Shown here one piece after another: positions 1 to 64,000 of a stretch of 64,000 nt of DNA. Every line of letters begins with the position of its first letter. The first letter of the stretch is position 1. The translations under genes were made by a program, and so were the position numbers. The notes under the pieces are model-generated. The model made no database searches. It worked only from the letters and a program-made list of their open reading frames with translations, and was not told the DNA's origin. This DNA is from Lytechinus pictus. Lineage: Eukaryota. The stretch is taken from NCBI RefSeq assembly GCF_037042905.1, contig NC_087251.1, forward strand, positions 47,120,001 through 47,184,000. The letters run 5' to 3'.

Positions 1-3000
1 CCTCCTCCTGCTGGTGGTACTCCTCTTCTACCTCCTCTTCTACCTCCTTCTGTTGGTGGTACTCCTCTTCTACCTCCTCCTGTTGGTGGTACTCCCCTTC
101 TACCTCCCCCTGCTGGTGGTACTCTCCTTCTACCTGCTGCTGCTGGTGGTACTCCCCTTCTACCTCCCCCTGCTGGTGGTACTCATCTTCTACCTCCCCC
201 TGTTGGTGGTACTCCTCTTCTACCTCCTCCTGTTGGTGGTACTCCTCTTCTACCTCCTGCTGGTGGTACTCCTCTTCTACCTCCTCCTGCTGGTGGTACT
301 CCACTTCTACCTCCTCCTACTGGTGGTACTCCTCTTCTACCTCCTCCTGCTGGTGGTACTCCTCTTCTACCTCCTCTTCTACCTCCTCCTGTTGGTGGTA
401 CTCCTCTTCTACCTCCTCCTGTTGGTGGTACTCCCCTTCTACCTCCTCCTGCTGGTGGTACTCTCCTTCTACCTGCTGCTGCTGGTGGTACTCCCCTTCT
501 ACCTCCCCCTGCTGGTGGTACTCATCTTCTACCTCCCCCTGTTGGTGGTACTCCTCTTCTACCTCCTCCTGTTGGTGGTACTCCTCTTCTACCTCCTCCT
601 GTTGGTGGTACTCCTCTTCTACCTCCTCCTGCTGGTGGTACTCCCCTTCTACCTCCCCCTGCTGGTGGTACTCCTCTTCTACCTCCTCCTGTTGGTGGTA
701 CTCCTCTTCTACCTCCTCCTGTTGGTGGTACTCCTCTTCTACCTCCTCCTGTTGGTGGTACTCCTCTTCTACCTCCTCCTGCTGGTGGTACTCCTCTTCT
801 ACCTCCTCCTGCTGGTGGTACTCCCCTTCTACCTCCTCCTGCTGGTGGTACTCTCCTTCTACCTCCTGCTGCTGGTGGTACTCCCCTTCTACCTCCCCCT
901 GCTGGTGGTACTCCACTTCTACCTCCTCCTGCTGGTGGTACTCTCCTTCTACCTCCTGCTGCTGGTGGTACTCCCCTTCTACCTCCCCCTGCTGGTGGTA
1001 CTCCTCTTCTACCTCCTCTTCTACCTCCTCCTGCTGGTGGTACTCCTCTTCTACCTCCTCCTGCTGGTGGTACTCCTCTTCTACCTCCTCTTCTACCTCC
1101 TCCTGTTGGTGGTACTCCTCTTCTACCTCCTCCTGTTGGTGGTACTCCCCTTCTACCTCCTCCTGCTGGTGGTACTCTCCTTCTACCTCCTGCTGCTGGT
1201 GGTACTCCCCTTCTACCTCCCCCTGCTGATGGTACTCCTCTTCTACCTCCTCTTCTACGGCCTGTTGGTGGTACTCCTCTTCTACCTCCTCCTGCTGGTG
1301 GTACTCCCCTCCTACCTCCTCCTGCTGGTGGTACTCTCCTTCTACCTCCTGCTGCTGGTGGTACTCCCCTTCTACCTCCCCCTGCTGGTGGTACTCCACT
1401 TCTACCTCCTGCTGCTGGTGGTACTCCACTTCTACCTCCTCCTACTGGTGGTACTCCTCTTCTACCTCCTCCTGCTGGTGGTACTCCTCTTCTACCTCCT
1501 CTTCTACCTCCTTCTGTTGGTGGTACTCCTCTTCTACCTCCTCCTGTTGGTGGTACTCCCCTTCTACCTCCCCCTGCTGGTGGTACTCTCCTTCTACCTG
1601 CTGCTGCTGGTGGTACTCCCCTTCTACCTCCCCCTGCTGGTGGTACTCATCTTCTACCTCCCCCTGTTGGTGGTACTCCTCTTCTACCTCCTCCTGTTGG
1701 TGGTACTCCTCTTCTACCTCCTGCTGGTGGTACTCCTCTTCTACCTCCTCCTGCTGGTGGTACTCCACTTCTACCTCCTCCTACTGGTGGTACTCCTCTT
1801 CTACCTCCTCCTGCTGGTGGTACTCCTCTTCTACCTCCTCTTCTACCTCCTCCTGTTGGTGGTACTCCTCTTCTACCTCCTCCTGTTGGTGGTACTCCCC
1901 TTCTACCTCCTCCTGCTGGTGGTACTCTCCTTCTACCTGCTGCTGCTGGTGGTACTCCCCTTCTACCTCCCCCTGCTGGTGGTACTCATCTTCTACCTCC
2001 CCCTGTTGGTGGTACTCCTCTTCTACCTCCTCCTGTTGGTGGTACTCCTCTTCTACCTCCTCCTGTTGGTGGTACTCCTCTTCTACCTCCTCCTGCTGGT
2101 GGTACTCCCCTTCTACCTCCCCCTGCTGGTGGTACTCCTCTTCTACCTCCTCCTGCTGGTGGTACTCCTCTTCTACCTCCTCCTGCTGGTGGTACTCCCC
2201 TTCTACCTCCTCCTGCTGGTGGTACTCTCCTTCTACCTCCTGCTGCTGGTGGTACTCCCCTTCTACCTCCCCCTGCTGCATGGTGGTACTCCACTTCTAC
2301 CTCCTCCTGCTGGTGGTACTCTCCTTCTACCTCCTCCTGTTGGTGGTACTCCTCTTCTACCTCCTCCTGTTGGTGGTACTCCCCTTCTACCTCCTCCTGC
2401 TGGTGGTACTCTCCTTCTACCTGCTGCTGCTGGTGGTACTCCCCTTCTACCTCCCCCTGCTGGTGGTACTCCTCTTCTACCTCCCCCTGTTGGTGGTACT
2501 CCTCTTCTACCTCCTCCTGTTGGTGGTACTCCTCTTCTACCTCCTCCTGTTGGTGGTACTCCTCTTCTACCTCCTCCTGCTGGTGGTACTCCTCTTCTAC
2601 CTCCTCCTGCTGGTGGTACTCCCCTTCTACCTCCTCCTGCTGGTGGTACTCTCCTTCTACCTCCTGCTGCTGGTGCTACTCCCCTTTCTACCTCCCCCTG
2701 CTGTTGGTACTCCACTTCTACCTCCTCCTGCTGGTGGTACTCTCCTTCTACCTCCTGCTGCTGGTGGTACTCCCCTTCTACCTCCCCCTGCTGGTGGTAC
2801 TCCTCTTCTACCTCCTCTTCTACCTCCTCCTGCTGGTGGTACTCCTCTTCTACCTCCTCTTCTACCTCCTCCTGTTGGTGGTACTCCTCTTCTACCTCCT
2901 CCTGTTGGTGGTACTCCCCTTCTACCTCCTCCTGCTGGTGGTACTCTCCTTCTACCTCCTGCTGCTGGTGGTACTCCCCTTCTACCTCCCCCTGCTGGTG

Positions 3001-6000
3001 GTACTCCTCTTCTACCTCCTCTTCTATGGCCTGTTGGTGGTACTCCTCTTCTACCTCCTCCTGCTGGTGGTACTCCCCTTCTACCTCCTCCTGCTGGTGG
3101 TACTCTCCTTCTACCTCCTGCTGCTGGTGGTACTCCCCTTCTACCTCCCCCTGCTGGTGGTACTCCACTTCTACCTCCTGCTGCTGGTGGTACTCCCCTT
3201 CTACCTCCTCCTGCTGGTGGTACTCTCCTTCTACCTCCTGCTGCTGGTGGTACTCCCCTTCTACCTCCCCCTGCTGGTGGTACTCCTCTTCTACCTCCTC
3301 TTCTACGGCCTGTTGGTGGTACTCCTCTTCTACCTCCTCCTGCTGGTGGTACTCCCCTTCTACCTCCCCCTGCTGGTGGTACTCCACTTCTACCTCCTCC
3401 TGCTGGTGGTACTCCCCTTCTACCTCCTCCTGCTGGTGGTACTCTCCTTCTACCTCCTGCTGCTGGTGGTACTCCCCTTCTACCTCCCCCTGCTGGTGGT
3501 ACTCCACTTCTACCTCCTGCTGCTGGTGGTACTCCACTTCTACCTCCTGCTGCTGGTGGTACTCCCCTTCTACCTCCTCCTGCTGGTGGTACTCTCCTTC
3601 TACCTCGTGCTGCTGGTGGTACTCCCCTTCTACCTCCCCCTGCTGGTGGTACTCCCCTTCTACCTCCCCCTGCTGGTGGTACTCCACTTCTACCTCCTGC
3701 TGCTGGTGGTACTCCCCTTCTACCTCCTCCTGCTGGTGGTACTCTCCTTCTACCTCCTGCTGCTGGTGGTACTCCCCTTCTACCTCCCCCTGCTGGTGGT
3801 ACTCCACTTCTACCTCCTCCTGCTGGTGGTATACTCCCCTTCTACCTCCTCCTGTTGGTGGTACTCATCTTCTACCTCCTCCTGTTGGTGGTACTCCTCT
3901 TCTACCTCCTCCTGCTGGTGGTACTCCTCTTCTACCTCCTCCTGCTGGTGGTACTCCCCTTCTACCTCCTCCTGCTGGTGGTACTCCTCTTCTACCTCCT
4001 CCTGCTGGTGGTACTCCTCTTCTACCTCCTCCTGCTGGTGGTACTCCTCTTCTACCTCCTCCTGCTGGTGGTACTCCCCGTCTACCTCCTCCTGCTGGTG
4101 GTACTCCTCTTCTACCTCCTCCTGCTGGTGGTACTCCTCTTCTACCTCCTCCTGCTGGTGGTACTCCTCTTCTACCTCCTCCTGCTGGTGGTACTCCTCT
4201 TCTAACTCCTCCTGTCGGTGGTACTCCTCTTCTACCTCCTCCTGCTGGTGGTACTCCTCTTCTACCTCCTCCTGCTGGTGGTACTCCTCTTCTACCTCCT
4301 CTTCTACCTCCTCCTGCTGGTGGTACTCCTCTTCTACCTCCTCCTGCTGGTGGTACTCCTCTTCTACCTCCTCTTCTACCTCCTCCTGTTGGTGGTACTC
4401 CTCTTCTACCTCCTCCTGTTGGTGGTACTCCCCTTCTACCTCCTCCTGCTGGTGGTACTCTCCTTCTACCTCCTGCTGCTGGTGGTACTCCCCTTCTACT
4501 TCCCCCTGCTGGTGGTACTCCTCTTCTACCTCCTCTTCTACGGCCTGTTGGTGGTACTCCTCTTCTACCTCCTCCTGCTGGTGGTACTCCCCTTCTACCT
4601 CCTCCTGCTGGTGGTACTCTCCTTCTACCTCCTGCTGCTGGTGGTACTCCCCTTCTACCTCCCCCTGCTGGTGGTACTCCACTTCTACCTCCTGCTGCTG
4701 GTGGTACTCCCCTTCTACCTCCTCCTGCTGGTGGTACTCTCCTTCTACCTCCTGCTGCTGGTGGTACTCCCCTTCTACCTCCCCCTGCTGGTGGTACTCC
4801 TCTTCTACCTCCTCTTCTACCTCCTCCTGTTGGTGGTACTCCTCTTCTACCTCCTCCTGTTGGTGGTACTCCTCTTCTACCTCCTCCTGCTGGTGGTACT
4901 CCTCTTCTACCTCCTCCTGCTGGTGGTACTCCCCTTCTACCTCCTCCTGCTGGTGGTACTCCTCTTCTACCTCCTCCTGTTGGTGGTACTCCTCTTCTAC
5001 CTCCTCCTGTTGGTGGTACTCCTCTTCTACCTCCTCCTGCTGGTGGTACTCCTCTTCTACCTCCTCCTGCTGGTGGTACTCCCCTTCTACCTCCTCCTGC
5101 TGGTGGTACTCTCCTTCTACCTCCTGCTGCTGGTGGTACTCTCCTTCTACCTCCTCTTGCTGGTGGTACTCCCCGTCTACCTCCTCCTGCTGGTGGTACT
5201 CCTCTTCTACCACCTCCTTTTGGTGGTACTCCCCTTCTACCTCCTCCTGCTGGTGGTACTCCTCTTCTATCTCCTCCTGTTGGTGGTACTTCCCTTCTAC
5301 CTCCTCGATCCTGCTGGTGGTCCTCCTCTTCTACCTCCTCCTGTTGGTGGTACTCCTCTTCTACCTCCTCCTGCTGGTGGTACTCCTCTTCTACCTCCTC
5401 CTGCTGGTGGTACTCCCCTTCTACCTCCTCCTGCTGGTGGTACTCCTCTTCTACCTCCTCCTGTTGGTGGTACTCCTCTTCTACCTCCTCCTGTTGGTGG
5501 TACTCCTCTTCTACCTCCTCCTGCTGGTGGTACTCCTCTTCTACCTCCTCCTGCTGGTGGTACTCCCCTTCTACCTCCTCCTGCTGGTGGTACTCTCCTT
5601 CTACCTCCTGCTGCTGGTGGTACTCTCCTTCTACCTCCTCTTGCTGGTGGTACTCCCCGTCTACCTCCTCCTGCTGGTGGTACTCCTCTTCTACCACCTC
5701 CTTTTGGTGGTACTCCCCTTCTACCTCCTCCTGCTGGTGGTACTCCTCTTCTATCTCCTCCTGTTGGTGGTACTTCCCTTCTACCTCCTCGATCCTGCTG
5801 GTGGTCCTCCTCTTCTACCTCCTCCTGCTGGTGGTACTCCCCTTCTACCTCCTCCTGCTGGTGGTAGTCCCTTTCTACCTCCTCCTGCTAGTGGTACTCC
5901 TCTTCTAGCTACCTCCTCCTGCTGGTGGTTCTCCTCTTCTACCACCTCCTGCTGGTGGTACTCCCCTTCTACCTCCTCCTGCTGGTGGTATACTCCCCTT

Positions 6001-6095
6001 CTACCTACCTCCTCCTGCTGGTGGTACTCCCCTTCTACCTCCTCCTGCTGGTGGTACTCCCCTTCTACCTCCTCCTGCTGGTGGTACTCCTCTTC
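1..6095. repeat. 30-bp minisatellite array (~200 units, consensus GGTGGTACTCCTCTTCTACCTCCTCCTGCT) with higher-order duplications
   Basis: Directly visible tandem unit. Diagnostic variants recur at a period of 1464 bp (CTTCTG at 47 and 1511) and 484 bp (GATC at 5307 and 5791). The - strand reads (EEVEEEYHQQ)n and the + strand reads (GGTPLLPPPA)n. The array runs off the left window edge. Confidence 0.97.
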
Positions 6096-7001
6096 TACAT
6101 TCTGCCCTGCATCTTCATCATCGTCCTCCATCTGCTCCTCTTCCTTCTCCAATTCTTCCAACTCTTCCTTCTGCTCCTCAACGTTCACCTGGACATCCAT
6201 CTTCTCCACAGAAACATCCACCTTAAGTTGCTGCTGATATTCCGAGTCTACCTTCTCTTTCTTTTGTTCATCAGCATCTCCCTGCTCCTGTTCCCGCTTC
6301 TCTTCCTCAACCTCTTCCTTCTGCAGATCTTCAATGCTTCCCACTTCTTCCCACTGCCCCTCTTCAATATTGTATCCCTGCTTCTCTAGCTTCTCGCTGC
6401 CCCTCCTTATCTTTCTGCTCCTTCTCCTCTTCCCTCTGCTGCACCTCAATGCTATAGTCCAGCTCCTTTTCCGGCTACCCCTCAACGAAATCTTCCTCCT
6501 TCTTTTCCATCTGCCCCCGGCCTCTTCAACATCTTCCTGGATCTCTTCTTGCTGCTCCTCATCAATATCAGCCTGCTCTTATTCTTAATTTCTCCTCTTC
6601 CTTTTGCTGCTCCTCAATGCAGTCATCGTGCTCCTCTGCTCCCTGCCCTTCCTCATAATCCTTCTGCTCCTCTTCTTGAGGCTCCTCAACATCTTCCTGC
6701 CCCTCCTCATTCCTTCTGCTGCCCCTGTTCTCTCTGATCGCGCCCCTTCTCAATTTATTCCTTCTCCGTTTTCTCCTGCATGCTCCTCGACCCTATTTTC
6801 CATCTTCTCTTCCTCCTCCTGCTCCTCATTTCCTGCTCTTCATCCATGACCTCTTCCACTTTCTTCTCTTCTACTGGCCCGAGAATGTAATATCCAATAG
6901 GCCATTGACTGATCTAACCAGAAGGTCACTGAAGAATACACCGAAATCAAAGGCCAGTGGGTCCGAGAGTTGTTCTTGATAAGGTATAATGACCCGTTCA
7001 C
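5781..7001 (-). pseudogene. Frameshifted Glu/Gln/Lys-rich coding-like exon leading into the EEVEEEYHQQ repeat (pseudogene or unpolished assembly)
   Basis: Non-repetitive acidic reading frame (...EEQKEELEELEKEEEQMEDDDEDAGQNVEEEYHQQ) runs in frame into the repeat. A strong acceptor TTTTTTTTTGCAG lies at ~7002-7014 on the - strand. There are several frameshifts and stops between 6485 and 6900. Confidence 0.4.
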
Positions 7002-7956
7002 CTGCAAAAAAAAATTAGGGCAATTGATAAAACCAAACTCCTGTGGAACCAACATAATGTGTAAAAAATGATTAGCAGAGTTGGGTCCTGTTGTATTGGA
7101 AATGTGTGAATCGCGATGTAAATTACGAAAGAAAGTGTCCTAATTTAAGGAGGTTTTTGTAATCATAGTGAATATGGTTACAATCAAGAGATGATGTAAT
7201 AAAACTTGAATATTAATTGTATTAATAAAGCAATTACCGTTGTCGCTCATTATGCAAATTCGATAGTCGAAGATTCTGAAGAATAATGTGCAACCAAAGA
7301 ATTAACAACAATATCGATATCATAAATGATATATAAGACAATATTAATTTCGAAATCAAAATAAACTTGGTAACTATAATGATATGCGCACCAATTCACA
7401 TTTCATTACGTCACAATAAAGAAGACAACTAAGTTGCGCGCTATGAAAAAAAAATCATTAGCATCCTCATGATAGGAAGATCGTGGGTTCGATATTAGCC
7501 GGGGAGTGTTTCATAGAAGGGCCAGGCGGCACGGCCCTGGGAACAATTTTTTATTGGGGTGCTGAAGAAAGTTTGATGAGCGAAAAAAAAAGGGTTTCAT
7601 TACAAAATGAAGGCCGTTTGGGTTCCAAGAAATTTGACAAGTAAAAAAAAAAAAAAAAAAAAAAAGGTTTCGATTGGTCATTTTCAATACATTTCTCCAA
7701 TTTGACACACCTACCAGAATTCCAGGGGGTGCTGCCAATGGAAAATAATACACGCAGCACCCATGCACAAGGAAAATGCTTCCCAGGGCCATTCCAGGCG
7801 GACGTTTATTTATCCGACAGTTACACCCAATCAAAATCAAGTGAATTTGCCGGATCCGCCAACTTGTCGGAAAAATGTTGAGGAAAAACCTCTTACCGAG
7901 TCATACCAAAGAATTTGCCTGCCTTTTTACCAGACAGGCGCCCGACGTTTATAGTT

Positions 7957-8219
7957 NNNNNNNNNNNNNNNNNNNNNNNNNNNNNNNNNNNNNNNNNNNN
8001 NNNNNNNNNNNNNNNNNNNNNNNNNNNNNNNNNNNNNNNNNNNNNNNNNNNNNNNNNNNNNNNNNNNNNNNNNNNNNNNNNNNNNNNNNNNNNNNNNNNN
8101 NNNNNNNNNNNNNNNNNNNNNNNNNNNNNNNNNNNNNNNNNNNNNNNNNNNNNNNNNNNNNNNNNNNNNNNNNNNNNNNNNNNNNNNNNNNNNNNNNNNN
8201 NNNNNNNNNNNNNNNNNNN
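7957..8219. other. Assembly gap (263 N)
   Basis: Run of N. Confidence 1.
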
Positions 8220-8340
8220 TAGTAGTAGTAGACTATAGTAGTAGTAATAGTAGACTACTACTACTAGTAGTAGTAGTATTAGCAGCAGCAGCAGCGCAGT
8301 AGTAGTAGCAGCAGCAGTAGTATAGTAGAAGTAGTAGTAA
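8220..8340. repeat. (TAG)n/(CAG)n compound microsatellite
   Basis: Visible trinucleotide repeats abutting the gap. Confidence 0.9.
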
Positions 8341-11300
8341 AGATATGTAGCATTTATTATACAACACTATGTTCACTATTTCAATTATCCTATTCCCCAT
8401 TACTATATTGGGGAGGATTGTGAATTTCGTATATTCAATTGAGTGATACATCAGAATAACATTTATAATTATTATCGGCCGGGGGGGGGGGGGGAGTGGC
8501 CCTCTAAGCCCCTCCCCGATGTGTACGTTTGCCAATAATTAAATGTCTTAATTTACCTTTTTTGCCTCCCAAGTTATACCATTGCAAACAGGGTCATAGA
8601 ATTTCTTTTTAGCTGAACTATTTTTACAACTGAATCATTTTTTGTCTGAAACTATTTAGCTAGAAACAGAAGACATTAGCCTTTTTGATGTAGGCGAGAA
8701 TATTTTTTTAGTCAGAAATTTTTAAGAGATATTTCTTATCACCTAGGAAAACACTAAGCCTAACAATTAGGAAGAATGCTTGCCAAATTGAGAAGAAAGA
8801 ACGTTTACTAATTAAAGCAGATTATAGCTGAAAATACCCTGAAATTGCCCCCACCGTCCACACCGCGTCCATTTAATATGCTTCGAACGCTCCTACTTCT
8901 TTTTTTTTTTCGTTTACAGCCGGTTTTGCAGATACCGTAAACCATTTTTACCTGGTCAAATTGCCCCAGGTTTGTCACCAGAAACAGCTCCAAAATAGGT
9001 AAGTAAACACGCCAGTTATATTTATTTGACGATGATTATAGTTCGAATAATATTTATTTCATATCTATCATGTTAAATTGTTTTCCATGAGATTAGAAAA
9101 CACATTTTAAAACCAATATTTTTAGGCCTTTCGACTCTCGTTAAGTTAGACTTGAAAAAAATTACACAAATTTCAATAGATGGGACAACACAGCCAGTAG
9201 GCTATGGGTTCATCCAAGCCAAGCAAGATGGACGCTTAATTAAGGCAAGCGCTTCACACTTAATTTCATTTTAAAACTGGGACTCGTACTCTTGAGAGAA
9301 AAAAAAATGTTGGGGGATGGGCATGATGAGGTGGAGATACTGAGAAAGAACAATTTGTATGAAAGAAACTGAAACTAAGGAGAGAGGCAGCGTAGCCGCG
9401 AAGACAGCTGGCAGCTGTCAGTTTCGAGGAGTTTTTAACATTTTATTTTTTTTTAATTTCTCCTTGTCCACAGGCGGCTCGCGATCGTGCTGCCGCCATT
9501 AGGGGGTTAACAATGCAAAATCCCCCCGACAGGGCTCATTGATTTTTGTCTTTATTTCATAAAAATATATAAAAAGAACTGGACCAAAATAAAGATTATT
9601 ATTCCGTTTGGGCCTGAAATGCACCAAGTCAAAACGGGGAAAAAATTAACTTAAAAGGGGAAAAAACAGTGACTTACTTCGGCTATCGCGCAACTCCCAC
9701 TTCCCTGGTTTATCCAAACTTTATATGGCCATTGAGTCCCTGTACAGTTCGAGGTAGAACTTCGGTCTCTCATACTCTCTGAAATTGGTGATGGAGCCAA
9801 CAGAGTTCAGCGGAACAACCAATATAACAGAGGCTCGTAATAATCTTATCAGAATCAGAGCTCGACCCGGAAAGGCCCGGCAACACGGAGCTAAAATTTA
9901 TTTATGGCCATGCAAAATACAATGTTTTGACCTACTTTAGTACTTGACTCTTGTCTGTGACCGACATCACCTTCTGACCTTGTTCTCGAAAGACGATACA
10001 AATCCCCCAAATATTTTATTCACTGTTTACATTATCCAGTAGTAATATAGAGAGGAGATTGAGACAATACAAGGCCAATTCGCAATCCCTCACATGCCTA
10101 TCAGTGCAGCGGTCAACAGCATGAGTCTGTGCACTGCTGGTGGTATGATTGGTTCTTGCTTACTGCGAAACATGTGCTTTGAAATGATTTTTTTTTATGT
10201 GTGTAATCGAGAGGCAGTTTACAAACCACATCGTTTATTATGTTATTCTGGTGACCCAATTTTCAAACAGGCTCTCACAGACATTGTTTTTGTCTCCCAT
10301 AGGATAGATTTATTTTAAGAGGGGGGGGGGGGGGTGGAAGTGGCAGAAAGAGTTGAAGGGCCCAGCCACTGACAAATCATGGGAAAATTGAATCAATACG
10401 AAATTTGGATAAGGCCAATTGACTTGCATAATATAATCCGTCCGTCATGAGTGCCCGTCGGATAAATGCGATAAAAGTTTGTACAGCATGAATTTGACCG
10501 AACTCGTGATGGTTATTTACTTCGGATCATCGCAGTTCCAGTTTCCAACAATCCCAATTCCTAGACTCGTAGCATGTCTCTTGATTGCTAAACCAAAATA
10601 AATAACCTCTGTGAAGTTCCATGTTTCAAAAGTGAAAACATGCAGTTTACTTCTGGTTGGTTAGTCTACTAACTAATTGCTCTCCTATAGACCTCCCAGA
10701 CATGCCAGCGTCTGTTTCATAACACCCCAGGCATGCGGCCGAGTGAAAGACTTGAATCCCTTCTCTGTTTCGAGATTAGCCTTGATCTCCCCATGATTTG
10801 TCAATTAAAGGTCACTTTAATTTCTGAGCGTACTTCATTCTTCATATTTGCTTTGAAGCAATAGAATATTTTACTCAAACTATTTATTTTTATCTAACTT
10901 ATTCTAGCTTTCAGCTACCGGTAATAATTTTTTTGGTGTGATATACATGTACATGCAGGTCTATGGATCAAGAAGAATAATCTAAAGAAAAAAATATGCT
11001 CTTAGAAAAAGGTGTTTTTCTCCTTTTAATAAAAAAAAGACATTAAAATATATATTTTTTTATTTCATATTAAAATTTGACAATCAAAGTATCAGTCCGA
11101 TATCATCCTACCCCCATATCATCCATTTAGTCGTCTCATCTCTTCATCTCACACAATTTTTTGCTCTTGTACCCCCCTCTCCCTCGAACTGCACCCTCCT
11201 CTTCTCGTCCGTCTCCGTCCACCCTCTTTAATGTCTCCTTTAAATGGGCCCCAAATTAAAATGTTTTACACCCAGCTGAGCTATTATTTTTGGATCACCA

Positions 11301-11659
11301 TCTTTGTGGAATTTGTCAACACTACAGGAGGGGGGGGGGGGGGCTTCTATGGTTAGCAGAAAAACTGATAATATACAAAATATCTCAATACACTGAACAG
11401 ATAAAATAAAGAAGAAATATTCTACATATCATCACAGTCATATTAAAAGGAAAATTTCTTGATGTATGACCATGCCTAATGGACCGACTGGCCTTTACCT
11501 GTAAACAAATTGAACATTCTCACCCAGTGAAACCATTACTCTCAGCTAATCACAAGACCAGTCACATGATATCACATGCACACCCTTAGCTAGCCGGCCC
11601 ACACCCTTAGCTAGCCGGCTGGCTAGCTATAGGATGCATATCGTCCCAATCTACCGGGT

Positions 11660-13352
11660 AAATGCAAAATTGTGTATAAAACTTGTACAGCTTGTCCAAT
11701 TCTTTTGCTTGTAATATAGGAGTAAGGCAGGGAGAAAATTTGTCTCCTTTACTGTTTGCAATGTATTTGAATGATTTTGAATATTTTGTTAGTAGGCGTT
11801 ATAAAGGTCTTGATATGTGTGCTTCAGAGATTAGGAAAAATCTCAGTAATGATGATATTGAAGTATTTTTACGTCTTTATGTGTTGCTGTATGCGGACGA
11901 TACGATTGTTATGGCGGAGTCTGCTGATGAACTGCAAAATGCTTTATCAGCTGTACACCAGTACTGTGATCTTTGGAAATTGTCTGTTAACACAAGCAAA
12001 ACAAAGATTGTTATAATTTCTCATGGAAAAGTGCGTAAATACCCCAAATTTACTTTTGGTGATAATACCCTCAATGTTGTTGATGATAATATATACCTCG
12101 GAACGACTTTCAATTATAATGGTTCCTTTAATAAAGCTATACTAAACAGGTTAATCAGGCGAGGAGAGCTATGTTTGCTTTAATTTGCAAAGCAAAAAAA
12201 TTGTGCTTACCTGTGGATTTTCAGTGTGAGCTTTTTGATCAGCTTGTTGTTCCGATTTTGTTGTATGGTAGTGAAGTGTGGGGCTTCCAGAAGCTCGATT
12301 GTATTGAGATATTTCATAGGAAATTTCTTTAAAGTTTGCTTAAACTAACTCGTGGCACTGCCAAATGCATGGTGTATGGTGAACTTGGTAGAAGTGCCCT
12401 CGCAAGTAGGATAGAGATGCATATGGTTAATTTTTGGGCAAGGATTAGCCAAGGTAACAAATATAAACTCTCTTACACCATCTACAGTTTGTTACGAAAA
12501 TTTCATGTAAATTGTGATTTTCATTCAAGATGGATCTTAAAAATTAAAAGTATTTTGGACAATTGTGGAATGTCAAGTTTGTGGGAAGAAGACCATCTTT
12601 TAAATCTGAATCAGGTTAAGTTAGCTATGGAACGTAGATTACTTGATATTGATTACCAAAACTGAAATGAAGAAGTTCATAGAAATCGTTTGTGTGTCAA
12701 CTATAGAATTTTTAAAAAAGAAACAGTTTTAGAAAAATATTTGTTGAAGTTGGATGTAGGAGATAGAATATCTTTATGTAAATTTCGATGTGGTAACCAT
12801 AATCTGCCAATTGCTAAATGTCGTTATTCATCTGATCAGCCTCTTGAGATATGTCCATTGTGTAACCTTGAAGTTCAGGGTGATGAATTTCATTATGTTT
12901 TAGTATGTCCGTTTTTCAATGATGAGCGTAAGAAGTATGTTAAGACTTATTATTACCGTAGACCTAATGTCATTCAGTTTAATCAGCTATTCAATGTTAA
13001 ATCTATTAAGCACTTAAAAGAATCTATCCAAATTTTGTAAAGTCATCATGTCGAAGTTCAAATAATTTTGTTGTCTTTCCTTTTTTCATGCACTTCCAGT
13101 TGTTGAATTGGTCTTTTTAAAATTAATGTACATGTACGTAGTTCAGACTATTTTTATGCCATGTTATTAGTCCATATAATTTATTTTCGATTCTTGCCTT
13201 TTACCCATTTGTTGTAAGAGTCTGATATTTTAAGCTTTTGTTATCTTTTAACTTTTTTATGTATATCTATATTTGTTGTTACACTATTGTATTTCTTCCA
13301 TGCCCCTGAAGGGGCCGTATAAGAAATAAAAATCACCGTATCACTGTATCAC
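11660..13352 (+). mobile_element. 5'-truncated, degenerate non-LTR retrotransposon (LINE) ORF2 fragment: C-terminal half of RT, Cys/His motif and 3' UTR
   Basis: GVRQGENLSPLLF and LLYADD RT motifs, YLG motif, YGELGR and FRCGNH..CPLC..DEFH..C C-terminal motifs spread over three broken ORFs (11683-12183, 12336-12665, 12690-13040). The 3' end has AATAAA followed by short TCACYGTA tandem repeats. The clade (RTE-X/L2-like) is not certain. Confidence 0.92.
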
Positions 13353-13715
13353 ACAAGGCCATGACTCATGAGGTCCGATCATACACATCAATCAAAATCA
13401 TCATGGGGAAAGAATGAAAATAAGGTAGAGGGATGCTTGGCCTTTGACCTGTCCCCACGACCATCACACTAGGTGGATGGATTGCTTGTTAAAAACAGTT
13501 TCATGACTTTTATTGCGGTGACAGATGACACCTCAAATATTATCAAACCATCCGGGTTTATTTACCGAGTTTGAGGGATTCAAAGTGAGACCCGACCCGT
13601 AAAGTTCCGAGCCGGACAATGCCAACTCGGCAGGATTCAGTTTGGTAAACAATCCGAGCTACATGACTAGCTTTTGGTCTACGCAGCGCGTAGCTCAGTT
13701 GGCGGGTTAGACTTT

Positions 13716-14545
13716 GGGTGTGTTTATGCTTCCATTGCGAGGACAGAATCAGCGTTTTCAAACGTCGATCCAAAACGCCGATCGTAAACGTGGTTCTGGG
13801 AGTGCTGTTTATGCTTAACTTTTCAGAGGCGAAATCACGATCTCCAGCTGGCTTCGCATCGTAATTTTCGTTGAGCAGGAAAGCGAGGTCAAATTGGGCG
13901 CGCTCTTTTTCGAAAGTTTTTTTCTCCAAGTGTTGTTATGGGGAAGGTACGTCGACTGTTATATAAACATCGAACAATTTCCGATATTTTAGTCATTGCA
14001 TGGAGCTTCTTGATATAGCCATATAATTTCCACCATGGTGAGGATAATAGTAAAAAAAAAAGAATATTAAGTATACAAAATGATAAAATATCTATTTGTT
14101 TATGCTACTGGGGCATCTTGCGATGTCTCCTCATTATAACTCATGTTCCAGGTTATTTTTTTGTGTAAATTCCTCAACGTTCATCGTGATGACAAATTGA
14201 AAGAGTAATACTAGGAATAGTACTACACATGCAAAACAAGGGAGATGAGAGGTAATTCCGTGGAGGTAACATGCGACCATGGAGCAATGCGACTGTATTT
14301 GCCCGCGGATTTTCATCTCACCGGAAGCAAGTACCAAATGACGTCATTTAAACACGTTTACGATCGTGGTTCAGAAAGCCTGATTCTGGTCAAACGACGT
14401 TTACAAACGCACCTTTTTGTGAGTTTACGATCGGTGTTTTGAAACAGCGTTTAAATGAAAGTAAGCATGGACGCAACCGTGTTTTGGACTAATCACGTTT
14501 GGAAACGCTGATTCTGGCCTGAAAAGTGGAAGCATAAACACGGCC
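13716..14545. mobile_element. Non-autonomous TIR element (PIF/Harbinger-like MITE)
   Basis: Left GGGTGTGTTTATGCTTCCA..AGGACAGAATCAGCGTTT is the imperfect inverse of right AAACGCTGATTCTGGCCT..TGGAAGCATAAACACGGCC. Flanks are TTT and TTA. Confidence 0.7.
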
Positions 14546-14718
14546 TTAGATTACCTCAAGTGATGTTTTTGCAGGCTCTACTTCACTACTGTTACACTAC
14601 GCTCCACCTACCTGAACATCAAGCCCGTGAACTCGCTCTGATACTCCGAGTGACAAAGGTGGGAAAACATGCATATTTATACGTATGAATAATTCGCTGC
14701 CGATTTCAAAACATTGCA

Positions 14719-14730
14719 TGCGCATGCGCG
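14719..14730. promoter_or_regulatory. NRF1/P3A2-type consensus site TGCGCATGCGCG, candidate element of the BRF1 promoter region
   Basis: Exact match to YGCGCATGCGCR, 2.7 kb upstream of the first coding exon in a locally CpG-rich patch. The TSS cannot be determined from sequence. Confidence 0.3.
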
Positions 14731-15207
14731 AGGGTCGGCAGCTCCGTCATTCTACTTTCACTAAAAGCTACATACTGTACACCAGGGATTTTGCCATGCT
14801 GGGCTGTACCAGGCGGAGCCTCCAGACAAGGCAAATTACCACTGGACTCTTGGGTTAAAGTTGGATGTTCCACCTGGCACAAATTTTCTGAAAAATAAAA
14901 AAATACTGGTAGAACCAAACTTTGCTGAATATGCAGTACTAATATGCACCAATTCAATTGTATTTCAAGCTGGCAAAGTCATAGGCCTATTCTTTGCACA
15001 ATGCAAATTCTGCATGCACTCATCATCGATCTCGAGCAAAATTATTCTGTTGTGAAACTCAGCTTCCCAGCTTCGCCTCTTCATATTTTACTCGGCACTA
15101 AATTGGTCATAGTTAGAACCCTGCTGTACTTTTCTCACTCCTGTACTTCCCCATTGAATTTTGGTACTGCACTCAAATGAAACTTACATGTGTATTACCC
15201 ATGCTAT

Positions 15208-15795
15208 TTAAAGGTCAAGTCCACCCCAGAAAAAAATGAATAGAGAAAAATCAAGTATTAATAAAGCTGAAAACTTCATCAAAATCGGATGTAAAATAAG
15301 AAAATCATGACATTTTAAAGTTCCGCTTAATTTTCACAAAATAGTTATATGCTCAACTCAGTGATATGCAAAGAGAGAGTCTATGATGTCACTCACTCAC
15401 TATTTCTTTTGTTTTTTATTGTTTGAATTTTACATTATTTCAATTTTTACGAATTTGACAATTAGTACCCCCTTGCTTTAACAACAAAATGTTAAAATAA
15501 TGGAATTCCATGTGTTTAGGGAGGAATTAAACTTTGTTTCACATGACAGTGATGAGAAAATCAAAATATTTCATATTTCATATAATAAAATACAAAAGAA
15601 ATAGTGAGTGGGTGATGTCATCGGTTCCCTCATTTGCATACCGAACAGGGTGTACATATAACTGTTTTGTGAAATTAAGCGAAACTTTAAAATGTATTTT
15701 ACATCCGATTTTGATGAACTTTTCAGTGTTATGCTTGTTTGATTTTTCTCTTTCTATTCAAATCAGCTTTTTGTTGGGGTGGACTTGTCCTTTAA
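15208..15795. mobile_element. Kolobok-like MITE, family A
   Basis: TTAA-AGGTCAAGTCCACCCC ... GGGGTGGACTTGTCCT-TTAA. TTAA TSD with purine (AG) termini. Six copies in the window. Confidence 0.85.
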
Positions 15796-17481
15796 GATCT
15801 TGCCTACCCATCCCCTACTTTTCCTGTGTTACATATAGCTGTAATTCATGGTTACAAACAAAACCATCAAAATTACTTAAAACTGAGCATATTTTGGAAA
15901 TGACAACAGTTTTCAGATAGGTTACTATATTTTGATTTCTAAGAATAAATTGGTATTTGGTGACCTTCTGTTAATTTCCAAAACAAATGAATTATTTGTA
16001 ATGTTTGAATTTATTTGACATCTAGTAAATTTATATTATGTATTTCTATGAACACCTTACATTTTTTAGTACTTGAATTTTTCTTTGCTGAAGAAAACCA
16101 CATTGTTTGATATAAAAAGCTGCTTCTGAATGATCATACATGTAGTTTCCATAGATGTTTCTCACTTTTTCTTTGATTTTCCATGTGACAATTTCATGAT
16201 GAATGGGAAAGTTGTCTCTACGCCTTGTCATAGTTTACTCACAAAATTGCCAGTTTGATATTTACAGTCTTAGTGATCTGTTTACTGAATTTTCTGATAT
16301 CTTTCAACAATCACCATTTTTCCCCTAATTTTTCTACTTTGACACAAATTGATGTAAAATCAAGGTTGGATTTTTCATCAAGTGAATAATTGTGCAAAAA
16401 ATGTGTGGATATTGTTTGCACTATGGTCATGATTGCGCAATCTTCACATGATAACAGCAATTTCAACACAGCAATATCATCATTGGACTCAGTATTCATG
16501 TCCTAATTTTTTTTTCCATTAGTAAATTTGAGATCTATTGATAACTTGCAAGTTAAAATAAGTAGTGATTTTTATCTCAATGCTCATGAAGTTTACCAAT
16601 GACATACTGAATTCAAGAGATTACTTGCATAGACAACCACCATGCAGACTGCATACATGTAGACTACTTAAGGATTTCACTTTGCAGTACAGGTCACCTC
16701 CTGGTCTTGATTCAAACTGCAAGCTCTTTTCTCGAGAGGAAACAGCACTATCCACTTCCTTGCCTCATGTCCAGTCTTCCTGGAGCAGTACTTGGTCCTG
16801 CTACATCATGTTGAGGACCTTGATTTGCCTGTCTTCGTCATGAATGATCTTTTACTGGAAGTGATTTCCTTGTCCGTTCATCTTCTATCGTCTTCCCTTC
16901 ACAATACCTGCCCCTAAACCCTCCTCCTCTTCCGGCTCCTATTTGACATGTCACTGCTTAATCCGTTGGAGACTGAGATGGCACATATTCGGGCTGGAGT
17001 CTACAGAAAACGCATGTTATAGCGAAATCTCCAACGTCTTAAAAGAATACTCACGACAACAGCATTACCTAGAGATGACCTCTTGACCCACTCAACATTT
17101 TCTCTCGTAGCCAGACTCGGTATACAGTAGGATGGGTAAAAAACAACATCACAATTCTTTTACTATTACCACGACTTTAACACGGCTATCCTGATCAGGT
17201 GCTCGAGCATTCAAGGAATTCCTTCCGAGCAGGTACACATTTATTACCCCTGGATGGAGAGTGGCACATGTAGATAAATGCCTGGCCAAAGGACGTGATT
17301 GTCTTGTTTTATCCATACCCTTGGTGTTACATATACATGTATATCTTCAGAAGTCACTGGAGCACATGGCTATGTTCTATAGTTTGTGTGCATCATTCAA
17401 AGATCTAATTATTTCTATATTCTTATATGTATTTACAGAAAGTTTCATAAGAGCAGTTAGACCACTTCAGACATACCAGCT

Positions 17482-17668
17482 ATGTCTAAGGCAGCGGTCT
17501 GCAGCAACTGCGGCGGGAGCGACATCGACACTGACCAGGCTCGTGGTAATGCTGTATGCGTGTCCTGTGGAGCGGTCATTGAAGATAACTTCATCGTCTC
17601 GGAGGTAGGCTTTGCAGAGAACACGCTCGGAGGAACGTCTGTGATTGGCCAGTTTGTCTCGTCTGAAG
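17482..17668 (+). CDS. BRF1: BRF1 (TFIIIB 90 kDa subunit) coding exon 1, TFIIB-type zinc ribbon
   Basis: [44 protein letters not shown]...IGQFVS: CxxC...CxxC ribbon characteristic of BRF1. Donor G|GTGAC (phase 1). An upstream acceptor TTTACAG at 17432-17438 implies a further 5'UTR exon. Confidence 0.96.
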
Positions 17669-18084
17669 GTGACTTGATATTGATTTTTATCTCAATTAAT
17701 TTAATTTATTTCTACAAATGTGACATAAAAATAACGATAATATATAGTAATAACATAAATACAATAACACATTCAGAAGAGAACAAAATTGATGTAAAAG
17801 TATGTTTAAGAAGAATGTAAATAAGATTAGCAAATGTAGAAATAACTAAAAAACGATTTATTGAGGACTACCCTAATTCACAATAAAAATTCATTTTGTT
17901 TTTTTTTACCTTGAATTGCTTCTTTTTCAATTACAGTTCTTAGAACGTATATCCTTATTGAAGGAAATGTATTAGACAAAACATCTTGTTTCTTTTCATT
18001 GTGTTATTTGCATATACCTACAGAACAATATTGTATTTTATAAGCAACTTATTGACTATTTTTCAACTTCTCTTATTCCAACAG

Positions 18085-18162
18085 GTGATAAGACCCATAC
18101 ACTGGGAAATAACTTTCGACATGGCTTTGGTAAAGAATCTAGAACAGTTACACTGCAGCAAG
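18085..18162 (+). CDS. BRF1: BRF1 coding exon 2
   Basis: CAG|GT..G|GTAAAC, 78 nt, GDKTHTLGNNFRHGFGKESRTVTLQQG (conserved GKESR..TL..G). Confidence 0.93.
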
Positions 18163-18995
18163 GTAAACTTTAAATCTAACCTTTCTGTCCTATAATATTC
18201 ATATGGAGTACAGAGTAAAACCAATGTACAAACTTCATTGCAAAGTGCCTTATCGATTAATTTCACATGATAAGTAATACTACAAAGTTTTTTTTTAAAT
18301 CCTTGTTAAACTAAAATTGAAAAGTTTTTTTTGCAATGAGTTTTATGCAACTCTTGTTGGATTGTGACTTCATTAGCATCTGGATTTATTCATCACAGGC
18401 AATGTTTACTTTGGGACTGGTCAAATTCAAAGCCGAAATGAGGACAATAAGAGGGGGGGGGGGGGGAGAGCTACTCTTAAAAGAATACATGCAGTATTGT
18501 ACATTTGAATACAATTGCTGAAATGATCTAGAATCTTGTATAGATATAGAAGATCACTTTCCAGCTAATGCCCGTCGCACACTACACGATTAGATTTGAC
18601 ATGATTTTTAACACATTTTGAATTAAATGTGAAAGTCCCAAGGAGTAAAATTTGCTCATTGGAAGGTTGGTAGCTCTGGGCACTGTCTTACAAAGAGTTG
18701 CTATTGATAGATCAAACACAACTATGGAAAGCCAGCAACACCAACATTTAAAATGCCTGTTTGTTAAAAATGGTTCTAGATATGATGTATATTCATACAT
18801 TTATTGACAATTGAGTGTGCTCCTCTCTGTTAACAAAGGACATTATGGAAAGTTCTTGAAGGAAATGTAGGAAAAAAATTGACATTGATAGATTTCCATA
18901 CACAGTTGATGAGATTGATCAGATCAATCACAGTTCTTTGTAAGACAGTACCCTGATGTTATATCTGATTTGTAACCATTTTCTCTTTTTCATAG

Positions 18996-19169
18996 GTAAG
19001 AGAAACATCCAGCACATGGGAGGTCAGTTGAAATTAAACCAGCATCGTAATGACATGGCATATAACTTCTTCAAGATGGCCGTCCAGAAGAAGTTGACCC
19101 GAGGAAGGAAGACCATGCACATTGTGGCAGCATGTCTGTACCTGGTCTGTCGACTTGAAGGCACCCCTC
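18996..19169 (+). CDS. BRF1: BRF1 coding exon 3 (cyclin-fold repeat 1)
   Basis: 174 nt, [16 protein letters not shown]...[37 protein letters not shown]. Ends at the U12 donor GTATCCTTT. Confidence 0.96.
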
Positions 19170-19233
19170 GTATCCTTTTAAAACTTGAGAAATGTAGTCG
19201 CAGCAGACAATGATTTCATGAGAAGGTCTTTAA

Positions 19234-19512
19234 GAAGCGCCGTGGTGTAGCGGTTCTGACTCTCGCCCTGTAATCAGAGGGTCGTGTGTTCCGATCCCAC
19301 CATGGCCCAGCGTCCTTTGGCAAGGCATCAATCCACACTTTGTCACTCTCACCCAGGTGCTAATTGGGTACCGATAGGAAACAACCGTCATTGTGGTTGG
19401 TTTAGCAAGTGTGCGCCTGACAGGCTGCTTGAAATGCTATGAATCCAGTGACCGGGTAATAATGATTGTGTAGCACTTTGAGCATATATATAAATGCCAA
19501 TTATTATTATTT
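19234..19512 (+). mobile_element. tRNA-derived SINE
   Basis: tRNA-like head with A box (TGGTGTAGCGG) and degenerate B box (GTTCCGATCC). Central GTCCTTTGGCAAGGCA..CACCCAGGTG..ATTGGGTACC domain and (TTA)n tail. Confidence 0.8.
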
Positions 19513-19634
19513 TTATTTTAAAATCAAGGTTTATTGTCACAATATAATCGTAGATTAAGACCTGGGTCCCATAACACAAATGATAGCGAATTATAATACA
19601 CATTTTTATGATTTTTATGATTGATTGTACACTG

Positions 19635-20219
19635 ATGTTGTTTGAAGGTTTGCATGGTGGTATGTACAATCGCTGATGTGGTTTACGGTACACCATGTGT
19701 AGTGTCATAGAAACAGTGGATAGAAGAAGAGAAGAAATGGATAGGCGAGAAAGTGGAGATTTGAGAGTAGAGTATTCTTTCTTGTAAGTAGTCCTGAAAA
19801 GGACTGTAAACCAGGAAAGATTGAAGAGTTGAGAACAGCTTGAGTAGTAGCGCCGATGAGGAGATGCTGGCTTGAGTAGGCGAGTAGAGATGGTGAGTAG
19901 TAGAGAGACTCGACGTTTCGGGCAGGTTGACTGTCCGTCTTCAGAAGACGGACAGTCAACCTGCCCGAAACGTCGAGTCTCTCTACTACTCACCATCTCT
20001 ACTCGCCTACTCAAGCCAGCATCTCCTCATCGGCGCTACTACTCAAGCTGTTCTCAACTCTTCAATCTTTCCTGGTTTACAGTCCTTTTCAGGACTACTT
20101 ACAAGAAAGAATACTCTACTCTCAAATCTCCACTTTCTCGCCTATCCATTTCTTCTCTTCTTCTATCCACTGTTTCTATGACACTACACATGGTGTACCG
20201 TAAACCACATCAGCGATTG
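19635..20219 (-). mobile_element. Penelope-like element pLTR fragment in inverted (palindromic) duplication, with hammerhead ribozyme core
   Basis: Perfect inverted repeat 19667-19942 / 19944-20219 with a 1-nt spacer. The - strand reads CTGAAGA-C-GGACAG-TCAAC-CTGCCC-GAAAC-GTCGA-GTC. Flanked by the 16-bp direct repeat GATTGATTGTACACTG (19619-19634, 20215-20230). Inserted within a short MITE (GGGTCCCATAACACAAA at 19564 ... TTTGTGTTAAGGGCCC at ~20294). Confidence 0.7.
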
Positions 20220-20853
20220 ATTGTACACTGTAGTCAATGCAATCGATCATAAAGATATTTTTAGGATGGTTGCTAAGCTTTGTGTTAAGGGCCCCATTTA
20301 CATAAACCTAACATTGTGAAATCAGGAAATCTAAGCTGAAACCCCCCCCTGAGTACACTTAAGATTGCCATCGCAGATTAGCACATATGGGACAGTTTAT
20401 TAGAATTATTGCTGAGAAAATGACCTGGCTGAAATGCTTTGCTTGTACCATAATTTTTTGGCAGATAATTCAAGCTCTTAGATGGTAATTTAATTTGATT
20501 CTGTTAAAACTCAGTTTGAAAATTGATACCACAACTGGCTCTTATCCTTTGACCAGCTACCTTTGGTTTGATAAAAATATGCGGATAGTACAAGATGAGT
20601 GTCGCGCTTCTCGAGGACAAGTATGTGGCCTTGACCATTTGTACAATTTGTCAAAAAGGAGAAATTTGAGATATATTATTGTCTCTAGAATCGTATTGGT
20701 GATATAATTATTATAATCTTAGTATTTGCTGTAATGCTGTAATAATATGCTGTAACGCGCTTTGAGCCATTCTGGGAAAAGCGCTTTATAAAAATTGGCT
20801 ATTATTATTATTATTATTATTTGTATATCATCCTTAATATAAACTTTGAACAG

Positions 20854-20885
20854 ATATGTTGCTGGATCTCAGTGATTTACTGCAG
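20854..20885 (+). CDS. BRF1: BRF1 coding exon 4 (32-nt mini-exon)
   Basis: CAG|AT ATG TTG CTG GAT CTC AGT GAT TTA CTG CAG|GTAAG = HMLLDLSDLLQ, highly conserved in BRF1. Confidence 0.96.
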
Positions 20886-20974
20886 GTAAGCCATTTAAAC
20901 AGCTAATATTCTACAATTAAATTAATGTGGTTTTTAATCTATGGTTGAAGTATGGGTAGCCAAAATGTAAAACG

Positions 20975-21485
20975 TTAAAGGGATGGTCCGGGCTGAAAAT
21001 ATTAATATCTTAATACATAGAGTAGAATTCACTGAGCAAAATGCCGAAAATTTCATCAAAATCGGATAACAAATAATATAGTTATTGAAGTTTAAAGTTT
21101 AGCAATATTTTGTGAAAACAGTCATCATGAATATTCATTAGGTGGGCTGATGATGTCACATCCCCACTCTCCGTTTTCTTATGTTATTACATAAAATCAT
21201 AATTTTTTCATTATTTCATACTTGTGTGAATATGTCTCCCTTATAATGAAATAAGTTGCAGCAATAAATATCTATTACACTAAATCAGTTGTCAATCCAA
21301 TTTTTCTAGTTCTTGGAGGAAAAAAAGCCCACCTAATGAATATTCATGATTACTGTTTTCACAAAATATTGCTAAACTTTTGTTATTTGTTATCCGATTT
21401 TGATGAAATTTTCGGCATTTTGCTCAGTGAATTCTAACTCTATTTATTAAGCTATAAATACTTTCAGCCTGGACCATCCCTTTAA
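20975..21485. mobile_element. Kolobok-like MITE, family B (internally deleted)
   Basis: TTAA-AGGGATGGTCCGGGCTGAAA ... TTTCAGCCTGGACCATCCCT-TTAA with long TIRs. Near-identical to 55852-56440. Confidence 0.88.
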
Positions 21486-22682
21486 ATGTGCCTTCATTAG
21501 TTTATTGCTGAATTTCTTGGTCCCCATTGCAAAAAACTTACCTACTATTGAGATAACTTTGCCATCCAATGGTAACTTTCATGGCTAGGTAATAACACTT
21601 AACACCCAATCAAAATCAAGAATGCCATTGGAGAATTGGTTGGCAACGTTATGGTGAATTTTATGCAACAAAATATAAAAACAGGAGTTTGATAACTGGA
21701 ATTACTGATAAATCAACTGTTTGATTAATGTCACTTTGGTTAATATATGCATTTCAATATTATTCACTCTTCATACAGAAAGTCATGTACGATTCTGTGA
21801 AAAACAGTACACTCAGGGTCGCACGGGCCTAATCACAACTGGCAGGCCATAGATATTCATTCGAGCCAACCCATTGCTCAATTTTTTAATTTGATATTGC
21901 TGATTGACAAAAATGAATGAATATGACTGACAATCTAACACTGATTCTAGGGAGGGTTCCTACTGAACTTACTTTTTCCAAATAGGAAAGTTATATTTGG
22001 AAAGTTATATCACCATTATGGAACTATATTTTACTGGCGGAAGAATTAGGGTCATTTTACTCTCTCAAGTGATGAATTTGGTCCCGGCAGGTGTAGTCTT
22101 CATAAATGCGGATTTATTTTTAAAATGAGCCGGTCGAGGTACCCTTTTCTGGTCAGATATGGAATGTCAGACATTTATTCTATCCACTGGTAGTAAACAT
22201 TCAACCCTCGAATTTCCTCCTTATTTTTTATGAATTCTTTTTAAGTGCCACTTTAACACACAAGTCTATGGGAAATGAATTAGGCCTGTGAGCCCCCAGG
22301 TCAAATGAGAGATGAATTTCATATAATACATTAGTCAAGAGAGGGCGGTAGACATATTGATTTCTTTCCATTGTTAAAGGCACAAAGGCAAACTTTGACT
22401 GAACATTATCAAAGTAGTGGGCATGCATGCTGGTTTGTGGTCATTGAATCAAATATTATTATTGAGACAATTCATTCTTTTAAAATTCAAAATGTCAGAA
22501 GAAAAATTAAAGCAGGGACTTGGAGATTATTTTTCCATTAGGGTTTTTCCTTGTTGAGTATCATTGTACTTGTGACTTGTATTCAGATAATGTCCTAAAA
22601 TTTTACTCCTATTTGATACAGGCAGATTGGTGTGAAAATATTGGTTCTGTATAATAGATCAGGTTATTGCATTAAGTATTTC

Positions 22683-23239
22683 TTAACCCTTTGAACCCTA
22701 AATTATCAGGGGCGGCCGTGACCCATACCCTGAATTATTTGCACGTATCGACCACATTTACAAACTCCCATGATTCGAGACCCAACGGCATGTTCCCCCC
22801 GCTAGTACGCGGACTGGGCTGGCTGAAGTTGTTTACCTTCTCGTAGACCTAGTCTACAAACAGAAATATCAACTTTAGTGTCTGTTTTGGGCTCAAAATC
22901 ACTGTTTTCACTACAGTCAGATCTATCATTGCTTCCCCATAGTAAGCACGTGACTCGCCGCGTATTACACCATGTATTACCGCACATACCACATGAGAAA
23001 CCGCAGAAAAGTGGCATATTTGGGCCATTTTTATGCTAAATCCTTCCGAAATCAATACCATTCTTGACTGAAATTATTGACTTAATATCCCTACACGTAC
23101 TAGAAAGATGACGTCATTTTTCAAAGGTCACCTGACATTTAAAACCCATGTTTTTGAAGTCACATGGCTTCCGGCCTATCGGGTATATGCGCGTTCACTG
23201 GAAGGCCGGAATTCAGGCTTATCGGGTACAAAAGGTTCA
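22683..23239. mobile_element. piggyBac-like non-autonomous element
   Basis: TTAA-CCCTTTGAACCC ... GGGTACAAAAGG-TTCA imperfect termini enclosing a CpG-richer interior. Confidence 0.5.
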
Positions 23240-23435
23240 GTGTATTGCAATAAAAAAAAGCAATATTACCAAAAAGAAGATTTAATTGTTTCAAATTTTA
23301 TATTTTGATTTCACAATATCATAGCAAGAGCGCAAAGATATTTCCTCCACGGGGCTACTATGATTTCCAATGACAATAATAGCAGTGATAATAATAATGA
23401 TATTCATTTCATATCTATATCCATATTTTTTACAG

Positions 23436-23508
23436 GTTAATGTGTATGTCCTCGGTAAGACCTACCTCAAGTTGTGTCAAGAATTGCACATCAACGCTCC
23501 TGCGATCG
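23436..23508 (+). CDS. BRF1: BRF1 coding exon 5
   Basis: TTTTTTACAG|GTT..ATC G|GTAAGT, 73 nt, VNVYVLGKTYLKLCQELHINAPAI. Confidence 0.96.
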
Positions 23509-24431
23509 GTAAGTCTTTCATTGATATTTATGAAACTATTCCATCATACAGAAAAGTTGCAACAACAAAGCTTGGCAACATTTTGTGTACAAAGGCAACG
23601 TGATATTTGTGTGACAAATTGGCAGTAGACCTGTTTTTGTTGTTGCTTTATAGCTTTCTAAAGTTGTGGACTGATTCAAAAGTAATTTTTGTCAAAAGTT
23701 GCTGTGACCAACTCTTGACATCAAAATGATTTGGCTCATGAAACTCATGATTGAATAACTGTGATATCATGTGTTTGTCTGCATAACTCGCAATAATATT
23801 TTCTGTCGAGATGATGCGTGCAGAATATATAATTGATCTCACCATGTGGATGTGCCTACAATGTATAATCTGTCTCACACAAATGTTGCTGTGTTTAATT
23901 GCATCTTGTCTGACTGAGGCTTTAGTATAGATACTGCATTCTTTATTCCCACATGTTTAATTAGTATTCCGCTCCTTGAGATAAGCCTTGAGGCTAAAAT
24001 GTGTCCCCTTGACTTTATCCTTAGCCTTGTATGGCTTGCCATTGTCCTTGGCCTTGGGATTTGATCCTTGGATGAGGCCTGGAAATATTTCAAAAAATTG
24101 AAGGAAATATGGAAAGATGCAGAGTTGCGGAGAGTTGCTAGCCAGGGTTTGGTTATTTTAATGACAAAAACATGCTAACTGAAAGAAGTATATAGCGGCA
24201 GCGATTGCATGAATGGCCTGCACGTCTATAGCCTCTTTGAGGCGTTCAAGTGCAGTATTCACAAGACAAGACAAGACAAGACAGAAAAAATGTAACTTTG
24301 GCCAACAGTTATGTCGCTTCACTCCAGTTTATGAACGTTTTTGTGTTGCTGTGGGGTGGCATGATTATTTTTTGTCGGAGCCTTGGACTTGCATTACTCA
24401 TTCTTCATGTTTGGTTCTGTAAAGGTGGTGA

Positions 24432-25660
24432 AAATGATGATGATTGCATTTATGATAATGGTTGCATTAATGATGATGATGATGATTGCATTTGTGATAA
24501 TGGTTGCATTAATGATGATGATGATGATTGCATTTATGATAATGGTTGCATTAATGATGATGATGATAATTGCATTTATGATAATGGTTGCATTAATGAT
24601 GATGATGATGATTGCATTTGTGATAATGGTTGCATTAATGATGATGATAATTGCATTTATGATACTGGTTGCATTAATGATGATGATGATGATTGCATTT
24701 ATGATAATGGTTGCATTAATGATGATGATGATGATTGCATTTGTGATAATGGTTGCATTAATGATGATGATGATGATTGCATTTGTGATAATGGTTGCAT
24801 TAATGATGATGATTGCATTTGTGATAATGGTTACATTAATGATAATGATGATGATTGCATTTGTGATAATGGTTGCATTAATGATGATGATGATAATTGC
24901 ATTTATGATAATGGTTGCATTAATGATAATGATGATAATTGCATTTATGATAATGGTTGCATTAATGATGATGATGATAATTGCATTTATGATAATGGTT
25001 GCATTAATGATAATGATGATAATTGCATTTATGATAATGGTTGCATTAATGATGATGATGATGATTGCATTTATGATAATGGTTGCATTAATGATGATGA
25101 TGATAATTGCATTTATGATAATGGTTGCATTAATGATGATGATGATTGCATTTATGATAATGGTTGCATTAATGATGATGATGATAATTGCATTTATGAT
25201 AATGGTTGCATTAATGATGATGATGATTGCATTTATGATAATGGTTGCATTAATGATGATGATGATAATTGCATTTATGATAATGGTTGCATTAATGATG
25301 ATGATTGCATTTATGATAATGGTTGCATTAATGATGATGATGATGATTGCATTTATGATAATGGTTGCATTAATGATGATGATGATAATTGCATTTATGA
25401 TAATGGTTGCATTAATGATGATGATGATGATGATTGCATTTGTGATAATGGTTGCATTAATGATGATGATGATGATTGCATTTATGATAATGGTTGCATT
25501 AATGATGATGATGATGATTGCATTTGTGATAATGGTTGCATTAATGATGATGATGATTATTGCATTTATGATAATGATGACAATGATTGCATTAATGATG
25601 TTGATGAAAATAGTTGCATAAACGATGATGATGTTGATGATGATTGCAGTAATGATGATG
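24432..25660 (+). repeat. ~33-42 bp minisatellite (GAT)n-TGCATTTRTGATAATGGTTGCATTAAT with uninterrupted Asp/Cys/Asn reading frame
   Basis: About 30 units. All length variation is in multiples of 3. The frame reads (DDDDCIYDNGCIN)n to the stop at 25698. Confidence 0.95.
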
Positions 25661-27955
25661 AATACAATATTTTATTGTCATTTAAATGCCATAAATGATA
25701 GTATGAATACATTTGTCTCAAGAAATTCAAATGATGGCCAGAGAATGTCCAAGGCCAATAAAGGAATTACTGATCTTTAGTTGGTTTAAATTCTTCTGAA
25801 CAAAACTAGGATAAAGGGGATTTATATTAGAGAATGAAGGTCTGAAATCTTGAAAATAGAACAAATCATTAAAATGAAGAAAAATAAAGAAATTTGTATA
25901 TATTTCCAATGATGGCTTAAGTTTGTGAAAAACTATACAAATAAAAGGTTTGCTTTGAACATGTTAATATTTTCAATGATTTTTGTGTTATTGTTGCTAT
26001 CAAAGTTTATAACTTTACATTATTGTGAAGAGTTTTGAGGGTAGAATCAGATACTGTACTGTCAAAGCTGTTTGGCATTTGTGATAATTTGCAATTATTC
26101 TGTTGATGCATGTCTGCTTAAAAAGGTGAGAAAAGAGCGACGATAAATAACAGATGTTGAGATCATCTGAATTATAAGCATTGTTTGCCATGAATAAGAT
26201 ACAATGCTATCAAGTGGAATGACCCAGTCTCGTCTGTTTACTCTGTTCCTGATGTTGTACCATTGTTCATTTTCTTGTCACTCTTGTGTGGTCTAGTTGA
26301 GCGGGAAGAGAAACTCCTTTTGTTGTCAGCATGTGAACTGCACCAACCAACAAAAGAAATACAAAGACAAGTGAATTATCTTTGTGTACCAATTGTATGC
26401 GATTTTGGCTGTTTACCAGGGAAAATCTGTTCTTCTTTTTTTGACTTCCACCTGTCGATTTTATGGGAAGGTTAACTTTTATTCTACTTTTTTCTTTTGT
26501 GCTATTGAAAAAAAGTGTGGTTCATTTAATATTGATCCATAATTCAAAAGCAAAGCATATAGAAAGACAACGCTGTAGAACTAGATTTTAATCTTGCTAA
26601 ATCTTAATGTATATTTCCTGCACAAGGCACCAGCCTGATCCTAATCAAAATGATATTTTTAAATGAATAACAAAAAATATGTACATGCAATGGGACATCT
26701 TTATGTATGTCTATTAAGACAAATTGATTGAACACATTGATGCTAAAATGAAATAAATGCCTGTTATGTTGTTGATTTTTTTATTAGTATTTTTTACACG
26801 TAGTCGACTTTATTCACAAACAACACTTGTAAAGTGTATCAAACAGGAGTTCAGACAAAATTACCACAAAGTAATGATGTATTACAAACATATCATCATA
26901 AAATGAGCCAAAACTATGGATACTTATTTTTCAATTATATATTCATTCATCTCTAGGTAATCTCTTGCTCCAGTATTTTTCATTTTTTTATCAAGATTTC
27001 CTTGAACCCTTCAGACGAATAATGGTCAAAAGAAGTAACACTGCTAAAGAATTCTGCGGTTCAATGCTCCATCCAAATGCTAGTTTTTGAGGGCTCTGAA
27101 CTTCCATCTGTCCTTATCTTTGGCATAAAAATACATATTTGTATGAAACCTTAATAAAGAGAGCAATTGTCCGGGGTATATCTTATTTTGAAGCCACCAC
27201 CAGATGGGTTTAAGTGGTGTTATTAACAAATATTTTCTTTTTAATTTCTATGAAAGTCCATGGACAGTGTATGAATCACCATATTAATCATCAAATTTGT
27301 TTTTTTTATTAATTTTAAGGAGAAAATGCTTTTTATGTCTCTGCTTTTGTCAGGCCGCCACAAGATGGTTTGAGTGGCATTTTTAACAAATATTTTCTTT
27401 CATATTTTTCATCTGCAATTCTGCATGTGTAAATCATAGGAATTTTTTTTGAAGGTGAAAATGCCTTTTGAGTCTCAGATTTGGTCATTACTGTGAGCTG
27501 GTTTTATTGCATACATGTGTCACCTAAGGTTTTAAGGGGATATATTTTTTTTCTTTGTGGACGAGAATAATGAGATTATCCTTTGTATCTAATATTGCAC
27601 CTGACTTCATGTGGCTTCGTTATCAAAAAGGTTTCAAATCCCCTCTAGGCAGTATGGATGTATCAATTTAAAATATAATTTATGAACTTTATTCTTCTAC
27701 ATTCTGTATGAGTTTCATGCACCGTATGTGAAGGCAGATGTTACATTGTACCGACTTGATAACTTCAGATTGTGTTATTTGTGTATGATTTATCCTGTCA
27801 TAGAGAAGTATGTTTCATGTCCAAATAATTCTGATTCCAAAGAATTTACCTTTCTAAGACAATATAGCCCATAGCCTTTGATATGAATGACTATTATTAA
27901 TTATAATTTATTATAATGAAAAGGTCATTCGAAATAAATATAGACAATTCAGATC

Positions 27956-28164
27956 ACTGGCGGATTAATGGGGGGGGGGGGGGCACAGACGACCCATGCC
28001 CCCCCCCTTTTGAGAGGCACAATCAAAATTTGTAATGTAAAATTGCCATTAAAACAGAAGTGTGCCCCCCCCCCCATTTGAAAGCGAAGACCTTTTTTTT
28101 TGCTTGTCAAATTTTTCCTTGGGAAAATGTGCCCCCCTTTCGAAAAATTCTGGATCTGCCCCTG
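27956..28164. mobile_element. Short interspersed repeat with poly-G/poly-C tracts and CAGKGGCRGAT-type ends
   Basis: CACTGGCGGATT ... GGATCTGCCCCTG imperfect inverted ends around G/C homopolymers. Confidence 0.55.
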
Positions 28165-28278
28165 ATTCAAATGAGAGTCAACGTCATTTTGCTGAGTTGA
28201 TATGATATTAATATTATTGAAAGTTAGATTTTTCTTCTTTAATCAGTACCAAGTAATGAGATATTCCACAAAAATTAT

Positions 28279-29357
28279 AAGGTCAAGTCCACCCAGGAAA
28301 AGTTGAATTTGATAACTACAGTGCGTCCCACAAAAAACGAAACCGAGATTTATCGATGATTTATCATAACTTAATCACAAATACAATAGACAAATGACCT
28401 ACCATTTTAAAGCTTAGAATCTCCTCTTTCATCTGGTATTACTCAGATAATTCCTCATTCACGCATGAGTGAGCAAAAACAATTTGAAGAAAGGATACCA
28501 AAAACTAATTTGGCGGGCCGTATCTGGGTTTTAAAAAGAAAACCACATGACTAAAAAGTTCAATATCTGCTCTTTAATTTGATACCTCAATTACAGAAAA
28601 TGGTCAAGAAATAACAAAGTTCTGGTTATTTGAAATAAGGCTTGAATTTCAATAATTTCATAAAATGAAGAGGTTTTACAGGCTAGCGTTCAAACTCTCT
28701 CGACATTCCGTTTTGTTGACGATCAGCCATGCATTAAGTCTTTTGTTACCGTGCGATAGCTTCTGTGGGAAGCCAGTGAAAACACGTTTATTTAATGAAA
28801 TTATGGAAATACAAGCATTGTTTCGAGGGATCATAGCTTTTTTACTTCTTGACCATTTTCTGTGATTTTATCAAAATTGGATCCATGTAAAATAAGAAAG
28901 TTATGACATTCTAAAGTTTACTTTTCACAAAACAGTGATATGCACAACTCAGTGACATGCAATCAATGATGTCCTTCACTCACTAATTCTTTTTGTTTTT
29001 ATTGTTTGAATTATGCGATATTTCATTTTTTACAGATATGACAATAAGGAACAACTTGACTGAATCATATAGTCATAAGCAATGCTAATTCCATATGCCC
29101 AAGGAAGAATTAATCGTTGTTTCACTTGACAATGATGAGAAAATTGCAATATTTCATATAATGAAAGACAAAAGAAATAGTGAGTGGATGACACCATCAG
29201 TCCCCTCATTTGCACACCGACCAGGATGTGCATATAACTGTTTTGTGAAATTAAGCGAGTGATTGTCCGATTTTGATGAAATTTTCAATGTTATGCTTGT
29301 TGGATTTTCCTCTTTCTATTCAAATAAACTTTTTGTTAGGGTGGACCTGTCCTTTAA
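28279..29357. mobile_element. Kolobok-like MITE family A interrupted by a Tc1/mariner-like fragment (28319-~28863)
   Basis: AAGGTCAAGTCCACCC start and GGGTGGACCTGTCCTTTAA end. The insert begins TA-CAGTGCGTCCCACAAAAAACG and lacks a right terminus. Confidence 0.75.
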
Positions 29358-31653
29358 CAAAATACTTCTTATTATGTCTATGAACCATACTTTGATTCTC
29401 CTCTCATGGCCTATTCTGATGCAATTTTTAGAGGAAAAATATCTTGGGGCTTGGGCTTTTTCACCCTAAGAATACTCAAAAGAGCCCCCCAAAATCCTCA
29501 TTCACTAAAGTGTGAAAGCTTATGAATGCAATGTTGGAGATGTAAGCAGATTTTGAAAAGTACCCCCTGAAAATGAAAAAGTTACGTTTTCCTTGGCATT
29601 TTTACAGGGCTTTTGAAAATTCCTTGGCCCCTCGGCCCATGGCCAGTTCTCAATGTCATTTTCACCAGTGTAAAACAATACTTGACATAATAGATGTTCA
29701 TGAGTAATTGAGGATGCCTGACTAGTTGGAAGTCGATTAATCGTGAGACCTGACAGCTTTGAGAAAATGGCCCCATGTCATTTGGCATTGAACCAGATGG
29801 ATGGGAAGGACAATGGTCAAATTACAAGTATAATTTCCTCCCAAGTGTTCTATAGAATTCAATAATGTAGTGAGGTACCTAATATGCAGGTAGATTTTCT
29901 TTCATATTTTCTTTATTTTTATTTTCATTTATTCAAAAACATTTTTTTTAAACTTATCATCTGAAATTTCATTAATTTTATCATTTGTGATTTATTTGAT
30001 TTTCATTTATTTACTTATTTATTTGTTTGTTTATTTTTCATTTATTCATATTGTTTGGGGGTTGGTTGGAGGTGCGTGTCCACTATCCGAAAAAATTTAA
30101 GGGTAGGTGCCCCGGAATAGGATCCCAAAACCATTCATTCACTTTAATGATCATTGACAAGATTTTAATTTTTTTCAATTTATTAATTAATTAATTAATT
30201 AATTTTTTTTTGGGGAAGGGGTTGGGATGGGGGCGTTGGGTGGGGGGGGGGGGGGCAGAAGTCCTTCCAATTCCCCCATAAGTACGCCAGTGGTCATACT
30301 ATTGGTTGTCATCACTAACAAACATGCCCAGATGTTAAAGGTTAGATTGCTTTCGTTTCCTTTGCCACCGGAGGGTTTGTTCTGAATGGATGTGAATTTT
30401 AACAGATGTCCAGAGTTATGGCAAGAGATGATGTCAAAATATGGCCATCTATTCCACAAAAAACATGTTTCATGTAAATAATTACAATTTTTAATTTATT
30501 TTCAAAAGTCTGATAAGGTAAATTATTAACCAAGAAGGTGAAACAAGAAAAAAAAGTAATAGGTAAAAGGAGAACAATATTAATTCTTCAGTCATATTAT
30601 GTCTTTCCTCTCATCACTTAATGAGTACACATGAGAAAATGAAGAAAAAATTTGTGATATTAGTTTGGAATATTTTTGAATGAAAATTATTAATGAAGTT
30701 TTAGCTTCGGCCTAATGATTTTTGTTTTGGGGTACTCTCGTTATCAACATCACTACATGAGCTTGAATCTAGGTGCAACAGTTTCATTAACATCCATGAG
30801 ATCCCTATCGAGATAGGAAATCCAGGTTGTTAATGCAAATGTCTACCAAAGTATGCAAGAGATTTTAGGAAACTGATAATGACCAGCAAATCAAATCACA
30901 TGATGATTATCATCGATGTCATCCAAACAATTAACATCTCGTGCAAAACAAAATTTCAACATTGCATTTCATCAACTCTAAAATTATATTCAATTTTAGA
31001 TGTAATTGGGGATTTTGTATTTTATACCAATTTGAAGCTGGTTTCATAATACCATTCAGCCTTACAGAAGGGAAATGGCATATTTCTACTTTAATCCTGT
31101 TATTTGCATTTTTCAAATCAATTTAATGATGTTTGACAGCTTGAATTAATTTTACACACCATTGGAATGATTATGATTACTGATGGGCTGTTACACTTCC
31201 ACTGGTTTATGGACAGTCCTTGGATCATTTGTTATCGTTGTTTGTTTGGAATGTGAAAAATTAACCGGCCTTGTCAATCCTAAATCTGAAGACGGAATTA
31301 TTATAGCCCTTTGAATTATGTATATTGTCTTGATGACCTTATCCTGTCATGTCTATTGGTGATACAAGAGTATAACTATAGTATATAGGCGTATATATTA
31401 AAATGCCTGTTCCCAGCCCCAACCCCTCCCCGTTGGATATATGTTTTTCAGGGATTGTTGAATTTGTCATTTCATTATTTATTATCATTATTATTATTAT
31501 CATCATCATAATTATCTAAAAGCGGAATGTACCATAGGGGGAATATAATATTTACATGTAATTGAAGGACCGAGGGGAAACCAACAGCGGCAACAGGTTT
31601 ATTCTATCAGCAATAGAGCAGGAGACATTAGGGGGGAGCAGCACAGGTCTATG

Positions 31654-32814
31654 TTAAAGGGGAATCCAACCCAAATAAAAACTTGTTTTTATAAGAAAAA
31701 GAAAAATCAAACAAGTTGATAGGTGAAAGTTTGAACAATATTGGACAAACAACAAGAAAATTATGAATTTTTAAAAGTTGTAAATATTGGTAATCACTAT
31801 ACCCATGGAGACTTCAAATTGGCCGCATATGGGATGTCATATACCCTTTTTACACAGGATTTTCTTAACCCCGGACTATCGCTAACCCCGTACTATCCTT
31901 AACCCCGTACTATTTTTTTTCCTTTTTACACATGCCAAATTGTTATTGCTAACCCCGGATAAGGAATGCTTGCTTTTTACACACGAAACTCGCTAACCCC
32001 GGACTAGTGGTTTTTGTCGATCATTCGTAGTACAAGTACTTCACTCGTACCATTTTACACACGCTACAATTTCCTTAACCCCGTACTATATAGGTGGGGC
32101 CAAATTGCCATTTAGCCCCACCTATAGTACGGGGTTAAGCTTAGCCCACTTTCGTTTTACACTAGCGATCTTAACCCCGTACTATCGCTCTTAGCACCGC
32201 AATTGCTGGGATAACCCTGCTTTTTTGCAGGGCCAAATAATCCCGTACTAAAGGTGGGGTTAGCCCACTTTGCAAAAATGCTGTGTAAAAAGAAAGTGGG
32301 CTAAGCTTAACCCCGTACTATAGGTGGGGCTAAATTGCCATTTAGCCCCACCTATAGTACGGGGTTAAGGAAATTTTAGCGTGTGTAAAAAGGGTAATAG
32401 TGATGTAAGGCAAGGACTACTCTTCCATGTACTCCAATATATATTATGGCTAAAATGTCATTTTTCCCAAAAGTTTTATTTCAATTTATATTTTTCTTTC
32501 ATGAGGACATAAAACAATATACTACCTGGATTATATTTAGATTACTGCCCCAGGGGAATGGGTACTTAGGAGAAAACCACAAATCCCTGATAATAAAGTA
32601 CATGGCCTATGGGAAAGTTGTCCTTGCCCCTTGTCATAATTTACTTACCCAGTTGCCAATTTGAAATCTACAGACTATTAGTGATCTCAATTTTAAAGCA
32701 GCTATAACTTTCTTATTGCTTGTCCGATTTCTTTCAAACTTTCGCCATTCTGTTTGATTTATTTTTCTCCTTCCCAACACAACATTTTATGGCCAAGGCT
32801 GGATTCCCCTTTAA
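31654..32814. mobile_element. Kolobok-like MITE family C, interrupted by a Harbinger-like MITE
   Basis: TTAA-AGGGGAATCCA ... TGGATTCCCCT-TTAA. An uninterrupted reverse copy lies at 47718-48303. Confidence 0.88.
31842..32396. mobile_element. PIF/Harbinger-like MITE with internal CTTAACCCCGKACTAT repeats
   Basis: TIR TACCCTTTTTACAC / GTGTAAAAAGGGTA. 3-bp TSD ATA (31839-31841, 32397-32399), confirmed by the empty site GTCATAGTG in the paralogous host copy. Confidence 0.88.
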
Positions 32815-32844
32815 TTGAATTTTGAACAATGAGAGAAAACAAAA

Positions 32845-33285
32845 GAATGCCAAAAATTAGGTGCAAATATTTTGCATTGAAACTGCTTTCTCAATTTTCA
32901 ACCAATTCTTTTGAAATTTGGACCACACATTGGTCTTGGGGTAAAGATGTGCCAGACGCATTTTTTGTATTTGTTGAAAATTGTGTTGCCATGGTAACGG
33001 CATAAAATGCCAAAAATTAGGTGCAAATCTTGCGCATCGAACTACTTTCTTAATTTTTAACCAACTCTCTTGAAATTTGGACCACACAATGGTCTTGAGG
33101 TAAAGATGTGCAAGACACATTTCTTGTATTTGTTGAAAATTGCATTGCCATGGTAACAGCATAAAATGCCGAAAAAAATTAGGTGCAAATCTTTCGCATC
33201 GAAACTACTTTCTCAATTTTTAACAAATTCTCTTGAAATTTGAACCACACATTGGTCTAGGTGTAAAGATGTGCAAGACACATAT
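32845..33285. repeat. ~155-bp tandem repeat, 3 copies (related degenerate array at ~52850-53690)
   Basis: ATGCCAAAAATTAGGTGCAAAT..GAAATTTGGACCACACATTGGTCT..AAGATGTGC recurs three times. Confidence 0.8.
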
Positions 33286-36200
33286 TTTCTCAATAAAGCT
33301 GTTCTAATGCGACAACGGGGGTATTGATCATCTCCAGGCTCCAGTGATAATTAATTCTAGTTATTATTATCATTTTTTTATTTTATTCTATGTAGTATAA
33401 TAATTTTCATTATTGATTTATGCTTTTTTTTTTTTGGGGGGGGGGAGGGGATTTTGGTGAGAGGATTTTTAGAGCATGAATTTTGTGAGGTTGATGTAAA
33501 TTGATTTCATAAACGTCATTGACAACCACAGCAGACAAGGACTTTTCAAACCAGCAGTTCACAAGGGAAAATAGTGAAAAGAGAATAAGGCAAGAGAGGA
33601 GCACGTGCCCTTGCCACAAGATGAAGTTCAACAAAGCAGCGCGGAGCCCACACTAGGAAAAACAGAATCCTGGTTTTCACCCCTCGGGCCGCTCCGGATG
33701 ACTCACGGTGACTCCGCTTGAACCAATCTCCACGTTTTTCTCTCCTTTTTTTTGTGTGCCCCCTCGGTGGGGGAAAAAGCGGAGGAAATGAGTTGTATAA
33801 CTGTGAAACACATCATCTCTTTTGTGGGGTCAATATTTTGACAGGCATTTTTGTGTGTGGGTATTAGATGGAATGCCTGAAGATAGCCCATGGGGAAAGC
33901 GATGTGATGATCTAGTTGAAGGTATCTCGAAAGGGCACACCACTCTTGAAAATGATTCAGAAATGATGAACTTGTCTAACCAACCATGCCCTAATCTTAT
34001 GAAGGAGATAGGAATCACTCGGGAGATGAGTAAGAAAAAGGGAGTTCTCTTGTAAGACTAAATTATAAAAAAAACAAAATCAATTGAGCAAATGGATCAA
34101 TAGTTGAAGGGCTTGGCAGGAAATACAATGTAAACTAAAGAATTTGAGCATAAATTTCATTTCATTTAGATAAAACTGCTATATTTTTTTGTGACGTAGA
34201 ATGTTGAATCACCCCAGGTAATATCTCCCAACATAACTCGTGTTTACAATGTAAAAAATCAAATATAGTCTTAGTTCGAGAATGCTGCAAGAAATAAATT
34301 TCATTGGCTCATACAAAGAAGAGGGTCTGGCTATGAAAACATTGTAATTAGATACTAAAAAAAAACATGTTAGGCAAAGTTACGTGTACAATGATGAATC
34401 TCGAGCCATGAGGTACATGTACACTGTATACGATGTAGGAAATAAAATATATTAATACTTCATAGGATTGTGTGAAATCCTGAAATGCCTATTGTGGTGA
34501 TAATTCTGGTTCGAAAGTTCTGAAAGGATTCATCACCTTTTCTGAGGATGATTCAGGACTCGTGCATTTGCATCCATGGCTAACCATGCCCAACAATGTA
34601 ATGCAAAGGAGAACAGTTGGAAAACCTTTTGGGATGAGTAAGAAAGCGAACTATGATAGATAGACCAGGGAATTCCCTGGATAGACCTTACGTTATCTTA
34701 ATATCTGTGAACTGTTGATTATCAAGCAGTTCGTCTCGCGATGACATGAGTTAAGTACCCACCAGAGCACTTATTAACAACACGATGGGACATAATTCAT
34801 TGCATTGCTCAAGATAGTACGATATGGACACAGTGTCCAGCGCTGCCAAGTAGTACTGAGTCTGCTTTTCAGTAATCAATATGAAAAATGAGAATAATAC
34901 TGATGGTTTCGTGCAAAATAATTTCTTAAGTTTCATTTTTATGTGTTCTTCTATGGTGTTACTTTGGAAATACTGATTCCTCACCAAAATACTGATTCGT
35001 CACCAAAATACAGATTTCCTCACCAAAATACTGATTTTCAGCTTTTAAAAATTATTGGAATGTTCTTGTTAAGTTCGGCAGCTCTCTATATTAATTTTTT
35101 GTGCATTAAATTTTAATACCTTGTCCTGTGAACATTCATGTACAGTACTTCCGACCCACGACCCACAGCCCACATCCCTCATTTTAATATAAAATAACTA
35201 GTACAGTACCTATATCACCCATAGGCGAGTGCAGGCCTTGTGCATCATCATATCCTGTATGTTAGGTATGATGTACGATGTAAACACCTCACAGCGTAAT
35301 AACAAACACGGTACAGCCGGGTTATTATTAGATTAAATACTGTAGGCAATAAATTTTTAATAACATGTTTACTGAGATACAAACTCATTAGAAGTACCAC
35401 CAGGGTTTCGTCAAAGTTCATCATAATCACAATTACACAACACTTTCAAATTTTTATACAACACTCTTTACTACATGTATATGATATTTACAGTAGTTTA
35501 AACAGGGAAGTGGAACCTACCACTTCCCTGTTTAAAGAAGAGCTTAAAATTTCTAACAATAATGTGTAATTCTTAATAATCAATTCTCAGTAAATAAAGC
35601 ATGGGCCCTATTGCAGAAAAGTTACTATTATATTAACTTTGCTATCCAATGGTATCCTTCATGGAATCCTTGATTCTGATCGGCTTGCTTACCATTGTTA
35701 CTATGGTAATTACCACTGGATGGCAAAGTTACTATATTAACTTTTATGCAACGGATCATGGTTGTTTAAACTGTTAAACAACTACTGTAAGGTTCCTACA
35801 GGAAACAAGGTTCAAATTTTAAACAGCATTTTTACTGTCTTTCTTGCATCTGTAGGTACCCACATGTACTGTACATGTAAACAAATATTATTTCACACAA
35901 AATTGTTCACTGTAAAATATAGAAAATCTCTATTTCATCTAAAATAGGTGACTGAAAGTCTACTTTAGATTACATGTACAATGACAAAACATATGCTATT
36001 TTGACTGAATAACAGTTTCTAAAGGTTCCTTTGTTTTGAATCTTGCCAAAATGGCAAGTTGTTTCGAACAAGACTGGTGAAAGTTTTGATTAAATCTGAC
36101 CCCTTCACTAAAATTTGACTGAATAAAAAATGTCATTATGACTATAAGGTGCCTGTTTTACACAAAGACGTGTATACTTTACACAACGACGTGAATGGTA

Positions 36201-37740
36201 AATCTACCATGAATCTCCATGTGTGTACCATGGAAATCTTGATTGTGATTGGCTGTTGAGCCAAGTTATGGTAGTTGGCATAATGGCAAAGTAACAAATA
36301 ATATTATTTGTGAAATCAACATGTAGGCTATTTTTTCTGCACAACAAGCACTTTCTAATAGGTAAGCTTCTCTTGAATTTTACCTAAATGAAATAGCAAA
36401 TTGTTCTGAATAAAAGATGAAAAATCAGAGAAGCAGACTAGTGAAAGTTTGGATAAAATCTGACCCACCCCTAAAAAGGTTAACGTCATTCTGATGTAGG
36501 GAACACTGTTCCACATTCGATCCAATACATAAGAGACTGAAATGTCACATACATTGAGTGATTTCAAGTCCGGTGTTGGCCTTGGTGTTGGTGTTAGTGT
36601 TGAAATTTGGATTGCTTCCCCTAGCTCCAAAACTAATTCAGATTTTGTAAAACTGATCCAGATCACATGATTGACATCTCAACAACTAGTGAATGACTTT
36701 TCGGGACCATCTTCATGTTATTTTTGGTGTTGTAATCGTGTAAAAATTGACCTAACACCAACACCAAAAGGTCAACACTGAACTACAAATCACCCATTGT
36801 ATTTCAAAATGTCTTTAAACCTGTCACAAATCTTTGTTCTTTTTAACCTGTAAATAATAATGGTTGATAATGATCAATATCTATTTTTTTAAATATAAAT
36901 AGTCAAAAAGAGATGTATACTTGTTGGAGAAATAAGGAAATTCAAACTGATGATAAATAAAGTACACGCACCAGAATAATTAAGTGAACTACAGTACATT
37001 GTAGGAAAGATTTCCCTTAAATTTGAACATCTGCCAACATTCCAACTACTTGTACCATCAACATTGCTAATTGGTTGAAAATACTATTCATGTAATAGTT
37101 GTCAGATTTTTTGTTTATATCGTCGTAATACATGTACACGTGACAGGCATCATTTAGTATAATTGATAGCTTAGTACCAGCACTTTCCAGTAAAATATTG
37201 CACCCTACCCTATGTTCATGTAGGTCGATAGATTACTATACTGTACAGCATAGGGGTGGGATGCAATAGTATTATGCAAATTTTTGCCTTAATTTAATGA
37301 ACTTTCAGAAATCAGCCAGTCTGAATGCTAATTAGTTTCAAGTGAATTCTCATCTCCCTTATTTACCTTACATGTTTTGTGATTTGGTCTACTGGTAGAA
37401 AAGTATCTGCTTGTGTCAATGCACATAACATTTTTTTTCCTGAACTATAATTGAGATGTAACTAATGACAATAAAACTATTAAAAGTATACATATTTTTT
37501 AGACAAGGGGTTGGTTTTGCAAAATCTGGTCATGAATAGTAAATGGAGAATCCTCCAGGGTAAGAGCAAGAGTGAAATTGAAAAATAAATTGAACACCTA
37601 CACCTGTATAGCATACAGTCACTCAATAAAGAATGTAATATATCAGCAGAGCAATTCAAGCTTGCTTGATTATCTTTTTATCATAGTGAAAGTGAATAGG
37701 AGTATCCATTATATAGCCTCGTTATAGCGCCATAACCTAA

Positions 37741-37969
37741 GTGCCTGTCATAAATTGATTTTTGAGGGCTATAAGGTCATAAGTCGATGCAGTCCCACAG
37801 AGAGCAAAAGCCCTTTTAGCTCTCAACGGACTACAGTGTCTCATCATACCTTACCCTTTGTGCCTGTCATAAATTGATTTTTGAGGGCTATAAGGTCATT
37901 AGTCTTCATGTATGTAGTCCCACAGAGACTGAAGGCCCTTTTTGCTCTCAACGGACTACGGTGTCTCAT
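37741..37969. repeat. ~119-bp tandem duplication downstream of BTBD6 (probable 3'UTR region)
   Basis: GTGCCTGTCATAAATTGATTTTTGAGGGCTATAAGGTCAT at 37741 and 37860. Confidence 0.85.
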
Positions 37970-39721
37970 CAATCTGGTCAGGTGATCAGTTTCACCTCGT
38001 AATGTACAATGCATACATTGCCCTCCGTCATTGCGAAACCAACCGGCATTATATATTTGGTATCGGGGTAATGACTAACACATGTGTACTGAATCCTATT
38101 AGGAGCCCATGTAATAATTGTATCAGGAAATTACAAGTATAATTCGATTTTGTGATATCCAAAGGTCAGTGTAATTGAGGATATGTAGGTTTGGAATTTT
38201 AGACATTTGACAGATTAACCTCCTTTATGGAACAAGTCATAAAATTCCAAAAAATGACCCGCAAGTTCTTGTTTACATGTTGGACAATGGATATATCAAA
38301 CTATCGTAAATTATAACTCTTTCTGATTCATTTGTTTGGAAGTGAAAATACCTTTATCAATCATTGTAACAGATAACATCACAGCATCATTAGCCTATTT
38401 CGTGTTCCAAATTCTATGTTTCCCACAATGTTTGTATCATAGAGCTGGGTATGAGGAACTCAGTGAATTAATTAATTCCAAAACTATCAATTGCAATAAT
38501 GGGGCAGAATTTGAAAGAGTAGAGTTTTAGAAAAGATGCACTATTATTGACAATTTTTTGTATGCACTCCAGCCAAACCAAATTCTATATTTGTGCACAA
38601 AAATCATCAAAATGTTGTGAATTTAGTGTCTGAAATGTATAAATCATTTCAATCTTTAAGTAAATTAACTAAGAATTATAAATGTAGTCATAAAATATAA
38701 ATGGAAATAAGGTATATAAATTTTGGTATGAATGTAGCAAATCCATTTCATTGACATGGAAATGTGTATATGACTGGAAGAAAGTATTTCGAGTTTCTCA
38801 ACTACAATTCTAGTGTAGTATTGCCTTTCCATTTTAAATGAGAAACACTTATTTCCTCTTTCCTGAGATCTTTTATTCAATTCTTGAAATAATTTCAGTC
38901 ACATTATAAGTGAAGATGGTCACTGCATTTATGCTTCCAGTCCAGTATATATTAGAAATTTGGAAAATTCTTATTTTTCCTTTATTTCATCATGTATATA
39001 GTTACCTCTGTACCCATTAGCAAATATTACTTATTCTAATAATCCCTTGTTATAACTCACAATGTGTATATTAGATTGGGATTAAAGGAAAGTATCGTTG
39101 CTGATACAGATAAATTACAATATATGCATGCCTGCATGGACATCTACATGTACTTTCTACATGTATCTGAAACTGTGCCCATTTTTATTTGGGGCCGGAC
39201 TGGGTCTACAGAAAATGTTCATTATGAGATATGGTAGCATTGTCAGCTGGTCTTCAACTTCTTAACTATATTTTCAAATTATGAGGCTAGCCTTATTTGG
39301 ATTTTCACAAAGTGATGGATTTCACAACTTAAAATGTATTTTGACTTTTTATTGTTATGGTAGAATAATAAATATTGACATATCCAATAGAACTGAATGG
39401 AGAAATGACAACACTGTAATTTCGTGAAAACTAACCCAATGAATTGCTCTGACTGATTTTCACTTAGTGACAGAGGCAATTAATTGAAATTCATTTATTC
39501 AAGAATTATACTTTCTACTTCTGGTATCTGTGCAATTGAATGAATCACATGTAATGTTGTTATTTCAGATAAAAATCTGTAGGGAGATAATTAGCAATCC
39601 AATGATTGAAATTAATTTGTTACAAATTCATCCATTCAAAATTAAATCATTAATCATTTGAACTAAATGTAGGTGATGGAGAGATACTGTAGCTGCATAG
39701 TGTAATATGAAGGTCCATTCC

Positions 39722-40754
39722 TTATGCGTAGAATATGAGCTCAGGTATTTGACCACCTTGGACTCCAGTCCCATTCGTGCTTTCTGGAGAACACTGAAAC
39801 TGGAAGGTCACATTGTTGCTGGTACTTTCTGTCAGTCCTTCCTGTCCAAAATAACTTAATTCACTTCCACTTAGTGTTGCACTTGCTGTATAGTACACAT
39901 GGGGTTCGACCTGGACGGGGTGTGGGAACGCGACCATAAACGTGGTACTGGATCCATCTGAAAAGAACTTGGTATTGTTCTCGGCAAGAATCTTTCCTCC
40001 TCGCTTGAGTTCTATTTTCACCTTGTACTCTGCACCACCTGAACTGGAGCCGTACAACCCGAAGCCAGCGATGAATATCCGCCTGTCAACGGCAAACTGG
40101 ATACTGTCACACCGACCCCTGTAACGCCACTGGTTACTCCTGTAGGCGGACGACTGAAAGCGATGCACCGTGCAGGTTCGCAGTCCTGCGCGCTGCTTAC
40201 AAGGAAAGCGGAGCTTGGGCTTACTGTCAGCAGTGTAGTGAAGAAATATATCTGTGGTTTCTTCGAGAGTGATGACACCACTACGAGCTACGCTATTGGC
40301 AAATTCCTTGAGAGGCATTGTCGGGAGTCGAAGGAGATAAAGAGCAGAACCTAGAACCTTGCGGAGGTTGTTTGGAGTCACCACCAAGTCCTGCCTGGAG
40401 CACTCCGCATCTGCCCAACGCATGGCTGCATGGAAGAGGACAAGTTCCTTGACATTCAAGGTCTCCCGCTTCAGGATGCACTCCAAAGTATCCTGGTCAA
40501 CATCCACAAAGCTGTCTGATCCTAAAGCTACTTCAGCCTGGGCATCAATAACCTCCCAACATCGCTGCATGAGGTCCGGTTCTTCAAACAAGTGGCTTTG
40601 ACTCAACAGGACGCATGCATTCCGTGCACTCAGACTTCGCTCCAAGTACTCAACGCATGACCTGGCCAGATGAGGTACGAGATATTTCTTTGCAGCATAG
40701 AGGGTATCCAAAACATTCTCTGGAGTTAAGTCAATCTCATCACAGTACATGTAT
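39722..40754 (-). CDS. BTBD6: BTB/POZ-BACK-PHR protein (BTBD6/BTBD3 family), last coding exon
   Basis: TTACAG|A TAC ATG acceptor. YMYCDEIDL..TLYAAKKYLVPHLA (BTB end), BACK domain, and PHR domain HRFQSSAYRSNQWRYRGRCDSIQFAVDRRIFIAGFGLYGSS...STNGTGVQGGQIPELIFYA*. Confidence 0.96.
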
Positions 40755-40957
40755 CTGTAAAGGAAAAAATGTTAAATTGAAAACAAATTTAATATTTACA
40801 AGGATATAAAAGCAATGGATTTGAATGGAATAATATTGATCCATAGATTCTTTTGACAAGTCAAATCGGTAGGGACAGATGAATTTCAATATATCTTAGC
40901 AATGTACAAAGTTGGGCAGAATTCAACTTATGTAAGGTTGACTTAACAAAGTTTTCA

Positions 40958-41570
40958 AAAGGACAAGTCTACCCCAACAAAAAGTTGATTTGAATAAGAG
41001 AAAAATCCAACAAGCATAACACTGAAAATTTCATCAAAATCGGATGTAAAATAAGAAAGTTATGATATTTAAAATTTTTTGCTTAATTTCACAGAACAGT
41101 TATATGCACATCCTGGTCGGTATGCAAATGAGGAAACTGGTGAGGTCATCCACTCACTACATGTATTTCTTTTGTATTATGAAATATGAAATATTCTTAT
41201 TTCCTCCTCATTGTCAAGTGCAACAACAATTAATTCCTCCTGACAATGTGGAATAAGCATTGTTTAATACTATATGGTTCAGTCAAGTTGGTCCTTACAT
41301 GTATTGTCAAATATGTAAAAAATGAAATATTGTATAATTCAAACAATAAAAAAACAAAAGAAATAGTGAGGGACATCATCAACTCTCTCATTGACATGTC
41401 ACTGAATTGTGCATATAACTGTTGTTTGAAAAATAACTTAAAAACGTCCTAACTATCTTATTTTACATCCGATTTTGATGAAATTTTCAGTGTTATGCTA
41501 CATGTATTGTCGCTTGATTTTTCTTTATTTATCCAAATCAACATTTTTCTGGGGTGGACTTGGCCTTTAA
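40958..41570. mobile_element. Kolobok-like MITE family A inside the BTBD6 intron
   Basis: AAAGGACAAGTCTACCCC ... GGGGTGGACTTGGCCTTTAA. Confidence 0.85.
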
Positions 41571-41683
41571 TGTATTATATATGTACATGTTTGTTCTCTT
41601 GTGCCCTCAGTAGATGTTTAAAAATATTTCAAACAGAATTAGAATGTGCAGTAACATTTTCAAAATAGTAAAAGTAATTTGAA

Positions 41684-41790
41684 AATTTGATGACACTAAC
41701 ACATTCTAATAATTAGAATGTGTAAGTGTCATCAAATTCTGAATTTTGGGGGGAACAAAATGAGTAATTTTGTTCCCCCAAAATTCAGAA
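41684..41790. repeat. Two abutting ~55-bp near-perfect palindromes
   Basis: 41684-41738 (27-bp arms, 1 mismatch) and 41737-41790 (~24-bp arms, 1 bulge, 5-nt loop). Confidence 0.9.
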
Positions 41791-41822
41791 TATCAAAGCA
41801 AGACTTGAGTTGAATTACTCAC

Positions 41823-42406
41823 TTGAGAAGGGTAAGGAAAGCTTCCGGCTCTACATCAGGTGTAACAATCTCAGAGGTATTCTCTGCTAGGTCTCCATAA
41901 AACATGGCAAAGAACACCGAACTCCCTGTTGCAAGGACGTACTTATGGGCAGGTATCCTTTGAGCTGTATTCTTAGGTCCAACCAAGAACGTAACATCAC
42001 TCATCAGTTCATTGTTAAACATGACAGCATTTCTGTCTCGTACGGTTGCACCACGATGCCAGTTATCACAGGACCAGAGGGACGGAGATGATGATATTGA
42101 GGTTGCTACCGAGGTTGCTATCGTAGGACTATCAGGTTGTATGACATCCAGGGTTTCGGTATTGACGGAACAATGGTTACCATCCAGGCGGTTCTGATAT
42201 GACTCTGCGGAGTTTGAGACCTGACTGGCAAGAAAACTGGATCTTCTGTTGCAAGTGCGCTGCTGAACCTGCTGCTCCATCTCATCTTTCTCCGCTCCAG
42301 GATTCTGATTATTCATCTCCATCTTCCGTTGTAACTTTCGCTTTATCCTGCAGAAGATGTGCACTACTTTCCGAAGTTTAGCGAGCTTGTGTTTCCGAAA
42401 GGGCAT
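41823..42406 (-). CDS. BTBD6: BTBD6/BTBD3-family gene, first coding exon (N-terminus and BTB domain)
   Basis: NWHRGATVRDRNAVMFNNELMSDVTFLVG..IPAHKYVLATGSSVFFAMFYGDLAE..PDVEPEAFLTLLK. Donor AA|GTGAGT (phase 2) joins in frame to 40754, giving 1617 nt = 538 aa + stop. The exact start Met is uncertain. An acceptor upstream at 42528 implies a 5'UTR exon. Confidence 0.93.
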
Positions 42407-44697
42407 CTAAGATTATTGTGAGGAACAGACCAAAGACAACATAGCTAATTCAAATGCTTGAGTATGACTGATCTATCCAAACATTGCAATTTTGCTGATG
42501 GTGTCCAAGTATTCTTTTCCATGTAATCTGAAAAAGAATGTCAAGGAAAATCGTCAGTCTCAAATTAACCTAAATATACATCCATTTATAGATTTCTGTA
42601 TTTCTGTTGTACTTTATTATGGAGAATGGAGATTGCATGAACCTTGTTAAATAAGAAATTTTGAAAACTTACATTTTTTTACTGAAAATTTTCACAAAAT
42701 TTCACCAAAAGTATGCACCAAATCCTTCAATTTCACTTGACAGAATGTGAAAATGACCCAAATGACAAGCTCAGTCACTTTGCTCCCTCGCTTTAAAAAA
42801 AAAAAGAGATTATCCGAGCTGCCCCCCCCCCCAGCAAAAAATTTCTGCGTACGGCCATGCTAACACAAACAATAAGTTAAACTTCAATTCTAAGATAATC
42901 TGCAGGTGAAAATCTACAAATTGATAAACCGTCTACCTTTTTTAAAGTTAGAGCAAAAAGGAGACCTTGCCATATATTGTAAATCCTATCCATCTACAGC
43001 AAAATGCCATGGAGTATGATTGTGATGATTAAGTCATCCACTGTGCTGGATGATCTCTGTCCCAAATTTCTCAACGAAAATAGATATCTTTAAAAGCGTA
43101 GGCTTAACTGCAGAAGACGGCATAACCTTGTTTTTCTTTATTATTATATGTAGTCGTGATCGTTTATATATGCCAAGGAGGTGACCATACCATTCACTGC
43201 AAAATAAAGACTAAGATGCTGCATAGACCGTGTAACAGTTAGACATGATGTAGTCCATATTTTGCAGTGCAGTGAATAGTATTCATTATAATCCTTTCCC
43301 AAAATCTGAGAAAATAGAATAATACTCACACATTCCAGATCAGTCAAAAGTTCCTTCTAGTAAATAATGATCCTTTATGTTCAGAATAATGTACTAATAT
43401 GGTGTTCAGAAAATTAGGTATGGTACTGTTTGAGTTATAGTCGGACATATAACTACTAGTACTACAACTGTATCCGTGTATATGTTTTTATCCTGTGAGT
43501 ATATAGCACTGCTCTGCTGTCAGCGCGCGCTCGAGCTCTCGATCTATTCGTGCATGAGCCCCCCCAGGGTTAGTCGCTTACACACAAACAAGGCACACAT
43601 ACACACACACACCCTCACACACACAATGTGAGCTCGTCCAGCAAAACAACTCGCGTACTACAGCTGTGCAATCAACAAGACCCTGTGTGTCATATGATAA
43701 CAAAGAAAGCCCAAGGGACCGCTATTTTTGTGAGTCAGTGATGTGCGGCTAGTCTTTAGGTTGTGATTGTCTAATCCCGTGGACGAATTATAGGCTTTGT
43801 ACTGTCACCACCAACTCCCGAAACCCAAATCAGATGAAAAGATAGATTTAAATAATACCAAGGTGTAACATTGTGGAACCGAAGATTACGAGGGGGAAGG
43901 GTGGAGGCCGCAGATTTCGCGCATGTGGTGAAAGTCGGTCCATTTGGTCGAAAGTAGAAGGAAAACATGTGATGGATGAATAACCAATTTAGTTGGACAA
44001 GCGGAGAACAACAAAGGGTGTGCTTAGTCTGCAGGCACAGACCCTGATTGGAACTTTGATCAACAAGTGTGCCTCCACGCAAAGACTAGCACATACAACA
44101 CTTGCTGTTCCAATACCTGAGCGAGAGAGCCTTCAGTACACAAGGCATGAGTAGGCTGCACATTCAGACCCTTAACTCGAGTGAAGGGTTTGCCCAGCAG
44201 ACTAGGGTGTGCTTGTGTTAGCCCTCTCCTCTCATCTCGGGGGCGTCAATACTAGGCCCATATAATACCATGTTTTTCCAGACAGATGCGGACTACGTAT
44301 ACAAACAATCAAACAAAAAATACGGAGAGGGTGGGGGCACACCCAGGAGGGATTTGATACTTCAGATTTCACAACCATGCATGGGCAGTGCCGTATCGGG
44401 TGCGGGTACGGGCACTTGTCTCGGGCGCCACTTTTTAGGGGGCTCAAAGAAGCAGGTAATAGATAAAAGGGTAAGAAAACATTCTAAAGTTTATCTCCGA
44501 ACAACGAAACAAACTTCCGGAAAGTGAAAATTTGGACGGGGCACAATTACGACCCATGCAAAACAAAGATATTGGAAAGGTCGTTATTTTGGCACTTGCC
44601 CCTGGTGCTTCATTTTTTGCCCTGTATTACACGCCACGTCTGATCGTAAAGCATATACCAGCAAATAAAATTGTCATCCTATAGGCCTATATCATTC

Positions 44698-45295
44698 TTA
44701 AAGGACAAGACCACCCCAACAAAAAGTTGACTTGAATAAAAAAGAAAAATCAAATAAGCATAACACTGATAATTTCATCAAAATCGGATGTAAAATAAGA
44801 AAGTTATGACATGCTTAATTTCACAAAACAGTTAAATGCACATCCTGCATGGCGAGTATGCAAATGAGGAGACTGATGACGTCATCCACTCACTATTTTA
44901 TATTTTATTATATATGAAATAGGGAAAATCCTATTTTTCTCCTCATTGTCATGTGAAACAACGATAAATTCCTCCCTGAACATGTGGAATGAGAATTGTT
45001 TTATACTATATGATTCAGTTGGTCCTTATTGTCAAATGTATAAAAAATGAAATATTGTATAATTCAAACAATAATAAACAAAAGAAATAGGGAGTGAGGG
45101 GCATCATCGACTGTCTCATTTGAGTTGTGCATAAATCACTGTTATGTGAAAAAAATAATAAGCGAAACTTTAAAATGTCATAACTTTCTTATTTTACATC
45201 CGATTTTGATGAAATCTTCAGCGTTTTGCTGGTTTGATTTTTCTCTATTTATTCAATTTCAAATCAACATTTCTGTGGGGTGGACTTGACCTTAA
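44698..45295. mobile_element. Kolobok-like MITE family A
   Basis: TTAA-AGGACAAGACCACCCC ... GGGGTGGACTTGACC-TTAA. Confidence 0.85.
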
Positions 45296-45601
45296 AAAAA
45301 AATCAGTGACAAATTTCAAAAGTGATAGTTTACATTGTCTGTGAATGCATTTAATGCGCAGGGTCGGCAATTTTTATGATTTTCATCATGCAATGCTTTT
45401 CTTATACCTCAGTCACATTTGCTGTTCGGCGAGTCGAAACAACCGTTTTATTTATTCAATCCACCTATATGTAGCTGGTACCAAAAATGTCTTCGACTCA
45501 ACGTACGGCCGCCGTACAGCAAATGTGATTGAGGTAGGCCTATTACCTCATTTTTTATGGGTTCTTCATTTTTTCGTTTTTCGAGAATTATACAGCAAAC
45601 C

Positions 45602-45773
45602 TACACTGTAAAAAATGAAGTGCCAATTTAGCACTTACAGTGCTCGTATAGTGACTGCACTACGAGTGCTGATTTTCTAGTTTAAATTTGAACTAGAAAA
45701 TCACCACTCGTATAGTGCAGTCACTATGCAAGCGCTGTAAGTGCTAAATTAGCACTTAATTTTTTACAGTGTA
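45602..45773. mobile_element. Short fold-back MITE with CACTG termini (CACTA/EnSpm-like)
   Basis: TA-CACTGTAAAAAA ... TTTTTTACAGTG-TA. The whole 170 bp is an imperfect palindrome. Confidence 0.8.
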
Positions 45774-47717
45774 TATACACTTCAAAATGAGTCGTTTATA
45801 CAAGATAAAGATACAAGATAATTTTATCGGTACCTGAATGCAAACCTAACATTGAAATTGTGCGTCCTATTGCTTTCAAATAGCTACATAATAAAAGAGA
45901 CACAAGTCATGTAGTAAAACTAATCATAGCCATAAGAAACTCACTTACGTAAACAAAATAACTGTCTGCATTGGGCTGCATTACCCCTTCAAATTTATAA
46001 TTCGCAAGTAAAATGACTGTCTGCTGCGAAGTCCCCCCACACGAATTCTTAATTTGATAAAACTACAAAAAGTATAAAGCTATAGTCGACTTTATATTTT
46101 TCTATAACGATATCATCAAGCTATCCAGTCTTTCCTGCGAGTGAGTCATGTTGAATTCTAAATACGAGTCGGCCCGTTTGGTTTCAATATTGACTTATAA
46201 TTTTAGTCTGTTAAAGATAATTTGTGATAAGATAATGATTAATGACAGACCGCAGACTTGCCCGAGGGCATATCAAACTGTTTTAAAAATCAATTTGAAA
46301 GTGGTGTAAGATGGCGATCACGACATCAGCCTAATGATGTTGTTGCATTCCCGGGTGCCGTGCTATGTACAATATGCCCCCAAGTATGCCTAACATGCCA
46401 ACAATTTTTTTCCTTTGTATTTCAAAGCAAAAGTCAAAACTCCAGCTAAGCCTGCATGAATTAATGTAAAAGAAATATGTTTGGAGTTTGAAATGTGTTG
46501 AATTAAAGGTAACATGCGTAAGAGAAATCAGCTTTAAAGAGATTGTATTTAATTAGTTATCATAATATTACTCGTATTAATACTTACTGCTCTTTTCACT
46601 TGGTCATTTTGGGAGAGTTGATTGAATGATAACTGAATTGTGTTAGTTCTTATTCTTGATTTTTATTTTTTTTTCGTTATAAATCGTGCGTTGGATGATG
46701 GCGAACATTAGAACCAGGGGTTACTTAGCATATACGTTATAGAAAAATAATGCCATAATTATCACTATGAAATTAATTAATTGATGTCTCTGTATTTTTA
46801 TTAAGAAACCATGAAATAATGCGATGTTCAGAATAAAAAATACTCACCACGAGTTGATTGGAAGAAAATTTAACACAGCCTTACAGGGTCGATCGTTCGA
46901 TGTCGTGTTCAATAACTGACTTGTGTTTTCGCTATTGGGCAATTCCATAAAATATGTACGTCCGAGTCCGACCCCTATATGTGGGACCTTCATAAAATTA
47001 TCTGTCTCTGATTTCCTGTTCTTTAGACAGTCTGTAATACTCTCAAAATTACCATGACTTGGTCAGTGTATATGAGGTGAAGTAAAAATTGAGAGAAATG
47101 GGGGTCGGATGTACAAAAAGGTTAATTATTTTATGGAATTGCCCTATTCAAAATGTATCTTCCCTATTGATATATAATTTTAGACAGATTGGCGACTGAA
47201 AAATCCTTGAATGATCATACTAATGAAAAATTACAAGATTATCACGCTGAGAATGCATGGTTATTTTCTTTCTAAAAATTGTCATTATTTTCGTACCCAA
47301 ATAGTCCGAAAGGCATATATTTTCTCAGAGCCACCGGCCGCTTATTTAAACTAAAAGAACGGGAAATGATCACTTTCATGGCTGGACGTGGATTTTTTTT
47401 TTTCGGGGGGGGGGGGGGGGAGGGGCAAGACGCATATATTTTTTTAAAGGAAATCGAAAACGAGGGGGGCGAAGCACTGATCTGTCAGTTTGGCGAAACG
47501 ACTGAGCATGTCATGAGTGCGCTTGAAGAATTTCGTGCACACTTTTAGTGAATTCGTGAAAGATGTTAGAAAAAAAAAATGAGTTTTTGAAATTTGTTGG
47601 GGAGGGGGCAGTTGCCCCATTTCCCCGCTGCGTACGGCCATGATTGTTTTCACAATAATTGCTCTGAAGTCGAAAAAAAGTAATGTTGAGTGAAATACAC
47701 TCATCCCGATCGGACCT

Positions 47718-48303
47718 TTAAAGGGGAATCCAGCCTTGGCCATAAAATGTTGTATTGGGAAGGAGAAAAATAAATTAAACAGAATGGTGAAAATTTGAAA
47801 GAAATCGGACAAGAAATAAGAAAGTTATAGCTGCTTTAAAATTGGGATCACTAATAGTATGTAGATTTCAAATTGGCAACTGGGTAAGTAAATTATGACA
47901 AGGGGCAAGGACAACTTTCCCATAGGCCATGTACTTTATTATCAGGGATCTGTGGTTTTCTCCTAAGTACCAATTCCCCTGGGGCAGTAATCTAAATATA
48001 ACCCAGGTAGTATATTGTTCAATGTCATCATGAAAGAAAAATATAATTTGAAATAAAACTTTGAGGAAAAATTACATTTTAGCCATAGTGGAGTACATGG
48101 AAGAGTAGTCCTTGCCTTACATCACTATGACATCCCATATGCGGCCAATTTGAAGTATCCATGAGTATAGTGATTACCAATATTTACAACTTTGGAAAAT
48201 TCATAACTTTCTTGTTGTTTGTCCAATATTGTTCAAACTTTCACCTATCAACTTGTCTGATTTTTCTTTTTCTTATAAAAACAAGTTTTTAATTGGGTTG
48301 GAT
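47718..48303. mobile_element. Kolobok-like MITE family C (reverse orientation, right tip truncated)
   Basis: TTAA-AGGGGAATCCAGCCTTGGCC start. Reverse-complement match to 31654-32814 without the nested insert. Confidence 0.88.
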
Positions 48304-50712
48304 AGCTGCCTCCATTTGGTGAAATAAAGCTCGTTCAAGAAAAGATTATATTCTTTAATTGATTTGCGAAGAATGAAAGTAATTGTATGATTGTAATGGG
48401 AAATTCCCTCAACCTTCCTTCCAGAAATTATAGGAGTACTTCCCGTTGATTTTTTTTAATCATATAGAGGTCAAAAAGGGATAGGATAAGGTAGGGAATT
48501 CTTGGTATATGCTACTTTTCCCCCAAGCACCACAAAGGAAGTGCTATCATGTCTTTCCTGTATGGTATATCTTATCATTATCGAAGTGGACATACCACAA
48601 TAAAAACGAATAAGCAAAGATAATGATTATTACAGTCATCCTCAAAATCCCCACACTTCCCGCGCTTTGTTTTCATCGCCGATAAGAAGGATGTCGCATG
48701 AAATGAATAGATGATCATCTTCGGACAAAGCTCCGGGCCCGGTCTTACAAAAAGTTAAGATAATAATATTCAAATCACACTCAAATTATTGATCCAAATT
48801 GTGTAGTTAAGAGGTAGGATCAATCGCAATTTGAGTTTGATTTAAATTTATTGTAACTCTTTGTGAGACAGGGCCCTAGTTATAAGGTATTGTGAGGTTT
48901 TCTTGTTTACCTTATTTCGGTTATCCACTCGCCCTTGAAGTGACCCCTCCCCAGAAAGAAAAAAGTGAAATTCCGATCCTCTGTTTTTGAGGGTATTATT
49001 GCTTCAAGTGAAAGTGATTCTCTATCTGCTCCTCGTCCATGTATTGAGTTTTTTTTTAATAATCCTTGTTCCAAAATTATTCAACGTGCTTGATCTTCAT
49101 GCATTAATTGCGTTTGATCCAGAATTATTGTTTATTAATCATTATAATTCCATTTCTTAAAAAAAAAAGATTTATATTTATTTAGTTATTTTCTTAAATT
49201 TATTTGTTTGTTTATTTCATTATTATTTACTTGACGAATGGATTGGTTTTTCAGAAAATTCGTATTCTAAACTTGACAACTTTTATTGTCATTGCACATT
49301 TGCAGTTGTCGCAGTTATTGAGGACATTTACAATTACAGGGCTTAAAAGGGACCATAGACAAGAAATATTTCTTGCTTTGATCTGCAGATCTACCTTGAA
49401 ACCTATATTTTCCACGTTTTTGCCAGCCTAAATAGTGTCTCATAAGTTCTACATTTTATAAGGGTTATACCCTTTCTATAAATTGGCACTATGGTGTTGA
49501 AATTTGTATTTGCCCCTATGGTTTTTGCAAATGCGCATTGGTCGTGCCGTAAAACAATGGGGACGACTGTGCTCCGATTTTTTTCACGCGTCCATTCGCG
49601 GCCCATCGTACATTAGCGCCCAAACGGAAGATTTGTTTATTTATGATTACATCACATTCCATATCCTGAAAGGTAAAGTTTCGGAAAGATCGAATATCAA
49701 CTCGGTATAGACTTCAAACCCATTATTGGTGTCATAGAAGACAATGAACAGCAGCTATCTCGTTGATTAAACTTGTCGAACGAAATGAAAAACAACTTCC
49801 GGTAAACACTTCCCGTTGTCCCATCACCTCGCCGCCCAAACGGAGTTTTCAGTAAATAAATAATCCTGTCCATGACGACATCGAAATCCTTTCCGATTCC
49901 AATCCCATCATTACCTACTTGAGTTCATCGATTATTTTTATCAACTAAAGATTGAATAGGATTATTAGGGATACCGTTGGGTGTGGATTAGGGGGATGCG
50001 GTTTCTCATTAAGGTGGGTTTGTCTGTTTCCGCGTTGCACTCCTTGGTGTTTATTCAGAAGTTTGAACAGGTGAATTGGCTTACCATGAGTCGATTTGCT
50101 TTAGTCTCGATGCCCTGTTAATCATGGACCCTAATGACTTAAAGTAAATTCATGTTTAGTTGGACATTGTCTTTGAAATGTCCACACATAATGCACTTGG
50201 TTCTATACCTCCATGGTTTTAGTGACCACAATTTATTGCCCGTTGATATTTGCCGCCCATTCACCGTTGCCTCGTGGCGCCGCGCGACTGCAGAAAGGGG
50301 CATGATGCTAATAACGAATGGTAAAAACAAACTCGCAAATCTGATGAAGAGACAGCGATAAAACAAAGGCTCTGAATATTTTTCCCTTCTCGTAGGATAT
50401 TCATTTTTTCATGATTTAAAAAAAATTATTTTGCATTATCAAAGAAAGAAAACACATCGTTGCATTAGCTATTTCCGTTTTAAGAGATCTCATGAACGAG
50501 CCGTGAAAGAGAAGATCAGAATCTCTTTCACATCCCAAACACATGTAGCTGTGAGTTTGATCGCACATTGTAACGGCATTACAAATTTCACTTTCTCTAT
50601 TTTAAAGCATTTTTTCATAGCAAAGTGAGACTATAGGCGCCACTTTTCCGGCGGCGGTGGAAACATTGAAATCTTAACCAAGGTTAATACGTTTTTGAAA
50701 TGTCATTGTAAC

Positions 50713-51313
50713 TTAAAGGTCAAGTCCACCCCACAAAAATGTTGATTTGAATAAATAGACAAAAATCAAACTAGCAAAATGCTGAAAATTTCATCAAAAT
50801 CGGATGTAAAATAAGAAAGTTATTACATTTTAAAGATTTGCTTATTTTTCACAAAACAGTGATATGCACAACTCAAATGAGACAGTCTATGATGTCCCTC
50901 ACTCACTATTTCTTTTGTTTTTTATTGTTTGAATTATACAATATTTCATTTTTTATGGATTTGACAATAAGGACCAACTTGACTGAATCATATAGTATTA
51001 AACAATGCCCATTCCACATGTTCAGGGAGGAATTAATCGTTGTTTCACTTGACAAGGAGGAGAAAAATAGGATATTCCCTATTTCATATAATAAAATACA
51101 AAAGAAATAGTGAGTGGATGACGTCATCAGTCTCCTCATTTGCATACCCAACAGGATGTGCATATAACTGTTTTGTGAAATTAAGCAAAACTTTAAAATG
51201 TCATAACTTACTTATTTTACATCCGATTTTGATGAAATTTTCAGTGTTATGTTTTTAGGATTTTTCTCTTTTTATTCAAATAAACTTTTTGTTGGGGTGG
51301 ACTTGTCCTTTAA
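50713..51313. mobile_element. Kolobok-like MITE family A
   Basis: TTAA-AGGTCAAGTCCACCCC ... GGGGTGGACTTGTCCT-TTAA. Confidence 0.88.
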
Positions 51314-51414
51314 AAAGACTATGGACCTACATAGTTCATGAAATATAATAATAATGAAGTTCTGATATAGCGCATTTCAAACCTGTGAGGACTCTGAATG
51401 CGCTTTACAGAAAT

Positions 51415-52575
51415 ACAAGTTTCAGGTCACATGACCAAGGTCAAAGGTCATTTAGGGCCCATGAGCTTTAACCAGGTTTGGGGGATCAGCATCGAAATGT
51501 TAACCATGGTTAAGTTTTAGAAGTTTCATAACTTAGAAAGTTTATGGACCTAGTTCATGGCACTTTGACGAATGGGTAATCAAGTATTACTGAACATCCT
51601 GCCTGAGTTTCAGGTCACATGACCAAGGTCAGAGGTCATTTAGGGTCAATGAGCTTTAACCATGTTGGGGAAATCAGCATCAAAATGTCAACCATGGTTA
51701 AGTTTTAGAAGTGTCATAACTTTGAAAGTATATGTACCTAGTTCATGGAACTTGGAGATATGGGTAATCAAGTATTACTGGAGATCCCGCCTGAGTTTTC
51801 AGGTCATATGACCAAGGTCAAAGGTCATTTAAGGTCAATGAAATTTTCCCATTTTGAGGGTTTTTGTTGAATTGCCAAACTTAACTTGAACATTTATGGA
51901 TCTAGTTTATGAAACATTGACATAACACATAAGGGTAATCAACCCGGGGGGGGGGGGGGGCCACTTCCATTGACGAGTGGATACCATGCGCGACCATGGG
52001 GTCTCGAAAAGCACCCTAAACACGTATTTTACATATTCTGAAAATGCACCCCTTAACAAGTATTGGCGTGTGAAACCCTACCCTTAACAAGTATTGGAAA
52101 CAAAACGGTACCCTTGGCAAGTATTCCCTGAATCGACCCCCTAAACAAGTAAAGTGATATTTTAATTGTTATATCACGGACGTCGGTCCTTTACCTAAAT
52201 TGGGCTTATTACAGCCCCACCTCGCGCAAATCGGACTCTAAACACGTAGTGTTGGGGCAAAAAGTACATCTTTTATAATTATTTTAGTCTTAATTTTTAT
52301 ACCCCCGCAAATGTGACCCTAAACACTAATTGCTTTCCTATCGAAATAGATACCCTTTTTTCAGTATTTTAGTGTTTTTGACACCCTTATTACGTTACGC
52401 ACGTAACGTGCCCTATCTTGAAAAAGACATCCTTTTTACGTGTTTTTTTTGGTCGCGCATGGTATCCACTTGTCAATGTAAGTGGCCCCCCCCCCCCCGG
52501 GGTAATCAAGTATCACTGATCATCTTACACAAGTCTTAGGTCACATGATCAAGGTCAAGAGTCATTTAGAGGCTA
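51415..52575. repeat. ~190-200-bp tandem repeat (CAGGTCACATGACCAAGGTCAAAGGTCATTTAGGG...), interrupted by a MITE
   Basis: Unit recurs at ~51423, ~51611, ~51800 and ~52538. Confidence 0.8.
51943..52501. mobile_element. Unclassified MITE with CCCGGG(G)n termini and 8-bp TSD
   Basis: TIR CCCGG(G)nCCACTTCCATTGACGAGTGGATACCATGCGCGACC and its inverse. TSD GTAATCAA at 51935-51942 and 52502-52509. Confidence 0.88.
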
Positions 52576-54092
52576 TAAACATAATCAAAATTATTCAATA
52601 GTTGTTTTTAAAGTCAGCACTGCTGCTATATTGAATCTCGTAATTCATGCGACACAGCAAGAGGCGTTCCACTTGTTAGTCTTTAGAGTAGCCCCGAACC
52701 GAATTGCTTTATTGGCGTTTTAGTTCAATTTACATGTATAAGTTTACTTAACATTACTTGTTTATATGTTTCATTTAAGTAGAAATATTAATCAACAATT
52801 GCAAATGAAGTCATGGTAGCAACATAGGGCAATAAATCAGAGAAAAAAATAATGAGGAGCAAAGTATTTCCTCAGTTTTGCCAGTGCTCACAAGACTTGG
52901 CCCACACATCAATTGGTTTTAGAGTGAAATATGCATTGTTGCCATGGTAACTGCACATTGTGATAATAATAAATCGGGGTAAAATCTTGCAAAGCTTCCT
53001 CAGTTTTCCTAATAACCATAAGAACTTGGTACACATGTGAGTGACAACGTGCTCTGTACTATGTTGCCATGGAAATAAAATAAAACAATAAATCAGGGAA
53101 AAATCTTGTGCAAGAAATAACTTTCTCTATTTTTTGCCCAATCCTCACTTAATTGGTACACACATTGGTCTCGGAGTGAAGATGTGCAAGACATATTTGT
53201 TTGTGTATGTCTGGCACTGTGTTACCATGGTAAATTCATATTATGAGCATAATAAATCGAGAATATACCTTGCGGAGCGAACTACTCCCTCAGTTTTTTT
53301 CCCCCAATACTCAGTCATGAGACTTGGAGTGATGATGTGTTGTGTTCTGAGTTGCAATGGAAATGACATACATTAAATGAGTTAAAAATCTTGTGGAGTG
53401 AACTACTTGCACTGTTTCTACCCAATCCTCATTATACTTGGTACACACATTGATCTTGGCGAGAAGATGTGCAAAAAAGATTTTTTTAATGTGTCTGGTA
53501 CTGTGTTGCCATGATAACTGCATATTATGCCAATAATAAATTAGGAAAACTCTTGTGGAGCGAACTGCTTCCTCAGGTTTTGCCCAGTGCTCATGAGACT
53601 TGGTATACCAGTTGGTCTTGGAATTAAGACGTGCATGTCACATGTTTTGCTGGGAACTATGTTGCTATGCGAACAATATATCAGAAATAATAATAATAGG
53701 GATGAATGCTATTTTAATTCATAAATGTTCCTCACAAAATACTCTTGTGAAAGGATATGAGTATAGTAATAAAGATACGAATGAAGTAACTTCTGAAGGT
53801 TTCCATGGCAAAGAAGAACGAGTGTCGAGGTTTTTCACCATGTATTCTTTGTGGGCATGTGTGGTCTTGGATGATGTGATTGAAAAGAAATGTGAATGTT
53901 AGAAAATTGTTCTATGAGTTTATGATTTATCGTGTAAGAGAAATCATGTTTATGAATGTCTTTTCAGTGATGCAGCTCAAGTAGTACTGATTTTTCAGTA
54001 ATTTGTACTGAAAAAAAAAATGAGAAAGATACTGATGGTTTCATGTAAAATAACGATTTCTAAAATTACAGTTTTCTGTGTTGTCCTATATG

Positions 54093-54505
54093 CAGGGTGC
54101 TACATAAGCACTTGCCCGATTGCCCAGGGCAAGTAAAAGTTAGAGTCGGGCAAGTGTTTTGAAGTAAAGACCCAAACTACTTGCCCGAATTGGGAAAGCA
54201 AAATTCTCACAGTGGAATGACCAAAATTAGGGTCGATATTTTTTATATGATATCGACCCTAATTTTGGTCATAGCGGGCAAGATAAAATCACTTTGGAAA
54301 AATACATGCAAAAACAATCAGTTCATGTCAAAAGACAGAAAAGAAGTTCAATGGTTTATAAGACCGCTATACTTTCTTTTGAAGAGGTAAGACTTTTTTT
54401 TCAAGGACTTTTTCGGGCAAATGAAATAGTGAAGTATATTCCAACTATTTAAAAATTTACTTGCCCAACCGGGAAAGTGCTTCTAAAAAGTTATGTAGCA
54501 CCCTG
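54093..54505. mobile_element. hAT-like MITE
   Basis: TIR CAGGGTGCTACATAA / TTATGTAGCACCCTG. Perfect 8-bp TSD CCTATATG (54085-54092, 54506-54513). Confidence 0.92.
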
Positions 54506-54632
54506 CCTATATGGTATTTCTTTGAAAATACTGCTTTCCTACTGATTGTCAGCTTTAAACATAATGAAATGTTCTTTTTCAGGTTGGCAGGTCTGTATAA
54601 TTTTTCCATCACTGTCATGTTATTCTCTGCAG

Positions 54633-54782
54633 ATCCCTGTTTATTCATCCAGAGGTTTGCCCACAAGCTTGAGTTCAGCGACAAGACGGACGTGGTGTGT
54701 GAGACGGCTCTGAGGTTGGTATCCAGGATGAAGCGAGACTGGATTCATATGGGAAGGAGACCATCAGGTTTATGTGGTGCAG
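54633..54782 (+). CDS. BRF1: BRF1 coding exon 6 (cyclin-fold repeat 2)
   Basis: 150 nt, [50 protein letters not shown]. Confidence 0.97.
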
Positions 54783-54981
54783 GTGGGTGAAACTTGGTCT
54801 AATGCAAGGGGAGCATTCCCCTTTGATTTTTTCAAGTAGTGAAGAATAACAAAGGAGAAAAAGACAGAAAAGAGGGAAAAAACAGGAAAGAGAGATGAAA
54901 GACAAGCAAACAGAATCAAACAACATAACAAAAAAATTGAATTGAAATATTAAAGTTGTAAAATATGAAGTTGATGATATA

Positions 54982-55554
54982 TTAAAGGACAAGTCCACCC
55001 CAACAAAAAGTTGACTTGAATAAAAAGAGAAAAATCCAACAACCATAACACTGAAAATTTCATGAAAATCAGTTGTAAAATAAGAAAAATATGACATTTT
55101 TAAGTTTCGCTTAATTTCACGAAACAGTTATATCCACATCCCAGTCGGTATGCAAATGAGGAAGACTGATGACATAATTCGCTCACTATATCTTTTGTAT
55201 TTCATTAAATGAAATATTCTAATTTTCTCCTCATTGTCCTGTGAGAGTACCATTATTTAATATTTTATGGTTCAGTCAAGTTGGCTCTTATTGTTGAATC
55301 TGCAAAAAATTGAAATATTGTATAAGTCAAACAATAAAAAACGTAAGAAATAGTGAGTGAGGGACATCATTGATTCTCTCATTTGCATGTTACTAAATTG
55401 TGCATATAACTATTTTGTGAAAAATAAACGAAATTTAAAATGTCACAACTTTTTTATTTTACATCCGATTTTGATGAAATTTTCAGCATTATGCTTGTCT
55501 GATTTTTCTCTGTTGATTTAAATCAACATTTTTCTGGGGTGGACTTGACCTTTG
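54982..55554. mobile_element. Kolobok-like MITE family A
   Basis: TTAA-AGGACAAGTCCACCCC ... GGGGTGGACTTGACCT-TTGA. Confidence 0.85.
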
Positions 55555-55614
55555 AAATTTCAGGTTTTAGTAGTAGACCTGTTCACTCATATTTTGCTAC
55601 TTCTTTCATTACAG

Positions 55615-55708
55615 CTCTGCTGGTTGCGGCGAGAATGCACAATTTCCACAGGACCCAAAGAGACGTCATCAAAGTGGTCAAAGTCTGTGATGCTACTCTC
55701 AGAAAAAG
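55615..55708 (+). CDS. BRF1: BRF1 coding exon 7
   Basis: 94 nt, [38 protein letters not shown] acceptor and AG|GTGAAT donor. Confidence 0.96.
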
Positions 55709-55851
55709 GTGAATTAAAGGGCAAACAGCACACTGTTTTTCTCTTCTGTCACAGGTGCATCATCATAACTTTCAAGTAAACCACAGAAAAATTACATATT
55801 CAATGATGTTGGGAGTAGATCATGAAAGTAGCGCCCCAAAATACTGGATAC

Positions 55852-56440
55852 TTAAAGGGATGGTCCGGGCTGAAAATATTTATATCTTAATACATAGAGT
55901 ATAATTTACTGAGCAAAATGCCGAAAATTTCATCAAAATCGGATAACAAATAATAAAGTTATTGAAGTTTAAAATTTAGCAATATTTTGTGAAAACAGTC
56001 GTCATGAATATTCATTAGGTGGGCTGATGATGTCACATCCCCACTTTCCGTTTTCTTATGTTATTACATAAAATCATAATTTTTTCATTATTTCATACTT
56101 GTGTGAATAATATGTCTCCTTATAATGAAATAAGTTGCAGCAATAAATATCTAATGCACTAAATCAGTTGTCAATCCAAATTTTCTAGTTCTTGGTGGAA
56201 AAAATTTGAATAAACCTAAATTCATATAATAAAATATAAAAGAACAAGTGGAGATGTGACATCACCAGCACACCTAATGAATATTCATGACGACTGTTTT
56301 CACAAAATATTGCTAAACTTTAAAATTCAATAACTTTGTTATTTGTTATCCGATTTTGATGAAATTTTCGGCATTTTGCTCAGTGAATTCTACTCTATTT
56401 ATTAAGCTATAAACACTTTCAGCCCGGACCATACCTTTAA
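55852..56440. mobile_element. Kolobok-like MITE family B (full length)
   Basis: TTAA-AGGGATGGTCCGGGCTGAAA ... TTTCAGCCCGGACCATACCT-TTAA with ~200-bp TIRs. Confidence 0.9.
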
Positions 56441-56899
56441 TTAGGATGAAAGATTATGAAAAAAATATGACTGATCCACATAATACATTTTAACTGAGAT
56501 TATGACTGTTGGATCAAACTCCTAGAGACTACATTTTATAATCTATAATTCTGAACTTGTAAGATAAATCATATCTACTGACTTTGAGGGGAACATCAAA
56601 TATATTGCCCCCCAACTGAATCATATTGACCGGAGTCTTGAGATGAGGATCAATATGATGCATTTCTGCATATCCTCAGATGCCCCGATTTGAGACCTTG
56701 GACAAGTCAAAGGTATACTTTGTTACGTATCTGCATGCAAACTCAGTACACGCCAAAAGACCAAGTAAAATTAAAATAATATACCCAACTCACTACCAAT
56801 ATTCATGAAGACTAGCTAGGCAATACGGTTTTGTAAAGGACCAGCTCAGTTGTCTTGTACGGATAATAATGAATCATCTTCTTAATCTTTTTTCTGAAG

Positions 56900-57026
56900 G
56901 TTATCTGAATTTGAAGAGACACCGTCTGGCAAGTTGACCATCGATGAGTTTCATAAGATTGATCTAGAGGAAGAGCAAGATCCGCCGTCATTCAAAAGAG
57001 GAAGAAGAAATGCTAAACTTGCCCAG
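56900..57026 (+). CDS. BRF1: BRF1 coding exon 8
   Basis: 127 nt, [43 protein letters not shown] (conserved DPPSF, homology block I). Confidence 0.96.
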
Positions 57027-57814
57027 GTTTGTACTTTTCAACCATGGAAAAAAAATTACACGGGGGCTCGGGCGATTTCACCCTTGAAAGGCTCAAAAGA
57101 GCCGTGGAAATTCCCCAATTCTCTGCAATGTTAAAGCTTCTCCAATGTATCACATTTAGGCAATAGGATGTGAAAAGTAGCCCCCCTTAAATTAAAACAA
57201 AATAAAATTTTCCTGCTTTCAACATCATTAATCATTATAGTTCACCCTTATCTTACATAAAGGTTTGTTTTAATAAAAGCAATAAAAACATAAGAAATTT
57301 ATTGGCGAAGTTTTGGCAAAAATCCGTTGAAGAATAACAAAGTCTTGGATTTTTAAAGTGTTGATTTATGTGATGGCACAAGCGAGTAGCTGCCCGATCT
57401 GTATCCATTTGCTATTCTTGGTAAGGATACAAATTTTTAAATATACACTTTCTGTATATTATTATAATATAAATAAGGAACAAGGATATTTTACTTCTTC
57501 GATAGTGATAAGGGCTTGAGTGGTAGTCATCTACTTTCAATTACAAACTAATGATACCACAAACAATCTTTCATTTATGAATATTTAACCATAAAGAAAT
57601 ATCAAGGCGTTTGACATTCATATCAGTAAACTGCCTTGATCTGCACCGGAGTTGGATTTATGTCAAATTCAAATTTTCTGAAATGTGAAAAATATTAATA
57701 TGTTCTCATATTATAATTGTATTTATGTTTATTTATGCAGTTTTTTTGCAATGTAAAAATATATGAATGTCTTCTCAGTATCATATAAATTATATTTCTG
57801 ACATTGTATCATAG

Positions 57815-57911
57815 TTAGAAGAGCTTAGCAAGAAACAGGTGCTTGAATTAGAAGGAGAGATTACAACCATACAGAATGAAATTGAAAGTGCTCTTCATAA
57901 AAAACCAACAG
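57815..57911 (+). CDS. BRF1: BRF1 coding exon 9
   Basis: TAG|TTA..ACA G|GTGAGT, 97 nt, LEELSKKQVLELEGEITTIQNEIESALHKKPT. Phases fit the neighbouring exons. Confidence 0.88.
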
Positions 57912-57987
57912 GTGAGTCAGTATTACTCAAGTTATGGTATCTTTGATGCGTCCAAATTTTGAAAAAAGTAGTCTGCATTTGAAACTG

Positions 57988-58235
57988 TTCCCGGTCTAGT
58001 GGTTATGACTCTCGTCTTTCAATCTGTGGGACATGGGTTCGGTTTCAAGCCATGGCGTGTTTTCCTTCATGAAGAAATTCATCCACACTGTGCTGCCCTC
58101 AGTTCAGGCGAGGTACATGGGTACCCGGCAGGATTAATTCTTTGAGTGCAATGAGCATCGGAACTAAGCATCAGCGAGAGCTTAAGCCAAGATAATAATA
58201 GTTGCGATTTTTGTCTTCTGGAAAATGTGCTATAT
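57988..58235 (+). mobile_element. Degenerate tRNA-derived SINE (same type as 19234-19512)
   Basis: GGTCTAGTGGTTATGACTCTCG..GGGTTCG head. Central ATCCACACTGTG..ATGGGTACC domain shared with the copy at 19234. Confidence 0.7.
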
Positions 58236-58240
58236 ATATA

Positions 58241-58616
58241 TCTTCTTCTTCAAGCTACACTGCCTCCTTCAATCCTGAAGATTCTTGCAGTATTGTAGTA
58301 CCGGGGACCGGCAGGTGCAATACACCGGGTGAACACCCTACTCTTTGACGAATAGTGTATTGGTTTTAACGTGCATAGGTTGTGACTCTCCTATACACGG
58401 GACCAACATTTGCGTCCTTTCTGATGGACGGAGTGTTTTCCAACTGCATTCACACCCGCACTGAACACAGCGGTGAGGCACGTTAACACACAACGCTAGC
58501 ATCAGTTTTTTTGTTAGACGTCTTCCGGCATGCTGCGGGACTCGAACCCACGCACGTTGAGATCTACAATCTTATCCGGAACAGGCGCTCTAACCGACTG
58601 AGCTACACTGCCTCCC
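58241..58616 (-). mobile_element. tRNA-headed SINE with Deu-like central domain and (GAA)n tail
   Basis: A box TAGCTCAGTCGG and B box GGTTCGAGTCC are intact. Central CCGTCCATCAGAAAGGACG..CACGTTAAAACC..CACTATTCGTCAAAGAGTAGGGTGTTCACCCGGTG resembles the DeuSINE domain as recalled. Tail GAAGAAGAAGA. Confidence 0.8.
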
Positions 58617-59058
58617 TATCCAGCTATTGTTATCATTATTGTTAGTACTACGTTTATAATGTGTGTGGATTACTCATCAATCTTTGAAACTTACAAATTT
58701 TGATAAAGTCCAAAGTTTTTGCATTTAATGATTTAACACATACTTCACTATTAAACTCAACAGGGAAAAATCCTGTAACAATATCAATCTTCTCTCATTG
58801 AAATATTATATGATTTGTGGAGGAAAAAGTGAATAAAGCCTTTCTTTGAAAAGAAAAAAAAGTATTTCAATTTTCTTTAAAACAAGGGTGCTTTGATTTC
58901 TCTAAAATTTGAAAGGGGTTTTTATGTGTGCCACAATAAAAATGATAATTACCAGTAACTTGAAACCGAGATATAATGGAAACACTGAAAATAAGATTCT
59001 TCAAAACCTTGAAGGGATTTTTTTGGGGGGGATTTGTTAATGTTTTGTAAAATTCTAT

Positions 59059-59472
59059 GGCTCGAATTCACAAAGGTGGTTTTGAAAATCCACGGTTGAA
59101 TCCATGGTTTATGCAGATTTCCTGTATAGATTACGCTTAATTTGTCGCGTATCGGGCGCATGTATAACAAATTCCAATGCTGATGCGCGCTTTTGTCACA
59201 GTGCGCCAAATTGATGCCTGTTACCATGGTTAGATACGCTATTTTATTCATAAGTCCACTGTGGACTCATTAGTTAAAAACAGTGGACTCATGAATAAAA
59301 TAGCATGGATAACCATGGCAACAGGCGTTAATTTGGCGTACTGCGACAAAGCGCGCATCAGCATAGGACATTTTTTAATATACGCGGTAAAATAAGCGTA
59401 ATTTATACAGGAAATCTGCAAAAACCATGGACTCAACCGTGGGTTTTCAAAACCACCTTTGTGAAGACAGGC
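59059..59472. mobile_element. Fold-back MITE (Harbinger-like)
   Basis: TTCACAAAGGTGGTTTTGAAAA.CCACGGTTGA ... TCAACCGTGGGTTTTCAAAACCACCTTTGTGAA, ~190-bp imperfect arms. Confidence 0.85.
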
Positions 59473-60025
59473 TTATGATTCTGGAAAAAGGAAGATATAT
59501 GGTATGGTCATTGCAAAGATTCCAAGAATGACAGGAAATAGTGAAAGTGATAAACCTTGGTTTCAGGAGGATACACAGGAAGAGATTAACCTTCGGTTAT
59601 TGCTTTGCTTAAAGCAAAGAACCTGTCGCTGCGGCAAACAATGATTTTATTAGAAAGTCTTTAAATATAGGTTTATTGTCATCATATGATCATAGATCTA
59701 AATCTGGCTCATTCGCATAAATCTAACTTTTTGAAATCATAACATTTAAGATGAAACTAATCACATCAAAGTGCCCCAACACAGATAAGTACATATGGGA
59801 CTATGAAGTTTTACTGCTAGAAAAAAAGATCAAATTAGTTGGAATGTTATGCTTATTTTGTCCATTTCTCAGCAATCACATATTTTCTACCAAAATCTTT
59901 TGGCACATATTTTTATTCACATATATATATATGAAGAATTTGATGGCCATTTTATTGGATTCTGTTTGAAACCATTTATAGGTAGTAATCACGACAGGTA
60001 TTTATCTTTAATACAGATTCATTTA

Positions 60026-60528
60026 TATGCTTTTCACACTGCACTTTTTTTCCTTAATCCCGGGAAATTGGTGGGGCTAAGGGGGGTCTTAGCCCCACCA
60101 ATTTCCCGGGGTTAAGCTTAGCCCTCTTCGTTTTCACACTACCTTTTAACAAAGTGGGCTAGCACGGTAAATAGTACGGTACTATCTGGCCCTGCAAAAA
60201 AGCAGGGTTAACCGGCTTATTGTGGTGCTAGCACCACAATTGCGGTGCTAAGAGAATGCAGTGTGAAAACGAACAGGGCTAAGGAAAGTGGGGCTAAGCA
60301 TTTAGCCAATCACGGAAGTCGAATTGCACGTTAATCACGCTCTGTATGGTAAAATCATCAATATTCATGAGCTGAGGGATAGTCCGGGGTTAATGCATTA
60401 TCCCCGGCTGAGCAGATAGTATGGGGTTAAGAAAGACAGTGTGAATCGAAAAAAAGATAGTATGGGGTTAAGGATAGTCCGGGGTTAAGGATAGTATGGG
60501 GTTAAGGAAATGCAGTGTGAAAAGCATA
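60026..60528. mobile_element. PIF/Harbinger-like MITE related to 31842-32396
   Basis: TIR TATGCTTTTCACACTGCA / TGCAGTGTGAAAAGCATA, 3-bp TSD TTA on both sides, shared GATAGT..GGGGTTAAG repeats. Confidence 0.88.
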
Positions 60529-61245
60529 TTAGTGACATGAGAAACAAGGTATAATATTTGGTTTGGCAATGAAAGCTTTGGTAGTCACATCATTTCCCAT
60601 GATTTGTTCTCTGTTTAATGTACTTGATCTTTTTTGCAAAATTTTCCCTACAACCTAATCTGACAAATAGGAATGTTAATAACTTATGACATATATAACT
60701 ATTGAAAAATACTTGTAGGTCATTGATGTATCAGATTTTCTGGCTGATAGATTAGTAAGACTTTTTGTGGAGATTAAGTTTTGGGTATGAAAAATAAAGT
60801 ATATTTACTTTTATTTGTATATTGATTTGCATCAATAATAGCTCCATGTTTTCATCCATTAAAAAATATGTTTATAATAATATTGATAATATTATAGATT
60901 ATTTTTATTGTATCCACCTTATTAGGGCGCCAAGGCGCCCCTATGTTACTCCGGCTAAGCTCGGCTACCACTTTCGGTGCTCACATCTTTTTTTAGGAAT
61001 TCTTTCCAGTTACCTCACCTAGGTTGAGTGTAGCTTAATTTGGATAATATATGTAATTATATTCTTTGTCAAATTGATGATGGAAAACATTCAGAATTCA
61101 ATTTCCACTTTATATTTTCATGTAATAATACATGTATATCATATCTGATTCTCAGTCTCATTGGCTAAGACCGTAAATTGTCCAGATGAACTCATTATTC
61201 GTATTTGCATCTTTATTCCAACCCTCTCCCTCAAATCATTTCCAG

Positions 61246-61776
61246 ATGCGGCATCATCGTTAGGAAGTATACCCGAAGATAACCAGAGCAATGCCGATGA
61301 TGTTGAACAGGCAGAAAACGTTGAACTTCTGAAACGCTTGGAAGATGACAGCGTGAGACCTCTGGTGGAAGAGGAAGTTAGGTCGCATAAACAGTCGCAG
61401 GTTGCGAGTGAAAAAACTGAAAATGGAGACTGTGCATCGACATCAAAAAGTGATGGGAATAAAGGTGTTGATACTGGAGGTGGAGGGGAACCAGGAGGGG
61501 GAGAAGGTGGAGGTGAAGCAGGAGGGGGAGATGGTGGAGGTGAAGCACCAGGAGGAGGAGGAGAGGGTAAAGTAGGAGATGGAGAAAGTGGAGCAGGGGC
61601 AGGTGCAGTGGGTGACAGTACTTTAAAAGAGAAATCCTTACCCACAGACAATGTTATCGATACCCTGCTTGGTGAACCAACTGTATGGAGCAGTGGAGAC
61701 AAGGGGCTGAGACCGTCGGCGTTATCGTTAGGACTGGAAAGCATCATCAAAGAGGCTGCCATTCCAGAAGAAAAAA
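61246..61776 (+). CDS. BRF1: BRF1 coding exon 10 (acidic, Gly-rich linker)
   Basis: TTTCCAG|AT..AAA A|GTATGT, 531 nt open, phase 1-1. Ends with LRPSALSLGLESIIKE, resembling the conserved (L)P(T/S)xxSLG motif. Confidence 0.85.
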
Positions 61777-62144
61777 GTATGTTTTGTCCACTGCTGGATT
61801 TATTAATGTTAATTTGGAAAAATTGAATGAACTTGGATTCAGCAAATTAGTCCATAAACTTGATACTTCGGATTTCAGGACACAGAAATGTCATTTCATG
61901 TTGATTTGATCAAAAAGTTCTTTCTCTACCAATGTTTTTCAAAAGAATGTTGTGTTTCATGTTTTGCTTACAATGGCACAATTTGTTTTTCAGTTTCATG
62001 TATGTTATTTTTGTTTTTTATGAATGTGTGAAGAAGATTATTTACAGTATTTCATTTATATGTTTAATTTTTAAATCTACAATTCTAACCATATTTCCCT
62101 CTTTCCTCATGCATACAAACCTGTAGGTGTTATGTGTCTATTAA

Positions 62145-62306
62145 CAGGGGTGTGAGAGTTCAGATTTTTTTGTTTTGATTTTCAGCTTAATTTCAGCTTA
62201 TTTTTGGCCTTCCTCTGTACAAAAAGTATGGGAGCTCTTTCTATTTCAGATTTTTTCAACACTTCAGCTTTTTTCAGATCTTTTTATTTGTGACCACTCA
62301 CACCCC
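62145..62306. mobile_element. Short hAT-like MITE
   Basis: CAGGGGTGTGAG ... CTCACACCCC flanked by TCTATTAA on both sides. Confidence 0.75.
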
Positions 62307-62365
62307 TCTATTAAGAGCTGTACTACAGGGGTGATAGTATTATTATTATACACAATTATCAAAGC

Positions 62366-63059
62366 TTAACCTAAAAAGGACTGGGGGGGGCGTGATGGCC
62401 CCCCTCAACTCTTCACGCGATATTTCCGAAACGCAAAGAGATAGTGTGGCAAAAGTCTCGCGCAACTTTTGAGAACAAAATCGCGACATATGGGTATAGC
62501 ATCGCGACTCCACGTGACTTTTACGAGACAATGTCGTGCAGAAAATGGCTCATTTTTATACTTTGTGTACAAAGTCTGTGGGAGATGAAATTCATAAAAG
62601 GGTGATTATTTTTTATTCTAATTGTTCTGCTTAATTAATTTAGGGTTCAATTTAGTTGTTAAATGGTCTGTAATAATTTCCATTGAAAAAAAACAATGAA
62701 AAACAAAAGATGAAAAAACAATGAAATACATAAGGAAAACAAAATTGACTTTTGTAATTTTTCTTTATGTAAACCTTCAAATTAGATTACAAGGATGACA
62801 TCTGGAAAAAAAGAAGAAAATTTAAAGTGAAATTGGGTGTTAAATATGCAAATAATGATTTTCATGAATAAATTTGCATATTTTATTCATAATGAATAAA
62901 AACTAATTTTTTCCGAGTTTTTTTTTATACTGGCCTGTAGTTTATGTGGTAAAGAATGTGTATGCCAAATTTTGACGCAATCGCACAAATGGCGGCTGAG
63001 ATCAGAAGGGCCCCCCCATCCTCAATACATCTAAAATAGCCCGGTCCTTTTAGGGTTAA
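62366..63059. mobile_element. piggyBac-like MITE
   Basis: TTAA-CCTAAAAAGGAC ... GTCCTTTTAGGG-TTAA. Confidence 0.8.
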
Positions 63060-63499
63060 TTATTATGATGTGTAGTCATATAGGTGCATTAAGTAAAATC
63101 ATATCAGTTGGATAGAATTTCCAAGGTTACCATTCTTGAAATCCCTGATTTTAAGTAAGTGTAGCCAGATGTGACAAATCTACCAACGCTTTTTTTATCA
63201 TTCTACATTCACAGTCCTTCGTATCACATGCTTTGAGAATCAAGAAATATATTTTAATTTTAATACCCAGACTGAGTTTTAGAAGTAGAGTACCAAAAAA
63301 TGATGATAAATCAGTCATCTTTGGCCTGTTCCGCGAAGAACTTATGAAGAACTTGAGCATTGCATGATAGTTAACAACGTGGCAAAGGCTTTGTCACTCT
63401 ACTGTTCAATAGATGTTTGTGTCATTTGTGACTTCTAATGATCATGTAATTTGTCGACATGTAAACCAGAACCTATTTCTTTTCTCGTTATATTGAAAG

Positions 63500-63561
63500 G
63501 TCCTGAGAATGATGATGGAGAGCTGGATTTGACAGGGATAAATGATAGGGAAATAGATGCA
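63500..63561 (+). CDS. BRF1: BRF1 coding exon 11 (start of homology block II, TBP-binding); gene continues beyond window
   Basis: AAG|GT..GCA|GTAAGT, 62 nt, SPENDDGELDLTGINDREIDA (conserved DGELDL.GI.D.EID). Confidence 0.93.
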
Positions 63562-64000
63562 GTAAGTAATCATTTATCTTAGTAAATCTCTTCTGAAGTT
63601 AGTCATGTATACCCTTGGGTGTTAGATTACAATGTTGGATATTTGAATGAAGCTCACTCTGAATAACGAAGAGCATACATCCATTACAGATAAACATTTA
63701 ATAAAGTGAAACTTTTTCTGTCGTAAAGTGGATGCATGTATTACAAGTACTTTATTTTTCATGTTCATCATGAACGATTGAGTCATCTAAATTTAATCAT
63801 GCATATGTTTTATAAAAGCTCAACAAAAGTAATGACACATTAATGTATCTGTGTACTAGAGAAAAATGTTACTTCTATTATGTTCTATTGGAGTGAATGT
63901 CTGGGCCCATTTCAGGGAAATTGTCAGCACTGACAGTTTGTCATTATCTGACAGTTACCATAGTAACAATCAGATAAATATTGATGGAATGCCACCGATT

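Follow-up and report, generated by a model that had tools for sequence, protein, structure and literature searches.

In L1 twin priming, cDNA synthesis starts from the two nicked strands of the target, and its products are then connected within one target-site duplication; the second primer anneals internally, and the inverted segment represents the more 5′ part of the RNA. Penelope-like elements (PLEs) form inverted, 5′-truncated copies that carry an additional 30–40-bp 'tail' at one end only (PMC8557442, which cites this insertion structure from Evgen'ev & Arkhipova 2005). The tail concept appears in both PMC8557442 and PMC11167929, and in the latter study a PLE protein was shown in vitro to nick the two target strands and to extend each of them, with reverse transcription starting at two internal sites that bracket the tail. 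The published minimal hammerhead ribozymes (min-HHRs) show poor cleavage, for which they depend on dimerization or on protein (PMC4209133, PMC11167929); dual hammerhead motifs on opposite strands have been noted in PLEs (Cervera & De la Peña 2014, PMC4209133). Finally, animal non-LTR retrozymes, non-autonomous repeats that bear a hammerhead and are related to pLTRs, occur as head-to-tail tandem arrays and are thought to act via circular RNA (bioRxiv 10.64898/2026.07.22.740005).

Here, we analyzed a palindromic insertion in a window of 64,000 nucleotides from the Lytechinus pictus genome (contig NC_087251.1, positions 47,120,001–47,184,000). A first-pass annotation of this DNA had described two mismatch-free arms of 276 bp with a 1-nt spacer, and the repeat search in the window agrees exactly: the palindrome measures 553 bp and its arms, of 276 nt each, are 100% complementary, a size and identity far above chance expectation. 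The left arm (19667–19942, sense on the − strand) and the right arm (19944–20219, sense on the + strand) are both 5′-truncated pLTR pieces of a PLE. The two are joined through a single nucleotide, A19943; as U on the − strand it completes CUGAAGA, which it does on that strand alone. At the center of the palindrome, the − strand reads CTGAAGAC and the + strand CAGAAGAC, in agreement with the first-pass annotation. The PLE insert (19635–20214, 580 bp) lies between two copies of an exact 16-bp direct repeat, GATTGATTGTACACTG, at 19619–19634 and 20215–20230, matching the bounding repeat reported previously. The last 5 nt of the right arm (20215–20219, GATTG) overlap the second copy of this repeat and are common to element and target; microhomology between element and target had also been pointed out. 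On the opposite side, the left arm is extended by a 32-nt tail (19635–19666, − strand), equivalent to positions 3184–3216 of L031, a full copy of the element that serves as the reference (ref) for all element coordinates. By BLAST, the left (inverted) copy corresponds to ref 2906–3216; the right arm stops at the 'no-tail' 3′ end of the family, ref 3183. The tail region holds the element ATG (19655–19653) plus the first 22 nt of the PLE ORF, and the ORF at 19524–19655 (−) starts MQTFKQH, as the PLE ORF does.

The 16-mer is present once, uninterrupted and with the right flank directly after it, in all nine paralogous copies of the host repeat, and a tenth paralogous empty site (G000:C4:7570775–7570916) shows the same arrangement. 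As it is single in ten paralogous empty sites, the 16-bp repeat is a true target-site duplication, and the target of the insertion was an older dispersed repeat in a BRF1-like intron.

The arm sequence is a genomic repeat (1143 first-look candidate matches). In the full copy L031, located elsewhere in the genome, it borders an ORF of 894 aa in which RT and GIY-YIG domains are recognized. RVT_1 is matched with E = 8.4e-12 (45.7 bits versus a cut-off of 29.6) and GIY-YIG (PF01541) in the C-terminal third of the ORF with 25.6 bits (cut-off 22.6); GVYRIPCDCGKVYIGETGR and then His residues are visible in the GIY-YIG region. L031 is laid out as an inverted segment (2813–3181), a direct segment (2967–3219), the ORF and a pLTR, that is pLTR–ORF–pLTR with an upstream inverted 5′-truncated copy, within a 13-bp target-site duplication. 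Each arm is a piece of the 3′ pseudo-LTR of a young PLE, and the earlier attribution to a Penelope-like pLTR is upheld. The match to EN+ PLEs with a Penelope/Poseidon-type layout extends to the single ORF, which encodes RT and then, at its C-terminal end, GIY-YIG, to the pLTRs with their hammerhead, the head-to-head inverted copy with a 32–36-nt tail at one end only, the frequent 5′ truncation and the variable duplications (13 bp in L031, 16 bp here). The palindrome copy itself contains no PLE ORF: unlike typical EN+ PLE copies, it consists solely of two ORF-less pLTR pieces that share the same cut point and hence form a perfect palindrome. It nevertheless represents an insertion layout already described for PLEs, not a new kind of element.

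The structure is also ordinary for the L. pictus genome. The sampled family copies include 37 head-to-head pairs, and the same architecture is found at no fewer than 30 other loci, where the two arms show between 0 and 11 mismatches; at least six of the sampled pairs form perfect palindromes with a length of ≥274 bp, and the identical joint is present at two other, older loci. Exactly one tail is present in every head-to-head pair of the sample that could be classified (32 of 32), and single copies occur both with (22) and without (12) a tail. In 32 pairs with unrelated targets, the tail-less ends are confined to ref 3180–3189. Not all pairs are symmetric: in L031, the inverted copy spans 2813–3181 and the direct copy runs through the whole ORF, and in L032, the two arms span 2799–3180 and 1947–3216. 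The arms of one pair are near-identical even in subfamilies 4–20% from the reference, and in three pairs that are 4–5% from it (L041, L050 and L055) the arms are still 100% identical. The palindrome's own subfamily is the youngest, with only 14 arms at 8 loci. Within the arms lies a conserved hairpin block, AGUCC-UUUUCA-GGACU (20072–20096 on the + strand, mirrored at 19790–19814 on the − strand; ref 3036–3060), which is 96–100% identical across subfamilies that elsewhere are only 73–80% identical and is kept in L038, L046, L048, L066, L071, L085, L094 and L095; possibly, it is a protein-recognition element.

The usual 5′ end of the family lies at the 5′ edge of the hammerhead motif: 70 of 109 family arms start at ref 2890–2912, within ~12 nt of the joint point, and the gap between the two GAAGAC boxes at the joint is 1–28 nt in most pairs. 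The first-pass annotation had centered the palindrome on the hammerhead core and proposed a special break at the ribozyme. Neither proposal holds, as the joint lies instead at the 5′ edge of the motif, which is the usual family 5′ end and requires no special break. As to whether RNA cleaved by the hammerhead is the template, arm 5′ ends cluster away from the predicted ribozyme cut (ref 2938|2939). No copy whose first nucleotide coincides with this cut emerged from a pattern search, for which only 14 arms carry the exact probe sequence. Inspected by eye, the boundary shows a TATA-like CATAAGTA (−32 to −25) and, near ref 2902, an Inr-like TCACTCC, and one single copy (L078) bears an extra G before A2902; together these features suggest that transcription may start at the 5′ boundary, which could mark either a transcription start or a reverse-transcriptase stop. 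As a separate observation, several joints at 19975 in contigs from related DNA runs hint at copies starting at the ribozyme cut.

The hammerhead motif itself (19908–19944, − strand) reads CUGAAGA, C, GGACAG-UCAAC-CUGCCC, GAAAC and GUC|GAGU, so that the catalytic core CUGANGA...GAAA...UH is present on the − strand arm. The mirror motif (19944–19978, + strand) reads cAGAAGAC and is without C3 and U4; the first-pass annotation had remarked that CAGAAGA in the mirror arm breaks the core. Both window arms start at or after CUGAAGA and lack the 5′ strand of helix I, the loss of which had likewise been noted; in intact copies, helix I comprises 4 bp (ACUC/GAGU) and helices I and II both appear in the MFE fold. 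The motif matches the min-HHRs of PMC4209133 in its CUGANGA core, the extra nucleotide between A9 and G10.1, the G10.1–C11.1 pair, the 4 bp of its short helix I and the 6 bp of its long helix II, the GAAAC-GUC segment that is palindromic at 15.2/16.2 and forms no loop 3, and in the presence of many consensus families per genome with compensatory changes. It differs from them in the A·C mismatch at 10.3/11.3 of helix II in the window subfamily and in the absence of the helix I 5′ strand from both arms. At 10.3/11.3, A–U is found instead in an older genomic variant and in most copies from related DNA runs. In this family, the hammerhead marks the very 5′ edge of the mobilized unit, ~290 nt before the ATG, whereas that of the Anolis element overlaps the ORF start.

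The 33-nt hammerhead core has 193 exact genomic copies, compared with 0 for the reversed control, and a relaxed motif gave 646 matches against 1 in the control. Helix II is supported by uninterrupted pairing (mean 3.6 pairs versus 1.5 when shuffled) and by compensatory changes across families (GGACAG/CUGUCC, GACAAG/CUUGUC, GACCAG/CUGGUC, GAGCA/UGCUC and GUCU(A)GC/GCAGAC); helix I covaries weakly between families. The first-pass annotation was correct in recognizing a minimal hammerhead, but its parse, in which loop 3 is GUCGA and the cut follows the second GUC, is probably wrong: the flanks of the second GUC are both pyrimidine-rich and unable to pair. We assigned the cut to the first GUC because helix I (ACUC/GAGU) then forms, as in the published PLE min-HHR and in the MFE fold of the intact motif, which places the predicted cleavage sites at 19912|19911 on the − strand and 19974|19975 on the + strand. 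The motif fits the published PLE min-HHR, with the first GUC as its likely cleavage site. The hammerhead model search that had been suggested did not detect it: the Rfam hammerhead models gave no match to this region of the window, nor, even at E ≤ 10, to 131 nt of an intact copy, as expected for min-HHRs, which lack helix III. Rfam matches to mir-3122, MIR1432 and mir-422 were sub-threshold and symmetric on both strands, owing to the central perfect hairpin, and a match to Histone3 (17 bits versus a cut-off of 34) reflects only the shape of the conserved small hairpin. The hammerhead of the palindrome is most likely inert, since it lacks part of its structure and a 276-bp hairpin would enclose it.

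Like non-LTR retrozymes, the family comprises ~300-nt non-coding, pLTR-derived units with a type I hammerhead that far outnumber the autonomous copies. Unlike retrozymes, the units are dispersed, either single or head-to-head, among the copies listed. No ~300-nt head-to-tail hammerhead arrays were found among the first 100 of the 193 core copies; there, neighbors on the same strand are separated by 48 and 128 nt, and in most close pairs the two members face opposite ways on the two strands.

The two arms do not differ from one another, are 99.3–99.4% identical to the intact L031 (99.4% for the left arm) and belong to a small subfamily, all of which supports the very recent insertion claimed previously. 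Taking age and mechanism together, we are confident, short of certainty, that the palindrome stems from a single recent PLE retrotransposition, by target-primed reverse transcription from both nicked strands. The order of events that we infer, including the use of both strands and the joining step, would be as follows. The GIY-YIG endonuclease would nick the two strands 16 bp apart in the older dispersed repeat of the BRF1-like intron, and each nicked 3′ end would prime reverse transcription of a short pLTR RNA. The left-arm cDNA would begin at the tail site (ref ~3216) and the right-arm cDNA at the no-tail site (ref ~3183), ~33 nt upstream, aided by the GATTG microhomology. Both cDNAs would extend to the 5′ edge of the hammerhead motif, where the template usually has its 5′ end, and be joined head-to-head with one nucleotide between them, and fill-in synthesis would then duplicate the 16-bp target. 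As in L1 twin priming, an inverted segment lies beside a direct one within one target-site duplication; unlike L1 twin priming, which is not known to produce perfect palindromes, both arms include the 3′ end of the element, and synthesis would start at two defined sites ~33 nt apart and proceed to the same 5′ end.

Two observations run counter to simple dual priming. The near-identity of paired arms is not predicted if two RNAs are drawn from a mixed pool, and requires either that one RNA was copied twice or that one arm was copied from the other. In addition, the strict one-tail rule exceeds the in vitro report, in which there was no strand difference in start site. Tentatively, and with the odds against it, we propose that two RTs of a dimeric PLE particle, each primed from its own target strand, copy the same RNA in tandem. 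They would start ~33–36 nt apart at the two initiation sites, the trailing enzyme would displace the leading cDNA, and both would run off one 5′ end; the one-tail rule (32/32), the near-identical arms and the blunt joints could all follow from such an arrangement.

In an alternative, a single + strand-primed cDNA from the tail site would have extended to the 5′ end of the RNA, folded back, copied itself and joined the right flank via GATTG. The perfect identity of the arms, the turn of 0–1 nt, the near-identity of the arms in other pairs whatever their distance from the reference and the 5-nt microhomology at the right junction would all fit. However, the tight tail-less ends at ref 3180–3189 in 32 pairs, also used by 12 single copies, indicate a defined initiation site as opposed to joining through microhomology at varying positions. 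The joint is asymmetric in many pairs, and some direct arms are kilobases longer than the inverted ones, which self-copying is unable to yield and which requires two RNA-templated events in those pairs; furthermore, the PLE protein extends both strands in vitro (PMC11167929). We therefore consider fold-back unlikely, so that of the two routes offered by the first-pass annotation, fold-back or twin priming, priming on both strands accounts best for the locus. An older inverted insertion, with arms kept identical by intra-palindrome gene conversion, could explain why L041, L050 and L055 are 4–5% from the reference with 100% identical arms, although these pairs may instead be young copies of another master element; the perfect 16-bp duplication, the 99.3–99.4% identity of the window arms to an intact full copy and the subfamily of just 8 loci make this explanation very improbable here.

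Public reads were surveyed in 24 runs, each of which contains ≤27% of the sampled words. None of these runs covers the unique flanks: depth at 20308–20550 is little or none in X1 and X3 (DNA contigs) and in X23 and X24 (RNA reads), and not one of their records reaches across the palindrome or its junctions; a 19631→20265 joint in the X1 and X3 contigs fits paralogous empty copies of the host repeat. That the palindrome arose only in assembly, from a chimeric fold-back read or through mis-joining of a repeat, is hardly credible: libraries and assemblies are known to yield perfect palindromes, PLE inverted structures trouble assemblies (PMC8557442) and a spanning read is missing from the runs surveyed, but the locus has unique flanks, a PLE-specific tail on one side only and, as the first-pass annotation had argued from the duplication, an exact 16-bp repeat around a target that is uninterrupted in 10 paralogues, and its counterparts at 30 or more other loci form an age series with 0–11 mismatches, which is not expected of an artefact.

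The retrotransposition proposed here took place in an intron with U12-type signals (19170–20854, + strand), as the first-pass annotation had recognized. The 5′ splice site GTATCCTTT at 19170 fits the U12-type GTATCCTT, the branch site TCCTTAAT (20831–20838) fits TCCTTAAY and lies 16 nt before the 3′ splice site, and the latter is a CAG ending at 20854; judged by these consensus matches, the intron is probably of the U12 class. The flanking exons (18996–19169 and 20855–20885, + strand) are TFIIB/BRF1-like, and the exon translation matches TFIIB and TFIIIB 70-kDa (Brf1) cyclin repeat 1. The predicted hairpin of the palindrome RNA has a folding energy of −556.5 kcal/mol, and the transcript might form perfect dsRNA over 276 bp, with ADAR editing, Dicer processing and, for the DNA, cruciform extrusion as potential consequences. 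Given RNA data from this individual, effects on splicing, editing or small RNAs would therefore be worth checking.

For annotation of the L. pictus genome, the locus provides a dated, clean PLE insertion in a minor-spliceosome intron of the gene for an essential Pol III factor. For the PLE family, the one tail per pair, the identical arms and the 5′ ends near the edge of the hammerhead form a quantitative in vivo parallel to the two-strand nicking and extension from two internal starts seen in vitro, and these regularities point to a model of the PLE integration complex that can be put to the test. If the tandem copying of one RNA by a dimeric particle is correct, then short perfect palindromes would be footprints of the geometry of that complex, and the hammerhead-led ~300-nt pLTR RNA would be its preferred non-autonomous template.

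The palindrome is exactly as the first-pass annotation described it: the sequence and a repeat finder both give arms of 276 nt each, at 19667–19942 and 19944–20219, with 100% complementarity and a 1-nt spacer (A19943). Its centre reads CUGAAGAC on the minus strand and CAGAAGAC on the plus strand. The insert is flanked by an exact 16-nt direct repeat, GATTGATTGTACACTG, at 19619–19634 and 20215–20230, also as annotated. Element similarity of the left arm runs 32 nt further (19635–19666) and reaches the first repeat copy; on the other side, the second repeat copy begins inside the right arm and shares its terminal 5 nt, GATTG. In the coordinates of a natural full copy of the element (L031:3767–6985, hereafter ref), the left arm with its extension corresponds to ref 2906–3216 and the right arm to ref 2908–3183. 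As the element ATG lies at ref 3195, the 32-nt extension contains the start codon and initial 22 nt of the ORF; a minus-strand ORF of the window (19524–19655) has the N-terminus MQTFKQH.

Searching the window's own genome (G000) with one arm returned 1143 first-look candidates, many of them 96–100% identical and with inverted pairs frequent. The search found a full element, L031 (G000:C17), comprising a 13-bp target-site duplication, an inverted 5′-truncated piece, a direct 5′-truncated pseudo-LTR (pLTR), an ORF, a 3′ UTR and a complete 3′ pLTR. The uninterrupted ORF of 894 aa contains a reverse-transcriptase (RT) domain (RVT_1, E = 8.4e-12) and, in its C-terminal third, a GIY-YIG domain (25.6 bits vs the Pfam threshold of 22.6; motif GVYRIPCDCGKVYIGETGR). 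Endonuclease-positive Penelope-like elements (PLEs) are defined by RT ahead of GIY-YIG, together with pLTRs and an inverted copy upstream (PMC8557442, PMC11167929), and L031 matches this layout. The full copy pairs the arm sequence with an RT/GIY-YIG ORF, confirming the annotated identity of the arms as PLE pLTRs.

The insert appears to lie in a BRF1 intron of the U12 type, in agreement with the first-pass annotation; the U12 assignment is a consensus match only. Exon 18996–19169 translates to the first cyclin repeat of the TFIIB family and matches solved structures of TFIIB and the TFIIIB 70-kDa subunit (Brf1); from the Brf1 match, together with the vertebrate protein, we take the gene to be BRF1 rather than TFIIB. 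Right after this exon stands GTATCCTTT (at 19170), and TCCTTAAT lies upstream of the next exon (20855–20885, ...MLLDLSDLLQ), 16 nt ahead of CAG. An (ATT)n microsatellite (20804–20830) directly precedes the presumed U12 branch site. The intron also contains the dispersed repeat that hosts the insert and a tRNA-derived SINE; this SINE-like repeat (19230–19480) is covered very deeply by DNA-contig runs and by hundreds of RNA reads, with the tRNA T-arm GGTTCGAATCC in its loose-end consensus.

The flanks of the insert are part of an older dispersed repeat, with >130 first-look candidates for the left flank and >320 for the right. This host repeat (~19520–19634 and 20215–20300) is 77–88% identical to its first-look candidates and carries near its ends a 25-nt imperfect inverted repeat (19563–19587/20272–20296), possibly MITE-like. 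All nine paralogues fetched show the uninterrupted target, ...TTTATGATTGATTGTACA(C/T)TG|TAGTCAATGC..., with the 16-mer present once, and at G000:C4:7570775–7570916 the matches to the two flanks have exactly 16 nt in common. Sequence comparison thus identifies the direct repeat as a target-site duplication, so that the inserted DNA is 19635–20214 (580 bp). The GATTGTACA microhomology reported for element and target is present and belongs to the host repeat itself; it offers 5 nt of possible primer–template pairing at the right junction.

The central motif agrees feature by feature with the minimal hammerhead ribozyme described by Cervera and De la Pena in metazoan PLE pLTRs (PMC4209133), as the annotation had recognized: both have the CUGANGA core, one extra nucleotide ahead of helix II, a G10.1–C11.1 pair, a long helix II and short helix I, and GAAAC-GUC with a palindromic 15.2/16.2 pair and no loop 3. 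A hammerhead search against Rfam, suggested earlier as a check, was negative for the region around the insert and for 4.4 kb of the full copy, and even at E ≤ 10 for 131 nt spanning an intact motif. Sub-threshold Rfam matches at 19908–19978 on both strands (mir-3122, 62.7 bits vs a gathering score of 92; MIR1432; mir-422) arise as artefacts from the perfect hairpin at the centre and are not microRNA genes. A relaxed pattern (CTGANGANG, 10–20 nt, CGAAACGTC) occurs at 646 genome sites vs 1 in the reversed control, with all four bases found at N7. Helix II shows compensatory changes between families (GGACAG/CUGUCC, GACAAG/CUUGUC, GACCAG/CUGGUC, GAGCA/UGCUC, GUCU(A)GC/GCAGAC); helix I covariation is weak (ACUC/GAGU vs UCUC/GAGA vs GC/GC). 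At least four other minimal-hammerhead families, differing in helix II and N7, occur genome-wide (e.g. C2:28133552–28133648 and C2:783041–783137); they too form head-to-head pairs, with cores ~29 nt apart, and in several copies similarity ends just upstream of helix I.

The minimum-free-energy fold of the intact motif reproduces helix I (ACUC/GAGU) and helix II exactly and leaves the core unpaired. This fold and the helix I pairing place the predicted cleavage after the first GUC, at ref 2938|2939 (19974|19975 in the plus arm, 19912|19911 in the minus arm). The original parse, with a GUCGA loop and cleavage at the second GUC, does not hold, as both flanks would be pyrimidine-rich and helix I impossible. 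The window's subfamily has an A·C mismatch at 10.3/11.3, where A–U stands in an older variant of this genome and in most copies from related DNA runs. Loss of the 5′ strand of stem I and a broken core in the mirror arm were noted correctly: both arms begin at or after CUGAAGA, each lacks that strand, and the plus arm additionally lacks C3 and U4. In a transcript spanning both arms, the hammerhead would be locked inside the 276-bp hairpin (predicted energy −556.5 kcal/mol), and we regard the ribozyme of the window copy as most likely inert.

For an unbiased view of the family, 60 loci with the exact 33-nt hammerhead core (193 in the genome) were mapped to ref together with the earlier loci. Arm 5′ ends fall at ref 2890–2912 in 70 of 109 sampled arms (12 reach further upstream, 27 are shorter), the interval between the GAAGAC boxes of head-to-head pairs is mostly 1–28 nt, and two older loci share the 1-nt joint, so that the joint is not the special event it had been taken for. 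Among 37 head-to-head pairs, 32 were classifiable, with both 3′ ends assignable to tail (ref 3205 or beyond) or no tail (3170–3195). All 32 combine one arm of each kind, with no tail/tail or no-tail/no-tail pair (p ~1e-11, assuming independent choice at the frequencies of single copies in the same sample, tail 22 and no tail 12). Arms are fully identical (100% over 274–279 nt) in 6 of 20 long-armed pairs (the window, L005, L010, L041, L050 and L055), and in the youngest subfamily, defined by an exact 21-mer (14 arms, 8 loci), seven of the eight loci have an inverted partner. Head-to-head architecture is the norm in this family and an already-known PLE trait. A 25-nt block at ref 3036–3060 (20072–20096 plus, 19790–19814 minus), containing a 5-bp hairpin (AGUCC/GGACU), is kept at 96–100% identity in PLE subfamilies vs 73–80% for the rest of the pLTR, the pattern also shown by the hammerhead block (ref 2900–2942), and is a candidate protein-recognition element.

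The insert is most economically accounted for by two-ended target-primed reverse transcription, a form of the twin priming suggested earlier. A break with a 16-bp stagger would supply two priming 3′ ends, one for a cDNA from the tail site and one for a cDNA from the no-tail site. The two cDNAs would extend to the template 5′ end and then be joined. In vitro, an Anolis PLE protein, predicted to be dimeric, nicks and extends both target strands and begins reverse transcription at two internal sites bracketing the tail (PMC11167929). Even in subfamilies 4–20% from ref, paired arms hardly differ from each other, and plain double priming leaves both this and the invariable single tail unexplained. 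Tandem copying of the same RNA from two start sites by two reverse transcriptases of one particle would explain both, although we consider it rather unlikely. Fold-back of a single cDNA onto itself, the other option raised at first, is disfavoured: tail-less ends are confined to ref 3180–3189 whatever the target, single copies end there too, and in many pairs (L031, L032, L033, L009) the direct arm exceeds the inverted one by hundreds to thousands of nucleotides and so cannot derive from self-copying. An assembly artefact would yield neither a precise duplication of a target intact in ten paralogues, as already argued for a fold-back read, nor PLE-specific asymmetry between arms, nor similar loci graded from 0 to 11 mismatches between arms. 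Two DNA-contig and two RNA runs leave the unique right flank nearly uncovered, and none of their records spans the stretch; the available runs contain ≤27% of the sampled words. On the sequence comparisons, the insertion is genuine, with exact borders.

The common 5′ boundary is plausibly a transcription start: TATA-like CATAAGTA lies 25–32 nt upstream, with an Inr-like TCACTCC, and one single copy with a 12-bp target-site duplication (L078, G000:C4:17913866–17915498) has an extra G ahead of A2902, as would be expected, in this one case, if a capped RNA beginning at A2902 had been copied. Alternatively, reverse transcriptase may stop there at a folded or protein-bound motif. The ribozyme cut is probably not the cause, since ends at ref 2939 are not enriched; informative copies for the direct test were too scarce for a firmer verdict. 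Several joints seen in related DNA runs, at contig level, fall exactly at 19975/19911, the first nucleotide after the predicted cut, and may be copies from ribozyme-cleaved RNA.

The window insert is a textbook PLE insertion pared down to two end-pieces. The core of the first-pass annotation holds (PLE pLTR, minimal hammerhead, recent insertion with target-site duplication, twin priming); its detailed ribozyme parse and its view of the joint do not. The structure belongs to a well-described kind; of most interest are the regularities across the family, which agree with recent in vitro results on PLE integration and make them more precise.

Follow-up and report, generated by a model that had tools for sequence, protein, structure and literature searches.

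Intron 5 of BRF1 in the sea urchin Lytechinus pictus harbours a complete antisense gene of the BTBD3/BTBD6/lute family, and the same nesting recurs in animals as distant as a nemertean, a bivalve and human. The BTBD3/6-in-BRF1 arrangement is probably early bilaterian, going back to the protostome-deuterostome ancestor or further. We consider it likely that the whole pattern reflects an ancient nested pair with one origin and an ecdysozoan loss, and give about even odds to a persistence due mainly to the trapping of the guest inside its host. The window analysed comprises 64,000 nucleotides of L. pictus contig NC_087251.1 (positions 47,120,001 to 47,184,000), and all coordinates count from its first letter. 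An N run is present in the window at 7957-8219.

The host intron of Lytechinus pictus BRF1

The host is sea-urchin BRF1, the 90 kDa subunit of TFIIIB for RNA polymerase III. The following features were mapped on the + strand.

17482-17668, + strand: coding exon 1, starting at the ATG; zinc ribbon (Pfam Zn_Ribbon_TF, E = 2.9e-12)
18085-18162, + strand: exon 2 (splice sites, reading frame, tblastn with orthologues)
18996-19169, + strand: exon 3, first TFIIB repeat (Pfam TFIIB, E = 1.8e-15)
20854-20885, + strand: exon 4, 32 nt, HMLLDLSDLLQ
23436-23508, + strand: exon 5, reaching CDS nucleotide 544 (..HINAPAI + G); donor GTAAGT
23509-54632, + strand: intron 5, the host intron; phase 1; 31,124 bp; acceptor ...ctgcag
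54633-54782, + strand: exon 6, where the second TFIIB repeat begins, (D)PCLFIQRF (Pfam TFIIB, E = 1.9e-10)
55615-55708, + strand: exon 7 (tblastn with orthologues; Pfam TFIIB repeat)
56900-57026, + strand: exon 8 (tblastn with orthologues)
near 57815-57904, 61233-61778 and 63496-63558, + strand: later exons; the gene extends past the window end

A TFIIB-type zinc ribbon (exon 1) is followed by two TFIIB cyclin repeats (Pfam, exons 3, 6 and 7), and intron 5 separates the two repeats. Exon 1 shows 98% identity to S. purpuratus BRF1 and ends at the donor GTGACT, exon 3 is directly followed by the U12-type donor GTATCCTTT, and exon 6 is alignable to yeast Brf1 residues 178-226. Over exons 1 and 3-9, the collinear S. 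purpuratus BRF1 shows 89-98% identity. As the C-terminal exons fall beyond the window, the Pfam BRF1 (C-terminal) domain was seen in the S. purpuratus orthologue only.

The original prediction had placed a phase-1 intron of 31 kb after CDS nucleotide 544 (NAPAI|DPCL) and judged it about ten times longer than the other BRF1 introns. Splice sites and reading frame confirmed the position, with exons 1-5 adding up to exactly 544 coding nucleotides, and the measured length was ~9.4 times that of the next longest BRF1 intron within the window (the others measured 416, 833, 1684, 2550, 832, 1191, ~790, ~3300 and ~1700 bp). The same prediction described a 538-aa BTB-BACK-PHR gene on the opposite strand, on which the gene model, the Pfam domains and the RNA junctions presented below agree.

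The nested gene is an independent transcription unit

The guest lies on the - strand, and its mapped exons span ~39000-43472, wholly within the host intron. It encodes 538 amino acids from an ATG at 42406.

43330-43472, - strand: non-coding first exon; upstream end approximate, one RNA contig reaching 43472
41823-42527, - strand: start-codon exon; CDS 42406-41823, 5'UTR 42527-42407
40755-41822, - strand: coding intron, 1068 bp, GT..AG; includes a high-copy repeat
39722-40754, - strand: last coding exon, with the BTB end, BACK, PHR and the stop codon

The 3'UTR extends below 39722 to at least ~39000. The coding junction 41823/40754 was covered by stranded RNA reads, 11 in one run and 10 in another, and by two assembled contigs, and the 5'UTR intron junction 42527/43330 was also present in reads and contigs. 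RNA coverage of the guest exons was all on one strand, as expected of minus-strand RNA if the libraries follow the usual stranded convention. The nested BTB gene is thus a transcription unit in its own right, spliced, expressed and equipped with a separate non-coding first exon.

Pfam identified the domains BTB (E = 9e-12 and 3e-6 over two exons), BACK (7e-8) and PHR (7e-48), in this order. The last coding exon is 95% identical to S. purpuratus BTBD6-B-like, and the protein shares 69-95% identity with named BTBD6, BTBD3 and lute proteins of many phyla. While the BACK-PHR exon is ~70% identical across Bilateria, the N-terminal ~110 residues are lineage-specific. Among solved structures, the PHR domain resembled that of BTBD2 and the BTB end that of BTBD6, and the ESM Atlas matches were BTBD6-like clusters only. 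The L. pictus genome contained one BTBD3/6 match at 100%, the next best being 45%; judged from these sequence comparisons, the guest is the sole BTBD3/BTBD6/lute orthologue of the genome. Zebrafish and Xenopus Btbd6 bind CUL3 and recruit substrates such as Plzf, according to literature cited in bioRxiv 10.1101/575910. The guest belongs to this family, whose members act as CUL3 substrate adaptors in vertebrates, and is a predicted adaptor in the urchin.

Conserved non-coding blocks flank the guest

About a dozen collinear blocks common to L. pictus and S. purpuratus were distributed on both sides of the guest. Those listed carry no strand assignment.

26063-26454: most distal collinear conserved block of the intron versus S. 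purpuratus
33512-34035: largest conserved block, located 3' of the BTB gene; 80% over 548 bp versus S. purpuratus
43633-43999: collinear block immediately upstream of the first BTB exon; 82% over 382 bp versus S. purpuratus
46165-46378: lies between BRF1 exon 6 and the 5' end of the BTB gene; invariant runs of 20-30 bases
27133-27659, 30306-30426, 31108-31164, 35269-35429, 37561-38246 and 49949-50015: further blocks versus S. purpuratus

Single-copy status was checked for two blocks, 33512-34035 and 43633-43999, and both proved single copy in the L. pictus genome. RNA depth was nil over 43525-43886, an interval that takes in most of the block 43633-43999. This block likely serves as the BTB promoter or as a proximal regulatory region. 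When the intron was compared by sensitive blastn with the sea star, hemichordate, amphioxus, nemertean, bivalve and millipede loci, only coding exons aligned. The search for conserved non-coding elements that had been proposed for this intron therefore yielded collinear blocks shared by the two urchins and none aligned beyond echinoids. These blocks are weakly suggestive of a genomic regulatory block in urchin intron 5.

The same BRF1 intron hosts the guest in five phyla

Nesting was annotated in S. purpuratus, Patiria (sea star), Ptychodera (acorn worm), Branchiostoma (amphioxus), Lineus (nemertean) and Pinctada (bivalve, an oyster). In Patiria, Branchiostoma, Lineus and Pinctada, tblastn located the antisense BTB gene between the BRF1 exon ending in ..INxPAI and the exon beginning with DPCL.., both flanks being mapped. 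The S. purpuratus and Ptychodera loci were fetched with 10-kb flanks, which included a single flanking BRF1 exon each; this exon was mapped by tblastn, and both loci fit the nesting on the flank seen. Altogether, the homologous BRF1 intron between ..PAI and DPC.. was found in 9 of 9 other genomes (one flank each in S. purpuratus and Ptychodera). The host intron of Lineus is only ~3.4 kb in its entirety and the guest fills nearly all of it.

The human placement was taken from a published variant-annotation table, not from the locus sequence. There, the synonymous BTBD6 variant c.642C>T corresponds to c.544+2810G>A of BRF1 ENST00000547530.7, an intron variant on the opposite strand (PMC12052365). 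Because c.544 is the same CDS position as the end of urchin exon 5, human BTBD6 lies in the equivalent BRF1 intron. Consistent with this, the INAPAI|DPC motif is present in mammal, frog and fish BRF1 proteins, where its Asp is residue 182, as in the urchin. The original prediction had placed human BTBD6 antisense within BRF1, apparently in the equivalent intron, and both the table (PMC12052365) and the Asp182 position agree with it. Its proposal that the pair is older than the echinoderm-chordate split is supported by the nesting in amphioxus and human, and Lineus and Pinctada push the age further back. The comparison of BTBD3/6 positions with BRF1 introns that it had called for returned, in the animals sampled, the homologous intron and the antisense orientation, with both flanks in four genomes.

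Nesting was absent from three of the animals sampled, one priapulid, one millipede and one cnidarian. The BRF1 intron of Priapulus (priapulid) is retained and empty, at 416 bp. In Actinia (sea anemone), it is retained at the identical position (..INLPAI|DPCLYIH), ~700 bp and empty, and no BTB-BACK-PHR match was found in the 14.5-kb BRF1 locus. These empty introns are ~40-75 times shorter than that of L. pictus. In the millipede, hydrolase genes surround the BTB gene, and no BRF1 exon was found within 10 kb of it. The sampled Ecdysozoa appear to have lost the nesting, which the single cnidarian also lacks.

Age and origin of the nested pair

With an antisense guest in the same intron of both Lineus and Pinctada, the pair is older than the split between protostomes and deuterostomes, and the simplest history is a single origin by the time of their common ancestor. 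The guest keeps its own coding intron at a position common to all orthologues, the un-nested millipede copy included. Retroposition is ruled out by this conservation as its mode of movement; the guest moved as DNA.

Independent BTB insertions into BRF1 in several lineages could in principle produce the same picture, gains of nested genes being reportedly frequent. Such insertions would have had to hit the same intron in the same orientation in seven lineages and five phyla, from roughly 15 or more BRF1 introns, and arrival as retrocopies is at variance with the conserved intron of the guest. Nor is the pattern readily explained as an annotation artefact, as the flanking exons were mapped directly by tblastn, independently of annotation, and RNA reads support the urchin gene model. 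We reject both explanations, to which we give next to no probability. A different question is whether the nesting is older than Bilateria, in which case the common ancestor of cnidarians and bilaterians would have had it, and both the sea anemone lineage and Ecdysozoa would have lost it. The Actinia BRF1 intron at the identical position, from the one cnidarian examined, indicates that the insertion site already existed. However, that intron measures only ~700 bp, its locus is devoid of a BTB-BACK-PHR match and a positive non-bilaterian case is not known, so that we find such an early date unlikely and favour a single bilaterian origin.

Why the pair persists

We consider the chances about even that the pair has persisted mainly because the guest is trapped inside the host, a proposal that is an argument and not a measurement. 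Breakpoints freeing the guest together with its promoter and flanking regulatory DNA would fall within the essential BRF1, and only a rare clean relocation would part guest from host. Such a relocation seemingly happened in Ecdysozoa, where the intron would then have shrunk to ~0.4 kb. The 31-kb urchin intron, in turn, may represent the guest plus its conserved non-coding elements, enlarged by repeats that inserted later. Retention does not require a large regulatory landscape, given that the Lineus intron is almost entirely guest.

Retention could instead reflect functional coupling in cis, either by antisense interference or by a shared bidirectional or internal promoter driving N-terminally truncated BRF1 isoforms. 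The human BTBD6 coding variant is annotated as 'upstream_gene_variant' of several shorter BRF1 transcripts (PMC12052365), and therefore alternative BRF1 starts lie near the BTBD6 5' end. One human eQTL allele increases the expression of both BTBD6 and BRF1 (PMC8435735), although a shared eQTL may reflect mere proximity. In a survey, nested antiparallel pairs were also the overlap class most conserved between human and mouse (PMC2330155). The urchin RNA runs point in the other direction: the RNA over the guest exons was one-strand only, and the region 39000-44400 showed neither opposite-strand unique reads nor a plus-strand exon near the guest promoter. In addition, the sampled ecdysozoans and the anemone manage without nesting. 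On balance, we regard coupling in cis as an improbable cause of retention. Its strongest form, in which the pair has been a functional unit since the bilaterian ancestor, with the guest promoter also driving BRF1 isoforms or host transcription tuning the guest, seems to us more doubtful still. BRF1 isoforms from such an internal promoter would be without the zinc ribbon and the first cyclin repeat. If true, this would tie Pol III capacity, and with it growth, in cis to a CUL3 adaptor promoting neuronal differentiation.

Significance and comparison with known systems

Very few host-guest pairs are known to have been nested since before the protostome-deuterostome divergence; only three came to light in 2008 when human, mouse, zebrafish, fly and worm were surveyed (PMC2330155). 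BRF1-BTBD6 is a clean case, as at least five phyla share its intron, phase and orientation. A natural control is available as well, the intron kept without the guest in priapulid and anemone, to contrast trapping, shared regulatory DNA and antisense coupling. Our literature search found no account of BTBD6 nested in BRF1, and no text joining 'intron of BRF1' with BTBD6 in the literature searched. Neither gene is named in the main text of Irimia et al. 2012 (PMC3514665) or in the supplements of PMC8851819 and PMC2330155.

The closest counterpart is human BTBD6/BRF1 (14q32.33), with the same guest family and host on opposite strands and the intron after CDS nucleotide 544. In urchin and human BRF1 alike, this intron interrupts the codon of Asp182 between its first and second bases. 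The urchin guest has the same BTB-BACK-PHR domain order as BTBD3, BTBD6 and lute proteins. Vertebrates carry a second paralogue, BTBD3, elsewhere in the genome, whereas L. pictus has a single BTBD3/6 orthologue. The host intron also differs in size, being apparently ~11 kb in human (c.544+2810, c.104-8283; PMC12052365) and 31 kb in L. pictus.

A broadly expressed bystander linked to a developmental gene, with intronic conserved elements, recalls genomic regulatory blocks as presented in Irimia et al. 2012 (PMC3514665). Unlike the neighbours in such blocks, the guest sits inside the intron of its bystander, and the conserved elements are shared only between two urchins. The Lineus intron, almost all guest, also differs from regulatory blocks in leaving little space for a regulatory landscape.

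Like Synapsin-Timp and Nbea/Lrba-Mab21 (PMC2330155), BRF1-BTBD6 has its guest within one host intron, antiparallel, in both protostomes and deuterostomes. Comparisons of vertebrates with fly or worm brought those pairs to light, whereas BRF1-BTBD6 is kept in Spiralia and absent from the sampled ecdysozoans, and hence could not be detected by vertebrate-fly/worm screens. Ancestral arrangements that survive in Spiralia are overlooked by screens in which fly and worm stand for the protostomes. BRF1-BTBD6 joins the known class of ancient nested pairs, alongside Syn-Timp and Nbea-Mab21.

A BTBD3/6 gene is transcribed antisense within intron 5 of BRF1

BRF1 exons were put together on the + strand from the reading frame and splice sites, and the coding exons of a BTB-BACK-PHR gene were located on the - strand within intron 5.

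17482-17668, +, BRF1 exon 1
18085-18162, +, BRF1 exon 2
18996-19169, +, BRF1 exon 3
20854-20885, +, BRF1 exon 4
23436-23508, +, BRF1 exon 5
23509-54632, +, BRF1 intron 5 (31,124 bp, phase 1)
42406 (ATG) to 41823, -, BTB gene coding exon 1 (donor GTGAGT)
between 41823 and 40754, -, BTB gene coding intron (1068 bp)
40754 to 39722 (stop codon), -, BTB gene coding exon 2
54633-54782, +, BRF1 exon 6
55615-55708, +, BRF1 exon 7
56900-57026, +, BRF1 exon 8
near 57815, 61233 and 63496, +, later BRF1 exons (gene extends past the window end)

Exons 1-5 summed to exactly 544 nt, with a translation ending in ...LCQELHINAPAI plus one base, and exon 6, which follows an intron with a GTAAGT donor, finished the Asp codon. 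The original prediction of a 31-kb phase-1 intron after CDS nucleotide 544 thus matched the assembled exons exactly, and its description of this intron as about ten times longer than the others was fair, as the remaining BRF1 introns in the window measured 0.4-3.3 kb each. Exons 1 and 3-9 were 89-98% identical to S. purpuratus BRF1. Exon 1 matched the TFIIB zinc ribbon in Pfam, exons 3, 6 and 7 matched TFIIB repeats, and exon 6 aligned with yeast Brf1 residues 178-226, indicating that intron 5 lies between the two cyclin repeats.

The nested gene encodes a 538-aa protein with BTB, BACK and PHR domains, 95% identical over the large exon to the S. purpuratus 'BTB/POZ domain-containing protein 6-B-like'. 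Its expression was analysed using two 2026 rRNA-depleted stranded Lytechinus pictus runs and two assembled read sets. The 41823/40754 junction was exact in RNA (11 and 10 reads in the two runs, and two contigs), and a second junction, 42527/43330, revealed a non-coding first exon extending to at least 43472. Coverage over all exons was on one strand only, as expected of a minus-strand RNA if the libraries follow the usual strandedness convention. The nested BTB gene is therefore a real, independently transcribed gene. A search of the L. pictus genome with the BTB protein gave one full match, the next best having 45% identity and presumably being a different BTB-PHR paralogue, so that the nested gene is the sole BTBD3/6 orthologue of L. 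pictus. According to work cited in bioRxiv 10.1101/575910, Btbd6 acts in vertebrates as a Cul3 adaptor and promotes both Plzf degradation and neuronal differentiation, and neuronal development requires Btbd6 in Xenopus and the homologue lute in fly.

Several other features were observed in the window. In the RNA runs, high-copy repeats at 40810-41714 (inside the BTB gene intron) and 44025-44248, probably transposon-derived, were covered very deeply on both strands and yielded inverted-repeat joints. Intron 5 also carried an AT-rich 42-bp minisatellite with ATGATG runs (24434-25576, about 27 copies). BRF1 intron 3 (19170-20853) had the donor GTATCCTTT, and TCCTTAAT ended about 17 nt before the acceptor, features resembling those of U12-type (minor spliceosome) introns. 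After exon 3, tblastn alignments from amphioxus, nemertean, bivalve, sea anemone and priapulid read through as 'RIL', which suggests that this donor is shared throughout Metazoa and that the intron type may also be ancient. Upstream of BRF1, reverse-transcriptase-like ORF fragments with the motif ...YADDTIV... (11683-13040) presumably represent a decayed non-LTR retrotransposon. About 197 tandem copies of a strongly strand-skewed, GC-rich 30-bp unit (CTCCTCTTCTACCTCCTCCTGCTGGTGGTA) occupied 32-6098; with long open frames on both strands, this array may be a minisatellite, either coding or non-coding. The stretch 7957-8219 consisted of 263 consecutive N, an assembly gap or masked sequence.

The nesting is shared by protostomes and deuterostomes

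Genomic context look-ups of orthologues identified a BTB-BACK-PHR gene antisense within an annotated TFIIB- and BRF1-domain gene in six genomes: S. purpuratus, the sea star Patiria, the acorn worm Ptychodera, amphioxus, the nemertean Lineus and the pearl oyster Pinctada. The annotation of the six loci was cross-checked by tblastn with the N-terminal half of urchin BRF1 as query. In four of them, the ..INxPAI exon and the DPCL.. exon lay on opposite sides of the BTB gene, delimiting introns of the following sizes.

Patiria, BRF1 intron 5, about 13 kb
Branchiostoma, BRF1 intron 5, about 7.5 kb
Lineus, BRF1 intron 5, about 3.4 kb (9662-13067 of L005, the fetched Lineus longissimus locus)
Pinctada, BRF1 intron 5, about 14 kb

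For S. purpuratus and Ptychodera, just one of the two flanking exons fell within the fetched 10-kb flanks, where no further BRF1 exon separated it from the BTB gene. In Lineus longissimus, about 340 bp separated the annotated BTB gene start from BRF1 exon 6, placing the guest promoter almost on the host exon boundary.

The overlap of human BTBD6 and BRF1 is already visible in annotation, and both genes share one interval in a chicken selection scan. In a published variant table (PMC12052365), chr14:105249697 C>T is both BTBD6 c.642C>T and the intron variant c.544+2810G>A of BRF1 ENST00000547530.7, which places BTBD6 on the opposite strand in an intron at the same coding position as in urchin. 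Since Asp is residue 182 by the motif INAPAI|DPC in BRF1 of mammals, frog, gar and bowfin, as in urchins, c.544 falls on the first base of that Asp codon. The proposed equivalence of the human intron was thereby supported.

The host intron was also found without the guest. It was present in Priapulus (..INVPAV|DPC.., 416 bp), with no BTB match in the whole 19 kb fetched around BRF1, and in the sea anemone Actinia (..INLPAI|DPC..), where it was about 700 bp and empty, with no BTB match in the 14.5-kb BRF1 locus. The millipede Chamberlinius had its BTB gene between two hydrolase genes, with no BRF1 exon within 10 kb of it. The internal intron of the BTB gene kept an identical position in every species compared, the millipede included, which rules out retroposition as the relocation route and points to relocation at the DNA level. 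A single origin, in the protostome-deuterostome ancestor at the latest, followed by loss in Ecdysozoa, explains these data. Independent insertion is not credible, since it would have had to hit one and the same intron, each time in the same orientation, in seven lineages. The ancient origin envisaged in the original prediction was thus supported, and it is older than anticipated, as protostomes (Lineus, Pinctada) share the nesting with deuterostomes. For a bilaterian-stem versus an earlier origin, the outgroup sample was a single anemone (Actinia).

Trapping and conserved non-coding blocks could contribute to persistence

For a guest in the intron of an essential gene, ordinary breakpoints would sever the host, leaving a clean relocation, a rare event, as the only way out. 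We infer that such trapping could be why the pair persists. The original prediction had also envisaged a regulatory block. When the two urchins were compared, about a dozen collinear non-coding blocks (70-88% identity) were found in intron 5 on both sides of the guest. Identity in the coding exons was 83-88%, and no other part of the intron aligned. The blocks held stretches of 20-30 unchanged bases, as is typical for regulatory elements, and the two examined (33512-34035 and 43633-43999) were each single copy in the genome. These blocks fit the idea within echinoids, but non-coding sequence of the urchin intron aligned to no other class or phylum, and in Lineus the guest takes up nearly all of the 3.4-kb intron, indicating that a large regulatory landscape is not required for retention.

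Regarding coupling in cis, the urchin RNA runs showed no unique opposite-strand coverage across 39000-44400. In human, several shorter BRF1 transcripts begin close to the BTBD6 5′ end, with annotated starts just downstream, in the BRF1 direction, of the BTBD6 coding variant (PMC12052365), an arrangement suggestive of an internal promoter of BRF1 in head-to-head orientation to BTBD6. One human eQTL allele increases expression of both BTBD6 and BRF1 (PMC8435735).

Comparison with known ancient nested pairs

In the literature searched, we found no paper on the conservation of the BTBD6-BRF1 nesting; the pair may appear in supplements to later microsynteny studies. Among human, mouse, zebrafish, fly and worm, a survey published in 2008 reported just three overlaps common to ecdysozoans and vertebrates, all nested and antiparallel, Syn-Timp and Nbea/Lrba-Mab21 among them (PMC2330155). 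BRF1-BTBD6 is likewise an ancient nested antiparallel pair but, unlike Syn-Timp and Nbea/Lrba-Mab21, it was apparently lost in ecdysozoans, which would make it invisible to screens comparing vertebrates with fly or worm.
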